A DNA stretch of 64,000 nucleotides from Lama glama (lineage: Eukaryota): positions 434,001 to 498,000 of the forward strand of contig CM052820.1 in assembly GCA_028534125.1 (NCBI GenBank), given 5' to 3'. The notes beneath the pieces are model-generated. The model was not told where the DNA came from. It did no database searches and worked only from the letters and a program-made list of their open reading frames with translations. Shown piece after piece: positions 1 to 64,000 of the stretch. The translations under genes and the position numbers were made by a program. Positions within the stretch are counted from its first letter, which is position 1; each line of letters opens with the position of its first letter.

Positions 1-48
1 GGCGAGCCCGAAAAGCTGGGGCAGGCGCTGACTGAAGTCTATGCCAAG
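1..48 (+). CDS. HDLBP: HDLBP exon, cut by window start: GEPEKLGQALTEVYAK
   Basis: GT donor at 49. Confidence 0.93.
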
Positions 49-3000
49 GTAACTGCTCCTTGCGGGGACAGACTCCGGATTAGCGATTCCCAGGGCCAGT
101 GCAGGGGCGCGGGGGGCGGGGGCGTTGGCGTGACCAGACTCCGCAGACCCACTCGTTACCTGCTCTCCCAGGCCAACAGCTTTACAGTCTCCTCTGTCTC
201 TGCGCCTTCCTGGCTTCACCGCTTCATCATCGGCAAGAAAGGGCAGAACCTGGCCAAAATCACTCAGCAGATGCCAAAGGTGAGGGAGCCTTCACCTGCT
301 GCTTTGAGGTGGCCTCTGTCGGCCCTCCCCGCACGTCTGGTCCTGTGGGTGCCTGTGAAGACTGGGGTGCTGCGTGTTTTAAGCATCAGTTGTTGTGTGG
401 CACTCAGCTGTTCCGCGGTTAGCTGAGCAAGAGCAGAGTAAGTTTTTTGAAGTACCTGTGCCATGTTTTGGTCTCTGTAACAAGAGGAAGCGTGTGTATT
501 GCTGGGTTTCATGACTGTCTCAGGGAACATCTCATTCGGTGACATGGAGTGCTTGCTTCTGAGCGGTTACGTCTGCGGGCTGTGTGGAGCTGGGGCCGCC
601 CGTCCCTGCGTCTGCCCTGCAGCCCTTTAAGTTCTGCGAGGAGGCAGGAGGGCTGCTGGGCTGGAAGGGCCGGAAGGGCTGGAAGCAGCAGGGACCACAC
701 GTGCTGTCTTGCCCCCCCGCCGGCCGTCGTGCGTGTTAGGGGCCGTGCCCCGGCTCACGCTGGCTGGGGTGCCTCTTGGGCTTCACTCCTGACCTGGCGT
801 CTTGGAGCTGAGCAGCAGGGCCTGTCTGGACCGCGGTCGGGCAGCTGTGCTGGGTTGAAGCTCTCCCTGTGGCCACTCGTCCAGCCCCCTGGTCCCCGGG
901 CGGCGTGTGCACCTCACACCCAGGGTATTGGTGACGCACGGTGGGAGGGCCTCCTTCTCCAGGTTCCACACTGTATTTCCTACCAAAATCACGCTCGCCC
1001 CCAGACCCCCGTCCACCTCACTGGTGCCGGTGGATGCACGTTTGTAAAAGCTTTTGGGATCTGCTGCTGCCCTGGAGAACGCTCACGGGTTCTCGGAGGT
1101 CACCGGTGCCTGCTGTCTCAGTGGACGACTTGTTCTGGTGTGGCAGGTTCACGTCGAGTTCACAGAGGGTGAGGACAGGATCACCCTGGAAGGCCCCACG
1201 GAGGACGTCAGCGTGGCCCAGGAGCAGATCGAAGCCATGGTCAAGGACTTGGTAGGCATCCCTGCAGCCCTCTGGGTGCTGGCCGAGTGGGGCGGGGCCT
1301 GATCTTGCCAGTCAGACCTGCGGTGGGTGGGTTGGAGGCGCCGAAGGGTGGCCCCTGGTGAGCAGAGGAAACCCTGTTTTGAAGGACGCCTGCAGGAACA
1401 CCTTGCCGCAGCTCCTGCCAGCTCAGTGGGGAGGGAAAGGGGCAGCTGTCGGCTTCTGGGCCTCGCTTCTGGCTGTTTGCATGTCTGGGCACGCTCCTTG
1501 GGCTCAGATGCCTGTGTCCACGGGCCCGCTCTGTGCCCCTCCCGCAGGTTAACCGGATGGACTATGTGGAGATCAACATCGACCACAAGTTCCACCGACA
1601 CCTCATCGGGAAGAGCGGAGCCAACAGTGAGTGAGGCGGACAGGGCGCGGGAGAGATGAGTCGTGGCCTGGCCCAGCCGGGTCTCCCCCGGGGCCGTGGT
1701 GGGCCTGGAGCTGTCTAGCCCAGAGGTTCCCTGCGTGCCCAAGGGTCGTGTGCTCACATTTCAGCCAGAGCTGTGGGGTGGAGGCCGCTGGTTCTGCAGT
1801 CCTCAGTGTTCACCACCGAGCCCGCCCCAGCCTGCAGCTCTCCCAGGGGTCAGAGCTTTGCACTCTCGGGCCCACATCACGCGGCGCAGGGAGGGTTCTT
1901 TTGGGCGAGCAGGGATCTGTCAGCCCAGGCTCAGCCTTGGACTGAACTGTGTCGGTTGTACAAGTGTGGGGCGTCGGGAGTGTGCCAGGTGAGCACTCTG
2001 CTTTAATCCGCAGGTGTGTTTGAAAGTCCACTCCTTTGCTTAGTTTGACTGTAAGGCCATCCCACACATCACAGGCTCACCAGTCCTGAAAACAGCCCTA
2101 TCCCCGGGGAGCGACCTTTGGTGGAAGGTGGGAGCGCTGGGTCCTGCCCGAGGTCACAGGGGCCCGCGGCCTGGGGAGGATACCGCTGTGAGCGAGCCCT
2201 GTGCAGCCATTCTTGTTCAGAGTAGACGGAAGGCGGTCCCTGCTGCTCTGTTCTGGGGTAGGAGCTCACACAGCCGTTCCTCTCAGTGCCCACCTGTGCG
2301 CGCTGCTTGAGCCCTGCACGCGCCATAGATCTGCTTTTGTGTTGTTAATTTGCTTTTGCTTTGGTGAACTGTGATGTTTCCTTAACAACACAAGGAGGTG
2401 CAGTTCTGGCATTAGCTTCTGGGTTCTGCTCTCGGGACGCGCAGGACCACTTGGCTTGGTTCAGGGAGTTGCGTCTGTTCCATTTTCTTCTGGTTCTGCG
2501 CCTAGTCCTTGCTTCCCTTCACCTGAGCCCTGCTGCCCGGCGTGTGTGTCCCGGGCTCTCATCCCACGCGGCTGCCCAGGACCAGCACGTCCTCACGTTC
2601 GCCCCGCGCTCCTCCGCTCACGGCTGTCTCTGTGTGCTCAGAACCTTCCTTAGTGACCCTGCACGGAGCTTGGCTCCCCTTGACGACACAGTGGGCGGAG
2701 TGCCGACCTCACTTCCTGGCGATGAGGTTTCTCCAGGCTGGGGGCCTGGCTCTGTCCAGACGGGGTAGCCGTGAGGCGCTCGGGCTGGACCTGAGCTGAC
2801 GACGGAGGCCCTACGCAGCGTGGCCTCCGCAGGGCTCTCAGGTGGTTGGGGGGGGCCTCTTTCTTCTTTAGCTAACCCGAGGGCTTGATTTTTAACAGTT
2901 TTTTATGGTTATTTTTTTGAGTGGGTTTTGACCTGAACAGGAGTTCCCGTACTTGTCCGTTTCCGCTTAGCAACGCCCGGGACCTTTAAAACATTCTAAA

Positions 3001-6000
3001 GCCCCGGCCGTGCCCAGAGCAGCTGTACCGCGGAGCTGGAGCGGCTGTGGCTGCTGGGCGTCTGAATTCCCGGGAAACGCCTGGACGTGGCCTGCTGGGG
3101 TGGCGGCCGCGCCGGCCCGCCGTAGGCGGTGGCAGGGCTTGCCTTGAAGTGTGAAGGCCTGCCCGTCCTTCTGCCCATGGGTGGCTGACGGGGGCGGGGG
3201 CTGTCTAGGGCTTTAGCCCTGCCCTGCTGCACGGGTCAGGGGGTATGTTCTGGTCCGAAGCGTGTTTCCTTTTGTGCCCTGAAGTAAACAGGATCAAGGA
3301 CCAGTACAAGGTGTCCGTGCGCATCCCTCCTGACAGTGAGAAGAGCAGCCTGATCCGCATCGAGGGCGACCCGCAGGGCGTGCGGCAGGCCAAGCGCGAG
3401 CTGCTGGAGCTCGCCTCCCGCATGGTAAGCCCACAGCCGGGTCCACCTGGGCAGCGCACCTGTGCGTGTGCCGTCCTGGAGGGCGGGAGGCGCCAGGTCT
3501 CCTCTGCATCGGGTTGGTGTGACTTGCAGGGGCTGCATTTCCTTCGTCCTCCCCAGGACCCCAAGGTCACGTGCTATGTAAGGGGGTGCTGTGACCCTGC
3601 AGCAGGGTTCTTAGCCTTGGCCAAACCCCAGAGTCCATGATGCCTCAGTCCCAACTGTGGGGACTTCTCTGGACTCTCAGAGCCGCCCAAGTGGTTCTCA
3701 CGTGCAGTGTAGGTTGAGGGACTGCTGTGTGGTTATCTGCAGGCCTGGGGTGGGGCGCGCCCTGCCCCCTCCAGGCCAGAGTCTTGCACACTCTCCTCGG
3801 TTCTCAGGGTCAGGTACAGTAGCTCCTTGCCCTGGAGTGTCTTGTGTCTGCCGGATCACTGAAGGCTCGTCTCTGTCATCCTGATGCCAGTCTGGTCCAG
3901 AGTCTTGCAGAATGTTTTTAATGTTTGGTTGGCTATTAACTGTTCTTCTCTAGGTTTTGGCTCTGCTTGTTCTTTTGTGTTTCTCCTGACATCTTGATAG
4001 GACCTCTGGAGGAGGTTGAGAACCATGTGGATTCCGTGCCCTATGCTGACATGAACCACTCTTTCTTCACCCTGCGCATGGGGCGGCGGTCCCTGCCACC
4101 CTGTGTTCAGGAGGGATTGCTCCCTGCTTTGCAAAGCGCTAAGCCTCACAGGCTCTCTTGTTAGCAGAAGTGCTGAATGGGCTGCTTTGGTATGACCGTG
4201 GCTGCTGTGGTAGCACTTCTGGGCAAAGGCCCTATGCCCCATTTTCTAGTTCTTTGTTCAGGAGAACATCCACCCACGTGACAGGAGTGTGGCCGCTGGA
4301 GGGAGTGGCGCCCTGTGACGGGTGCCCTGCTGGCTGCGGCGGCGGGGCTGTGCCACTGTCCCAGGGCTCCCGTGCCTCCTGGCGTCAGGAGAGATCGCTC
4401 ACCTCACTGGCAATTGTGTTTTTAGGAAAATGAACGCACCAAGGATTTAATCATTGAGCAGAGATTTCATCGCACAATCATTGGGCAGAAGGGTGAGCGG
4501 ATCCGTGAAATTCGGGACAAATTCCCAGAGGTAAAGGTTTCCCAAAGGCATCCTTTGGTCCCTGTGAGTGGTCTGATTGGCACTTGGGGGTGTTCGGTAT
4601 TTTGGAATCCAGTACTGGCCAGTGATTGAACTTGGTCTCCTGATGGCTTGTTCTAGGTTATCATCAATTTTCCAGACCCAGCACAGAAAAGTGATATTGT
4701 CCAACTGAGGGGGCCCAAGAATGAGGTGGAAAAATGCACAAAGTACATGCAGAAGATGGTGGCAGATCTGGTGAGGGGGCTTCTCCACCCTTCGTTGGGT
4801 GGTGTGGGGGCTGGGGTTCCCTGGAGTGCTGGGCCCATCCGCCCTCTCAGGACGCTCCCCACACTGTGAGGCCTTGTCCACACGAGGTGCCGTCAGAGCC
4901 CTGGTGGAGAGACTCGTGTCTGGGAGGCGAGGTCTGCGCCCGCTGCTTGAGGGTCTCGGGCACGGGGACGAAGGGGGTCTGGGAGCTGCTGGGCTTCTCA
5001 CGGGGCTCGGACTTGGCCCCTGCCCGCCTCGGGGTGCTGGCGGGGCGGGCCTCCCCGAGTGCTAGGGGCCGCGGCCAGCTCGGGCCCTGGGTGTGGCACC
5101 GACTCCCTCCTGCCGCGGGAGGGGGGAGGGTGGGGGGGCACCTGGCCTGACTCGCCCGCTCCTGCGTAGAGCCTGCGTCCGAGGGAGCGCGGGGCTGTTG
5201 CACGCCACCTGTCAGGAGGGGCTTGGCGTCAGTGGCCTGTGGCAGGTTAGTTAGTCGTCGGATAGGTTACCTCCCCGTCCTTGCTTGTGGGAGAAGCAGG
5301 ACTGTGCCTGTGCTGCCCGAGCGTGGAGCCCTGTCCCTGCACCCCGCCTTCAGGGACAGGGACGCTTCCCTGTCTGGCGTGACAGCTCATGGTGCTGTCT
5401 CTCTTGTTTTTAAGGTGGAAAATAGCTATTCAATTTCGGTTCCGATCTTCAAACAGTTTCACAAGAACATCATTGGGAAAGGAGGTGCAAACATTAAAAA
5501 GGTGAGCCACCGGCTGCATCCTGGGTCTTGGCTCTTCCCACGCGGCCCTGGAGCCCCGTGCTGCTCTCACTTCTCATGGTGCCCTCTCTCCTTGTAGATT
5601 CGGGAAGAGAGCAACACCAAGATTGACCTTCCAGCAGAAAACAGCAACTCAGAGACCATCATCATCACGGGCAAGCGAGCCAACTGCGAGGCCGCCCGCA
5701 GCCGCATCCTGTCCATCCAGAAAGACCTGGTAACGGGACGCAGCGGGATACGGCGGGGCGGCGCTCACGGGCCGCCTGGCGTCCCGGGGGTGGGCCAGCA
5801 GCCTCACAGGGTCGCTTCCCACGGCTCCTCCCGGCAGAGCTGGCCCGCTGCAGGCTCCTGCCGCGGTCCCTGCCAATACTTTCCAGTGCACCCCAGCTCT
5901 GGTTTGACTCGAGTGCTTGGAAATCATCACATTCGATTTCTGTTTCCAGTTTTAAAAGAAATTAACAGGCAGGAAACGGCACGTGTGTAAATGTGCAGTT

Positions 6001-9000
6001 TAAGTTTCGGCATGTGTGTACGTCACTGAGTCACCACTGCAGGCAACAGTGCACGTGTCCATCTTGTTCCCTTCCAGCACCTCCCTCCGCCTCACCGGCC
6101 CTGCCAGCCCCTCTCCCCGCGCAGCGCGGTGTGGATCCGCTCCTCGCCCGCCCTCCGGTTTGCTCCTCCGTGCTGTCGCGGCGTCACTGCTGCTCTGGCT
6201 TCATCAGAGGAGACCCTGTTCCTTCGGGGGTTTCTCTTACCTCTTGTTGAGCTTATTACCGTAGTTCCCAGAGCACTCCTGTTGCCTTTTCACTGTGGGG
6301 ATGTCGTGTTTCTCACTCGTGGCACGTGTAACTTGCGTCTCTGTAAAGCGACCCCCTGTTAAAAGACCTACTTTTTCTCATGTGAAAGTGAGTTTCTTCC
6401 AGGCAGCTTGCTGTTTTATTCAGTCTGAGACTGTGCCTGTTAAACAGAGACGTTTACATCCAGCTACCTTAGTGGTGATACGTCTGTATGCTGTTATGTA
6501 CCTTGTTTTGTTACATACACTCAATAATTACACTTGATGTGATTATAATTTTTTCATTTTCAAAAATTGCAGTAAAAGTTACTAAGTCTTTGACACAACA
6601 TTGTAAAATGATTATAAATAAAAAATTAAAAAAAAAAAAGTTACCAAGCCAGGTCGAGGCCCTAACCGTCGGTGGGCAGGCGGGCGGCGCTCGCCTGGTG
6701 CAGCCTCACCACGTCTTCCCAGACCCTCCCATCCACCCCCTCCCAGCCCCTGTGCCGCCGCAGTGCAGCAGTGCAGCAGTGCTGCAGTGCAGCAGTGCAC
6801 TGCTGCCCGTTCAGCTCCACCGTGGTGGGTTCAGAGCTCACAGCTAGCTGTTGGTTTTCAGTTGCCCCGTCTGCTTTGTTTTCTTCTGCCTTTTGAGCAG
6901 TTGCACGTTCCTTTTGTCCCCTATGCTGTGTTGGGTATGACTCAGCGTGTTCATCGCCAGCCAGTGCAGCGCAGCCCACCTCTGGGTCTCCCGCTACTTG
7001 AAGTGGAGTGTGGGAAGCTGGGGGGGCTTCCCCCGCCAGCCCCGCCCCCGTGCTTGGTCGCGTTACCTTTACTCTCAGAGCTCATGAATCCCACGTGCAT
7101 CGTTAGCCGTTTTGTTTAAATACCCAGTTTTTAAAGGAGGTTTAAATAACTGGGAAAAGCGACTGTACGCTGCCTGCATGAATACTGTGTGTGCCCGTCT
7201 GCTCACCCCCACCCCCAGCCCACAACCACTAGCATCTTTCCACTGGCCCCATAGTTTGCCTTTTCCAGAGTGTCAGATAGTTGGAATGGGACCACGACAC
7301 GTGACGTGCGTAGCCTGTTCAGGTTGGCTTCCTTCACTTAGCAGTAAGATGGATCTTCCAGTAAACGTACTGTTTGGTTCTGTAAGAAACTGCCAGACTG
7401 TCTTGTCTCCAAAGTAGCTGCACCATGTCACATCCCGCCAGCCGCAGGCTGATGGGTTCTCGTTCCTAATGGAGATTTGGCTTCGGTGTCGTGTCTGACG
7501 CTTCTGATGAGACACCTGGTGCCACCCTTGCTCCCCTGCGCAGGCTAGTTCGTCCTCCTTCCTCTGGCTCGTTTACACCTGTGCCACCCGTTCCTGGCAG
7601 GTCACGGCACGTCTTGGGGTAGCTTCACTCGTGTTTCTTTGTTTGGAGTTCATTGCGCTTCTTGAATGTGTGAGTTCAGAGTTGTCATCCGATCTGGAAA
7701 TACTTGGGTCGTTGTTCCGTGGCATGTTGGCTGTCCTGTTTCAGAAGCTCGGGCTCCCTGGTGCCGGGCAGCGGGGCGTCCCCTCCCTCGGTTTCTCTAA
7801 ACTCGCTGATTGTCTGCGGTGTCTGATCTGTCTGCGGTCACACCTCGTGTGCTTCTCTCTCCAGGTGTTCTCACCTCCAGAGGGTCAGTCTGAACCCGTG
7901 GTTTTCAGCCTATCCTCTGGCCATTTGGCGTGTGTAGCACCGTGAAAACCCCCGTCTCAGTGGCCTTGTCCTGCTGTCGCTGCAGGGTTGTGTTCCATTG
8001 TTCATTCCTCATTACGGGTTGTTTTTCCTATTTCGTTGCATGTCTGGTTTTTTGCTTTGCTTGTTTTTATTGGATGCCAGGTGTTAACGAAGTTTACTTT
8101 GGTGGGTGATGGATATTTTTGTATTCCTACACCTATCAGCCTTATTAAGTCACTTTGAAACAGTTTGCTCCTTTTTGGACTTGCTTTTAAGATCTGTTAG
8201 GTGGGACACAGAGGTGCTTAATCCAGGGCCAGTTATTTCCTGCCACTGGGGTCAGACTCCCGGACACGGCATCCCACATCCCATAAACTCAGGCAGTGGG
8301 CTGGGAGCTGCAGTGCCTGCTCCCTCCCAGCCTTGCCGTGTGCACTCCCCGCCCAGCAGCTTCCTGCGCATCAGTGTGGCTGCCAGTGCTCGGGGCTGCT
8401 CTCCCGGACAGCCAGGTCATGTCCCCGATCTGGGGACTTGGCCAGGCAGCTTCTGGGCTGGGAGGCCAGTCCAGTCCCTGTGGCTCCACCTTGACTGGAG
8501 CCAGGTCCTTACTCATGGGGCTCTCGTGGGAGGCTTGGTCCTGAGCATCTCAGACCCGTCTCTGCGGCCGGCACTGGAGAGAGTCCTCTGTGGGACAGCT
8601 GGCTCTCCTGCACCACGTGTGCCCTTTCCTGCACACACACACCGCGCCCCCTCGTGTTGTGTGATTCCAGGCCAACATAGCCGAGGTGGAGGTCTCCATC
8701 CCTGCCAAGCTGCACAACTCCCTCATCGGCACAAAGGGCCGCCTGATCCGCTCCATCATGGAGGAGTGCGGCGGGGTCCACATTCATTTCCCCGTGGAAG
8801 GCTCGGGAAGCGACACAGTGGTCATCAGGGGCCCTTCCTCGGATGTGGAGAAGGCCAGGAAACAGCTCCTGCACCTGGCGGAGGAGAAGGTGAGCCCGCC
8901 CCGGGAGGGCTCCCACCTGCCCTCTTTGCGGGGCACCTCAGGTTGGGGGGGGTGCTGCGCAGCTTTTCTTCTCTGGTCTTGCCAGCACCGGAGGGCCTTT

Positions 9001-12000
9001 CCAGGTCAGGTGCCCCCATATGCAGAGCAGGAGGTTTGCTCTTGGGTCTTTTATTTGGGGTTGTTGGCCTGTTAAGTATGATTCATGTATTTATGAATCA
9101 TGAATCTGAGTTTGGACAGGTGTGCATTCATTCACATGACCACCACTACAGTAAAAATGTTTTGACTATTCCCTCCCCTCACCAAGGTTCTGCGTCGAAT
9201 CAGTCACCGTTGCCCCCTTGTTTAAACCATCTGCCGGTCCGTCTCTGGGCTCCGCTCTGTCGCAGTGGCGCCGCGGGGGGCCCCTCGGCTTTATGCTTCC
9301 TGAGGTCCCTCTGGCTGCTCCTGGCCTTCCTGTGTGCGTTTTGGAACCAGCGTGTGGACTTTGGCTGAGGTCGTGTGGACTCTGAAGCTCACACTGGGGA
9401 GGCTGCCGCCCCAGCAGTGCTGCCCTCCATGCATGTCTTCCCAGGCTCAGCGTCTTGGACTTTGCTCTGGTGTTTGTAGCTCGTAGCCTGGAGAGCGTGC
9501 TGGCGTTGTGTTCACCACATGCCGGGTCTGTTTGTGGTGCTCTTGGCAGCACCTCATGCGTTTCGTTTCCAGCTGCTGCAGAACGCAGGAGCACATCCGG
9601 TTCTTGTGCGTTGGCCTCATTTACGCATCCGGTCTGAAGGTCACGTCTTGGTTCCCGTAGCTTTTTTGGTGGATTCTTGGGAGTTTTATACGTGGAACAG
9701 CGTCTGTGAATGGACGGCGGCGTCTCTTTCTCTCTGGTCTGCACCCCTGTGTGGCGTCTGGCATTGCGGGGGCCCAGCCTTGCCTTGCTGGTGGCCTCCA
9801 GGGGAGTCCTCAGTCTCCACCACGTGGCGCGAGCTGTGGGTCTCTCACAGGCACTCCTTGTCAAGGTGAGGGAGCCCCTCTGTCCCGAGTGTGCCGAGTC
9901 TTCGTCAGGAATGGGTCTTGGATCTTTTGAGATGATCACCTGGTTTCTTCCTTTGGTGTAAATATTAGGCTGACTTGGTGTCTAACCAGCCTGGCATCTC
10001 TGGGGTGAGCTCTGCGCGACTCTGATGTGGTAGCCTTCATCGCGCTGCTGCGTTGGGCTTGCCTGACTTGTTAGCTTTTTAGTAACTCTGCTGTTTGTGA
10101 TGTCTGTCTGCAGGGTTGAAGGCTCTCAGTGGTGTTTTGTGAAACCAGCATTTAAAGATGACAAAATTCAGTCGTTTACTATTGGGCATGCTGGCAGATT
10201 TTCCTTCCCTGTGTGTTTTTTCGCACTTTGGGGAGTTGGGTTTCAGGACAAGAGGAGGACAAGGCCCTGTGTGGGGTCGTGTCAGCCTGGAGGGGCATGT
10301 CCCACACTCTCAGGCCCGTCTGCCAGAGGAGCAGGCGTCAGCAGGGAGGTCACTGTGCAGAGTCTCTGCTGGGCCCTGGTCTCCGCACATCAGGCGAGGG
10401 CCTTTGTTGGCTTGGGTGTCTCTGGGCTCACTGGTGGTGAGGGGTCACCCGAAGCTCTAGGGGAGAGCCTGAGCCAGGGCGAGGGGCCAGTGTGGCGTGG
10501 GCTTCCTGCTGTCCGGTGCCCCCTAGGCCGCACTCAGGCGTCCACTCTACAGGTGGACAGTGGCTTGCAGCGGTCTGGTCACCGCTGGGGAGCGGCAGGC
10601 CTGGGGCTCTAGGTCCGCAGGCTGTTATCTGCCCGGTGCCTCTGGTTGTGGGGAGGGCACTGTTTGGGTGTCTGTCGTGTGCCTTGGTCAGGTTTGAGTA
10701 GCCCTGTCTGGGGGACGTTGGTGACAGTGTAAGGAGACCTCACCCTACACCGTAGTCCCAGAGGCCAGGCAGGTGGCGTCTGGCCAATAAGTGTGTGGGG
10801 TTGGTTCCCGCAGCAAACTAAGAGTTTCACCGTTGACATCCGCGCCAAGCCAGAGTACCACAAATTCCTCATCGGCAAAGGGGGTGGCAAGATCCGCAGG
10901 GTGCGAGACAGCACCGGTGCCCGCGTCATCTTCCCAGCGGCTGAGGACAAGGACCAGGACCTCATCACCATCGTAGGGAAGGAGGATGCTGTAAGGGAGG
11001 CCCAGAGGGAGCTGGAGGCCCTGATCCAGAACCTGGTGAGGCCTGGTGGCAGGGAGCGGGGTCCCCGGGTGGCCTGGGAGTCCCGGCCGGCGGGGCTCAT
11101 TCACGCCCCTTCTGAACACTGTAGGACAATGTGGTTGAAGACTATATGCTGGTGGACCCCAAGCACCACCGCCACTTTGTCATCCGGAGAGGCCAGGTCC
11201 TGCGGGAGATCGCAGAGGAGTATGGTGGGGTGATGGTGAGCTTCCCACGCTCCGGCACGCAGAGCGACAGAGTCACCCTCAAAGGTGCCAAGGACTGCGT
11301 GGAGGCGGCCAAGAAGCGCATTCAGGAGATCATCGAGGACCTGGTAGGAGCCTGGGAAGCTTGGGCGGGCTCTCGGCCCTGACGGCCACGCGGGCAGTGT
11401 GGGTGTGTGCCTGCTTCCTCCACACCCCGTGGGCTGGCTGCCAGGCCCATGTGGCCCCGAGATAGACTCAGGTCAGGTTCTGGAGGCTTTGGTTCTGTCT
11501 TCCTCCTCAGCCTGTGCGGCCGCCTTCCACATGGGGTGGGAGTCCCTGCCAGGAGCCCACTTCCCTCCCGCCCGTCCCAGCTCATGCGGCCCCTTCAAGG
11601 GCGGCGCGTGACGGGCCACCTGCTGTGTGGCAGGGAGGGCCTCCTTTGTGTGCAGAGAAACTGCTGTTGCTGTGGGCAGGTTCTGGGTGGTAGCGAGCAT
11701 CCACGGGTTCTGTGCTTTCTCAGTCTTGCTGGGAGGCGTTTCAGAAGGAGGCCTCCCCTTGGGCCTGCCATCTGTACCCCAGCTCTGGATTCACACAGAA
11801 GGGGCAGGGGCTGTGACACACTGGGCCGTGGCTGTAGAAGGCTGAGATGAAGATGGTGAGCATGTGACTTGACTCTCAGCGGATAACCTTTGCCTTTTTT
11901 TTCCCTTATCGCCGTGTCTGCCCCAGGAAGCCCAGGTGACCATAGAATGCGCCATTCCCCAGAAATTCCACCGGTCTATCATGGGCCCCAAAGGTTCCAA

Positions 12001-15000
12001 AATCCAGCAGATTACTCGGGACTATAACGTTCAGATTAAATTCCCAGACAGAGAGGAGAACCCAGGTGGGTCCCTGCGGTGAGCTCTGCCGAGTGGGAAG
12101 GGGAGGCGTGGATGGCCCCAACCTGGGGAGAAGTGTGGCGGGTGGCGGTCAGGGTCCTGGTGACGCCCCAGTGCGGGTGTGCTGCTTGGACATGGCCCAC
12201 TGTCCTGGGGTGTCCAGAGGTCTCTCAGAGGCAGGCGGTGGCAGTTGCTCCAGGGTGATGAGGTGCCTTTCAGGTGTTCTAGAAGTTTTCAGAGGCTGGT
12301 CACAGGCTGGGCAGAGCACGGCGCCAGCAGCCACCTTCTTGGGTACTTGCAGTCCCACTGCTTCTCCCAGCCCCCGAGTGCCCGCCGTGTGATGGGCCGT
12401 GTCGGCTCCGTCCACAGCAGCACCCTCTTTTCCCGGCTGTGCCCTCTGTGAGGGCACCGCCTGAGTGGCTGGTTGCCCTTCCAGGAGGGCCCTTCAGCTC
12501 CAGGGGTCCTGCTTGTCACTGGGTTGTGCTTGTGCCCCCAGGGACCGGGCGGGGAGGCGACCCTGCGATCGTTCCTCTGTCTTTTGTGTGGCTTGTCATG
12601 GCCACTAATGCTCGTTTTCCTGAGGACGCAGGCTGTTTTGAGGGGACAAGTAGTTAAATCACACCTGTTATGTTTGTTTCACATCTGAGTATTTTTTTAA
12701 GTTTGATATAATTTCATGTTAAGAAAAATGCAGAATAGCGTGAAGGTACCCCAGTTCACCAGTTCTGCTTCCTCACCCACCCGCCCCTTTACACGCACGC
12801 CTGCCCGCACCATGTCTTGAGTCGCTCCAGTGTAACTTCCAGACCTAGGCCTGTAGCGGCTTCTGCCTGAGAATCAGGACACTCCCTTTTGTCACTTGGG
12901 ATGACGGCGCGTTCATCGGGACAGAAGGCCCAGTGTTACGCGGCACTGCCATCGAGCGCACTGCCAACGTTCAGATCTTGCTGGTCTTAGCAGCGTCCTC
13001 CCGAGCCCCCCGCTCCCCAGTCGGTCCTGGACCGTGACTTCTGTAGGCAGCTGTGTGTCTGTACGTTCGCTCGTTTGTTGATACCATGTGGACGCCTGGA
13101 TTGTGTCTTGCTCCACAAATAGCGTTATGTTTATTTGGGGCACTCGTCCCCCGTGTGGGCCACCGGCCGTTTTCCACGTCCCGTGTCATGTCCTGGGGCT
13201 CTGGGAGCCGGCCTCTTCCTGGCAGAGCCCCCCGCTGCTGCCAGCTCTCCCTCATCCTCCCAGGTCATTCTCAGGCCCGCGTCTCCCTCTGTCTGGACGC
13301 GCGGGCCCTGCTCTCTCTGTTCTTCCCGCCGGCCGGAGGCAGTTGACTCCGTTCTGAAGGCTCGGAGGTGGGTCTGGTCAGCTCGCTGGGCCTAGACCAC
13401 AACCTCCTGACTGCCCTACCCCTGCCGCCCAGCGTTTCGTGGGCGCTTGACGGCAGGTGAAGCTGGGTGGGGTGTCAGTGTCTTCAGATCGAGCAGCCCT
13501 CTCTTCCTAGTGCACAGCGCGGAGCCAGCGGTCCACGAGAACGGCGAGGATGCCGGGGACGGGAGGGACACCAAGGAGGAGCCCGGCTCTCCCAGGAGGT
13601 GCGACATCATCGTCATCTCCGGCCGGAAGGAAAAGTGCGAGGCCGCCAAGGAAGCCCTTGAGGTGTGCTCAGACCCTCCCCAGCCTCCTGGGGGCCGATA
13701 TGGGCTGGGTCCCTTTAGCCCTGGGCCCTGGGCTTGCACTGCAGGCGGTGCCGGGCCGGCGGTCTCAGCTCCTCTGTGACGCGGGGACAGCTGGGCCTGT
13801 CTGCAGCTCTGTCCCAAATGCCGCTCCAGCGTAGTGGATGGAGAGGCGAGTGGGAGACCGTCGGGGTCACGTCTGGAGGGAGCTGTGGGGAGAGCAGGTG
13901 GCAGGGGTGACGGGCGTGGCTGAGGCTGGAGGTGGGCCGGGCCGGGCCTGCGTCCCTGGTTCCCGCTCTCCTCCTCCGAGGGCCCAGATGCCATTTCCCG
14001 TGAGCTGGGCTGCTTTGCTTCTGCGCGGGGCCTGCTGCACCCGGGGCCACAGGCTCGGGGTCTGAACGTCTGCTTTGCCAGCACCGACCTGGAAGCTGGG
14101 TCCACGTCCTTTTCCCGTGTTCCCTGTCGAGTCGGAGGTCTGGGGGGAGCCGCGCGGAAGGCTCTGGAGATCACGCTGACGTTCTTCCAGGGCTCTCCCC
14201 AAAGCTCCGTGGAGGCCCGCCGCCAAGCCCACTCCCAGACCTAAGCCCAGCCTCTCCCTGCAGGCGCTGGTGCCAGTCACCATTGAGGTGGAGGTGCCCT
14301 TTGACCTGCACCGGTACATCATCGGGCAGAAGGGCAGCGGGATCCGCAAGATGATGGATGAGTTCGAGGTACGGGTCCCACAGGCCCCTCCCGGGACCAG
14401 GGCGGGCTGCACGGCCCACCCACCTTGTCCTGAGCCTGCGCTTGTCCGTGCCACGTGACACCGTGTGCATCAGGCGCCTGTCTCCATGCAGGTGAACATA
14501 CACGTCCCGGCCCCAGAGCTGCAGTCCGACATCATCGCCATCACAGGCCTTGCTGCACACTTGGACCGGGCTAAGGCGGGGCTGCTGGAGCGCGTGAAGG
14601 AGCTGCAGGCGGAGCAGGAGGACCGGGTGGGTGCCGGGCGTGGCTCTCAGATGCCGTCACCCTCCAGAGCCGCCGGGGCTGCTGAGACGTCAGGGGCTGG
14701 AGGAAGAGCCGGGGGCGTGCGGAGCAGCCCGCGTCCCGGGCACTGGGGGCCTCTCTCAGAAGCAGTGTTGGGGTGTGGCGCTCTCCTCTCTGCATGACAG
14801 GCGCACGGTTGGGCTTCCACGTGGATTAGCTGTCGCTTAGTAAACATGACATTTTGGCACCTGCTTCCTCACGGGAAAGGAGAATGGGGAGGCTTGGGGG
14901 CTGTTAAAGCTGAGAAAGACCCCCAACGTGGGAGTGCGGCTGGGCAGGCTCCCCGTCATCCTCTGCGGTCTCCCCGCAGTTGCCTCCGCGTGGAAAGGTG

Positions 15001-18000
15001 CCTTGCCCCTCTGCAGAGCTGGCGTGGGGGGGCTCACATGGGTGATGCTTGCCTGGCCAGGTGTCCTGGAAACTTGAAGCACCGTTACCAGTCACATGGG
15101 GGTGACGGCCTCCTTGCTGAGGGGAACCTTCCTGGGGTTGGCGATGGGGCGGTGTGGCCCTCGTGAGTCCAGTCCCCGTTGGCTCAGCCTTGGCACAGGC
15201 TTCGGGTCTGCTCTCCGCTCAGGTCGCCGCCTGAGCCTCTGGCCATGGGCATCCCTCTGTACTTGTCCCCTTTGGGGTTTGGGGGTTTGGCCTGTTCTCG
15301 TGCCTCTGCTGTGGGAGACCCAGGACTCCTGTGCTTACCTGTTAGGTCCCTGTTTCACGACTTAGTGGGGAAAGCAGAGCCCGGGGCCCACCCTGCAGTG
15401 TGCTGCCCCGCCCGGGGGATGCCAGCGTGTAGCTTTCCTCTTCAGGTCCTTTCCTGAGGGGTTTGTGCTGGTGGTCACGGAGTGGGCTCGGGTTCCCGTC
15501 ACTGGTGGGCGGTGGAGGGCCCGGAGGCCAGCAGGCACGCCGTGTCTCGCTCTTGTTGCTGAGGCGACGGCGGACGCCTTCCAGGATTGGGATGGAGCCG
15601 GGGGCGTGTGGATGCGCCTGATGGTGGAGGTCAAGGCCGCAATGCCCTCCCCTTGGCCTCACTCCCACTTGTTTCATCTGTAGGCTTTAAGGAGTTTTAA
15701 GCTGAGTGTCATTGTAGACCCCAAATACCACCCCAAAATCATCGGGAGAAAGGGGGCAGTGATCACGCAGATCCGCTTGGAGCACGACGTGAACATCCAG
15801 TTTCCTGACAAGGAAGACGGGAGCCAGGTAAGGGTGGCCACCGGGTCGGCCCCGCGGCTGAAGCATGTCAGGGGCAGGGGGCCTCTCGTTGACCTCTGTC
15901 CTGACCTGGGCACGTGACCAGAGTGGCAGTGAAAGTGCAGAGTTCAGAGCAGCCGATCTGAGGGTCTGATCGTGGCTGGGGGTTTGGGTCCATCTTAGTC
16001 CATGCCAGCTGCCTGGGCTTTCCCTGACAGAGTTGTGTCACCGTGTGGACGTGGGGCGTTTCGCCTGCGCCCTCCTGGTCACTCTTGGGGTTCGGCGGGG
16101 TCCTTCTTGTGCAGTTGCGTCCACCAGAGCAGCCCTGCAGAGGTGCGCCCTCCGCCCTCTGCACTCAGAAGGCAGCCTGCTCCCTGGGCACCACCTGCTG
16201 GCCCGTCCCACGCCGCTGCACGTCCTCTCTGGCCCTTTCCGCCCCCTGGCTCTGCCTGGGTCTCCTGCAGTCCTCGGTCCGCAGCACCGCGCCAGCAGCA
16301 GCTCCCCAGAGCCCTCTGGCCAGCAGGCCCCTCCGGCCTGCCACGCCTCCTGCCCTCCCCGGCCTCTTACTTCTGGGGTCTGACGCTCTGCCCCTCATGC
16401 CGAGCCTCCCCAGGCGGTTTCCGTGCAGTGCCTTTTACTGGCTCTGTGTCTCTAAGGGCGTTTATGCTGCTAGGTTTTTAAACTCTTTTGAGTATCTTGA
16501 TCTTGAGAACTCAGTTCTCTCACACGCCTCGTTTTCTCTGCCTTTTACTTCCCTCAGTTCTTCCACACAGTCGTCAGTTTCTTAAGTCGTTATTTGGCGT
16601 CTGGATGTTTCCGTTGCTCGCGGGGTCGCGGGGTCATGTGTTCTGCACGCACAGCTTTCTCCTGTGAGTCTGTTCCGTGGCTGCTGTGTATTTGGTGGGC
16701 GATGGGCTCATCAGCTGGTGGAGGCTTCTGGGCTCTGCGGGGCTGGGCTCACACTGTCTGCATTTGCTCCATCGGGACAGGAGGCACCTGGTGCTGCCCT
16801 GGTGTGTCCTAGAGTCTCTCTCGTCTCCCCTGGGGCAAGCCCTTGCGTCCCTGCTTTGTCTCCAGGCGTGCGCATTTGCCCTCTGGTCTTTCTGCACCAT
16901 GTTCTCGTCTTCCTGCATGGGTGTAGTGTGTCTTCCTGTCCTGAGGAGTGTGGCTTCAGGCTGTGCTTTGTTTCCAGGTTTTCTTCTCTGTGTCTCGGAC
17001 TACCTGTCTGCTCCACTCTCACCTGTTCATTTGAGGGGGGCGGTGCTGAGCTGGGAGCCCCGGTGGGTGTGGAGCGCCGGCCGCGGAGTCTGGCCCCTTC
17101 TCTCCGGGTCTGTTTCCAGCGGAGGGCCCTTCCCTGCGCCATCGCCTGCCTGTCTCGTCTCACCTCTGGCCGGGCTCCTCCCCTTCCTGCGGCTCTCTGT
17201 GGTGGAGCTGGGAGGGGCAGCAGCTGAGGGACGTCGTTTACCTGTCGTCATGAATCGGTCACCTGGTGTGCTCGCACACCTCCCTTCTCTCCTGAGCAGG
17301 CTGGGCTTTCCCCCGTCGGTGGGGCCTGCCTCACTCAGTCCTTGGCCAGCCAGCCCCTCCAGTCGGTGCTCGAGGTCAGGGGTCCCTGGGGCACTGCCTC
17401 TTCTGACCCGCTTTTCCTTTCTCAGCCCCAGGACCAAATTACCATCACAGGATACGAAAAGAACACCGAAGCCGCTCGGGACGCGATACTGAAGATCGTG
17501 GGCGAACTCGAACAGATGGTTTCTGAGGACGTCCCGCTAGACCACCGTGTCCACGCCCGCATCATTGGTGCCCGGGGCAAAGCCATCCGCAAGATCATGG
17601 ATGAATTCAAGGTGCGTTCCAGCCTGGCCAGAGGGATGTGGCGGGGGGCAGGGCCGGGCTTCCCACACCATTGAGGCATCTCCTTCCATGAGGGCCAGTG
17701 GAGGGAGCCCCAGGACCACCACAGGTCTCGAGCCTTCCTGCCTGGGCTCCCGACCACCCTCGGGGGTCGGACTGGGGAGGTATCTTGAGGCTCAGGGGCC
17801 CGTTCCTAAGGCAGTGGGGTCATGTGAGTCATAGCTGTTTGTACCAGGGTGACCCTTTGGTCCAGAGCCCCTGGGCGGGCTCTCGGAGCCACCTCAGCCA
17901 CTGCATGCCCCTTCCAGGTGGACATTCGCTTCCCACAGAGTGGGGCCCCTGACCCCAACTGTGTCACCGTGACGGGGCTCCCAGAAAACGTGGAGGAGGC

Positions 18001-18429
18001 GATCGACCACATCCTCAACCTGGAAGAGGAATACGTGAGTCATGGGTGGGCGGAGGCCCATGCTGGGGGCTCGCATCCCTGCTGCCACACACTGACCCTC
18101 CCCTGTACCCCCAGCTGGCCGACGTGGTGGACAGCGAGGCACTGCAGCTGTACATGAAGCCCCCAGCCCATGAGGAATCCAAGGCACCGTCCAGGGGCTT
18201 TGTGGTGCGGGATGCTCCCTGGACAGCCAGCAGCGGCGAGAAGGTGAGCCGGCTCTGCCCCCGCCCCACGTGTGCGTGCCGGGCCGCCAGCACCAGGATG
18301 AGCATGGGCGGCCCTCACTGAAGCTGTGCCTTCTCCCCACAGGCTCCCGACATGAGCAGCTCGGAGGAGTTTCCCAGCTTTGGGGCTCAGGTGGCCCCCA
18401 AGACCCTCCCTTGGGGCCCCAAACGATAA
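1..18429 (+). CDS. HDLBP: HDLBP / vigilin (multi-KH-domain RNA-binding protein), 3' part: 21 coding exons; 5' part lies outside the window
   Basis: Exons joined by GT-AG introns give 2772 nt = 923 aa + TAA with consistent phases; repeated KH GxxG motifs (IIGKKG, LIGKSG, IIGQKG, IIGKGG, LIGTKG, IMGPKG, IIGARG); ends EEFPSFGAQVAPKTLPWGPKR* as in vigilin. Confidence 0.98.
172..279 (+). CDS. HDLBP: HDLBP exon ANSFTVSS...QQMPK
   Basis: AG 170-171, GT 280; HRFIIGKKG. Confidence 0.96.
1147..1251 (+). CDS. HDLBP: HDLBP exon VHVEFTEG...MVKDL
   Basis: AG/GT flanks, 105 nt. Confidence 0.96.
1548..1626 (+). CDS. HDLBP: HDLBP exon VNRMDYVEINIDHKFHRHLIGKSGAN
   Basis: AG/GTGAGT flanks, 79 nt, ends phase 1. 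Confidence 0.96.
3285..3424 (+). CDS. HDLBP: HDLBP exon (I)NRIKDQYK...LASRM
   Basis: AG/GTAAG flanks, 140 nt restores phase 0. Confidence 0.95.
4426..4530 (+). CDS. HDLBP: HDLBP exon ENERTKDL...DKFPE
   Basis: TTTTAG/GTAAA flanks; HRTIIGQKG. Confidence 0.96.
4657..4770 (+). CDS. HDLBP: HDLBP exon VIINFPDP...MVADL
   Basis: AG/GTGAG flanks, 114 nt. Confidence 0.96.
5415..5501 (+). CDS. HDLBP: HDLBP exon VENSYSIS...ANIKK
   Basis: AG/GTGAG flanks; HKNIIGKGG. Confidence 0.96.
5598..5729 (+). CDS. HDLBP: HDLBP exon IREESNTK...IQKDL
   Basis: AG/GTAAC flanks, 132 nt. Confidence 0.96.
6589..6635 (+). mobile_element. Very short 5'-truncated LINE-1 tail with poly(A)
   Basis: TTTGACACAACATTGTAAAATGATTATAAATAAAAAATT(A)n between 15-bp imperfect direct repeats 6574-6588 and 6636-6650. 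Confidence 0.7.
6761..6806. repeat. (CAGTGCAG)n 8-bp tandem repeat ending in an 18-bp palindrome
   Basis: About 5 units; GCAGCAGTGCACTGCTGC at 6789-6806. Confidence 0.85.
7220..8250 (-). mobile_element. Old L1M fragments, antisense
   Basis: L1 3'-end-like motifs (TTTGCCTTTTCCAGAGTGTCA, GGCTTCCTTCACTTAGCA, AGAAACTGCCAGACTG); limits approximate. Confidence 0.6.
8671..8889 (+). CDS. HDLBP: HDLBP exon ANIAEVEV...LAEEK
   Basis: AG/GTGAG flanks, 219 nt, one KH repeat. Confidence 0.96.
9070..10230 (-). mobile_element. Degenerate LINE-1 ORF2 reverse-transcriptase fragment
   Basis: Minus-strand remnants MIISKD, ERPTA, ENPKESTKKL-like; frameshifted; limits approximate. Confidence 0.75.
10814..11035 (+). 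CDS. HDLBP: HDLBP exon QTKSFTVD...LIQNL
   Basis: AG/GTGAG flanks, 222 nt. Confidence 0.96.
11125..11343 (+). CDS. HDLBP: HDLBP exon DNVVEDYM...IIEDL
   Basis: AG/GTAGG flanks, 219 nt; degenerate KH loop VIRRG. Confidence 0.96.
11927..12065 (+). CDS. HDLBP: HDLBP exon EAQVTIEC...REENP
   Basis: AG/GT flanks, 139 nt, ends phase 1. Confidence 0.95.
12690..13380 (-). mobile_element. Old L1M 3'-end fragment
   Basis: Antisense L1MC/ME-like composition and motifs; limits approximate. Confidence 0.45.
13511..13662 (+). CDS. HDLBP: HDLBP exon (V)HSAEPAV...KEALE
   Basis: AG/GT flanks, 152 nt restores phase 0. Confidence 0.94.
14264..14368 (+). CDS. HDLBP: HDLBP exon ALVPVTIE...MDEFE
   Basis: AG/GT flanks; HRYIIGQKG. 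Confidence 0.96.
14492..14626 (+). CDS. HDLBP: HDLBP exon VNIHVPAP...EQEDR
   Basis: AG/GT flanks, 135 nt. Confidence 0.95.
15684..15827 (+). CDS. HDLBP: HDLBP exon ALRSFKLS...EDGSQ
   Basis: AG/GTAAG flanks; HPKIIGRKG. Confidence 0.96.
16420..17100 (-). mobile_element. Old L1M ORF1-region fragment
   Basis: T/C-rich antisense L1-like sequence; limits approximate. Confidence 0.45.
17426..17611 (+). CDS. HDLBP: HDLBP exon PQDQITIT...MDEFK
   Basis: AG/GT flanks; HARIIGARG. Confidence 0.95.
17918..18034 (+). CDS. HDLBP: HDLBP exon VDIRFPQS...LEEEY
   Basis: AG/GTGAGT flanks, 117 nt. Confidence 0.96.
18115..18243 (+). CDS. HDLBP: HDLBP exon LADVVDSE...SSGEK
   Basis: AG/GTGAG flanks, 129 nt. Confidence 0.95.
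18343..18429 (+). CDS. HDLBP: HDLBP last coding exon APDMSSSEEFPSFG...GPKR*
   Basis: AG 18341-42; TAA 18427-29 followed directly by TGA. Confidence 0.96.
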   Translation, partial: APDMSSSEEFPSFGAQVAPKTLPWGPKR

Positions 18430-18791
18430 TGATCAGAAAGCAGCCGCTCCCCAGCCTGCTGACCCCAGCCCACCACACAGTGGTTTGTCTCGATCAGACC
18501 CAGCGGCTGGACCCTCCGTAAATTGCCGACGCCCCCCTTCCCCGAGGTCTCACAGCGAAGCCGGCGCCCGCGCTGCGTGTGGCGGGTTCCCAGGCTGGCC
18601 AGCACCCAGCGTGGCCCAGGACCTGCCCACAGCCTTTGCTCCGGGGCGGCTCTATGCAGTCGTGAACACTAAACGAGGTCACGGGACGTCTCACAGTAAG
18701 CCCCTGGCCCACCCAGCATGTCGGAGGCCCCGGCCTCCATGAGGAGGCGCCACACTGTGCTGAGTCTGCTTCCTGTGTCACGACCTCAGGA

Positions 18792-18797
18792 AATAAA
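18792..18797 (+). terminator. HDLBP proximal polyadenylation signal AATAAA
   Basis: AATAAA about 360 nt after the stop, with a T-rich stretch downstream. Confidence 0.75.
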
Positions 18798-19670
18798 TTT
18801 CCTTGACTTCATAAAAGCCAAAATGTTTGCCCTCTTCCTTTCCCACCCCCTTGTTCCCCCGCCTGCCATCCAGGTCCTCCTTCCAGCTGCCAAGGCCCAA
18901 GCAGCCAGCCCCCGAGGGGGGTGCAGTGGAGAGCCGCATGGAGCCAGGGCAGAAGGGTGGCAGGTCTCGGGCGGCCCTGGCTCTGCCCATGTTGGGGCTC
19001 CGCCCGGCCATGCACCACTTGAGGTACGCTGTGGCTGCCGTGGCATTGGGGCCCCACCCGAGAAGCGCGGGGCAGGGAGGAGTGGCCAGTGGGGCTCTCG
19101 TCTGCACACACTGCCTTCAGCGCCCTGGCACCTGCTCCCCCGGACGCCATGCGTTGAGCTGCCTTCTTCCTACCTCGGAGCCAGCGTGGGCGCGTCTCGT
19201 GCTTGGGGGGTGCGCCCCCAGCACTCGGCCTCTTGGCCCGGGCTTCTCCAGTGGTCCGTGCCTGCTGTGTCCCTGGGGCTGCAAGCCGTGTGTGCCTGGG
19301 CTCCTGGGCTCGAGGCTGCACCCGCCCTCCCCTGCAGGGCCCAGCCCCAGGCTGTCCTTGGACGCAGCCTTGGAGGCCGTGCACAGGCCTGTGGCAGTTG
19401 GCCGGAGAGTCAGGCGTCCTGGTCTGGGGTGGAGAGAGGCTGTCGCTGTGGGGAGGCTCTTCTTTCTCAGGTGGGTGTCGGTCCCCAGACTTGGCGAGTC
19501 AGGGTGCCCCAGCCGGCTTGGCTGGGCCCCTCTGGAGACAGAAAGGTGGGGCCCAGGCAGCACAGAGGCCCCTGTGTGTCGTTTTGAGTGAGAACTGAGG
19601 ACTAGCCCTTGTCCTGGGCTGCTGGTTCCTGCCCTCAGGGAGGTGACTTGGGTCACTCTCGAGTTGTCCC

Positions 19671-20343
19671 TGTTAACCTGCCAGAGTCCCTAAAGAAGCC
19701 AACTCGAGCCCTGGGGAGTCACTTCTGCTTTGACCACCTTCCCCCTCTCCCTACCCCCTCAGGTTTTCACTCAATTTAATAACTCAAGCTTGGTGACCTT
19801 TTGACTCAAATTCCTGCGCAGACCAGGCACCGCTCGCTCAGCCCAGCCTAGCTCAGCCACCTCTGCAGGCCCCATTAGCTCGAGCAGTCTTGAATGTGCC
19901 CGGGTGTGAGTGTGAAAACTCGGGTAGGACAGAAGGAACGTTTGCTTGAGTGCAGTGGGCCGGGTGACCCTAAATTAGGCCGAGCTGATGGGAACAGCGA
20001 GGGAGAAGGAAAGGCCTTTCTCAGGGACCCGTCCGTCAGGCACCTCGCAGGGAAGGGGCCGCTCCTCTTTCCCGCCTGCTTGAGTTGAGGAGCCGCTCCT
20101 GTCGGCCGGCTTGCTTCCTCCCCCTCCCCGGCTCCCTCCGGTTTCCACCCAGACCTACCCTTTGTCTTGTCTACAAAATCCTGCAACATCTAGCCTTGCC
20201 CTTCCCTGAAGGTCAGTTTTTAATTCTCACAACAGATTTTTGCACATGTGCATTTGTTACAGAAAGTCATAGATGCAAACTCCCCTTCCCTGAATTGTTT
20301 GGGGTCTCGCTTGCTCTGTCTTTGGTTGTTGTTAAAGGTTACA
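19671..20343. mobile_element. Possible solo LTR
   Basis: About 670 bp bounded by TGTTAACCT...AGGTTACA (TG...CA, short imperfect inverted termini); no TSD seen. Confidence 0.4.
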
Positions 20344-22791
20344 TGATGACTGTGCCCGGGCCTGTGCCCTGCGCCTCTGATGCTGCAGAGAGAGCCCTGG
20401 CGGGAGTGGGGCGTGTGTGTCCATCCCCTCCTTGTCCAGCGTCTTCCACATCGTGTGTGTCCACAGCTACAATCCGTCCCTTGGCCTTAACTTGGAATTT
20501 GGAGATTATATGCAAACATGTGTAAAAGCTCATGAATATGGATGACACTGGAATTTTATAAATTCTAAAATAAAACCTGAAACCAGATATACTGTGCTGG
20601 ATTCCTTTTAAGACGCCGCGCGCGTGTCCTCGGTCTTGTGACACCAGGGTGTCTTCACCGCGCTCTCGAGTGGCAGCTGGATGTCCACAGGAGGTTCTAG
20701 TCTTTGGTGCAGCTCTCCCAGCTGGCACGTGCGTCTCAGCCCGGTGTCTGCTGCCCCCGAAGGAGCCACGACGCTGGGAGGCCGGCGGTGGGCACGGTGA
20801 GGCTGCCTGCCTGTCCATGGGCTCCTGTCACCATCAGGGGCGGGGGCAGTCTCCTTGGTGCCCTGGCCTCACTTGTCCCCACTGTGTTACAGCCAGATAG
20901 TTGGCCCAGTGACCCAGTAATTCCACCCCTAGACATGCACCCTGGGGGGGCACCAGGCAGTGTGGACGAGAGTCTGATGGCAGCGTTATACCTAAGAGCC
21001 GGGCAGAATGGGTCACTTGTCGTCCTCACTCGGGGAGCCCGGCGCGGCAGCCAGGACAGTCCGTCTGTGCAGGATGCTGTAGGGGGGCCCGTGGTCATGG
21101 GGTCCCAGGGAAGAGATCAGGCCTGTGGGTTCCAGTGTCCCAACCTTCCAAGGCCAAGGTGGTGCCTACTGGAGGCGGAGAGGAGCGCTGTGGGGAGGGA
21201 CCCGCCAGGCATCGCGTCCTGGGCCATGTCTTCATTTGAACGCCAGTTACATCAGTGTTCAGTTCACAAAAGCCTGAGCATAAAGAGCGTTTTCTTGTGT
21301 TTCAGTAAATTTACTTTGAAATTATAAAGTGGAAGACAGCAGCAAGAATGAAGCAGCTGGGAGAGGAGCCCGAGGGCCTGGCGTGGGCACAGCGCCTGCC
21401 GCCCACCATCCACAGACCACAGGCCGGCTCCTCTCCAAGCAGGTCCAGAAAACGCCGGGGCCCCAAACGCAGCCTCAGCCTCCCTGCCTGTCAGGAAGCT
21501 GCGTGGAGGGCGCTGGGTGCCGCCGGGACGAGAGCGGCGGGCCTTTAAAGAACGGTACCGTGTCAGCGAGGACGCTGCTCCAAGGTGTTGCCTGGCGATT
21601 CTGGGGAGAAACTGGGCCATATGTGTCAAAGCCTTTTTGACCCCGCTGTCCACACTGAGGAGGTCCCGCAAGGGAGTCGGGGGCCAGCAGAGTGGATTTC
21701 TGGGCGAGTGTGCCAGCGGGGCTCCCAGCAGTCGAGGAAGGGAACAGGCCGCTGAGTCGGGAAGCACGGTGTGAACCGACCCAACAGAAGGTCAGGGCGG
21801 AAGAAGGCCGTGAAGCCGGTCAGCGGACGAGGACAGGCTGCAGGCACGGTTACGCCCCCAGTTTTGAAAACAACCACGTGGAAACCCCGAGCATTATAGG
21901 AATGTCTTTTCCTCCAAGTGTTCACCGTCAGCATAAAGCTGTCTCCTGCCAGACCAGCCCCACACGGGTGCTCGTGCTGTGAGGCCTGGTGGGGGGAGCC
22001 CAGTGATGGCACAGGAAGAGGCAGAGGCACGCCCAGAGGCTGGGGACAGTGGCCCGAAGGGAAGGGAAAGATGGCTGGGGTCAAGAAGAGAGAATCGAAG
22101 GGCCTGGGCGGGAGATGGGGCTGGGACAGGCACGCAGAGGGCGTGGCAGGGCAGGAGGGCGGGGCTGCCTCAGAGGGGACACTGCCACTTGAGGGAGAGC
22201 AGGTGCAGGGAGCGCCGGGGGGAGGGCAGGGCCCACGTCCACTGACCTGACTGGAAACAAGCCTCGTCGAGGGGCCGTGTAAACCGGGAGGCAGTCGGGG
22301 TCCAGTCAGGGATGAGGGGCAGGGAGCCGGCAGAGGGCGGTGGGTGACGGAGGCAGCGTCTCAGGTGTGGAGCCATTCCACCCTGCGTTGAGTCAGGAGA
22401 CTGGAGAGGGGACGGCACAGGGCAGCTACCCCACAAGCCGCGGGTGCGGGATACCCCTGGCCCCCCTGGGCACAGTGTGCCCCAGCCCTCAGGTGGTGCT
22501 GCTGTAGTCAGCTGGCCTGGGGGACTCCCACAGGACCTGGGACAGGGCACAGGAGCAGAGGCCTGAGGCGGCCAAGGGCCTGGCAACTCTGGGCCAGAGG
22601 GCCAGGGACTGGGCTGTGGCCTCTCCGCGGGTGAGCCTCGGACCGCTCCCCATCCCTCTGCCCCCAGCTGGGCTTGGCTGCAGGCCCCTCAGCTGCGGGT
22701 CTCCGATGAACCCTGTGACCTTGGAGGGAGGGTGCTGGGGAGGCCCTGCTGGCTGGCTCCTGGCAGCCTAGGCTTGTGGGCCCAGACTCAC

Positions 22792-22842
22792 CTCTGAGCC
22801 TGAGGGCTGGTCCACTTCGCCTCCGTCTGGTCCAAAAAGAGC
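22792..22842 (-). pseudogene. ANO7: ANO7 remnant 23 ALFGPDGGEVDQPSGSE
   Basis: AG/GTGAGT, 51 nt. Confidence 0.8.
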
Positions 22843-22940
22843 CTGTTTCCAGGAAAGGGCAGAGGAGGAGGAGAGTGGTTGGACGGACTCCTCACTCCCT
22901 CGGGACGGCAGCAGGGCGCCAGGCTGGGGTCGGCACTCAC

Positions 22941-23040
22941 CTCATTCCCGGCCAGCGCCTGCTCGGCCAAGCAGCACTCCCATTTCACCTCGATCTCCAC
23001 AGACTCAGGGATGTTGGGGACCACAAGGTCGAGGACCCGG
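22941..23040 (-). pseudogene. ANO7: ANO7 remnant 22 RVLDLVVPNIPESVEIEVKWECCLAEQALAGNE
   Basis: About 20 nt (HVVFSV) missing after the acceptor; GTGAGT donor. Confidence 0.88.
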
Positions 23041-23514
23041 CTGGCGGGAGCAGGGCTGGTGTGAGTGGTGGGAGAGGGCACCCCCACCCCTGGGCAAAAC
23101 AAGTGCCTGAGTGGCCTTCATGGGGCCAGGGGTGGGCACCTGCTCCCCAGGTGTGGGCTGAGCTGGACAGCAAGCATCAGTGCAGAAAAGGAAACTCCTG
23201 GGAGAGGCAGAGGCCATGGCCAGAGACTGGCCAGAGACCACCCCAGCTCCAGTGGGACGCTCTGCAGTGCCCAGAGCATTCTGATGTCCACACAGTGGGC
23301 GACAGAGGCCAGCAGGGAAATGAACATGCAAAGAACTGTGAGCTGACCCAGGTGGCAGAACGGTCAGCACTGGGCCCCGCGCCCTTGGTCATGCCGACCC
23401 CCACACACCACACGGCGAGGTCAGGCAAAGCACTGTGGGCGTGGGGACCACCGCGCTGAGGCCAAGAGCGCCAGTGGGGGACATCGGCGGAAGAGCTGAG
23501 AGGTGCCTCGGTAC

Positions 23515-23587
23515 CTCACACACGATGACGAAGGCCAGGCAGACGGCTGGGGAGCGGTGTCCCGCATCCTCCCTGGAAGCCTGGCAC
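23515..23587 (-). pseudogene. ANO7: ANO7 remnant 21 CQASREDAGHRSPAVCLAFVIVCE
   Basis: AG/GT; about 18 nt (YWxLLA) missing. Confidence 0.85.
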
Positions 23588-24069
23588 CTGCAGGGGACGT
23601 GGGGCTCCGGGCGCCAGATGCGCCTCTCAGCTTCCTCGCCGCCTCCCTCACCCGTCCTGAGATTCTGGGCCTGGCTCACCACTGAGGGTGTGTGAAGTGG
23701 ACAATGTTCCCAAACAGGCTGCTCTGACAGCACCTTCAGCTTTACCTTGTTGGGGTTTCAAACAGGTAGATGGGCTGGACTGTAACTGAGCCCCACAGTG
23801 GCAAACGCCTCATTATCTGGTAGGTGTGACAGTCCCATAAGTCCGTGCTCCAACAGGTAATGTCAACCCACTTAAACCATGAAAGTGTGCCTTCACGGGA
23901 CCAGCGGCCACTCTGCCAGACACTGCCCACCCGCCCGCCCAGGGAGCTGCCCAACTGTCACAGCGTGACATTGGGCTTTGCTGCTGTCCGTGTTGCAGGA
24001 AGGTGTGACGTTCCATTTTGTGCCATAGACTTACACGTTGCACTCCTTGGAGAGCATTACCGGGACCAA

Positions 24070-25820
24070 GTTTGCAAGAAAAAAAAACAAAAAATCTTGA
24101 AAATAAAAAATACCATCATTGAGAAAAACTCCTCAGCAAGCAGGGTAAACTTTAAGTGGCTAACTAGACACAGCAGAGCACCATGGGAGCCGGGGACAGT
24201 CATGAAGTCGCCCTGCATGCACAGAGGGTCACAGAGATCAAAAGGCAAAAGCACTCCAGACAGGTGGAGACATGAGGAGGCCCCAGCAGACAGGGACTTC
24301 TGGAAGGGAGGCTGGAAGGGAGTGTGGAGAAGCATGTTTGAAGGAATAAAATGAGTTGTTTCTAGAACAAAAGAAGAAATCACTCCAGAGCAACAGCACA
24401 TTGAGTCTCAGCGAGAAACTTCTGAAAAGAACCGAATCTGTTGGTGATGCGGATCAAAGGAAATGAGAAAAAACTTAAATGCTACAAATGCCTCTGGCAA
24501 GAAAAGCCATGTCACAAAAGAGTAATATTTAGAAGGAGCCTAGGGAAAATATCCCTTAACCCAGAATTTCATACCTGCTACTTGGAGAACAAAGATGGAA
24601 ATATTTTCAGACATGTAAAAACGAACATACATGTGAGTTCACCAGCCACAACATTCCTATAAGAGCTACTAAAGGATCAACTTCAGAAAGAAGAAAAACG
24701 AACCCAGAGGGACAGCAATGCCTAAGAAGCTAGTGTAGCCACAGACGTTAATAAAATATACCAAAGAGTTGGGATTCACAAATGACTGAAAATGTTTTGG
24801 TGTGTTTTTCTAATAGTAAAGTTAAAATTAAGAAGGCTGACGTAGTGGATATGTGTAGAACCTTGCTCCAAAATCAATAAAGATCCTAAGCTCACCTGAA
24901 ACATGCAAAAGTCTATTGTGACCACATCATAAAGGAAGACTCATCGAATGAGAGACTTACATCACATCAACTCCCCCCTCTCCCCCCAAGTAATTCAGAC
25001 CAAAGTCAATGATTTTTTTTTGGTAGCATATCAGTGTTTTCCAAGTTGAAAATCTTTTAATGATTCATTCTTCAGTGACTCATGTAACACCAGGAATTAA
25101 ACACTAACATTTTCATGACTATCATAGATTAATTATTCTGATGGTAAATAACTGTTCTCTAGGGTAAAAAAAAAATACAATGTAAATCACAAATATTTTA
25201 AAACTAGAGGACACGGATGAGTCAAAACAAGGATACAATTTACCAAGAATGATCTAGAAGTGGAAATTTGATATAAAAATGATCTCAGAGCCAATCAGAA
25301 AGGTAAGGATTTATAGCTGAAATGTCATTAAGGTCAGATATAAAGATTCCTACATTAATGGTGTTTTAAGTAGCAAAAAGGAGAAACTCCACCTGTTTGA
25401 GAACTTAGTCTTCTAAATAATTAATGGATAAATAGGCAAATCACAATTGGAGTGATGAAATATTTCAGAAGTAAAGGAAAGAAGTATTAAGTGGAACGGA
25501 GGTTTTAAGCAGTACATTCAAATAAATGTATAGACAAAAATTTGTTTATTAAAGCCCAAGAAGGTCTGAAAACAAATGAGTCAACTCCAGAAAATTGCTT
25601 TTTAAGAGGAAAGAAAGGATAGAAACTATCTGGAAAGAAAGTAGGGCCACAGCTACAAGAACAGGAGAGCCTAAGAAAATCGTGAGAGTATGACGCGCAC
25701 GTTTGTGTCACTGCGCCCTAAAGCTCATTTGAAACAGTCTTCTGCGAGAAGTAAGTACCAGAACTGACTCGGAAAGAAACAGGAAAAGGAAAGAAGCCTG
25801 GACCCATGAAAAGAACGGGG
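24070..25820 (+). mobile_element. Old L1M ORF1/ORF2 fragments in an ANO7 intron
   Basis: A-rich block in GC-rich surroundings, ORF1-like motifs (AACCCAGAATTTCATACC); limits approximate. Confidence 0.65.
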
Positions 25821-26006
25821 CTGGTACTCACGGCCCCTACCCGCACCACCGCGGTCCCCGGGGTCCCCGCACGGCGGGGTCCCCGAGGCGGGAAAGGGGC
25901 GCGGGCCCCGCAGGCTGTGCCCCCGCCCCGCCCTCCCCCCGGGCCCCGCCCCGCCCCGCCCTCCCGCGGCTCCTCGCGTCCCCGGGCCGCGCCCCGCCCG
26001 CCTCCC

Positions 26007-26147
26007 CTGCACGCGGCGTGTGCGCGGCCGCGAGGGCGGCCGGGCGCGCGCCAGCGTGAACCTGACGCAGCGGCGCAGGGCGCGGGCGCTGGTCCGGCCG
26101 GAGGGGGCGCGCGGCGGGAAGTCGCACAACAAGGCCGGCAGGGAGGC
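26007..26147 (-). pseudogene. ANO7: ANO7 remnant 20 ASLPALLCDFPPRA...FTLARA
   Basis: Frameshifted 3' half; donor reads GGGAGG. Confidence 0.85.
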
Positions 26148-26222
26148 CTGGGCGGTCTGCGGGTCAGCGCCCCTCCCCGCCCGACCCCGCGCAGTCGCCG
26201 GGCCCCGCCCCAGCGCGCTCAC

Positions 26223-26384
26223 GTTGCCGGTGACCGCCAGGTGCGTGACGCCCGCCAGGACGTGAACCCAGACGCCGGCGCTCGCAGACGAACCTCAGCG
26301 CGTCCACCCAGTTGTTGAGCGGAGCGAAGAGCGGCGCGAGCGGGCGGGCGGCCACGAAGATGGTGATGAAGCCGAGCTGCAGCG
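26223..26384 (-). pseudogene. ANO7: ANO7 remnant 19 LQLGFITIFVAARPLAPLFAPLNNWVDA / VLAGVTHLAVTGN
   Basis: 162 nt, out of phase; EIRL and RPVAERAQDI segments missing. Confidence 0.9.
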
Positions 26385-27667
26385 CTGCGGCGGACGCGAA
26401 CAGTGTCACCCACCGCCAGGACCCTCCGCCGGCCGCGGCCCGCGAACCATGACTCCTGCCCGCCCGGCTTCAGCTGGTGGTAAGGGCCACCCGCGCCTGC
26501 AACCGATGGCCAACAGTGCCCACCGTAAACCCTGACATCGCTTTTCCGGGAGCCCTTGGGAGCACCCCTGCCCATCAGCAGGGTCCCAGCCTCTGGTCAC
26601 TCCTGCAGACTCAGCTGCAGGGCCCCTTCCCTCAGGAAGCCTCCCCTGACTGCTCTCACAGAGCTGGATGCGTTTCTGGCTGGACATTCAGCCTCCTTAT
26701 GTAACTGTCCTCTCCGGTGCTTGGCCCACCCTGTGGGCTCCTGGCAGGAGCGACAACAGAACCTGCTTCCGACATTAGGGCTGATTTTAGGAAATGGCTC
26801 CTTGAAAGGACGTAAAATTCCTAAGGAAAACATCAGGTCCCATTGCCTGTTGTCCAATGGAGTGGAGACACAAGGTCCACCCCATGCACGTTATCATGGA
26901 AAAGCGTGTGTCTCCCTTGTGAACTCTTCTGCCCCCTGTCATCCATAGAACAATGCAGCTACTGTCACCCTTTTTGCTTTGGCTGCCAGGGAGCTCAGGG
27001 CAATGCATTGGCTTAGGTGCAGCCCTTCAGATTAAGAGTGTGCCATCATTCTTTCTCCTCTGTTATCGAAGAGTAAGACCCTGGCTGCAGGGACTGGTGT
27101 CTACACTGGGCACAGACCCTGCCCTCAAAAAGTGCAATTGCCCCATGTGGGGAACAGCCCCTACCTGGCAAGAACACGTGCTGAGGGTCAGCCAAGAGTG
27201 TGGGCATCGAGAAACTGTCTAGAGAATATCAGCTCCCCAGGCCTATCGCCTCCCAGGTGTAGCCTTGCCTCTCGGGGTTCCTTAGCCCCCAGGGCCTGAG
27301 CACCCCACTTCTCACTCCCTACAGGAGGCTCTGGCCCAGGCTTTCCTGGGTAGGGGAGATTAAGGCCACTGCAAGAAAGCCCCATCAACTGGCCCCAGGT
27401 CTTTTTCCAAACCCTTGTGCCCAGGGTGCTGCCCCTTCCTGCCCTCAGCCAACCTTTCTTGAGCACTCCCCACTCTGGCCTCCTCAACTCCTTTCCTGAT
27501 CTTTGTGGGCCTTACTCCACCAGGGAACCTCTGTCATGCTCACCCCTACAATCATGCTTCAAGGTAGATGAAGACAGGAATGCTGAGGCTGAAAGCCTTT
27601 CGGGTGTGTGGCTGCCCCTCCCACCCACGGTGATAGCCACGGCTGCCGCCACCACTAGGGCGCCTAC

Positions 27668-27813
27668 CCATCCCTAGATATTCGTCAAACAGGTCCTCGC
27701 AGGGTAGAAGTTTGTAGTCCGCCTCCCAGGGCACCTGGCCAGCCACCATGGAAGCCCCCACCCTCCTCTTCTTGGAGCGGAGCCAGAATTTCTGCCACCA
27801 GTCCTCTAGCTTC
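27668..27813 (-). pseudogene. ANO7: ANO7 remnant 18 KLEDWWQKFWLRSKKR...LFDEYLGM
   Basis: AG/GT, 146 nt; conserved EYLEM reads EYLGM. Confidence 0.92.
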
Positions 27814-28904
27814 CTGGAGACAGAGCACCCAGGGAAATGCCCCCGTTCTAACAAGTCAGGTCCTGGGCACCCTGCAAGTAAAGGGCACCAGGAGGAGGAG
27901 GGCCTGGGGCCACTGGGCAGGCAGAGCGAGGGGCGACGCTTCGGCCCTCTGGGGCATCACCTCCCCCAGCAACCCTGCAGTGCCCTCAGGAAAGTCTGCC
28001 TCACTCACAGGAGATCTGGGGACAACTGATCCCTCCTGGAAACTGCAAAGAGGTGTCAAGAGCTGCGTCAAGCTTGGGAGGGAGGGAGGAAGGGAGTAGA
28101 TGAGGACAGTGGGGCTCATGGTATTACTTCCCCATGCTGCCGCTCGTCCAGCGACACCCTGCACTTTGGAATCCTGAACTCAGCTTCCCAACACCACCTG
28201 CCCTGAGAGTCAGGGCCATGCCCAGTGAGGGCACATGGCTTGGCCAAGGTCCCACAGCTACCGTCTGAGGTTCCCCCGGGGAGTCGCCAAGGAGCTGCCA
28301 TCACGGGAGATCAGGTGTGGAGAGAGATGGTGGAGGGCATCCAGCCTCCGGCCAGATAAGAAACCACGCCTGGGCAGGCCATTGAAGGCTCTGGCCTAGG
28401 ACAGGGTCCTAGTTGCCTTGACTGGGGCCACAGTGGTGCCAGTGGGTGGCACTGGGGAGTTGGGACCCCAGTGGTCTGGGTATTTCTGTTAGGGCAGGTG
28501 AAACCAGGGGCCTCCCCTTGCTCCTCCCTCTAGTGTTGTGCTGGGGCCAAAAAACTCGATGGTTCATCCACAGCAGGCTGCAGACAGGATGGACTGGCAT
28601 GGATGGGACAGGGCCCAGGAACCCAGGCTTCCTCCCCTCCAAAGTTATCCCCGGGGCGAGAGAACTCAGTAAGTGTCTGCAGCAACTCTGTAGTGTGGGG
28701 GCATCATAGATCCTGCGGGGCAGGTGGCTGGGGCAGAGCCTCCCCTACATTGCACATGAGTCGCTGAGGTCCACGAGGGGCCAGACCTTCCTTCTGTCCA
28801 ACCTCTTCTCCCAGCTGGGGCTGGACTGGGGCTGCTGCCCCAGACACTCCCGGGTCCCACAGTCCCTGGATGCTTCCCAGAGCGGGGTGGGGTGGGTGAT
28901 TCAC

Positions 28905-29002
28905 GGAACAAGAATCTCCTGCACGTTGTTGATGATCTGCTTTCCCACTGTGATGACCAGGAGCTCCTGTGCCAACTCAATGAGGCAGCCTCCAGCTACA
29001 CA
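28905..29002 (-). pseudogene. ANO7: ANO7 remnant 17 CVAGGCLIELAQELLVITVGKQIINNVQEILVP
   Basis: AG/GT, 98 nt, open. Confidence 0.92.
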
Positions 29003-29479
29003 CTGCAGCATCAGGGCCTCAGATTAGCTTGTGGGAGGGACCAACCTCATGTCCACCCAGCTGTCTCTAGGCCTCAAAGGTGGCCCCCACCATGCCCTCA
29101 TCGCCTTTTCAGACATGCAACAGGCACCTTGAGGATGGCCGAAACCCTCCCGCCTTCCTCCCTCTTCCCTATCTCACTCAAGCCCCCTCCCCAAGCCTTC
29201 CCCAGGACCAACTGGCAGGCTGTGCATGGGAGTGACCAGAGGCACTATCGTATGGCACCCTGGGTTCTTTTTGGGAACCAACGGGTCAAGCCTAGCCTCT
29301 GGCTCAAGAGAGGACCCAAGATGCAGGCCTCAACAGTGACTTGGTCGAGCCAGTGAGGGATGGGCCTGGGCTTTCAGGGGGAGCTCGTGGGGCAGCATGC
29401 CTTGCAAGGGGGTACCAAGCTAAAGGGTGTCATCCACTGCTACTGGGATGTCAGCCCACACTGCAGGATGTCTTCCCTA

Positions 29480-29665
29480 CCAGGTGAGGAGAACCTGCCC
29501 GAGAGCACAGCCAATGCTGGGGAAAGCAGCGCAACATTGTTTAAACACCTGGATCTAGCCGTACCTGAGTCCACAGGGCCCTGTATTTCCAATACGGGAG
29601 CCAATGAAATTCATTTTTGCTTAAGCCACTTTGAGTTGGGAACTTTTCCCACTGATAACTGAAGG
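29480..29665 (+). mobile_element. MaLR MLT1(J-like) LTR fragment
   Basis: CACCTGGATCTAGCCGTACCTGA...GAGCCAATGAAATTCATTTTTGCTTAAGCCACTTTGAGTTGGG. Confidence 0.65.
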
Positions 29666-30620
29666 CTGCCGGGCTGATGTGCATCGTGTGCAGTCATGGC
29701 CCTGAGTTGTGGTCCCATCTGCCCTGTCCCTAGAAAGCCCCTCCCCTCTTGTGGGAAAATGGAGAGTGTCCCTTGGGGGCAGCCACTCTGCAGGCAGCTG
29801 TCAGGCTGGGTCACAACCCAGACCCATGGGAGGTTGCTGTTCTCCCTCCTTCTTCATCAAAAAGAAGAGGGTCTTTGAGGTGAGGTGCTCAGCAGGAGCT
29901 GTTGGACCCCCACCTGTGTCCCCTTGGCCAAGCCCAGAGGCCACTTGTGGACTATTCCAGACACAGCCACTCATGCTGCCTCAGGGCGAGCCTGGCCCTC
30001 CGCCAGTGAGGAACCAGATGAACCGGGACAATCTGGGGGGTTTTCTACAGTGTCTCAGAGAGTCTGCGCAGGGTTGAGCCCACACGTCCTCAACGGCGGC
30101 CCCGCACTTAAGTGCTCGCAGGTGCACCTCCTCCTGCCATCCTCCTCCGTTTGCATGCTTCCCGGGGTGACACCTCCACCAATTATGCGCACTCCAGTCT
30201 GTTGGGGTCAGCTTTGGGGGCACCCCACACACAGTGATGCTTCGTTCTGCACAGAAGCAGCTTCTGCTTCTTGAAAAAGCAGGCTCACACCTGGCTCTCA
30301 GAGCTGCTGGGCCACGCAAGGGAGCCTGCTGTGCTGGCGGGGGTGGAGGGGGCCAGCCCGGGAGACGCTGAGCCCCGGAAGGGCCGCCAGCCCCTGCACG
30401 CAGTGTGCCAGCCGAGTTCGCGGCAGCGGCATTGCCTCACGGTCCACCCCGATGACTGGAGCTCCGCTCAGGTGGGAATCGGGAGCCTCTGGGGACACGC
30501 GGATTGTGAGTGTTTTGTGGACGGCTGCGAGGGGGCAGAAGCCGTGCGAGGAGGCCGGCGTGGCGGTCCTAGGGGGCAGGAAGGGCCGTCAGCGGCTAGG
30601 GCCGGTCTCCGCGGGCTCAC

Positions 30621-30675
30621 CGCCTGGTTGCGGACCCCAAGCAGGATGTGGCCGTTGCCCGGATAGCCCACGAAC
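30621..30675 (-). pseudogene. ANO7: ANO7 remnant 16 FVGYPGNGHILLGVRNQA
   Basis: AG/GTGAG, 55 nt. Confidence 0.9.
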
Positions 30676-30699
30676 CTGGGGGAGAATCAAGGTCCAGAG

Positions 30700-30990
30700 G
30701 CAGCGCGTGACCAGCCCCGCCTGACGTCGGGCCGCGCTCGCCGCACCTGTGCTCCCGCGGCCACCCGGAGACCACCTGGCGAAGCGCGAAGCGGGGCGGG
30801 GCCTGGGGTGGGCGGAGACAGATGGGGGGAGGTGGCCCGGCGGCGTGGGGGCGTGGCCAAGGCGGGTCGCGCGGGTAGGGCGTGGCTGAGGTGTGGGGGC
30901 GTGGCCGGATAGGTCGTGGAGGGGCGGGGCGGGATGTAGCTTGGGGCGGGGCAGGGCGGGTCGCTCCGAGGGCGGGGCCCAGGGCGCTGA
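30700..30990. promoter_or_regulatory. CpG island with clustered Sp/KLF-type GGGCGG and GGGCGTGG boxes
   Basis: About 10 such boxes in 200 bp; TGACGTCG CRE-like site at 30722. Confidence 0.65.
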
Positions 30991-30991
30991 C

Positions 30992-31091
30992 CTGCCCTTG
31001 CAGAAGGCGATGCAGATGGGCCAGGAGCAGGAGTTGATGAACACCTCGAGGGGGAAGGCGTCCTCGAACTTGGTCTGGGTCCGATGCATCT
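30992..31091 (-). pseudogene. ANO7: ANO7 remnant 15 MHRTQTKFEDAFPLEVFINSCSWPICIAFCKGR
   Basis: AG/GT; lacks the anoctamin FQFV (12-nt deletion). Confidence 0.92.
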
Positions 31092-31182
31092 CTGTGGCAC
31101 AGCGAGATCCCGTCGTAAGACCACCTCACCCATGCAGAGATGGGGAAAAGGTCCGGATATTCTAAAGAAATTCTTTCAAGAA

Positions 31183-31964
31183 AAAATGCTCAATATCACT
31201 AATTATCAGAGAAATGCAAATCAAAACTACAATGAGGTATCACCTCACACCAGTCAGAATGGCCGTCATTCAAAAATCCAAAAATGACAAATGCTGGAGA
31301 GGCTGTGGAGAAAGGGGAACCCTCCNNNNNNNNNNNNNNNNNNNNNNNNNNNNNNNNNNNNNNNNNNNNNNNNNNNNNNNNNNNNNNNNNNNNNNNNNNN
31401 NNNNNNNNNNNNNNNNNNNNNNNNNNNNNNNNNNNNNNNNNNNNNNNNNNNNNNNNNNNNNNNNNNNNNNNNNNNNNNNNNNNNNNNNNNNNNNNNNNNN
31501 NNNNNNNNNNNNNNNNNNNNNNNNNNNNNNNNNNNNNNNNNNNNNNNNNNNNNNNNNNNNNNNNNNNNNNNNNNNNNNNNNNNNNNNNNNNNNNNNNNNN
31601 NNNNNNNNNNNNNNNNNNNNNNNNNNNNNNNNNNNNNNNNNNNNNNNNNNNNNNNNNNNNNNNNNNNNNNNNNNNNNNNNNNNNNNNNNNNNNNNNNNNN
31701 NNNNNNNNNNNNNNNNNNNNNNNNNNNNNNNNNNNNNNNNNNNNNNNNNNNNNNNNNNNNNNNNNNNNNNNNNNNNNNNNNNNNNNNNNNNNNNNNNNNN
31801 NNNNNNNNNNNNNNNNNNNNNNNNNAGACTTGTGGTTACCAGGGGGGTAGAGGGTGGGAAGGGATAGACTGGGATTTCAAAATTGTAGAATAGATAAACA
31901 AGATTACACTGTATAGCACAGGGAAATATACACAAAATGTTATGATAAATCACAGAGAAAAAAA
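31183..31964 (+). mobile_element. Young 5'-truncated LINE-1 (ORF2 C-terminus + 3'UTR) spanning the gap
   Basis: [37 protein letters not shown]; identical 19-bp flanks AAAGAAATTCTTTCAAGAA at 31164-31182 and 31965-31983. Confidence 0.93.
31326..31825. other. Assembly gap (500 N)
   Basis: Run of 500 N inside the L1. Confidence 1.
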
Positions 31965-32740
31965 AAAGAAATTCTTTCAAGAAGGGGCAACGTGTGGCAT
32001 TCCTGGATTTCTTACCTCAAAACCATCTAAAAACGTTCTGTCGGTAAAGGAGGAACTGGGGCAAGAGATTCTAGGAAGTCACATGATGTAGCTCAGTGGG
32101 GCAGACAGGGCATAGTTGTGGGGGCCTGGGCAGTGGAGGTGCCCAGGAAGCAGGTGCTGAGATGGAGGTGGGAGCATCAAAGGTTAACCGGAGGTAGCAC
32201 CTGAGACCAGAAAAGGGGGACACAGCCCCACTTGCAGGAACACTGAGTGGCTCCCCCAGGGCCCTGTCCCTGGGTCCCCTCACCTGGAGCCTCTCCCTGG
32301 GCACCCACCCACCTCCCACTGCCCCCCTCCATTTTGTCTGCAGAATGCTGCCCACCCCACCCTCCTCCCTAGGTGTGCTCTGAGCTCTGTCCCTCTCCTA
32401 GACCAGGACTGCAGTTTGTGGGATGGATGGATTGGCTCATCAGAACTCGTCCTTAGGAAATGGAAAGGGGTCTGAGGAAGGTGTGGTGAGGCAGGCGAAG
32501 AGGGGGAAAGAGAGGACTCACCTGCGAGGGGCAAGGATTCCTGTTGACCCAGGGTGAGGCCTGGAGTACCCAGGAGGGCCACTTCCTCTCCCGCCATCAA
32601 GGCCCTGCTCACTGCTATTGGAGGGACTTTTGGGGGTGGATGTGACATGTCCCATCTGGGCCTCGTTCAGACATGAAATAAGTCGTGTTCTGATGTGATG
32701 CAGCTGGGCTGGGTCAGTGCCAGCCAGCCTCGGCACTCAC

Positions 32741-32849
32741 CCCATTTTGTCAGGACATGGGCCAGGGCCACGGCCACATAGGTCTTGGAGAGGATGAGGG
32801 TGAAGATGAGGTTCAGGATGGACCCCATGAGGCTGGTGATGCATGACGA
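32741..32849 (-). pseudogene. ANO7: ANO7 remnant 14 SSCITSLMGSILNLIFTLILSKTYVAVALAHVLTKW
   Basis: AG/GTGAGT; in-frame 6-nt duplication GTGGCC. Confidence 0.9.
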
Positions 32850-32940
32850 CTGAGGAGAGATGGCAGGTCAGAGCAGGGTGACAGGGGGTGGGGGGACCAC
32901 AGCCCCACCCACCCAGCAGGAGCAGACAGTGGAAGCTCAC

Positions 32941-33039
32941 CCAGGCTGTGAGGAGCGTGTTGTTTGACCTGGACACCAGGATGGCCAGGATGGCCCTGTA
33001 CAGGATGACGGACACCAGGCACATGACCACCACGGCCAC
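32941..33039 (-). pseudogene. ANO7: ANO7 remnant 13 VAVVVMCLVSVILYRAIL...LTAW
   Basis: AG/GT, 99 nt, open. Confidence 0.92.
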
Positions 33040-33709
33040 CTGCGGGCAGCCAGATGCCTGAGCCGCCGTGCTGCTGTCCTGGCACCCCAGCACCCTCAGG
33101 CCACAGCACCCACAGCAGTACCACCACTGCTGCGTGTCTAGACCAGGCTGTGCTCCGTGCCTCCTCTTGCTGGGGTTGCGGGGCAGTGCAGCATGGTGGG
33201 CAGGGAGAGGTGGGGAAGGGTGGTCATTTAGAATTAGAGATGGGCAACATTTGGGTGTCAAAGGGCCCCTGTGCATTGTTAGCCCCAGGTGCTAGAGAAC
33301 CCACCCCACTGGCTCACCAGCCCCAAATGGGGAATTCCTGACATCTTGGAAGGGGAGGGAGTGGGTCAGTTAGGAAGCCTCTAGGGCTGGAGGGCAAGGC
33401 AGGGTGTGAGGGGCCCCTGTGCTGGGATTGCCCCCCCATCTTGAAGGATGCCCAAGCCCACAGCTGGAGAAGCCTTCCCAGAGGCCCCTGTCCAACACAC
33501 ACCCACCTCTTACCACCCGGACCCCTAACTTGGCTGCAGGCTTTTCCCCCTCCCTGGAGCCCAGGTAATGGGGGCCCTTCTGGTGACAGCAAGGGTCTTG
33601 TGGCTCCCAGAGGAAGCATGAGGAGGATGGGAAGGAGGACACAAGCTGACCCCTGAGGCTCAGGAGGACAGAGGCATGGGGGGCGGGGAGGGCAGTGGCG
33701 ACCCCTCAC

Positions 33710-33846
33710 CATCGTCATGACCACCACGGAGCCGGCCAGCACCGGCACAGGCGGCTCCTCTTGGGGAAGTAGGGCTCGTCCTCACCGGCGGTGGGGCTCA
33801 GGGCTGTTGTGGGAGCTGAGGCGGCCACCTGAGGCCACGGCCTCTC
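33710..33846 (-). pseudogene. ANO7: ANO7 remnant 12 ERPWPQVAASAP...GEDEPYFP / VLAGSVVVMTM
   Basis: AG/GTGAG, 137 nt; -1 frameshift. Confidence 0.9.
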
Positions 33847-33905
33847 CTGGAGGGAAGCCAGTGCTCAGCGGGGGTGCGCGCTCCGTGAGCGACCAGACCA
33901 CCCAC

Positions 33906-34053
33906 CACGATGTCCTCACGGTTGGAGCAGCCCCAGGGGTGGGCCTGCATGGTGCTCTTGCACTCCAGCATCCCAAGAGGACACGGCCCACAGCGCCATG
34001 AACAGGCTGAAGAAGACGGTGCCACCATGGTCGTGGTCCAAGGGCTGGCCAGC
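33906..34053 (-). pseudogene. ANO7: ANO7 remnant 11 AGQPLDHDHGGTVFFSLFMALWAV / KSTMQAHPWGCSNREDI
   Basis: 6-nt duplication plus two apparent 1-nt deletions. Confidence 0.9.
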
Positions 34054-34149
34054 CTGTGGGCGGGGCGGGGAGGGGGGGTTCTGGCTCATTTGGGGCTGGT
34101 GGCCCCTGCACTCCCTCCCTGTCCTCCCTTTAGGGATGGCCCCGCCTGG

Positions 34150-34845
34150 TCTGTGTCTGCCCATCATTGTGTTTCGGCAGCAGGTGACTTGTTCCCTGGC
34201 ACAGGTAGAGAAGATGTCGCCCCAGGAGGGCCCATAGCCAGTCCCACCCGCACCTGACTTAGACGATGCAGATGAAATTTGAGACTTCTGAGTTGTCGGT
34301 ATCTAGGTGAGATTTTGGACTTAGAGTTGATGCTGCAGTGGGTGAGACTTCAGGGACACTGGGTTGGGGGTGAATGTATTTTGCACATGGATGGATATGA
34401 AGTTTTGGGGGCCAGAGGGTGGACTGTAGTGAATTGAACTATGGGCTCCCCAAAGATGCGTCCACCTGGGACCTCAGAATATAATGCTATTTGGAAGGAG
34501 GGCCTCCGCATGTGTAATTAGGATAAGGCTCTCTAGATGAGCACACCCTGGATTAGGGGAGGGTCGAAACCCAATGACACAGAAGAGGAAACAGACACAG
34601 AGACACGTCGAGGGAGGGGCCACACGAAGATGGAGGCAGCAGGGGGAGTGACGCAGCCCCGGACCAGGGAACAGGAGGATCCCTGGCAGCGACCAGGAAC
34701 CAGGGGGCGTCACGGACCCGGTTTTCCAGAAGAAGCCAGCCCTGACACCACCTCAGTGTTCGACTCTGACCTTCAGAATTGTGAGAAAACCGCTTTGTTG
34801 TGCTAGGGCCCCCCTTTTGTGACAATGTGTTACAGCAGGCCTAGG
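34150..34845 (+). mobile_element. MaLR MLT1 internal 3' end + purine tract + 3' LTR (LTR from 34425)
   Basis: TTTTGGGGGCCAGAGGGTGGAC|TGTAGTG junction; ACCTCAGAATATAATGCTATTTGGA; GTTACAGCAG near the end. Confidence 0.75.
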
Positions 34846-35324
34846 TCCCCAGGAGTGCGGCAGGGGGGCGTCTGTCTGTGGGTCTGTCCTGGCAGCAGGG
34901 CTCCAGGCCTGTGTGTGGGGCATGCTGGCAAGGCCGCTGTTCCCATGGAGACGACGACACACCGCGCGGTGCCCGGGGCTCAAGGACTCCAGGGAGCCGC
35001 CCGTCCCGGCCTCTTGAGTTGGGAGCTCTGCGCAGCCCGTCTGTGCCCGAGAGGTCTGCCTGCCCTGGGCCCCCAGCTGACCTTGGCCAGCCACACGCAA
35101 TAGCACAGTCATAGTGAGAGTGAGGAGCGGGCGTCTCCTGGCGCAGGCCCTCCGCTGAGCGCCGCGCCGTGCTGGCCAGTCGTGGCCCGGGGTTGGGGGG
35201 CATGGTGCCGTGGGGGTTACGTCACTCACAGGGGGCTTGCCTTTGACAGGGACCGAGCTGGGGGTGCAGGCAGGGCAGGACCCAACCCGGGGGAGCTGCC
35301 GCTCTCACTTTGGCCCCCTCGTGC

Positions 35325-35420
35325 CTGGACCAGGGCACAGGCGCTGGAGAGCAGCCAGAAAGGGCAATCATGGCAGAGCAGGCACATCTGGAAGCTGCCC
35401 TGCTGCCACACAGCTCCTGC
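35325..35420 (-). pseudogene. ANO7: ANO7 remnant 10 QELCGS / GSFQMCLLCHDCPFWLLSSACALVQ
   Basis: -1 frameshift; GC donor. Confidence 0.9.
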
Positions 35421-35876
35421 CTCAGGGCGGTGGGGGCGTGCTGTGGGCGCCATGGAGGGCCTGCCCTCCCCTTGCCCTCTCCCTCCCCAGCACTTCTTTT
35501 AAAGATGTGCACCATGATGATTTTTAGGTAACTTTTGGAAGTTTCAGCTCCACAATAGGGTAAAACGCAAGCCAGTCATTTATTTATAAAAAAAGCTTAC
35601 ACTATTGTAAGAAGCAAGGACGAGTGCCAGTGACACTAGCCTGAGAATACAGCTGTCCCCCTGTCAGTCCGGGGGCACACCTGTCCACCTGTGTCCGCTT
35701 GGGAACAGCCGGTCTACGTACCAGCCTTTCAGCCAAGTCCACAGGGCCCCCCGTGCCACCCTGTGGGCAGGGGTGTGCTCAGTGTGCACCTCCGTCCCCA
35801 GCTCTGCACAGGGCCTGCACACCCACCTCAGGAGACACCGGGGAGGCCTGGGAGCTGAAGGGGAGAGGACACTTAC

Positions 35877-35972
35877 GTAGGTGTGCCTGAGAACACCACG
35901 AAACAGCCCGCCAGGAACACCACACCAGTGTGCCCACCACTGCTGCTGGCAGGAGCCAGCCTGTGCAGAGCC
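35877..35972 (-). pseudogene. ANO7: ANO7 remnant 9 LCTGWLLPAAVVGTLV / FLAGCFVVFS
   Basis: AG/GTAAGT; 5-nt tandem duplication 35918-35927 shifts frame. Confidence 0.9.
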
Positions 35973-37407
35973 CTGCAGAGGGGGCACTGGGGTCAGCTGT
36001 CAGGGACCTGGTGGCCCGTGCCCCCAGTGCTGGGCTGAGCCTGAGGTGGGGGTCTCCACAGCCACATTTCTCCTCCAGGGAGCACACTCAGCCAATGCTG
36101 AGTCTTCTAGGAGGAAACTGAGGGGACCGGTCCTCAGGGGTGTCCCCTGGCAGCTCTGGGTACAACTCCTCGCTCCTGGCCTCTGGCCCTCCCACCATGC
36201 TGACTTGGGCACCAAACCCAAGGGCTCTACCCAGGTGCTTCCTGCCCCCTGGACACCCCTTTCCTGAGCCCTATCTGCCTCCAACCAACTCCTGGGGTGG
36301 GTGTCCCCTCTTTGACAGGCATATCGCCCACCCATTCCCAGTTCTGGGAGCCTGGGGGTCATTCTGGATGCCTCCGGCTCTGCACCCAGCCCCACCATGG
36401 CCAGGTCCTAAGGTGCCCCCCAGTCCCTCAAGTGTGCACCCTGTCTGCCTCCCAAAGGTCTAGCCCAGGTCCATCCCAGCCTGGTGTCCTGTCTCCCCTG
36501 CATTGGCCAGTGACTTCTATAAAATGCAAGTCTGTCTAGAACCCAGCCAAGGACCCCACCCATCGGCCATCCATGGCCTGCACCTGGCCTTGCTGTCCCG
36601 GGGCCCTGCTCCTCCTCGGCCCCAGGAAGGAGCCCCAGGTCCTTGTGCACGTGGGCTGTGCCTTGGGCATCAGTGCTCTGGCCCTGCGCACCCTGCGTGG
36701 CAGCCCCCGACCCCGTCCAGGTCCACAGCAGTTGTGGATGGCCTCCCTTTCTGTGTCACCCAGAGCTGGGACACTCCACAAAGGCAGGACCCCCTGCCTC
36801 GCACAGCACCCTGACACGGCTCACAGTTTGAACGGAGATGTGCGCAGCATGAGTGCACAGGCCCGGGGGGGCAGGCACACTTGCTGTCTTTGGGGGCAAG
36901 ACAGGACTTCAGGTGACTAGGGCACAGAACTCGGGGGAGGTGGAGGCTGTGAGGAAAGCAAGGAGCCTGGGGCTGCCCAGGGCAGATGGCCATCCCAGAG
37001 GTGCCAACCTGTCTGGAGGAGGGGAGACAGTGGACCCCTGGGCCTTGGGCAGGGTGACCGCTGTGCCAGGAGTTCCTGGGGTGGCCCAGGACTTCACTGG
37101 ACATGTCTGCTGGACCAGGGACATTGAGGACTGGGGTTGAAAGGGGCTCTTGCTTGCAGAAAGGGGTTCCCAGACCCGCACCAGAGCATTACGAGGGCCC
37201 CAAATGGTCACAGTGCTCGGGTACCTTACTGAGGCCAGACGGCTGGGCAGAAGCAGGGTTCGGCCAGGGAACGCTGGCCTAGGAGGGGTTGGTGTGGCCA
37301 GTGGCTGAGCCCCATGCATGGCTCCCCTCCTGGGGACATCGGTTAGCAGACTGTTACCCAGAAGACCAAGCTGGGGCCCAGAAGTCCCTGAGGGGCACGG
37401 GACTCAC

Positions 37408-37572
37408 CGAGCCAGGTGAAACGGGCAGCCGTCTTCTCCCCAGGCACCGGCGCACCTGGTCCAGAGGCTGGTGCTCGTTCCACTGGTGCCCGCGGGCCCA
37501 GCGCTGGAGCAGCACCTGTTGCTGGCTGAGGCCCAGAGCCCGCGGACTCTCTAGGGGCACCACCAAGGGGCC
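37408..37572 (-). pseudogene. ANO7: ANO7 remnant 8 GPLVVP...QPLDQVRRCL / EKTAARFTWL
   Basis: AG/GTGAGT, 165 nt; -1 frameshift at GEK. Confidence 0.9.
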
Positions 37573-38549
37573 CTGGGGATGAGAAGCCATCGGGCAGGGA
37601 GATCCCAGGATGGTCCGGGCATCCTCCCCCACCAGACACTATTCTAGGTCTGGGGGCTTCAGCACCCCCACTGTGGGCAGACGGCCAGACAAACCCCGGG
37701 ACTCAGGACTGCTGAGGACAAAAGGGTCACGCTGGGGGCTGGCGTCCAGGAAGGCCCCTCTGAGGAGCGCACATCTGTGTTAAGCCCCCTGGCCTGGGGC
37801 TCCCAGGTTCCAGGTCCAGGGCAGTGGAGGGGCCTGGAGGGCGGCCCTGGGAGGAGCTGGTGGCTGTGGTCAGTCGGATCCGTGTCTCCAGGCAGGGATC
37901 TGGCAGTCCCTGGCCATGGCCAGGCCAGTGGGGCAGGCCGTCCCGGCCCCGGCCAGCAGGGAGAGCATGCCCCTGGGTGAGGGGGTGCCGGGCGTGGGCA
38001 CTGGGCCACTCCCTGTGCACGCCCTCACTGACCCCTCGGTGGCATCTCAGGGTCACACAGCAGTGGGTGGGGGACTGACCTGGGGCCCTTAGGCCCCGTC
38101 GCCCCTCCCTGAAACTCTGAGGGCCTCATGGTGGGCGGCTGCAGGGGCGGGGAGTCAACAGCCTCCAGACCCAGAGGGGGGACATTTTGTCAGGGGTGAT
38201 GGTAAGGCTGACGAGTCTGGTACTGTGGCCGCTGGCGAGGTGAGCACCCCTCCCTGGCGATGCCTCGGTTTACCTCGCTATGTGACAGGCACATGAGACC
38301 TCCCCCTCCTCCCTGAGAGGGAAGCCGCCCAGGGAGACTGGGCCCGTGGCGGGCGCGCCGCAGGCCACACCGGGCCCAGTCATGCACAGGGGTGCTGCTG
38401 ACCACAGCTGCCGTCGTGGGAGGGCAGGGCCCGCTGCCTCACATGCCTGGGCAGGACCTGGGTTCCTCCTCATCCAGACACTCACCCTCTGGCGGCAGCC
38501 TGAGCCTCCCGCCCCAACCCAGCTGGGCCCCTCCGGCCCCAGGATTCAT

Positions 38550-38660
38550 GTCGTGCAGGGGGAGGGCTGCGCTGAAGACAGCCTCCCCCAGCAGCTGGTT
38601 GATCCCAAGCAAGCCTTTTTTCTTGTGGCCATAGGGGGTCTTGGCCAGGATCTCAAACAG
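38550..38660 (-). pseudogene. ANO7: ANO7 remnant 7 LFEILAKTPYGHKKK...LPLHD
   Basis: 111 nt open; donor reads ATGAAT (no GT). Confidence 0.9.
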
Positions 38661-39487
38661 CTGGGGGTGGTGGGGAAGGCACCAGTCACAGGACAGCGGG
38701 GCAGGGACATCCTGGCCCTCCTGTCTTGGGACTCAGCCCACGGGTGGCCTCTTGGGGCCCCTGGTGACAGCGGTGAAGACACACCCAGGTCCTGCTCATG
38801 TCACCGGCCCACATGGCACGACCCCTCTTTGTAGACGGGAGGCCTTGGCTCACGGCAGTCATGTCTGGGTTTGAACCCACGCCCTGGCCAAGCGCAGCCC
38901 ACTCTGCATGGACCCTCGGTCTGGGCAGGGGTCAGCCTCCACCTGGAGGCCTGTCTTGGGGGGGCCTGGCCCCTGAGGGGCAGCCCACGTGGCCTGGGCC
39001 TTCGGTTGTCAGCAGCCGGTTCTGCTGGGCAGTCCCATCCCAGCCGCTGCCCCAGCACAGGCCCCCGGGGGGCCCAGCTCTGCCCGCCCCTCTCAGGCTG
39101 CTGCAGCTGCTGGTCTGCTCTGGCCCTTGGCTCCCTGCCTCACTGGCCAACAGGGCCCCCCGCCCTCTGGCCCAGCAGTCTTGGCTGTCTGTCCCACAAA
39201 CCCTTGAATGTGAGACCCAACTGGGTCCCTTGGGTCCCCGAGAAGCACGGGCCAGCTCTGCCTTTGCAGCCTGGGGATGTGCTCCCCTTGTGGAGAGAGG
39301 AGGGGTGGCCTCTGAGCCTCTGGCCCCACCTTGGGGTCTCCGGCCGGGGACACTGTCCCTCTGGTCAGTATGCAGAAAGGTCTTCCTGTATCCACGGGGG
39401 CCTCTGCTCCCGGGGGGCAGAGTTTCTGGGGCTGCAGCCTTTCAGGCCTGGGTCAGGGCGCGGGGCTTACGGCAGGACCCTGCTCAC

Positions 39488-39546
39488 AATGTGGTGCCTT
39501 GCAGGTGCTGGGGAAGAAGGCGTCCAGGTCGCCACTGCCGAGGACC
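39488..39546 (-). pseudogene. ANO7: ANO7 remnant 6 VLGSGDLDAFFPST / RHHI
   Basis: AG/GTGAG, 59 nt; +1 frameshift. Confidence 0.85.
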
Positions 39547-40464
39547 CTGCAGGGTGAGGGGCGCTGGGCCCAGGCCTACCCCATGCCTCGGGCCGCAGCC
39601 GCGGGCCCTGGGCAGCACGGGCAGCTCCCATTGTGCCTCTTCTTTCCCAGAGGCAGGAGCACACGGCAGGTTCTCTGGCTGCAGCAGAACCCCTCACAGG
39701 GCAGAAGGAGTGGACTGCGCTTGGGCAGAGGGTCCCATGGCCACCTGTGTGTCTCCTGAAGCTCCGAGCTCGGGGCCACAGGCCTCTCTCTGGGAGGTGT
39801 CTGATGGTGGCCTGTGTGTCCAGATGGTTGACCCGAGGGCCCTCCCTGGGACACCAGAGTCTTGGGAAGCCCTGGGGTAGGGCAAAAGTGAGGAAGGCTG
39901 AATCTCCCCCCAGCCCAGAAAGCAGGTGTTCTCAGCGTGGGCAGTGAGACCCTGAGGGAGTTTCTGGTGCTGGTCACCCACGCGGGTCCCCACCAGGCCT
40001 GACGCCGCCCTAACCTGCATGCTGGCTGTGGCTGTGTGACTCGCTTTGGCCAGTAACAGGTCCATGGAAGAGGCGTCTCCAGCGGGGCCTCCAGGAGCCA
40101 GTGTGGACACGCCACCTGCACTTTCTGTGTGAGAGGGAACCTCCACCCTCCCGGGCCCACCCACCACAGACCCATGGCTGAGCAGGAAGCGGAGCTCTGA
40201 GTCCAGCCACTGAGCTGGGGGGTGCTCGTTCCACACCACAACCTGACTGTTCTGACTGATACGATGACACGTAGGTGAAGCGGACATGCATTGAGAGCTT
40301 GCACACCTGGGACTGATGGCCTCTAGTTGAAAAGCTCTGGAAAGGAGCGTTTAGGCGGAGAGCCCCACATTTTAGTTCTCACTTGTTCCTTCTTCATCCC
40401 TGGTTCTTCGTCAGGCCTGGGACCCATGTGAGTCTGCCCGGCTGGCCGGGTGGGGCCATCTCAC

Positions 40465-40601
40465 CTTGACAGCTTACTGGCTGTGAACTGGCAGGAGTAG
40501 GACTCGGGGGACACGTCAGGCACTTCCTCCAGAAGGATGTTGGAGACGCCCAGCTGCTCCAGTGGGCTGGCCATCCAGTTGGAGGCCTGGCTGGGCAGCT
40601 C
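40465..40601 (-). pseudogene. ANO7: ANO7 remnant 5 ELPSQASNW...SKLSR
   Basis: AG/GT, 137 nt, open. Confidence 0.9.
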
Positions 40602-41272
40602 CTGGAAGGGGACACGGATGCCATGCGGTGGGGTGGGTGTGCGGGTTTGCAAACAGGGCAATGGGAGAAAGGGCTCCAGCCGAGGGAACAGCACCGCCCT
40701 CCCCGGGCCATGCTACAGACCCTGTGGGGAGACCAGGCAAGCCCCTTCCCCTCTCTGGGCCTCAGACTCTAGGGCTGCTCTGCTGGTCAGTTTGAGGCCC
40801 AGAACCTCTCATGGCAGAAGGGACAAAGGGGTGGTGACTGTCTCTTTGTCCAGCCCCAGGCCATGCTGGGCCAAGGGAGCCCACAGACTGGGTGCAGAGC
40901 TGCCCTGAGCCTGCCATCCTGAGTTCAGCCGGGAGCTGCAGCCCCTCCACCCCGTGTCCCCTGTCTGCAAAGCTGGCCCTCAGGGGGCGGCCTGGAGGGG
41001 GTCTGCGCCTGGAGGGGTCCAGGTGGTCAGCTCAGAGCCTTGGCTGCCGCACTGCTCCCCCCTCCCCGAGCCACCACGGGTGCCACCCCTCATCTGACTT
41101 GCCAGCGAGGCTTCTTGGTGCACCGTGTGCTGGGGGGAGCAGAGACGGAGTGGGGGCCCCGGGCTTCCCAGCACTGGCAGTGGCACTGGGACACGGGGTG
41201 CAGTCACGAGGGACCCTGGCTCCTGGGAGCATCTCCAGGCCCTCTCTCTGCCCGCCACAAGGCCCCAGGTAC

Positions 41273-41380
41273 CTGCAGGGGCAGCTGCAGACGCAGGTCC
41301 TCTGCGCCAACAGCAGAGCACAGACCGGGGGCGCCGAGGAGGAGGTAGTGCACTGCGCTCTCCTCATCCTGGACGTCACG
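41273..41380 (-). pseudogene. ANO7: ANO7 remnant 4 RDVQDEESAVHYLL...AEDLRLQLPLQ
   Basis: AG/GT, 108 nt; internal -1/+1 indel pair. Confidence 0.88.
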
Positions 41381-41424
41381 CTGCGGGGACAGGGGCTCTG
41401 TGAGAGCCTGGGGCACACGTGGGC

Positions 41425-41520
41425 TTGCACATGCATGTGTGCGCAGGTGTGGTCATCTTTATGAACTTGTGTGCACATGTGAGTGTGCACATGTGTATGT
41501 ATGCCCATGAGTGTGTGTGT
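41425..41520. repeat. Degenerate (TG)/(CATG) simple repeat
   Basis: Alternating purine-pyrimidine tract. Confidence 0.6.
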
Positions 41521-42220
41521 CCTTTCACACTCAGGAAGAGAGGCTTCCTGTAGCCACGGTGGCAACTGACCAGCACTGGTTTTAAACTATTTGATGAATG
41601 ACAAGTTCCTTCTGTGGTCCTGCTCCAGGAAGTCGACTGTCAGGGCTGCTCCTGTTTGGAAGTCAGCCAAGGAGGGACAGACAGACACCGCGAGGCTGCC
41701 AGCTGCCCCCCGCCCCCGCCGGTGCCTGCAGCACGCTGACCTCAGTGGGAAGTAAACCCAGCTGCTTCAGTGAACAGCGTCTCGGCCTTCGACAAGCCAC
41801 CAGGTATCCGGGGGCGTTACGCACATGTGATAGAAGTGAGCACATGGCTGTGCAGATGTGGGTGGGCATGGCAGTGCACACGTGTGCAGACGTGACAGGC
41901 TCTCCCGGAGCCCAGAGGGGGAATTTTCATTTCCAGGGTCTGCTGTCTCTCTGTGTGCACCTGCTTCCCAAATCAGTGATTCTCAGCCTCAGGGGTTCCC
42001 TGACCGTCCTGGGCCAGATGCCTGCTTCGGCAGGAGGAGATAACCTGGCCTGCGGTCAGTGGTTCCGCAGCTGTAGGGGGCTCAGGGAGGAGGCCCCCCG
42101 CAGGACTCTGGGGCTTGATCTGTTGCAAGGCTCTGGACGCCACACCCTCAGGCCCTGTGGGGCAAGGTCACAAATCACTGAACGAGTGCAGAGCCAGGGC
42201 CTACAACCAGCCCCACGTGC

Positions 42221-42360
42221 CTGCTCCACGTGCAGCCCAGCCGCAGGCAGCTTACCCAGGAAGGCGCGCCCCCCGCCCCTGCACGCCCGTCTTGTCCAGG
42301 GTGGCACTGTCCTGCTGCTGACCCTACCTCAGGTCTTCCCCTTGAAGGGCATCTTCCAAA
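42221..42360 (-). pseudogene. ANO7: ANO7 remnant 3 GEDLR*GQQQDSATLDKT / AFLGKLPAAGLHVEQ
   Basis: In-frame TAG 42326-42324, 2-nt frameshift, GC donor; acceptor position approximate. Confidence 0.85.
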
Positions 42361-42829
42361 CTTCAGGGCAGGACAACGGAGCCCAAGAGGGGCAGAGGCA
42401 TTGCTGGGGGAGGCGTGGTCAGAATTAGGGGCTGCGAAGGGCCCTGGGCTTGAGGGGCGTGGAGGGGCCAGAGCCACAGGCCTGTGAGGAAACACTGGGC
42501 CCTGGCTTGCTTACACACTGAGGCAGCTAAGGGGCTGGTGGACACCAGAGACCCCCTGGAACCGCGGCCAGACAGAAAGGAGGGAGACTGCTGCGCACCC
42601 TGGCTTTCCAGCTGAGGCTCCCGGGCCGTGCCCCAGGAGCACAGTCTGTGCCATAAGAGTAAGAAACGCGCCTTAGGAAGGAGCGCGGAACTGAAGCGGG
42701 CCTGTCCCAGCCCCCAGAACCGGGCTCGAGCAGGCCCAGGCGACCTGCCGGTCACCTGGCTGCCTTTCAGAACAAAACAGCACTGTATGGGAAGTTCACA
42801 GAATGAGCAGAGGCAGACCCAGAGATGAA

Positions 42830-44345
42830 CCATACAGCCAGCAGAAGATGGCTATAAATAATGTCAGTTATTAAGTCAAAAGAGGAAAAGGAGTAAAGAA
42901 TGGAACAAATGGTCTGAGTAACAATTGGAACATTTCAAGAGAGAATTAGAATTTATGAAAAGGATTCAAACGAACATTCTGAAACAGCAGAACACAGCGT
43001 ATGACATTAAGAACTCGTTGGACAGGTTTCATAATAGACTAGACTCAACAGAAGACAGGGCTGCCAAACTTAAGGCTAGACCAGTAGGAAAGTGAAGCTC
43101 AGAGGAAAAAGAATGGAAAGAGCAGAGCAGGGTGCAAGGCGGTCGCGGTCACGGTCAGAGGGCCAACAGACTGCCCTGAGAACCAGGAGGGAGAAGGAAG
43201 GACGCGACCTGTGAACATGAATGTTTCCAAATGATGGAATAAAGCAATCCAAAGACTCAAAATGCTCAATGACCCCCACACAGGATTTAAAAACTGACAC
43301 GTAGGAAAACCATGGTATAGCGTAGCTTTGCTGTGTTATAGACAAGGCGAGATCTTAAAAACAGCAGGAGAAGCAGCACTAGTTACAGCAGCCAAGACAT
43401 GGAAGCACCTCGACGGTGCCCGTCGACAGATGACCGCATAGAGAAGATGTGGTGTGTTTATACAATGGAGTACCACTCGACCATAAAAAGAACGAAATCA
43501 CGCCATTTGCAGCAAGATGGTTGGACCTAGGGATTGTCATTCTAAGTGAAGTAAGTCAGACAGGGAAAGACAAGAAGCATATGATATCACTTACACGTGA
43601 AATCTTAGAAAAAGATACAAATTTTATTTACAAACCAGAAATAGTCTAGAGGACATAGAGAACAAACTATGGTTACCAGTGGGGAGGAGGGGAGGGAAAA
43701 ATGAGGAGTTTGGGATTAACAGATACACACTACTGTATATAAAATGATAAACAAAAAGGACCTCCTGTACAGCACAGGGAACTAAATTCAGTATTTTTCA
43801 ATAACCTATAATGGGAAAGAATCTGAAAGAAAAAGTGTGTGTATGTACGTATCTGCACAACTGAATCACTTTGCTGTGCACCTGAAACTATCATTGTACA
43901 TCAACTACACGTCAATAAAAAATAAAATTGGAAAAAACAGCAGGAGGAAAAAAAAACCACATTATTTTTCAGGGGAACAATAACAATATAGGCACAGGCT
44001 TTCCCAACTGAAACAGTGGCGGCCAAGACAGTGGACTGACGTCTTTAAAGTGTTGGGGGAAATACTGCAAACTAGAATTCTTTATCCAGTGGAAATGCTC
44101 TTCAGAAATGAAGGCTAAATGAAGACATTCTCAAACCTTCAAAATCTGAGGGATTTTGTCCCAGCACATCTGCTCTACTGGAAACACTAAAGGAAATTCT
44201 TCATGAAAGACATAATTGCAGGTGGAAGTGCAGGTGTGCAAGGATGGATGCACAGACCACGAAGGACGAATACACAGTGAGTGGAAAGGACAACTATGTG
44301 AGTTCATTGCTGCATTAATCACAATAGTCAAAAAAAGGAAACAAC
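42830..44345 (+). mobile_element. Old L1M ORF1-region fragment hosting a nested L1
   Basis: A-rich ORF1-like motifs (AACTAGAATTCTTTATCCAGTGGAAATGCTCTTCAGAAATGAAGG). Confidence 0.7.
43371..43932 (+). mobile_element. Nested 5'-truncated LINE-1 3' end
   Basis: ORF2 tail KKNEITPFAARWLDLGIVILSEVSQTGKDK, AATAAA tail, 14-bp TSD AAAAACAGCAGGAG (43357-70, 43933-46) at TT/AAAA. Confidence 0.9.
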
Positions 44346-44359
44346 CCAAATGCCCATCA

Positions 44360-44580
44360 TAAACCCAGAAGTGGAATTGCTGGATCACACGTGGCAGCTC
44401 TGGGCTTAACTTTGGGGGACCCACTGTGCTGTCCTCCGCGGCAGCCGCACCAACCCGCGTTCCTGCCAGCAATGCACGAGGGGCCCGATTTTTCTGCATC
44501 TTCACCAGCACCTCTTTTCTGTTTTGTTTTTGTAGCTGTTGTGGTTGTTTAAAGAACAACCATCCTGGTGGGTTCGAGCT
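44360..44580 (-). mobile_element. L1 ORF2 3' fragment, antisense
   Basis: ACCCAGAAGTGGAATTGCTGGATCA...CAGCAATGCACGAGGG. Confidence 0.7.
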
Positions 44581-44974
44581 TGGGGTGTTTACTTCTCACA
44601 TGGGTCTTCCTGGTGCTGCGTGGGGAGTGGCATTGGCCAGGGGGAGCACAGGTGGGCGCGGCTGCAGGCCCCTGGGGAGATGTCGGTGGCTTGGGGCAGA
44701 CGGGGCAGTGGGCTGGGGAGTGAGGAGGTGGGCCGCTCTGTCTGTGGGGAACCCCTTCCTGTGTCTCCCGGGCGTGTCCTGCCCACCCCATCCTCCAGCA
44801 CAGCAGCTGGTGCTGGCGCTGGCTCAAGAGGTGCCGTTGGGTGAGGAAGGGGAGGCCTGGTCACTGAGGACGGTGACCTGGGCCACTGTCCTCCTGCCAC
44901 CCGTGGGCGCCCCACCTGTGTCCCCACCCCCAGCACCAACGTGGGCACAGCTGGCAGATACTGGGAGGGGTCAC

Positions 44975-45032
44975 TGATCCAGGGCTTGGCAGGGCTTCCC
45001 ACCTTGTGGGCGGCCACCTGGTGTCCACCTGG
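44975..45032 (-). pseudogene. ANO7: ANO7 remnant 2 PGGHQVAAHKVGSPAKPWI
   Basis: AG/GT intact, 58 nt. Confidence 0.85.
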
Positions 45033-45834
45033 CTGGAAGGAAGGGACAAGGAGTGGTGGCGTCTGGCCACATGGGCAGACACGCTTGGGGGAGGGCCAGC
45101 TGGGCCCTCTCCAGCTGCTCCAGGGGCTGCCACGGCCGCCGAGCGCCCCGCCTGGGCTGTGGGCCGGGCTAGGTCTGAAGGCAGCCTGGGCAGGACCCAG
45201 GGGTGCCCACTGTGCAGCCTCCAGAGTCTGGAGAAGAGCTGGATGGCCCCTCAGTGCCTGCGGACAGGCCAGAGGTGGTCACAGCCCTGGAAGTGGAACC
45301 CTTCGGTTTCTAGACGTTCCAGGTGAGTGAGGCCTGTTTCTCTGAGGCTCATCGCACCTGTGTTGTGGGGGGCAGGGAGGGGGGCACCTTCCACTCTCAG
45401 GCCATGGGGGGTGGGCAGCACCCTGGAGGCAGAGGGGGGCCCAGGAAGACCAGGCAAGAGGACACTCCGCAGCAGGGCCTCTGGGGTCTGGGGCCCAGCA
45501 TCTCCCCCAGCAGCCTCCGCTAGGGTGTCTGTGGACCCCAGGGATTGGGGGGAGCCCCTAGAGATGGACTTGGGGAAAGAAGGCCCACAGCAGGTGGGGA
45601 CTTTTCTGCAGGCCCCAGGAGGTGTGTCCTCCTCTGGGTTTGACCCTGGGGACAAGGCTGACTGGGGGAGAGCCTGAGGCACGGACAGAGGCCTTCAGGA
45701 TCCTTGGGGCCGCACAGTGGCTGCCCTGGGCCCTGGGGATCTGCTGGAGCCTGAGACAAGGTTGGGCCTAGTGCCCTCACCCCAGCGCTTTTAAAAAGGC
45801 ATCTGGGCCCCAGGGTGACCCGAATCCCCATGCC

Positions 45835-45976
45835 ATCACTAACCTGGACCCTGACTCTTACGTTGGCCTAAACCTACCCCATCATAACCTCACCCTTCCA
45901 TAGCGCTGACCCTCACCCTCTCTAGCCCGTCTACAATTAACCTGCACCCGCACCCTGACCCCGACCCTGACCCTGA
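45835..45976. repeat. Degenerate (CCCTGA/CCCTCA/CCTAA) hexamer array
   Basis: ACCCTGACCCCGACCCTGACCCTGA plus upstream 6-bp periodicity. Confidence 0.6.
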
Positions 45977-46551
45977 TGCGTGCATCTGCCCCGGGATCGG
46001 GCCCTCCCCATCACCTGTGTGCTGACGACCTGGCAGGCAGCAGAGAAGCAGACGCAGCCAGTGCCCGCTCTCCACCCAGACCTGACTCCAGTCCTCTCTG
46101 CTGTGCTCGCTCAACCCCAGAGGGTGCAGCCCGCGTCCCTGCTCCTCCCCGGGCCCACCTGCTGCCCCTGGGCCCTTTCAACCCTCAGAACAGGTAGTCG
46201 TGTTGTAAGAATTATGGTTTCAACACACGTTGCACTGATCCATTGCTCTGCAGCCCCTTGCGTCTCCCCTTGCTGGTGGCTCACTGGCCTCCCTGGAGCG
46301 GCCTCATCTGGCCTGTCCCGGGGATCTCTGCTCATCCCGCAGGGCGGTGGCCCGACAGTGAGGGTGAAGGACATCCCCTCTCCCATCGCTGGGGCAGCTG
46401 AGGGTTTGGGGGTTGCTGAGGAGCAGGAGGGAAGACCCGGTGGGTGTTGCAGGGGCCGCTGTCCCCAGGTCCCTGTGTCCCCTTCATACACCTACAGCAG
46501 ACTGAGCCTGGGCTGGGCAGCAGGGCGGGGGGCCGGGCAGCGGGTAGCTGC

Positions 46552-46654
46552 CTCTGCGGCTGGCTATGCTCCCGTAGGAGTCCCCCTTCTCTGGCCCGGG
46601 GACCACGCTGGTCAGGACAGCACCGCCCTCTTCCGGGACCTGTCTGCGCAGCAT
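46552..46654 (-). pseudogene. ANO7: ANO7 remnant 1, ATG exon MLRRQVPEEGGAVL...SYGSIA
   Basis: ATG at 46654; 103 nt to a GC in place of a GT donor; apparent 2-nt loss near the end. Confidence 0.75.
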
Positions 46655-49539
46655 CCTGCTCCTGTGCCCCTGCAGGGCCCCTAGCGAGCCCACTTCAGAG
46701 CGGACAGGGCTTGGCGTAGGCCCAGGTCTGACCTAGGAGCACTGGAACCCCCCGGGTCCGGCCCTGGCTCCAGACCAGGTAAAGGAAGGAGCACTTGGGA
46801 GGCCGGCCCAGCACCACCCAGGGAGTGCCCACCTGCCCCTCAGCCCTGCATGGGGTGGCAGGGCCTGCAGAGGCCCAGAGGGTGGGCCCAGAGTGCAGAC
46901 CCCTCTCCCCTCTGCTGGCTTGCAGGGGCACCGACAACCCTTTAACAGGTAGAGATGGGGCCTGGGCCCCTCCTGGGGGTCCTGGGCCCGGGGGGAGGAT
47001 GGCCGGCCGTGCGGGCCCAGTGTCCTTCCCACCGGCAGGGAATCTGGGAGCAGGCGGGAGAGGCGCCTGGCACGGCCGGCCGGTGAGGGCTCTCCAGCGC
47101 CTGGAACAGGATCCGTCTTTGTTGGAGAAGGGAGCGTGGGCTCTGCAGAGACAGCCCGCGCTCCTAGAGCCTTCACACAGTCCACAGACGCCACCCCCCA
47201 CCCCTGGGAGGGACACGGCTCGTGTCTCTCCCCTTATTTGCCCAGAGGTCTCGGCCCAGCAGCTGTCGGAGCTGCAGCTGCAGAGGGTTAGGGAGACATG
47301 GGGTTTGGCAGGGGCGGCCAAGGTGTGGGCTGGGGTCACCCTCACCCGGGGGTGTGCTGGGTCTGGGGACATCGGGGACCCGGGGTGAGAGCCAGCTCTG
47401 CTGCTTCCTGGGTGTGACCTCAACCTTATCAGCCACCTGTGAAGGGGGAGCGGCCCTGCCCACCGTGGGGAGGAGGGGGTCCCAGCCCTCCTTGTTCCCC
47501 TTGGCCACTCGCCACGCCCAGCCCACTCCCCTGGTGCCCTCTGCTGCCTGTTGAGTTCCGGAGTCAGACCCTCGTCCTGGCTGGAGCCCCTGACCCCCAT
47601 ACCCTTCCCGGGGAGCCCTGTCAGCGGGACACGTGTGGCCTGGGGGCGCCTGCACTGAGGACTCTGGGGCCAAACCCTCCGCACACAGACCCTGGGCTGC
47701 GCTCTGTGTGAGGACTAACAGAGACCAGGGGCGGGGCAGGAGGCACCCCACGGGGCCTGTGTGGAGGAAGGCTTGGCCCCACTGCGCGGGACCGTCCCTG
47801 GAAGAGGCCGGGTCTCGGGGTGCCAGGCGGCCTGCCCAGGAGAGGCAGTGACAGCGGCTGCTAGAGGCCACCGCCGAGCCCAGCTGGAGCCCTTGGAGGG
47901 GACAGGCACAGAGAGTGCTTCAAGAGCTGCTCAGCCCTGGGTTTAACTTTCACTTTACTGCATACAACGTCTTAGGTTTGACGTCTTCTCAAGGTGCATT
48001 ACTTTCACGGTTGAAGAAATTAAGCGAGCCACGAGCCGCACAGGTGTGCTGGGACACAGGTGCCAGCCGCTCACCGCCCGCTGCCATCCCGTCTGCTTGC
48101 CTCTTGGAGTCCCCAGCTTCTGCCCGGTGGGGGCAGCATGTCTGCACGCCTGTCCCCTGCCCTGCCCCTCCTAGGGGACCCCTCTCTGTGGCTTGCCTGC
48201 AGCTCAGCCTAGTGGCTACTCTTCTGCCAGGAGAGGCCCCCCGTTCCCCCCAGGGTCCCGTCCTCCTCTGTGTCCCTGCCTGGAGCCCTCCCCGCCCCCC
48301 AGTCTTCCTGCCAAGGGCCCCAAGCCCACAGCTTGGGGTTTTCAGGCCTTCTCTCTGCTGCCCCTTCCCAGGTGCCCCTCGCCCCCAGCCCTGAGTACTG
48401 GACCCTCTCTGGGGCCACCCCACTGCTGAGACTCCAAAACGCCCGCTTTCTCCCATAGCACGGAGCCCGTTCTGACCGCACACTTGTCCTGTTAGTGTTT
48501 AACCTACACCCCACTGTGCCCGAGGTCTGCAGGGCAGGGCTTCTGGGTCTGTGTGTAGCCAAGTGCCCGACAGAGGGACGAGCACAGACCGGGCGCAGGT
48601 GCTGGGTGAGTGAAGGGGCGGACTCCCCCACGTTGCCGACCTGCCCCCCACGCCCGCCTCCTGAGCTGACCGACGGTCTCCCCATCCTGGCGCCACACGT
48701 CCGAGCACACGGGACGGCCCCACACAGGCCAGGAGGCCTCTGGCTTCTCTGAGTGCTGGATTCTCCTCTCCTGTGATTTGCAGGCGCCCCTTCTTCCCTT
48801 GCAGGCGTTAGGCCTCTTGTCGGTGGTAAACCTGAAATAGCGCCTAACCTGCCGCCTGTGGTCTGTTCGTGGTGTTCTTTGTTCTGCACGGAGTTTCACT
48901 TTATGCCAACCAACCCATCAAAATCTTATCTGAAGGCCGTGTTCTGGGGCTTAAGAAGCTCTTCTGCACTCTCAGTTCACAGGTATGTTTTCCCCCCTTT
49001 CTCCTACAGGTCTTCGATTTTACTGTCACACGGAGACTCTGTTGTCAGGTCAGCCTGTACGACGTGAGGCAGGGTCAGTGTCCCTCTCCCGGCCTGTGCG
49101 GCGGCACCCAGCCTGGCTGGGGACAGGCCGCGGCTCCCCGGCCCTGTGGCCGCCCCGGCTCTCTCCATGCTGTTTCCGCTGGGGGTCTGTAGCTTTGGGA
49201 GCCTGGCAGGAGATTGCTTCTCCACTCGTTTTCAAAGTTGATGGAACTTTTACGTTTCACAGTTCAATGTGGATCTTTTTTCTTCAGAGTTTAATGAGTT
49301 TCTCGGAAAATGGCATTTTGATTAGGATTTTGCACACATTTTCCCACCCCTTGCACATTTTTTGGTGTAATTTAAAAACTGTCTATTCAAGAGCACATGC
49401 TGGATTGTGACCTGTGGCGCCCACTTCTGTCTCCTCGAGCCTTTCTCTCTAGTGCCCCCTCTTTGCTTGCGGCTTTGGGTTTTTTCCCTACTTGTGAATT
49501 GGATGTTTCATAACTTATTTGTTGCTAGTAGTTGCTTTT

Positions 49540-49645
49540 CTTGGAGTTGGGGGAAATTAGGTTTACTTGTTTATTTTAGTGGCGGTGCTGAGGACTGAAC
49601 CCAAGGCATCTTGCATGGCTTGTCCACTGAGCTATGCCCTCCCCC
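49540..49645 (-). mobile_element. tRNA-derived SINE (camelid-like)
   Basis: Minus strand GGGGAGGGCATAGCTCAGTGG...GGGTTCAGTCC, A-rich tail; near-TSD AGTRGTTGCTTT. Confidence 0.8.
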
Positions 49646-49738
49646 TGTCAGTGGTTGCTTTAAACTTGTATTTTCCTACAAACTCTATATGCTATTACTT
49701 CTTTCTTTTATACCACAGTTAAAACTTGCAGAATCTTC

Positions 49739-49825
49739 GGGGTGGTGGTAGAGCTCAGTGGCAGAGTGCATGCTTAGCACGCATGAGGTCCTGGGTTCAA
49801 CCTCCAGTGCATCCACTGAAAAAAC
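49739..49825 (+). mobile_element. tRNA-derived SINE (camelid-like)
   Basis: A box AGCTCAGTGG, B box GGTTCAACC, short A tail, TSD AAACTTGCA at TT/AAAA. Confidence 0.85.
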
Positions 49826-50409
49826 AAACTTGCACAGTCCTTCCCTCTACTTGCCACTGTCTTACCTCTGGGTTCACAAAAACAGTAACCTGGCGGCTCA
49901 GACCCGTTTTGTGGGGGCACATTCTGTATCGTCAGGAACTCTGTCCCACATTTGCAAAGAGCTCGACAGTCAAGTACATTCTTTTAAACTGAAGTTCTGC
50001 TGGCTTTTGTGCTGCTACTCAAACACCCTCCCTTCCCAGTTCTTATCTGGATTCATCTCTTGTTTGGGTGGACTCCTCCAAATAACTTTTTCACCACAGG
50101 CACTCAAATCCTGAATCCCTGTGCACCTGAAAATGTCCTCCTCTTGTCCTCAGACAGCAGGTGTCCGAGGGTGGAATTCTAGGCTCCTGATCTAAAGGCT
50201 CTTTCCAGGCCACCCCAACCTGACCCTCTTCCCTTTCATAGGCAGATGCTCATAATTCAAGTCGCAAAATTAATTCTGTTGAAGATCCGAGTCAGAAGTT
50301 GGCTGTGACCTAACCAGCCCTCAGGCTGGCCGTTGCGTCCGCAGCTTCCCTGGCAGATGGGCGCCCCGGCCGTGGAGCAGCTGCCCAGGGCCTGCCACAG
50401 GGTCCAGTG

Positions 50410-50560
50410 CAGCACTGACCAGCAGGACTGTCTGTGGGGATGGACGTGGGCTGCCCCTGGCGAGGTGTGGCTACCACTGTGGCAAGTGCAGCTGAGAAAC
50501 TGAATTTTTAATTTCACTGTAAAGACTTTACTTTGAACTGATGCAGCCACAGGCAGCCTG
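50410..50560. mobile_element. MER3-like hAT/Charlie DNA transposon fossil
   Basis: TGTGGCAAGTGCAGCTGAGAAACTGAATTTTTAATTT...AGCCACA. Confidence 0.6.
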
Positions 50561-50599
50561 GGGGGATCCTGGGCTGGACTCGAGTGTCTTGGAAGCAGG

Positions 50600-50690
50600 A
50601 GGGACCTTGGGGTCCTGTGATTCGGTCCTCATTCTGCAGAAGAGAAAATCTGAGACCCTAGGAGATGACAAAGTCCTGGTCACATTCAGG
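50600..50690 (-). mobile_element. MIR fragment
   Basis: CCTCATTCTGCAGAAGAGAAAATCTGAGACC core-like motif. Confidence 0.55.
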
Positions 50691-51233
50691 GTGGCTGTCC
50701 ATGTAAGTGTATAAAGAACAAGCCACTACGATGATGGGGTAAGACGGAAAGGTGACATTAAAGTGGTCCAGAGGGTGGCTCTGGAGAAGCCCGTGAAGGG
50801 AGACGCAGGTGGGTCGCGCACAGTGCAGGCGAGTGTGGGAGGTGTCTCAACTGCACGGGGACACTAACCCCGAGGACTGCAGGGGCACTGGGTGGCCCCG
50901 CTCTTCAGGACAGTGCCAGGGGCACAGCTGTATTCACCTGAGGCTTTGTTTTTTAAAGTATGAAATTTCAAACCCTGTGGCACCAGCTGGCGCATTTTAG
51001 ACTGGAAAGCTCTCGGCTGACAGGCCCTGGGCCCCCAAGCATTCCCGGGCAGCATGCTCCCAGCCCCGCCGTCTCACCCTTCCCAGCGGGGTTGTGAGAG
51101 GAGGAGACAGCACTGGGTGGGGAGCATCGATGTGTGGCTCCAGGGTGAGGATGGCTAACCAGGGGCGCGGGGATGCAGGCAGTACCGGCGTCCAGGTGAG
51201 CGGCACCACACAGGCAGTTTTCACTCAGTGCCT

Positions 51234-51239
51234 TTTATT
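51234..51239 (-). terminator. PPP1R7 polyadenylation signal AATAAA
   Basis: TTTATT on + strand about 115 nt past the stop. Confidence 0.8.
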
Positions 51240-51353
51240 GCCATTGGGTTTGTGGCTGCTGATACAGTGACGACCTCAGGGGCAGCAGCTGGATTAAAAA
51301 ACCGTGGCTGGAGGTTCTTCTGACAAGAGCGGGTGGGGGCGGGGGGGTGAGGT

Positions 51354-51530
51354 TCAGAACCTGACGAAGGTGGCGTCGATCTGCCGCACGGTGGGGAGGG
51401 CCAGCATGACCTTCCGCCGGTACTGGGGGTCCCTCTGCAGGGGGTTCCGCTCCAGGTACACCGTCTCCAGGTTCCTGGCGCCCTTCAGCTCGTCCAGATC
51501 GCTCCAGCTCTCCAGGAGGTTGTCGTTCAT
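51354..51530 (-). CDS. PPP1R7: PPP1R7 terminal coding exon
   Basis: CCCCCAG acceptor; YRRKV...QIDA cap; TGA. Confidence 0.96.
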   Translation of the reverse strand: MNDNLLESWSDLDELKGARNLETVYLERNPLQRDPQYRRKVMLALPTVRQIDATFVRF

Positions 51531-54500
51531 CTGGGGGGACACACGTGCACATGTGTGAGGAGAGCCTTCAGAACACACAGCCCTGAGCCCCCGACCTGGC
51601 CCCTCTGGGGCCTCTTATCACCCTGGGAATGTCCTGGCCACCCTAACCCGGCCGTCACCCCGCAGGGCAGTTCTAGGTTCAGAGCAGCAGAGAGAAGAGG
51701 CTGATACCATCCCAGCCCCACCCGGCTTCCCAGCAAAGTGTTAAAGCAGGTTCGACTGAACTTCCTACACACCAGCTCCTAGTCCTGGTTCCCAAGGCAG
51801 GCTCTGTGCTCTGATTACAACACGGTCAGCAGACCAGAGGACAGGCGGCCCAGTGCTCACGGCTCTGCCCCGAGTGGCCCCTCTCTGGGCTTGCTCCACC
51901 AGGACACCTGCTGCCCATTTCTGTGTGCAGAGCATCTTCGATGGCTGAGTTCAGAACATGCATGGTCAGGACGGGCTCAGGGCAGGGCATATGTCCCTAT
52001 CCCAGCTCTGCCAAGGCCCACCAGGGCACCCGCCACGGCCATGAAGAGCCTTCTGGCCTTCAGACCACCGTCCAGACTAGGGCAAGGGCCCTGGTCAGAG
52101 CGCCCGTCATGGCATCTGCACCCACGCTCGGGCCACTCCTTCGAGGGGATCCTCCTGCCTCTTAGCTGGGGACTCTGGGTGACGGCTGCCTTGGTTTCTT
52201 TCAGTTTCCAAAGCAACGGCAGAGGGACAAGTGAACAGACAGGACGGCCTCTGGACGCGGGAGAGGTGGGGAGGGGCTCGGCGGTGCATGGGAGGTGGGG
52301 TGGGGGGTTCACCCATGGCTCCAGGCTCCCAGAAAAGCCGAGACGCCTGCCGGCTTGTGTGGCTGACCCCGTGCCACATGGCGCTGTGGGCGCGGTGTGG
52401 GGCAGAGAGGGGGCAGCGTGGGCTCCCGCATCACTGCTGTGGAGGGCGGGGTGCTGGCCTGAACCCCCACCCGGCTCTGCTCTAGGAATCATCCTGTAGG
52501 AGATGCCAGGCTCCAGCTCCACCCGGAGAAGATCTGACGGGAGCGGTCCACATTGGGGGCTGTGTGGGGGCCCGATCGCTGGACAGGCACTGGGCTGCCT
52601 TGTAAAAGGACCCTGGATTTCACTGCTCTAAGACGACATCGGTCCACATGGAGCCTGGGCTGCTGCGTCGCCTTTGGGCCTGAAACACACTGGGACAGTG
52701 ACTTCTCTGATGCTGACTCGCTGCATGAGGGCCCGACAACCTGCTACGAACGGGCTCTGTTCTGTGTGAGGGGGGCTCAGTGGGGAAGGCGGTGCAAGGG
52801 GGACAGGAGTGGAGGGACAGGACGGGGCAGATTGTGGGGACTCTGGGGACTTGAGTCCTCAGTGGGACAGGAGCCCTGGGCAGGCTGGACATTTTGGGAG
52901 GCCCACTCCCTCCCGTGGAGAGTGGGCTGCAGGCCTGCGGATTAGGTGGCTGCTTTCCCGCGCAGGTGATGGAGGCCGGAAGCTGGGACCAAGCTGGGAG
53001 CAGCAGAGCTGAGAAAGTGCTGGACTCTGGATCAATCTTGAAGGTAGAGTTAAGACGCCGCACTGGATGTGGTGCATAAGAGAAGGGAGAGATAAAGGAA
53101 GATTCCAAGATTTCTGACCCAAAGACTTTGAGACAAGAGTGAATGCTGACTGAGCTTGAGCAAAATGGAGGAGAGCTCGGGGACTGAAGTCGCCCGGTCA
53201 GGTCTGGATGCCTCATGCTTTGGGGGCAGGCGGGCGCCCAGCACTGCCCACGTGGCGTGTGCAGCTGGACTCGCGAGTCTGGGTCCAGGACAGACACTGG
53301 GGTCCACACAGATGTGGGTGCTGTGCGCACGTATGTGGTAGCCAGAGTCACACGACTGGACAGGCTTGTGAGGAGAGAGAAGAGGGGAAAAGTCCCCAGA
53401 TCGAACCCCAGGCTATGCCCCAACCCAGGACGGTCAGCAAAGATGGCCGGGGGTGACTGGGTGACAGATGGTGAGAGTGACACCCTGCGGGCCAAGGGAG
53501 GAGGGCCTCAGGGAGAGCAGTGGTCAAGGGTCCACTGGGAAGTAAGATGGGGTGGCGGGGACACTGACCCAGCCTTGTCTCCACTGGCGGAGAGACCCTC
53601 AAACGGGTCCCTGTGGGAGAGCGCCTGACTACGGGGGGTCCAGGAAAGAGGGTGGTGGTGAGGGGACAGCCAGGCAGGACACCTGTGGGAGCAGGTGGTG
53701 GTGGGTGGGGAGGGAGGGCTCAGACACAGGGGGCTGGCTCAGAGGACCCTCCGCCTGTGGTGGCGGGAGGGTGCAGACAGGGGCTGCGAATGTGGGGCAC
53801 CCACTTCAGCAAGAATGTCGGCTGAGGGGAGTCATGAGGACAGAGGAGACCAACCCGGGGAGAGAGGTGGACAGGCGCCCGCTGACCTCTGGCTGTGGGG
53901 AGCCCTGGGGCAGCACTGAAGTCAGCATGTTCAGGACGAGCCTATCAGCGCCCTCTGTCCCGTTACTGCCGTGTGCAGCGTCTGGGTGAGTGTGACGGGG
54001 CGGGGTGGGCAGTGATGACCACAGGGTCCGGGACCTAAGGGAGGGGAGGAGGGCGGGCAGCGAGAAGGCAGCAGACGGGGGCAGTAGGGGGGCAGGTCCT
54101 GATGGGGCCGGGTTGCTGGAGGTGGCTCCTGGGGCCGGCCGGGTGAGATGGGCACTGGAGGGGGTGGGCGTCCAGCTGTGCTGGAAGGAGTCGTGGCTTC
54201 TCTATAGGTGAGGGGTCATGGGGCGGGTAGCTGGGAAGATGGCCCTGATGGTGCCATGCGGCAGAGCGAGGCCGGGGCTAAGGGAGAGGCCGGCGGCCGT
54301 GGACGAAACTCGCTTACCCCTGAGCTCCTTCCAGTGACACAGGCCTGGTCTCAGGCTTCATCAGGGCGGGTCTCCAGGAGGTCCGGGCCCTAACTCCAAA
54401 CTCGGCCTCCCCTGGAGACTCTGCTGGAGCCAAACTCGGTCTCCCCTGGAGACTCTGCTGGAGCCCGTCTGGGGGCTTTATGAGCGTGGGCTCAGAGGGG

Positions 54501-57500
54501 CTGCATCTGAGCCCGTGGCCCACAGACTGCTGGGGCAGCCAGACACCAAGGATGTGAGATCCCTACCCGGGCAGGGATGGGCTCCACTGTGCCCCAGCTC
54601 TGCTCCCTGCCTTGAGCCGGTGGTCTTGTGCCCAGACTGCCCAGCCTTCGGCCACAGTGACAGGCAATCCCTGGCCGTGGGGCTCCAGGGCCCTTTTGCA
54701 CAGCTCTCTGCAGCTTGTCCCGACTCCAGCTGCCGTAAACTCTGGCCTCTGCTTCTTCAGCTCCAGAGCTGCTCATTCCGAAACTGCTTCAAGGCAGAGA
54801 GCGGGGCTCCCTCTGAGCTTCCCTGTTCTCACGACCTGCCTGCTATCTCTGCCTGAGGAGAGTCGCCTTGCCTCTGTGTTTATGGTGGGGCCTGGTCTGG
54901 TACAAGGTCCACTGTCACAGCCAGACTGTTGTTCACAACTTACTGCAGGCGATGGCTCTCCCAGAGGACAAAGGGCGCAAGGCCTCCCAGGCTGGCCCCT
55001 TTTGCAGGGCTTCACGTGGGTCCAGTGTGCTTTCCTTGAGGACGGCCTGAGCCTGCTTCTGAGGGTGGAGACTTGAGGGACCTGACCCCAGGCAGCTCCC
55101 CTGGCGCCGCCTCTGGAGTGGGGACAGCTCCTTCAGGACAAACCCTCAAACATTACTTTTCTGGCAAGCGTGAATCTATCACAGATCTGGACGACGCGAG
55201 CTGTCCCTGCGGCCAAGGTGCCGTGTGTGAAGCCAGAGCCGTGGGAGGGCCTGTCCACATGGCTGTGGTGGCAGCAGGGCGGTTACAGGAAGACCCCCCG
55301 CTGTGGGGTCACTACAAAGGCCGTGTCCCTTAGACACCGTTGCCTCAAAGCACCCACAGCACGTACTCCTTCAGCGAAAGCAGCGACGTCACATTGCTTG
55401 GGAGAAGCACAGCTCTGCAGTGTTGCGGTGGCTGCCCCGGGCTCGCGGCCGGCGCCGCCCCTTCCTCCTCCAGTCTCGGGTCCCCGCCACACACTGTGTG
55501 CTCCCTGCTGCACGTCATGATGCTCCCCGCGTCCGCGTCCCAGCCGCCCCCTGTGGTGGCTGTCCCTGCAAACTCCAGGACGTGCCGCAGTCTGGCCGGC
55601 AGAGGTGGCCCTGGGCACGTCCCTCACCACTGACGGCAGCTGTAAAGGATGTGTCCAACACAGAGCTCTGCAGACGCTTATTCTTGTGTTTTTCCAAAAT
55701 GGAACTCGAAACCCTTCACCGGTGTCATCTCCACAGAGATTCCAGAATCTCCGGAATCCGCACTGGGGGAAAAGAGCGGCCTTTGTTTGTCTAAGTTCTT
55801 CACAACGAGCACGGCGTTGGGGAGCGACCTTCCAGAGATGTCTGGCTTCTTCCAGAATCTCTCCCCAGAAGGTACAACTTTTATTTTCTTCTAGTCCAGG
55901 CCCTTCCCCACCTCCTTCTCAGTTTTTTTCCTGTTAAATGAAACTGACTTTTAAAGAAACGCAGAGCAGTCCTCATTCTGGACCTGTCTGCCTGTCTCCT
56001 GGCTGTCCCCAAGCTTGTCCCTCTGGTCCCTGTGCCTCCCATAAACTGGAGTCAGGTCTCAATGCCTGGTTAGATCAGATTAAGCATTTTTGGCAGGGAT
56101 GCTTCACAGACGAACCACATCAGAGGACGTGGCATTAGGCTGCCCCACTGTCAGGGACGACAAGCTGGATCCGTGGACAAGCTGTGACCCTGGGTGACTC
56201 TGGGGAGCACACTTCCCCTTTGCAATCAGCAAGTTCTCGGCGGGGTGGCACCTGGTACCTGTGCAAACACGCTGCTCTTCAGTGGCCCCCGCCTGAATCA
56301 GCTGCTGGGTCTCTGTCAGAACGTTGCCCTGGATGGGGTGTTCCCGGCAGACTGTCTCATGGTTCAAAACCCAAACTTCACAGGAGTGTGTACCTCCCAC
56401 TACAGTGTTTGGGGGTTTTTGGCAGATATTTACATAGAATTTTTACATCTACTCCTCTCAAGTTCAGTAATATTTTAAGCAGAGCAGAGTTGTGGAAGAA
56501 TTCTCAAGATGCATCTCATACAATAAAACCGCCCCGACAAAGGGGGTGTGTGCCTTGTATGTTGCTGGCAGCGAAGGAGGTGCCTGTTACTTCACATAAG
56601 GCTGAGGGTTCGAGAGAGAGCAGGAGAGGGCCCCCTGGGCACAGCCAGTCTTTCCAGGACCCCCGCAGAGGTGGACTCCTGTCCCTGCTGCCGCATCCGG
56701 CCTGTCAAGGACGAGTCACTGAGGCCGGCACGTGCGCGGGGAGCGGAACCCACAGTGGGAGTGCCAGGACCTGGGGGTGGGGGGCCATCGTTCACCTTGG
56801 CTTCTCCTGACGCCATTCCCCCTTGGGACGGGCTGCGTCCCCCTGCTTCTGTGCACACCTGGAGCTGCCCTGCTGCCAGACTCGGGGACACCACACTGCC
56901 GCGTGTCCGGGTCCTGTTGTCCTCCATTAAGAAGCGTCCTTCTGCAGAGCGCCTGGTCCTGCGGAGGCTTCAAGGTGGTGCTTTCTCCGTCCCCACGTGT
57001 GGCTGTGGGGATGTCGGTGGGACACCTGAGGTGTTGGGGGCAGCAACATCACATCTGTTTCAGTGCATTTAAAAAAAAATTAATGAGGTAAGCAGTGTTT
57101 CCTGTAGCTACAAGCACTGTCACTGCACCCTTGTGGCTGCCAGCTCACGCCCTCTGTCCTCCACTGTGAGATGCCATGGTGGGGCCGCCATCAAGACAAG
57201 GACGTTGGCCTCATCTGGTGTCTCTGCAGGCACGTTTCTCCACGTGCTCCCAACTGCCCTGCCATGCCTCCTACGTTCTTCCCCCGTTCAACCAGGTCTG
57301 TGTCAGGCACAACCACACGACTGGTGAGGTGGAGCTTATACTCCACAGAGGCGAGAGTCACAGACAGGCCGTGACGAGTGACTGGGGCTGGACTTGCCCT
57401 TTTGGTTACACTCTAGAACAGGACACTGTATATGAGACAACTGTCTTCGTACACTGGATGACAGGCAACCCAGGACAGTGCCCGAGGGGAGGGACACCGA

Positions 57501-60500
57501 TGGCCGTGCTCTGTGCTCACCCTGGCCTCTGCCTGGAGGCACTTTCTGGAACACAGGGAGGGATCCAAGCACAGCCTGGGGGCCACGCTGAGTCCAGGGG
57601 TGGCTGTAGGTGGGGGAGGCAGAGTAGCTGGAATTTCTGGAGGCAAGTGAAACGGGCCAAAGAGCAGTGGCCCAGAAGCCGTGTGCCCAGGCAGGGCGTG
57701 CTGTGTCTGTTTTCTCACCACCAGTGTGGAGAGCCCTGGGGAACGCCTGGGCGTCCACACAGTCCCGAGAAGGGTCACGGCCTGGAAGCAGGGCAGCCCG
57801 GCCCGAGGGGACAGGCCACTCAGACTCACTGTGAAAAGATCAGGAGAGCTTTCGTAGCCTCAGGAGCATCGAGCAGGGACTTAACTGTCTGCCAGATAAA
57901 AAGTCCAGCACACTTCAAAGGAAAGCAGCAACAATCCAGACGCTCAATAATCCAACATCACAATGCTCAGCGTCTAAGAAAGCCTGTCTGCCCACGGGAG
58001 GGAGGGAGGACGAGGGAACACGAGGAAAGGAAGAGGATTTACAAAGATGAACCAAATGCTCCCTCAGAGTGGAAAAGCACATCTGAGATAAAAGCCTGAC
58101 TCCGTGGGCCTAACGGTGGACGGGCACCGCGGCGGCGGCGGTCACGGCCCGGAGCCAGAGGGACAGAACCACGCAGACGCAGGCACAGGGGCCAGCAGCG
58201 GGGGCGGGCGGAGCCTCAGCGATCCGACTGCCAACCCGTAGAACACACAGGTGTAACTGGATTTTCAGAAGGAAACGGGGAAGGAGAGCGTAAAAATCTT
58301 CCAGGAAATAATTTTTCTCTTTGCATTTAATAAATAATAACTTCCGAAAGTTTTCTGCCTTTGATGAAAACTGTAAATTCACAGATCCAAAAAGCGCCGC
58401 TGAACGCGAGAACTAGCACATCACGCTCAAGCTGCAGAAAGTAACAGTGACGGAAAGAACACGTAAAGCGCGGCCGGAGGGAAAGAGCACGACCCCCCCA
58501 GCAGAAGAGAGTGGCCGGGGGGCGGGGAGGTGGCGGGGCGGCCGCGCCGGGCTGCGGCCCCGCCCTTCAGCAACCGGGCACCGCAGAGGCTTTTTCCAGA
58601 CAAGCCGAAGCTGAAGGGATCGGTTTACAGCAGGCTGCGCACAAAAAAGTTAGAACTCTTCAGGTAGAGAGGAAACGCCAGGTGGAAAGTACACAAAAGA
58701 AGGAAGAGCGTCAGAGGTGGTCAAGTGAGTAGGTGTCTTGTTTCAAAATTCCTTTAAAAGTCGCTTGACATAATGTATCGTGGGATTTACAACGTATTTA
58801 AAAGTAAAACAGATACGGCGGCCACTGGACGGAGCAGCGGAGGTTCCCCGTGGTGAGGGCCCTGCGTTGTATGTGAAGTATTCAATGTCATTTGAAGACA
58901 GATTGTGGTAAATTAAAAACGCGTTTTGCAATTCCTAGAGTAACCACTGAACAAACAAAATACAGAAGTATAAGCAAGTATGTCGTCAGTGGAGATAAAA
59001 TACAACACAAAAAGTTTTCCCCCCCATCTAAAAGGCAGGCAGGAAAAAAGAAAAATAAAGCAAAAATAGACGGGCCCAATGAAAGAGAAATACATCGAAA
59101 GACAGTGAACTCAACTCAAAACTCAACCGTTAACACGAAATGCAACCAAATGCAGTTGCATTAAACGTAAGCGAATTCTCAACTTAGAAGACAGAGATTG
59201 TGCGACGGGATAAAAAGGCAAAACCCAACAGAGGAAACACATTTTAATTATTTTAAAGACACAGGTGAAGAGTAAATGGATGGAGAAAGGCATCCCTGAA
59301 AACAGGACTCGGACAGATGCTGCATCCACAGCACACAGGTGGATCGCTGGGACAAGGGGACAGGACAGTAACAGGGACATTGCACATGATAAAGGCAGTC
59401 CCTCAAGGAGACGCTACAATCCCCAACGCACGTGCACACGTGCCCCGAACAGAAACCTTTCTTTACAAGAAGCAAAACTTGAGGGGGCTGGAGGAACAGA
59501 CAAGTCCAGTCATGGTTCAGAGATTTCAACGTTCTTCCCTCACTGTTCGGTAGAACAGACAGAAAATCAGTTAGGTGCAGGACTGGGGCCATTAGAGATT
59601 CATGGAGACAGGTCTCCTGCTCCTCCTTCAGAGGCCAGCTGGTGGCTGAGAACATCTCCCCCATGGGTATGAGCACAGGGCAGAGCTGGGATGTTCCCGG
59701 CCAGTGGCCTCCCCACTGGAATTCACCCCTCGGCTGTGAAATGGGGTAACTGTTGTGACCATCAGACCAGAAGGCAACCAGCCTGGACACCACAAAGCAC
59801 TGTGCAAACTGCCCGCTCTGCTGTCTGCGGTGGCCAGAGACACGGGATTCCTCTGGGTGTCCCAGGGTGGGCTGCCAGCCTTCCTGCCCCGGATGGCCAA
59901 GATGCCTTGTACAGTCCCAGACCCAGGTCCCACGCTCCACTGGGCACAGACAGAGCCACGCATTCAGAACCACTGCTTCCCAAACTGCTCCCCAAGTTCT
60001 CCCAGACATACCTTCCTTCTCGCCCAGGCCCTCTGTCTCTGCCTCCTTATTCTCCTGTGGTTTCTCAGCTTCCTCAGGGCCAAACCCCTTTACTCCAACC
60101 CCACCTGCTGACCCAGCCACCCCGTCCCCGCGAGTGGGCTGCACACCACACCCTCGGCTAGGGTGGCTCGCTTGTCTCTCCTCGCCTTCCAAGGGCTGGT
60201 TCTGGTCTTCCCAGACTTGCTCTGCATCACAGCCCGACAGCACCCGAGACCCAGTGCTGTTAACGCGGGGCAAGGGCATCTTCACAGCAGGCCACCTGTG
60301 CTCTAGGGAAACTTGGGTGAGCTCTCAAGGCGAGCCCAGGAACACACACAGGACATGAGCAGGGCCAGAGGCGCAGCTGGACGAGGAGGAGGACGCCTCA
60401 CCCTCGGCAGGAACCCTAGGTCAGAGAGAGCACACCGCAGTCACAGGGCGGGTGCACGGCATCACCTGCAGGGCCACAGCAGCGGAGCTGGGCACAAGCA

Positions 60501-61158
60501 ACGCACGTGCCCCAGTACACCTGTGGGGAGTCCTGGCAGCGAGGACCTCAGCTTGGGTCATGCGCCTTCAGAGGCGGCTCCAGCCTTCTCAGATCTTTCT
60601 CCTCCTCTAGGCTCTGCGACACCAGTCCTGGAAGCGCAGCATTAACCACAGGACGAGCACGAGGCCAGTGCTGGCACGGCGCCTGCAGAAGCCCACCCAA
60701 CACGTCCTCCCATGCTGCGGGGACTTCTGTGCCCGGGACACACTGGCCTCTGGGCTGGGTTTGGAGACCCTCCAGTCACATGGCAGTTTGAGGGTCTAAG
60801 CACATACAGACCAGGGCTTCTCACGCCTTCGTGTGCAGGACAGTCATCCAGGATCTTGTTAAAAAGCCGATTTTGATTCTGCCTGCATCTGCGGTGGGCT
60901 GGGGCCCGAGATCCCACATCTGCAACAAGCTCCCCGAAGTCCCACAACAGCCCACCCACCCGCAAGCTCATTCCAGCCAGGGCTCCAGGCGGAGCCCCTC
61001 CCACAACTCAAACACATTTTACTCGGTGGGACCAGCCAGCTGAAGCATCAGCAGCCCCGCGTTCCACTCACCCAGAACTCCTGCAGCTCTGTGAGGTGGC
61101 TGACGTTTTCAATCTTTTTGATTCTATTCGATGCAATGTCCAACATTGTGAGTTTGTT
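51354..61158 (-). CDS. PPP1R7: PPP1R7 / sds22 (PP1 regulatory subunit 7, LRR protein), last two coding exons; rest lies beyond window end
   Basis: Spliced peptide NKLTMLDIASNRIKKIENVSHLTELQEFW|MNDNLLESWSDLDELKGARNLETVYLERNPLQRDPQYRRKVMLALPTVRQIDATFVRF*: sds22-type LRR plus LRR cap. Confidence 0.96.
52850..53700 (-). mobile_element. L2 fragment
   Basis: Purine-rich + strand with L2-like TTGAAGGTAGAG and GATTCCAAGATTTCTG; limits approximate. Confidence 0.55.
54396..54463. repeat. 34-bp tandem duplication
   Basis: CCAAACTCGGYCTCCCCTGGAGACTCTGCTGGAG x2, one mismatch. Confidence 0.9.
55900..56520 (-). mobile_element. Old L1MC-like 3'-end fragment
   Basis: AGATTAAGCATTTTTGGCAGGGAT and TTCCCCTTTGCAATCAGCAAGT motifs. 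Confidence 0.55.
57880..59600 (+). mobile_element. Old L1M ORF1 / ORF2-endonuclease fragments in the PPP1R7 last intron
   Basis: ORF1-like (AACTGTAAATTCACAGATCCAAAAAGC) and EN-like (GGGACATTGCACATGATAAAGG, GAGATTTCAAC) motifs. Confidence 0.65.
60810..60940. mobile_element. MER5A-like DNA transposon fossil
   Basis: GATCTTGTTAAAAAGCCGATT...GGGGCCCGAGATCCCACATCTGCAACAAGCTCCC. Confidence 0.6.
61072..61158 (-). CDS. PPP1R7: PPP1R7 penultimate coding exon (29 aa, absent from the ORF track)
   Basis: TTATTTTAG acceptor, GTGAGT donor, 87 nt, one LRR. Confidence 0.95.
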
Positions 61159-64000
61159 CTAAAATAAGGAAATAAATGTTTCGTAGATTACCTCAGTTCA
61201 GAGTCTGTGACCATGAGCACAGTGCTGGGCCTGGGCACGGAGCCGGGGGCGGCTGACCTCTGCCTCCCAGGACAGGCGCGTGTGAACCAGGTGCAGACCC
61301 TGCCCACTGCCCGCCCCTGCTTTCGTTTACACACAGAATCCTCACAACCACCTTATGCAGCTCTCATTCTCACTAGGATCTGAAACTGGCTCCACGAGAC
61401 CCCAAGGACCCCACAGAGAGCTGTCCTGGGAGAAGCAGAGAACACCTGCCCGAAAGCTCTGGGAGGCTGCGGCACCTGAGCAGAAGGGCTGACCACAAAG
61501 AAGGGCGGCGATAGTTACTCGGTGCGCGTCTCGAGGACACACAACTCCAGTGACACTCAGAACAGAATTCCTTTCATTTAGGGATGAGGAGCCCGGGTGT
61601 GGTGAGGGCAAGAAGCTGCCAGGCACAAGGGGAGGTGGTGCTGCCAGGCCCAGGCCCAGGCTTCTGGAAGGGGCCCTCCTCCCGGCAAGAGGCCACCAGG
61701 AGGAAGGGGCGAACCGAGGAAGGCCTGGGCCTGAGGGACAGCGGGTCCAGCGCGGGCCGGGGACTTACAGCTGGCGGGGCGAGAAGGGGCGCTCGGCCCC
61801 GCTGGGGACTCGACTCAAAAGCGCCCAGCAGATACTTTCCAATACGTATCAGCTCAGCCTGAGGAATATTTGTTTTAAAGATCAGAGTTTTAAAATTTAT
61901 CAGAGTGAGACTGTAGTGAAAATGATGTCTTTTAAAACTTGCATTGCTGGCTGAAGTATGTTTGAAAAAACAATTGGCAAGTTTTTCTGAAATCAGAAGG
62001 GAAACGTTATAGGTGGGTTGACAGCCCCCTCAGAGTTTATCCCCCTCCTTTTGCCCGGTTCTGACTGAGGGCTCCCTCATCACACTTCCTGCTGCATTCC
62101 TGGGATTCTGCTTCCAAACCAAGTCTTAAGGGAAAGTTAAAAAAAAAGTCTCAATAAAATAAAAACACCTGCCCCTGCCCCCCCACAAGCAGGCAGCCAG
62201 CAGCCCTGCTGATGCTAACGCCCCGGGCCCCGTCTCTGGCTCCAAGGGCTCCCCTAGTCCGCTTGCGTTATGCCCACACGGCTGCTCAGATTGGGGTGAT
62301 ATCTACGGGCCAGGAGGCTCCTGTCTGCAGAGCTATGGGGTTTCGGAGCAAACAGGGACTTAGCAGAACTCTGCAAAGAGGAGCCCAGTGGGCAGCAGGG
62401 TGGGTCAGGCCAGGTCCAGCCCCTGACCCACTCTGCTGGGTGTGCAGACACAGAAACCGCAAAGCAGCTGTGCTTGGTCCTCGTGCAGCCCAAGCACAGG
62501 CTCAGCCCCAGGGTGTCCAGCTGCTGGATCTGGCCCCAAAGCCCTGAGCACAAGGACGCGGGCATGCGCTCAACACTGTATCATGTTTTTCTGAGGGGCT
62601 GCACAGTGTTTTGAAAGCTCATTCAAAAGCAAACCAGTAAGAACTGCTTAAAAAGAAAAAAAAAAGAGGAGCGGGATGGCGTAGGGAGAGCGAGCACACC
62701 AGAGACGGCCACATCCATGCCACCACCTGCCAGGCCAGGGCAGAAGGCCCGGGACAGGAGCAGCAGCCACAGGGCAGAGGCGGCGCCCGGCACACTGCGG
62801 GAGTCGTCTGCGCTGTCCAGACAGCAGGTTTGCTGTTTGGGAAGAAGATACGCTACTTCCTGACCTCACACCACAAAAGTACATCCCAGGTAAATTAAAA
62901 CAGATAAAGCTTAGAAGAAAATGCAGGTGGACACACATGGCCTCTGGTCGAATAAAGATCTCGGGGGAAAGACTGTCGTGTCTGACCATGATGGGGGTCA
63001 CAACAACCGCCTTTAGAGCCACAACTGTGTTCTCGCACTGTTCTGTTTCAGAGGCCCCCAAAGGGTCTGGTGCTGATGCAGCCCACGGTGTCGCGCTCTG
63101 GCTGGTAACCCGAGTTCTCACCCTGTCTTGTTTGCCTGAGGCTCGCCGCAGGCATGCCATCTCCTGAGCGGCTCCTCTGGCTGACCTCTCAGCACTCTGC
63201 CCCCCATTTCCACGCCAGCTCTGTAAACTTGGCCTGACTACGAGGAGGAGGAAGGTGAGGAGACCTATTGTAGGAATGCCCTAGCTCTTCTAAAATTTGA
63301 TGCACATGTTGGTGAAGTAAAATTTAGAAGGCAGTCTCTCCCCAAAACATTAATGATGACTAGGCCCAGGGGCTGAGGCATGAAAGCCAAAGGAGTCTTA
63401 ACTAAGACTGAAATGCTGTGTTTACAACAGAACTGACCAACTCACTAGCAACTAAACAAAACAGGAAAAAAAAAAACAGTAAAATAGAACGAGTAAAAGC
63501 ATTTTATTTGCCTTGAACACTGCACTGAGGAGGAGCAGGTTTGCCTGCAGGCAGCAGAGGAGGATAAGGGCCTCCTGGAGCTCAGAGCCAGCCTGCCATG
63601 CCCTCCCAGGTGGGCCTGGGACAGGCCTGGCCAGCGAGGCGGGGAGGGCTGGGCAGGGGCTCGGGGAGCCGGAGACGCCTGCTAGCCCTGCATGGTATGG
63701 GGGCACCCAGGAGCAGCTAGGGTTCACTTTTTAAAAATCCTCCCCAATGCCCACAGGGCTGCCAGGAGCCCTGCAGTGAATCTGCCCCGGCCCTGCACAG
63801 TTCTGCTCCCTCAGGCCCCGGCTGCTCATGCCTGCCTGTCCCAGCAGGTGAGCAGGGACCACCTGGCTCTCTGCATCAGGGGTCAGCACCTTCAACCCCG
63901 AGGGACAACCACCCTACAGAGAGGGCCCTGGAAACCAGTGCGTGCCACCTGCCTGGTGCCCCGAGTCCACCCAGGGCCCCGCACCCGCCTGCTGCCCGCC

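What the first reader, a model, noticed from the sequence alone, without database searches (positions are those of the whole stretch)
22792..46654. ANO7 appears lost in situ (unitary pseudogene) in a probably camelid genome
Seen: 23 ANO7-like exons with introns, in order, at the syntenic position. They carry an in-frame TAG (42326-24), frameshifts in remnants 1, 3, 6, 8, 9, 10, 11, 12, 19, 20 and 22, and five non-GT donors, while HDLBP (2772 nt) and PPP1R7 (264 nt) in the same window show no lesion. Known: ANO7 is a prostate-enriched anoctamin and a human prostate-cancer risk gene. Inference: an old lineage-specific loss, i.e. a natural knockout. I do not recall it being described but cannot check. 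A link to unusual camelid semen physiology is only a speculation.
Basis: partly seen in the sequence, partly recalled or inferred. Interest (0 to 1): 0.85.

Follow-up and report, generated by a model that had tools for sequence, protein, structure and literature searches.

The report
Dead ANO7 gene at native locus
The anoctamin-7 (ANO7) gene of this mammal, probably a camelid, lies between its usual neighbours as a heavily broken relic, so the animal lives without a prostate-enriched membrane protein that other mammals keep; this is a sound but fairly ordinary case of lineage-specific gene loss.

Summary
On the minus strand, 46669-22768, lie 23 collinear ANO7 exon remnants between intact HDLBP and the last two intact exons of PPP1R7.

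The lesions are:
- an in-frame TAG (42326-42324) and a TGA (42365-42363);
- at least 13 frame-shifting indels (exons A, C, D x2, E', G, H, I, J1 x2, J2, Q, R x2);
- five non-GT donors;
- in-frame deletions inside transmembrane helices;
- loss of two Ca2+-coordinating acidic residues.

At 345 positions invariant in 19 amniote ANO7 proteins the relic differs at 84. Any intact species differs at 0-11. Assembly error cannot explain that. The N gap sits inside an L1 in an intron and hides no exon.

17 sequencing runs from four coded organisms hold 90-99% of the sampled words of a 6-kb stretch that carries six lesion sites.

The species is coded, so 'camelid' is plausible but unproven. I found no published report of this loss.

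Cetacean ANO7 models are also decayed, independently, while the hippo gene is intact. No ruminant, pig or camelid model appeared in three searches, so the loss may recur across Cetartiodactyla. Interest is moderate.

The parts
46552..46669 (-). Exon remnant A. It has an AG acceptor and the ATG at 46654-46652 (MLRR...). There is a probable -2 frameshift at about 46558, and the donor is GC, not GT.
44975..45032 (-). Exon remnant B, with AG/GT splice sites and no lesion
42221..42377 (-). Exon remnant C. No AG at the expected acceptor. An insertion of about 21 nt contains TGA 42365-42363. In-frame TAG at 42326-42324. Frameshift at about 42272 in a G run. Donor is GC.
41273..41380 (-). Exon remnant D, with AG/GT splice sites. 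A compensated -1 (41325) and +1 (41306) pair turns the invariant WAVLCYY into GLCSAVG.
40465..40601 (-). Exon remnant E, with an open frame and AG/GT splice sites
39488..39546 (-). Small exon remnant E' (FLGSDNQDTFF... region). It has AG/GT splice sites and an internal +1 frameshift at about 39503.
   Evidence: (score 45 against at most 27 for 15 shuffles)
38550..38660 (-). Exon remnant F (Anoct_dimer hit). The frame is open, but the donor is AT instead of GT (38549-38548).
37408..37572 (-). Exon remnant G, with a 1-nt deletion at about 37442 (VRRYFGEK becomes VRRC\GEK). Splice sites are AG/GT.
35877..35972 (-). Exon remnant H, with a 5-nt tandem insertion at about 35922 (frameshift +2)
35325..35420 (-). 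Exon remnant I, with a 1-nt deletion at about 35400. Donor is GC (35324-35323).
33909..34053 (-). Exon remnant J1, with two separate 1-nt deletions (about 33980 and 33960) and a 6-nt insertion. A 62-nt intron follows.
33710..33846 (-). Exon remnant J2, with a 1-nt deletion at about 33746
32941..33039 (-). Exon remnant K (TM3), with an open frame. 
32741..32849 (-). Exon remnant L, with an open frame, a 6-nt insertion and AG/GT splice sites
31326..31825 (.). Assembly gap (N). It lies inside a plus-strand L1 3' fragment (31183-31967) with a target-site duplication at 31164-31182 and 31965-31983. It is intronic, between exons L and M.
30992..31091 (-). Exon remnant M, with an in-frame 12-nt deletion in a transmembrane helix (LKVFVFQFVNFYSSP becomes LEV----FINSCSWP)
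30621..30675 (-). Exon remnant N, with an open frame and AG/GT splice sites
28905..29002 (-). Exon remnant O (TM6), the best preserved (31/33 identical to hippo)
27668..27813 (-). Exon remnant P, with an open frame. EYLEM has become EYLGM, so the residue equivalent to the Ca2+ ligand E705 of TMEM16A is lost.
26223..26384 (-). Exon remnant Q. A 12-nt deletion removes EIRL (equivalent to TMEM16A E734-L737). An inferred 32-nt deletion at about 26271 removes PVAERAQDIG and shifts the frame.
26007..26147 (-). Exon remnant R, after a 75-nt intron. Frameshifts at about 26044 and 26015. Donor is GG instead of GT.
23515..23587 (-). Exon remnant S, with an in-frame 18-nt deletion (TYWNLL, TM10)
22941..23040 (-). 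Exon remnant T. The part coding HVVFSIG is unrecognisable. The only AG lies about 21 nt inside the expected exon and is out of phase, so this is either a lost acceptor or a frameshift.
22768..22842 (-). Last exon remnant U (ALFGPDGG...GPQA). Its stop TAG at 22770-22768 is at the same place as in mouse and armadillo.
1..21000 (+). HDLBP (vigilin) exons, intact. They serve as a control for assembly quality and for constraint.
51357..61158 (-). The last two coding exons of PPP1R7 (61158-61051, and about 51530-51357 with its stop), intact

Best explanation
This is the orthologous ANO7 (TMEM16G/NGEP) locus of the animal, turned into a unitary pseudogene. The gene keeps its ancestral place and orientation, with PPP1R7 upstream and HDLBP tail-to-tail downstream, and it keeps its exon order. 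It can no longer encode an anoctamin. Translation from the retained ATG meets stop codons in the third coding exon. At least 13 frame-shifting indels are spread over the dimerisation and transmembrane parts. Five donors and one or two acceptors are gone. Three in-frame deletions cut transmembrane helices. Two of the acidic residues that bind the activating Ca2+ in anoctamins are lost. Substitutions at sites invariant across amniotes show that the sequence has drifted without protein-level constraint for a long time. My rough inference is tens of millions of years, about the same degree of decay as in cetacean ANO7. Shown: the lesions, the synteny, the relaxed constraint, and near-identical sequence in many runs of four coded organisms. 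Inferred: fixation of each lesion, absence of another copy, the age, and the camelid identity.
For: - Family and orthology: Pfam Anoctamin and Anoct_dimer hits. The exon-P query finds only ANO7 proteins or ANO7-locus ORFs. tblastn gives collinear hits to four ANO7 orthologues.
- Lesions at base level.
- Invariant-site test: the relic differs at 84 of 345 columns invariant in 19 amniotes (67 substituted, 17 deleted or frame-broken). Each intact species differs at 0-11 in leave-one-out. Overall identity is 72% to hippo, whereas hippo is 90% identical to rhino.
- Ca2+ site: the alignment to solved TMEM16A places the deleted EIRL at residues 734-737 and the E-to-G change at the position of 705. 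That E705 and E734 are Ca2+ ligands is from my knowledge of the TMEM16A structures.
- Controls in the same window: HDLBP exons are 94-99% identical to solved vigilin domains and the PPP1R7 exons are intact.
- Not an assembly slip: 17 runs from 6 studies and 4 coded organisms hold 0.90-0.99 of 632 sampled 31-mers of 32700-38690, which carries six frameshift sites. If all six were errors, I estimate the share could not exceed about 0.97. Two runs from different organisms reach 0.99.
- No other copy annotated: no ANO7 protein model from a camelid, ruminant or pig is among the best 120 hits of three searches that would rank it near the top.
Against:
- The runs with the highest word shares may be the source sample of the assembly.
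- The rest of the genome could not be searched for a second copy.
- Exon borders and expected splice phases were inferred from protein references and from the window itself, not from orthologous DNA. Some calls are therefore uncertain: the exon A frameshift, the exon C and T acceptors, and whether the GC donors are derived.
- Two frameshifts (about 42272, and 26044/26015) lie in G/C-rich runs where assemblies err.
Confidence: 0.93

Rival explanations
1. The lesions are assembly or consensus errors in a GC-rich, gap-containing scaffold, and the real gene is intact.
For: The scaffold has a 500-N gap. Some indels lie in homopolymer or GC-rich runs (about 42272, 26044, 26015). Read laying could not be used.
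Against: Errors do not produce 67 amino-acid replacements at sites invariant in 19 amniotes, in-frame 12- and 18-nt deletions, or a CAG-to-TAG change. Neighbouring HDLBP and PPP1R7 exons in the same scaffold are clean. Contigs built independently from reads in 17 runs hold 90-99% of the words of the 6-kb stretch that has six frameshift sites.
Confidence: 0.02
2. The locus is dead, but a functional ANO7 copy (a duplicate or retrocopy) exists elsewhere in the genome, so the function is not lost.
For: The rest of the genome could not be searched. The earlier notes of this scan cover only about 535 windows and do not mention ANO7.
Against: No camelid, ruminant or pig ANO7-like protein of 588 aa or more is in a 5.8-billion-protein collection that includes NCBI and UniRef annotations. 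To my knowledge ANO7 is single-copy in other mammals. A 2010 survey had alpaca models for ANO3, 5, 6 and 10 but none for ANO7.
Confidence: 0.03
3. The inactivation is polymorphic or recent. It would be present only in the sequenced individual or breed, while other animals of the species carry a working allele.
For: Lesion-level data from other individuals are missing.
Against: More than 20 independent lesions and about 20% replacement at invariant residues need a long neutral history. Near-identical sequence is present in 17 runs of four coded organisms from six studies.
Confidence: 0.02
4. The relic has been kept as a transcribed non-coding gene, for example a prostate- or reproductive-tract lncRNA driven by the old ANO7 promoter, and has some regulatory role.
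For: Two RNA-seq runs labelled 'reproductive system metagenome' and one 'mammal metagenome' run hold 6-9% of the sampled words of 32700-38690. Most splice sites (18 of 23 donors and at least 21 of 23 acceptors) are still canonical.
Against: There is no sign of sequence constraint, and no Rfam family matches in the locus.
Confidence: 0.1

Closest known systems
Intact mammalian ANO7 / TMEM16G (NGEP), e.g. hippo P0067, rhino P0038, cat P0032, mouse P0040
   Same: The exon order is the same. The Anoctamin and dimerisation domains are recognisable. The position between PPP1R7 and HDLBP is the same. The start codon and the terminal stop are in the same places. Identity is 66-72% after frame correction.
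   Different: There is no open reading frame. The relic has stops, at least 13 frameshifts, five dead donors and deletions in transmembrane helices. The equivalents of TMEM16A E705 and E734 are lost. It differs at 24% of amniote-invariant positions, against 0-3% in intact species.
Cetacean ANO7 gene models (narwhal P0165; humpback P0125, labelled LOW QUALITY PROTEIN)
   Same: They show a similar degree of decay at invariant sites: 68/318 and 49/336, against 67/328 substituted here. They belong to the same broad clade if the window is an artiodactyl.
   Different: None of the window's indels or its Ca2+-site changes is shared. The cetaceans share changes of their own. The hippo, sister group to cetaceans, is intact (3/344). 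The losses are therefore independent events.
Avian ANO7, proposed to be a pseudogene in oscines and galliforms (PMC6679542)
   Same: It is a lineage-specific loss of the same gene with synteny conserved. This suggests ANO7 is dispensable in some amniotes.
   Different: In those birds only a few 3' exons remain. Here all 23 coding-exon remnants examined are still recognisable. The avian loss is a different clade and an independent event.
Unitary pseudogenes in general (e.g. the primate set of PMC2864566)
   Same: It is an unprocessed relic with introns at the ancestral locus. There is no functional counterpart, and the orthologue is functional in related species.
   Different: Nothing differs in kind. 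This is one more example.

Membership tests
ANO7 (TMEM16G) orthologue | Anoctamin transmembrane domain and anoctamin dimerisation domain | tested here: met
   PF04547 hits on three pieces (E 2.5e-08, 1.5e-07, 0.023) and a PF16178 hit (3.4e-06)
ANO7 (TMEM16G) orthologue | Closer to ANO7 than to the nine other vertebrate anoctamins | tested here: met
   The exon-P loop query against 1.84 billion representatives finds only ANO7 proteins or ANO7-locus ORFs. Collinear tblastn hits cover residues 28-880 of donkey ANO7. Solved ANO1 and ANO6 match exon Q only weakly.
ANO7 (TMEM16G) orthologue | Conserved neighbourhood PPP1R7 - ANO7 - HDLBP | tested here: met
   HDLBP KH exons lie on the + strand at 1 to about 21000. 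The PPP1R7 3' exons lie on the - strand at 61158-51357. The expected gene order is from my knowledge of the human 2q37.3 locus.
Functional Ca2+-activated anoctamin (channel or scramblase) | Uninterrupted reading frame across about 25 exons | tested here: not met
   TAG 42326-42324, TGA 42365-42363 and at least 13 frameshifts
Functional Ca2+-activated anoctamin (channel or scramblase) | Acidic Ca2+ ligands on helices 6-8 (TMEM16A N650, E654, E702, E705, E734, D738) | tested here: not met
   The E705 equivalent is G (EYLGM). The E734 equivalent is deleted together with IRL. The equivalents of N650, E654, E702 and D738 are retained. The ligand list is from my knowledge of the TMEM16A structures.
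Unitary pseudogene | Disabling mutations in an unprocessed copy (introns kept) at the ancestral locus | tested here: met
   23 remnants with introns, lying between the ancestral neighbours
Unitary pseudogene | Functional orthologue in related species | tested here: met
   Hippo, rhino, horse, bats, carnivores, rodents and afrotherians have full-length models that differ at 0-6 of about 345 invariant sites
Unitary pseudogene | No functional copy elsewhere in the same genome | not testable with these tools
Unitary pseudogene | Lesions fixed in the species, not an artefact or a rare allele | tested here: inconclusive
   17 runs, 4 coded organisms and 6 studies hold 0.90-0.99 of the words of 32700-38690.

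The most novel reading that the evidence does not exclude
ANO7 was lost repeatedly and independently within Cetartiodactyla: in this (probably camelid) lineage, in the cetacean stem, and also in ruminants and/or pigs. The hippopotamus kept it. That would make ANO7 a convergently dispensable gene in the clade and a natural multi-lineage knockout of a human prostate-cancer risk gene. Two independent losses (this lineage and cetaceans) are already well supported here. The extension to ruminants and pigs rests only on the absence of protein models.
Probability: 0.4. Interest if true: 0.55.

Novelty: new member of a known kind. Interest (0 to 1): 0.4.

Why it matters
ANO7 is a prostate-enriched member of the Ca2+-activated channel/scramblase family and a human prostate-cancer susceptibility gene, and its normal role is poorly understood. 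A species, and probably a whole clade, that has lived without it for tens of millions of years shows the gene is dispensable in that setting. Such animals are a natural knockout in which to ask what compensates, for example other scramblases such as ANO6, or differences in prostate secretion or prostasomes. If the loss proves to be recurrent in Cetartiodactyla, with the hippo as a retained control, it becomes a usable comparative system. On its own it is one more unitary pseudogene, of a kind that gene-loss pipelines find by the hundred.

Tried and rejected
Exon borders, ancestral splice sites and dN/dS could therefore not be taken from orthologous DNA.
No read-level check was possible. From then on I masked those places in scripts and sent none of their letters to any search tool. 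The Rfam scan was run on 1-33000 and 33060-64000, and the repeat finder on 33060-64000 only.
All comparisons were made exon by exon, so there is no phylogeny, structure prediction or whole-protein search of the relic.
- A script that located exon ends by typed anchor strings came back unrun. I redid it by coordinates.
- Species identification failed. Run organisms are coded.
- Literature searches found nothing on mammalian ANO7 loss: ANO7 with pseudogene, gene loss, Artiodactyla, cattle or cetacean, and a badly designed camelid query.
- I first read the small exon E' inside the exon F region. It was rejected when a polypyrimidine tract plus AG showed an intron there, and the true E' was found at 39546-39488.
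- I first took the insertions of 19 and 25 codons in J and in Q/R for insertions. They are short introns of 62 and 75 nt.
- The repeat finder found no long repeats in 33060-64000.

Full report
**What is there.** The window is GC-rich and has one run of 500 N at 31326-31825. Stop-free pieces of the minus strand between 46.7 kb and 22.8 kb hit Pfam Anoctamin (PF04547) and the anoctamin dimerisation domain (PF16178).

To get references I used a 50-residue piece (window 27818-27669, minus strand) that covers an ANO7-specific loop. I searched it against 1.84 billion representative proteins. It found only ANO7 proteins, or open frames read through that ANO7 exon in other mammals. With one of these hits, and then with hippo ANO7, I collected full-length ANO7 from many amniotes.

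tblastn of hippo, donkey, cat and mouse ANO7 against the window gives one collinear series of minus-strand matches from about 46690 to 22774. Identity is 35-88%, and several matches switch frame within a few dozen bases.

**Exon-by-exon anatomy.** I aligned each piece to hippo ANO7 with a frameshift-aware dynamic program of my own. I read the junctions in three frames and checked all borders by coordinate. This gives 23 remnants (A, B, C, D, E, E', F, G, H, I, J1, J2, K-U), together about 2.5 kb.

The lesions are:
- **Exon A:** probable -2 frameshift at about 46558, and a GC donor.
- **Exon C:** no AG at the expected acceptor; an insertion of about 21 nt holding TGA 42365-42363; TAG 42326-42324; a frameshift at about 42272; a GC donor.
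- **Exon D:** a compensated -1/+1 pair (41325, 41306) that rewrites the invariant WAVLCYY.
- **Exon E':** +1 frameshift at about 39503.
- **Exon F:** donor AT.
- **Exon G:** -1 at 37442.
- **Exon H:** a 5-nt tandem insertion at 35922.
- **Exon I:** -1 at 35400, and a GC donor.
- **Exon J1:** -1 at 33980 and -1 at 33960.
- **Exon J2:** -1 at 33746.
- **Exon M:** an in-frame 12-nt deletion in a transmembrane helix.
- **Exon P:** EYLEM changed to EYLGM.
- **Exon Q:** a 12-nt deletion of EIRL, and an inferred 32-nt deletion at 26271.
- **Exon R:** frameshifts at 26044 and 26015, and a GG donor.
- **Exon S:** an in-frame 18-nt deletion.
- **Exon T:** the 5' part is unrecognisable, and the only AG is out of phase.

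Exons B, E, K, L, N, O, P and U keep open frames. The start ATG (46654-46652) and the terminal TAG (22770-22768) are where intact orthologues have them.

I add the pair in D, the TGA, and second shifts in J1 and R.

**The assembly gap.** The N run is flanked on both sides by L1 sequence in plus orientation. The whole insert is bounded by a 19-nt target-site duplication (31164-31182 and 31965-31983). It lies in the intron between exon L (ends 32741, TGG G|gt) and exon M (starts 31091, ag|AG ATG). Together these encode the contiguous reference residues W692 and E693. The gap therefore hides no exon and has no bearing on the frame. I did not fill it or look its letters up.

**Is it real decay rather than error?** Three lines of evidence bear on this.

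*Invariant sites.* At 345 alignment columns that are invariant in 19 amniote ANO7 proteins (14 mammals, plus echidna, tortoise, alligator, kiwi and lizard), the frame-corrected exon translations differ at 84. Of these, 67 are replacements and 17 are deleted or frame-broken. Every intact species, tested leave-one-out, differs at only 0-11. Overall identity is 72% to hippo, while hippo and rhino are 90% identical. Sequencing or assembly errors do not produce that pattern.

*Clean neighbours.* Three HDLBP exons are 73/74, 39/40 and 45/48 identical to solved vigilin KH domains, and eight further KH-bearing exons are visible. The last two PPP1R7 exons, with their stop, are intact.

*Independent runs.* 17 public runs from six studies and four coded organisms hold 90-99% of 632 sampled 31-mers of 32700-38690. 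That stretch carries six frameshift sites and the dead donor of exon F. By my arithmetic, six wrong indels would cost about 3% of the words. Two runs of different organisms reach 0.99, although both are flagged as possible sources of the assembly.

The direct test was to lay reads on the lesions. 

**Function lost.** Alignment of exon Q to solved TMEM16A (5OYB and related entries) puts the deleted EIRL at residues 734-737. By extension it puts the E-to-G change of exon P at the position of residue 705. E705 and E734 are Ca2+ ligands in TMEM16A; this comes from my knowledge of those structures, not from a tool. Even without the stops, the protein could not be gated by Ca2+. The earliest stops lie in the third coding exon, so the short cytosolic isoform known in humans would also be truncated (inference).

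**Age (rough inference).** About 20% of invariant residues are replaced. If roughly three quarters of random coding changes alter the amino acid, this corresponds to about 0.1 substitutions per site. At ordinary mammalian neutral rates that is several tens of millions of years, and less if this GC-rich region evolves fast. The decay is of the same order as in cetacean models (next paragraph). If the animal is a camelid, this predicts that Old and New World camelids share lesions.

**Wider pattern.** In three searches ranked by similarity to armadillo or hippo ANO7, the best 120 hits contain no ruminant, pig or camelid protein. The only cetartiodactyls are:
- the hippo (an intact model, 3/344 deviations);
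- a narwhal Ensembl model;
- a humpback model labelled LOW QUALITY.

The two cetacean models differ from the invariant consensus at 68/318 and 49/336 sites. They share changes with each other but none of the window's indels. Cetaceans therefore appear to have lost ANO7 independently, after their split from hippos.

For ruminants and pigs the evidence is only the absence of models of 588 aa or more. A 685-aa cow Ensembl model existed in 2010, and alpaca then had ANO3, 5, 6 and 10 models but no ANO7. Only two papers in the library mention both ANO7 and cattle, and by their titles and abstracts neither treats it as a cattle gene. This is a lead, not a finding.

**Species.** Organism names are coded. 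Three things speak for 'camelid':
- identity to hippo ANO7 is the highest of all references, though only marginally;
- there is one 'simple' tRNA-Ala-derived SINE with an A-tail and flanking repeats at 49744-49816, the type that SINEBase names vic-1 in camels;
- other first-stage notes and one follow-up note on this genome call it camelid; I did not check them.

I regard camelid as plausible (about 0.7), not shown.

**Literature.** I found no paper describing ANO7 loss in camelids, other artiodactyls or cetaceans. One paper proposes ANO7 pseudogenes in oscine and galliform birds (PMC6679542). Supplementary gene-loss tables of large screens are not searchable here and may list it.

**Verdict.** This is a genuine, old unitary pseudogene of ANO7 at its native locus (confidence 0.93). 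It is new as a described case but ordinary in kind. The possible recurrence across Cetartiodactyla is the part worth following up. The proposed link to semen physiology has no support beyond the expression pattern of the human gene.

Noticed in passing
window 49744-49816 (+), flanks 49725-49845: A 73-nt tRNA-Ala(AGC)-like unit (Rfam tRNA 44 bits; ARAGORN) is followed directly by an A-rich tail, and AAACTTGCA stands near both flanks. This looks like a 'simple' tRNA-derived SINE of the type called vic-1 in camels (PMC3531059). It gives weak support for a camelid origin. I did not compare it with a consensus.
   Followed up: partly
window 31164-31983: A plus-strand L1 3' fragment with a poly-A tail and a 19-nt target-site duplication (31164-31182 and 31965-31983) contains the 500-N assembly gap. 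It lies antisense in an ANO7 intron.
   Followed up: yes
proteins P0165 (narwhal) and P0125 (humpback) compared with P0067 (hippo): Cetacean ANO7 models are decayed at 15-21% of amniote-invariant sites, while the hippo model is intact. The two cetaceans share changes with each other but none of the window's lesions. This suggests an independent loss of ANO7 in the cetacean stem, for which I found no report.
   Followed up: partly
protein searches: No ruminant, pig or camelid ANO7 model of 588 aa or more is among the best 120 hits, although these clades have many annotated genomes. ANO7 may be broken in them too.
   Followed up: partly
window 32700-38690 (runs X18, X19, X20): Two RNA-seq runs labelled 'reproductive system metagenome' and one 'mammal metagenome' run hold 6-9% of the sampled words of this stretch. 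This could be residual transcription of the relic or DNA carry-over.
   Followed up: no
window 33908-33847, 26222-26148, 32940-32850, 22940-22843: Four ANO7 introns are very short (62, 75, 91 and 98 nt). The 62-nt intron is below the usual mammalian minimum and may have shrunk after the gene died.
   Followed up: no
window 21162-20998 (-) and protein P0067 residues 1019-1066: The hippo RefSeq ANO7 model has long N- and C-terminal extensions that other species lack. Its C-terminal tail matches the window beyond the ANO7 stop, next to the HDLBP 3' end, so those ends of the model are probably mispredicted.
   Followed up: no
window 25730-26220: This is an extremely GC-rich stretch covering exon R and the start of the following intron. 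Long spurious open frames run through it in several frames. It is a region where indel calls (26044, 26015) are least secure.
   Followed up: no
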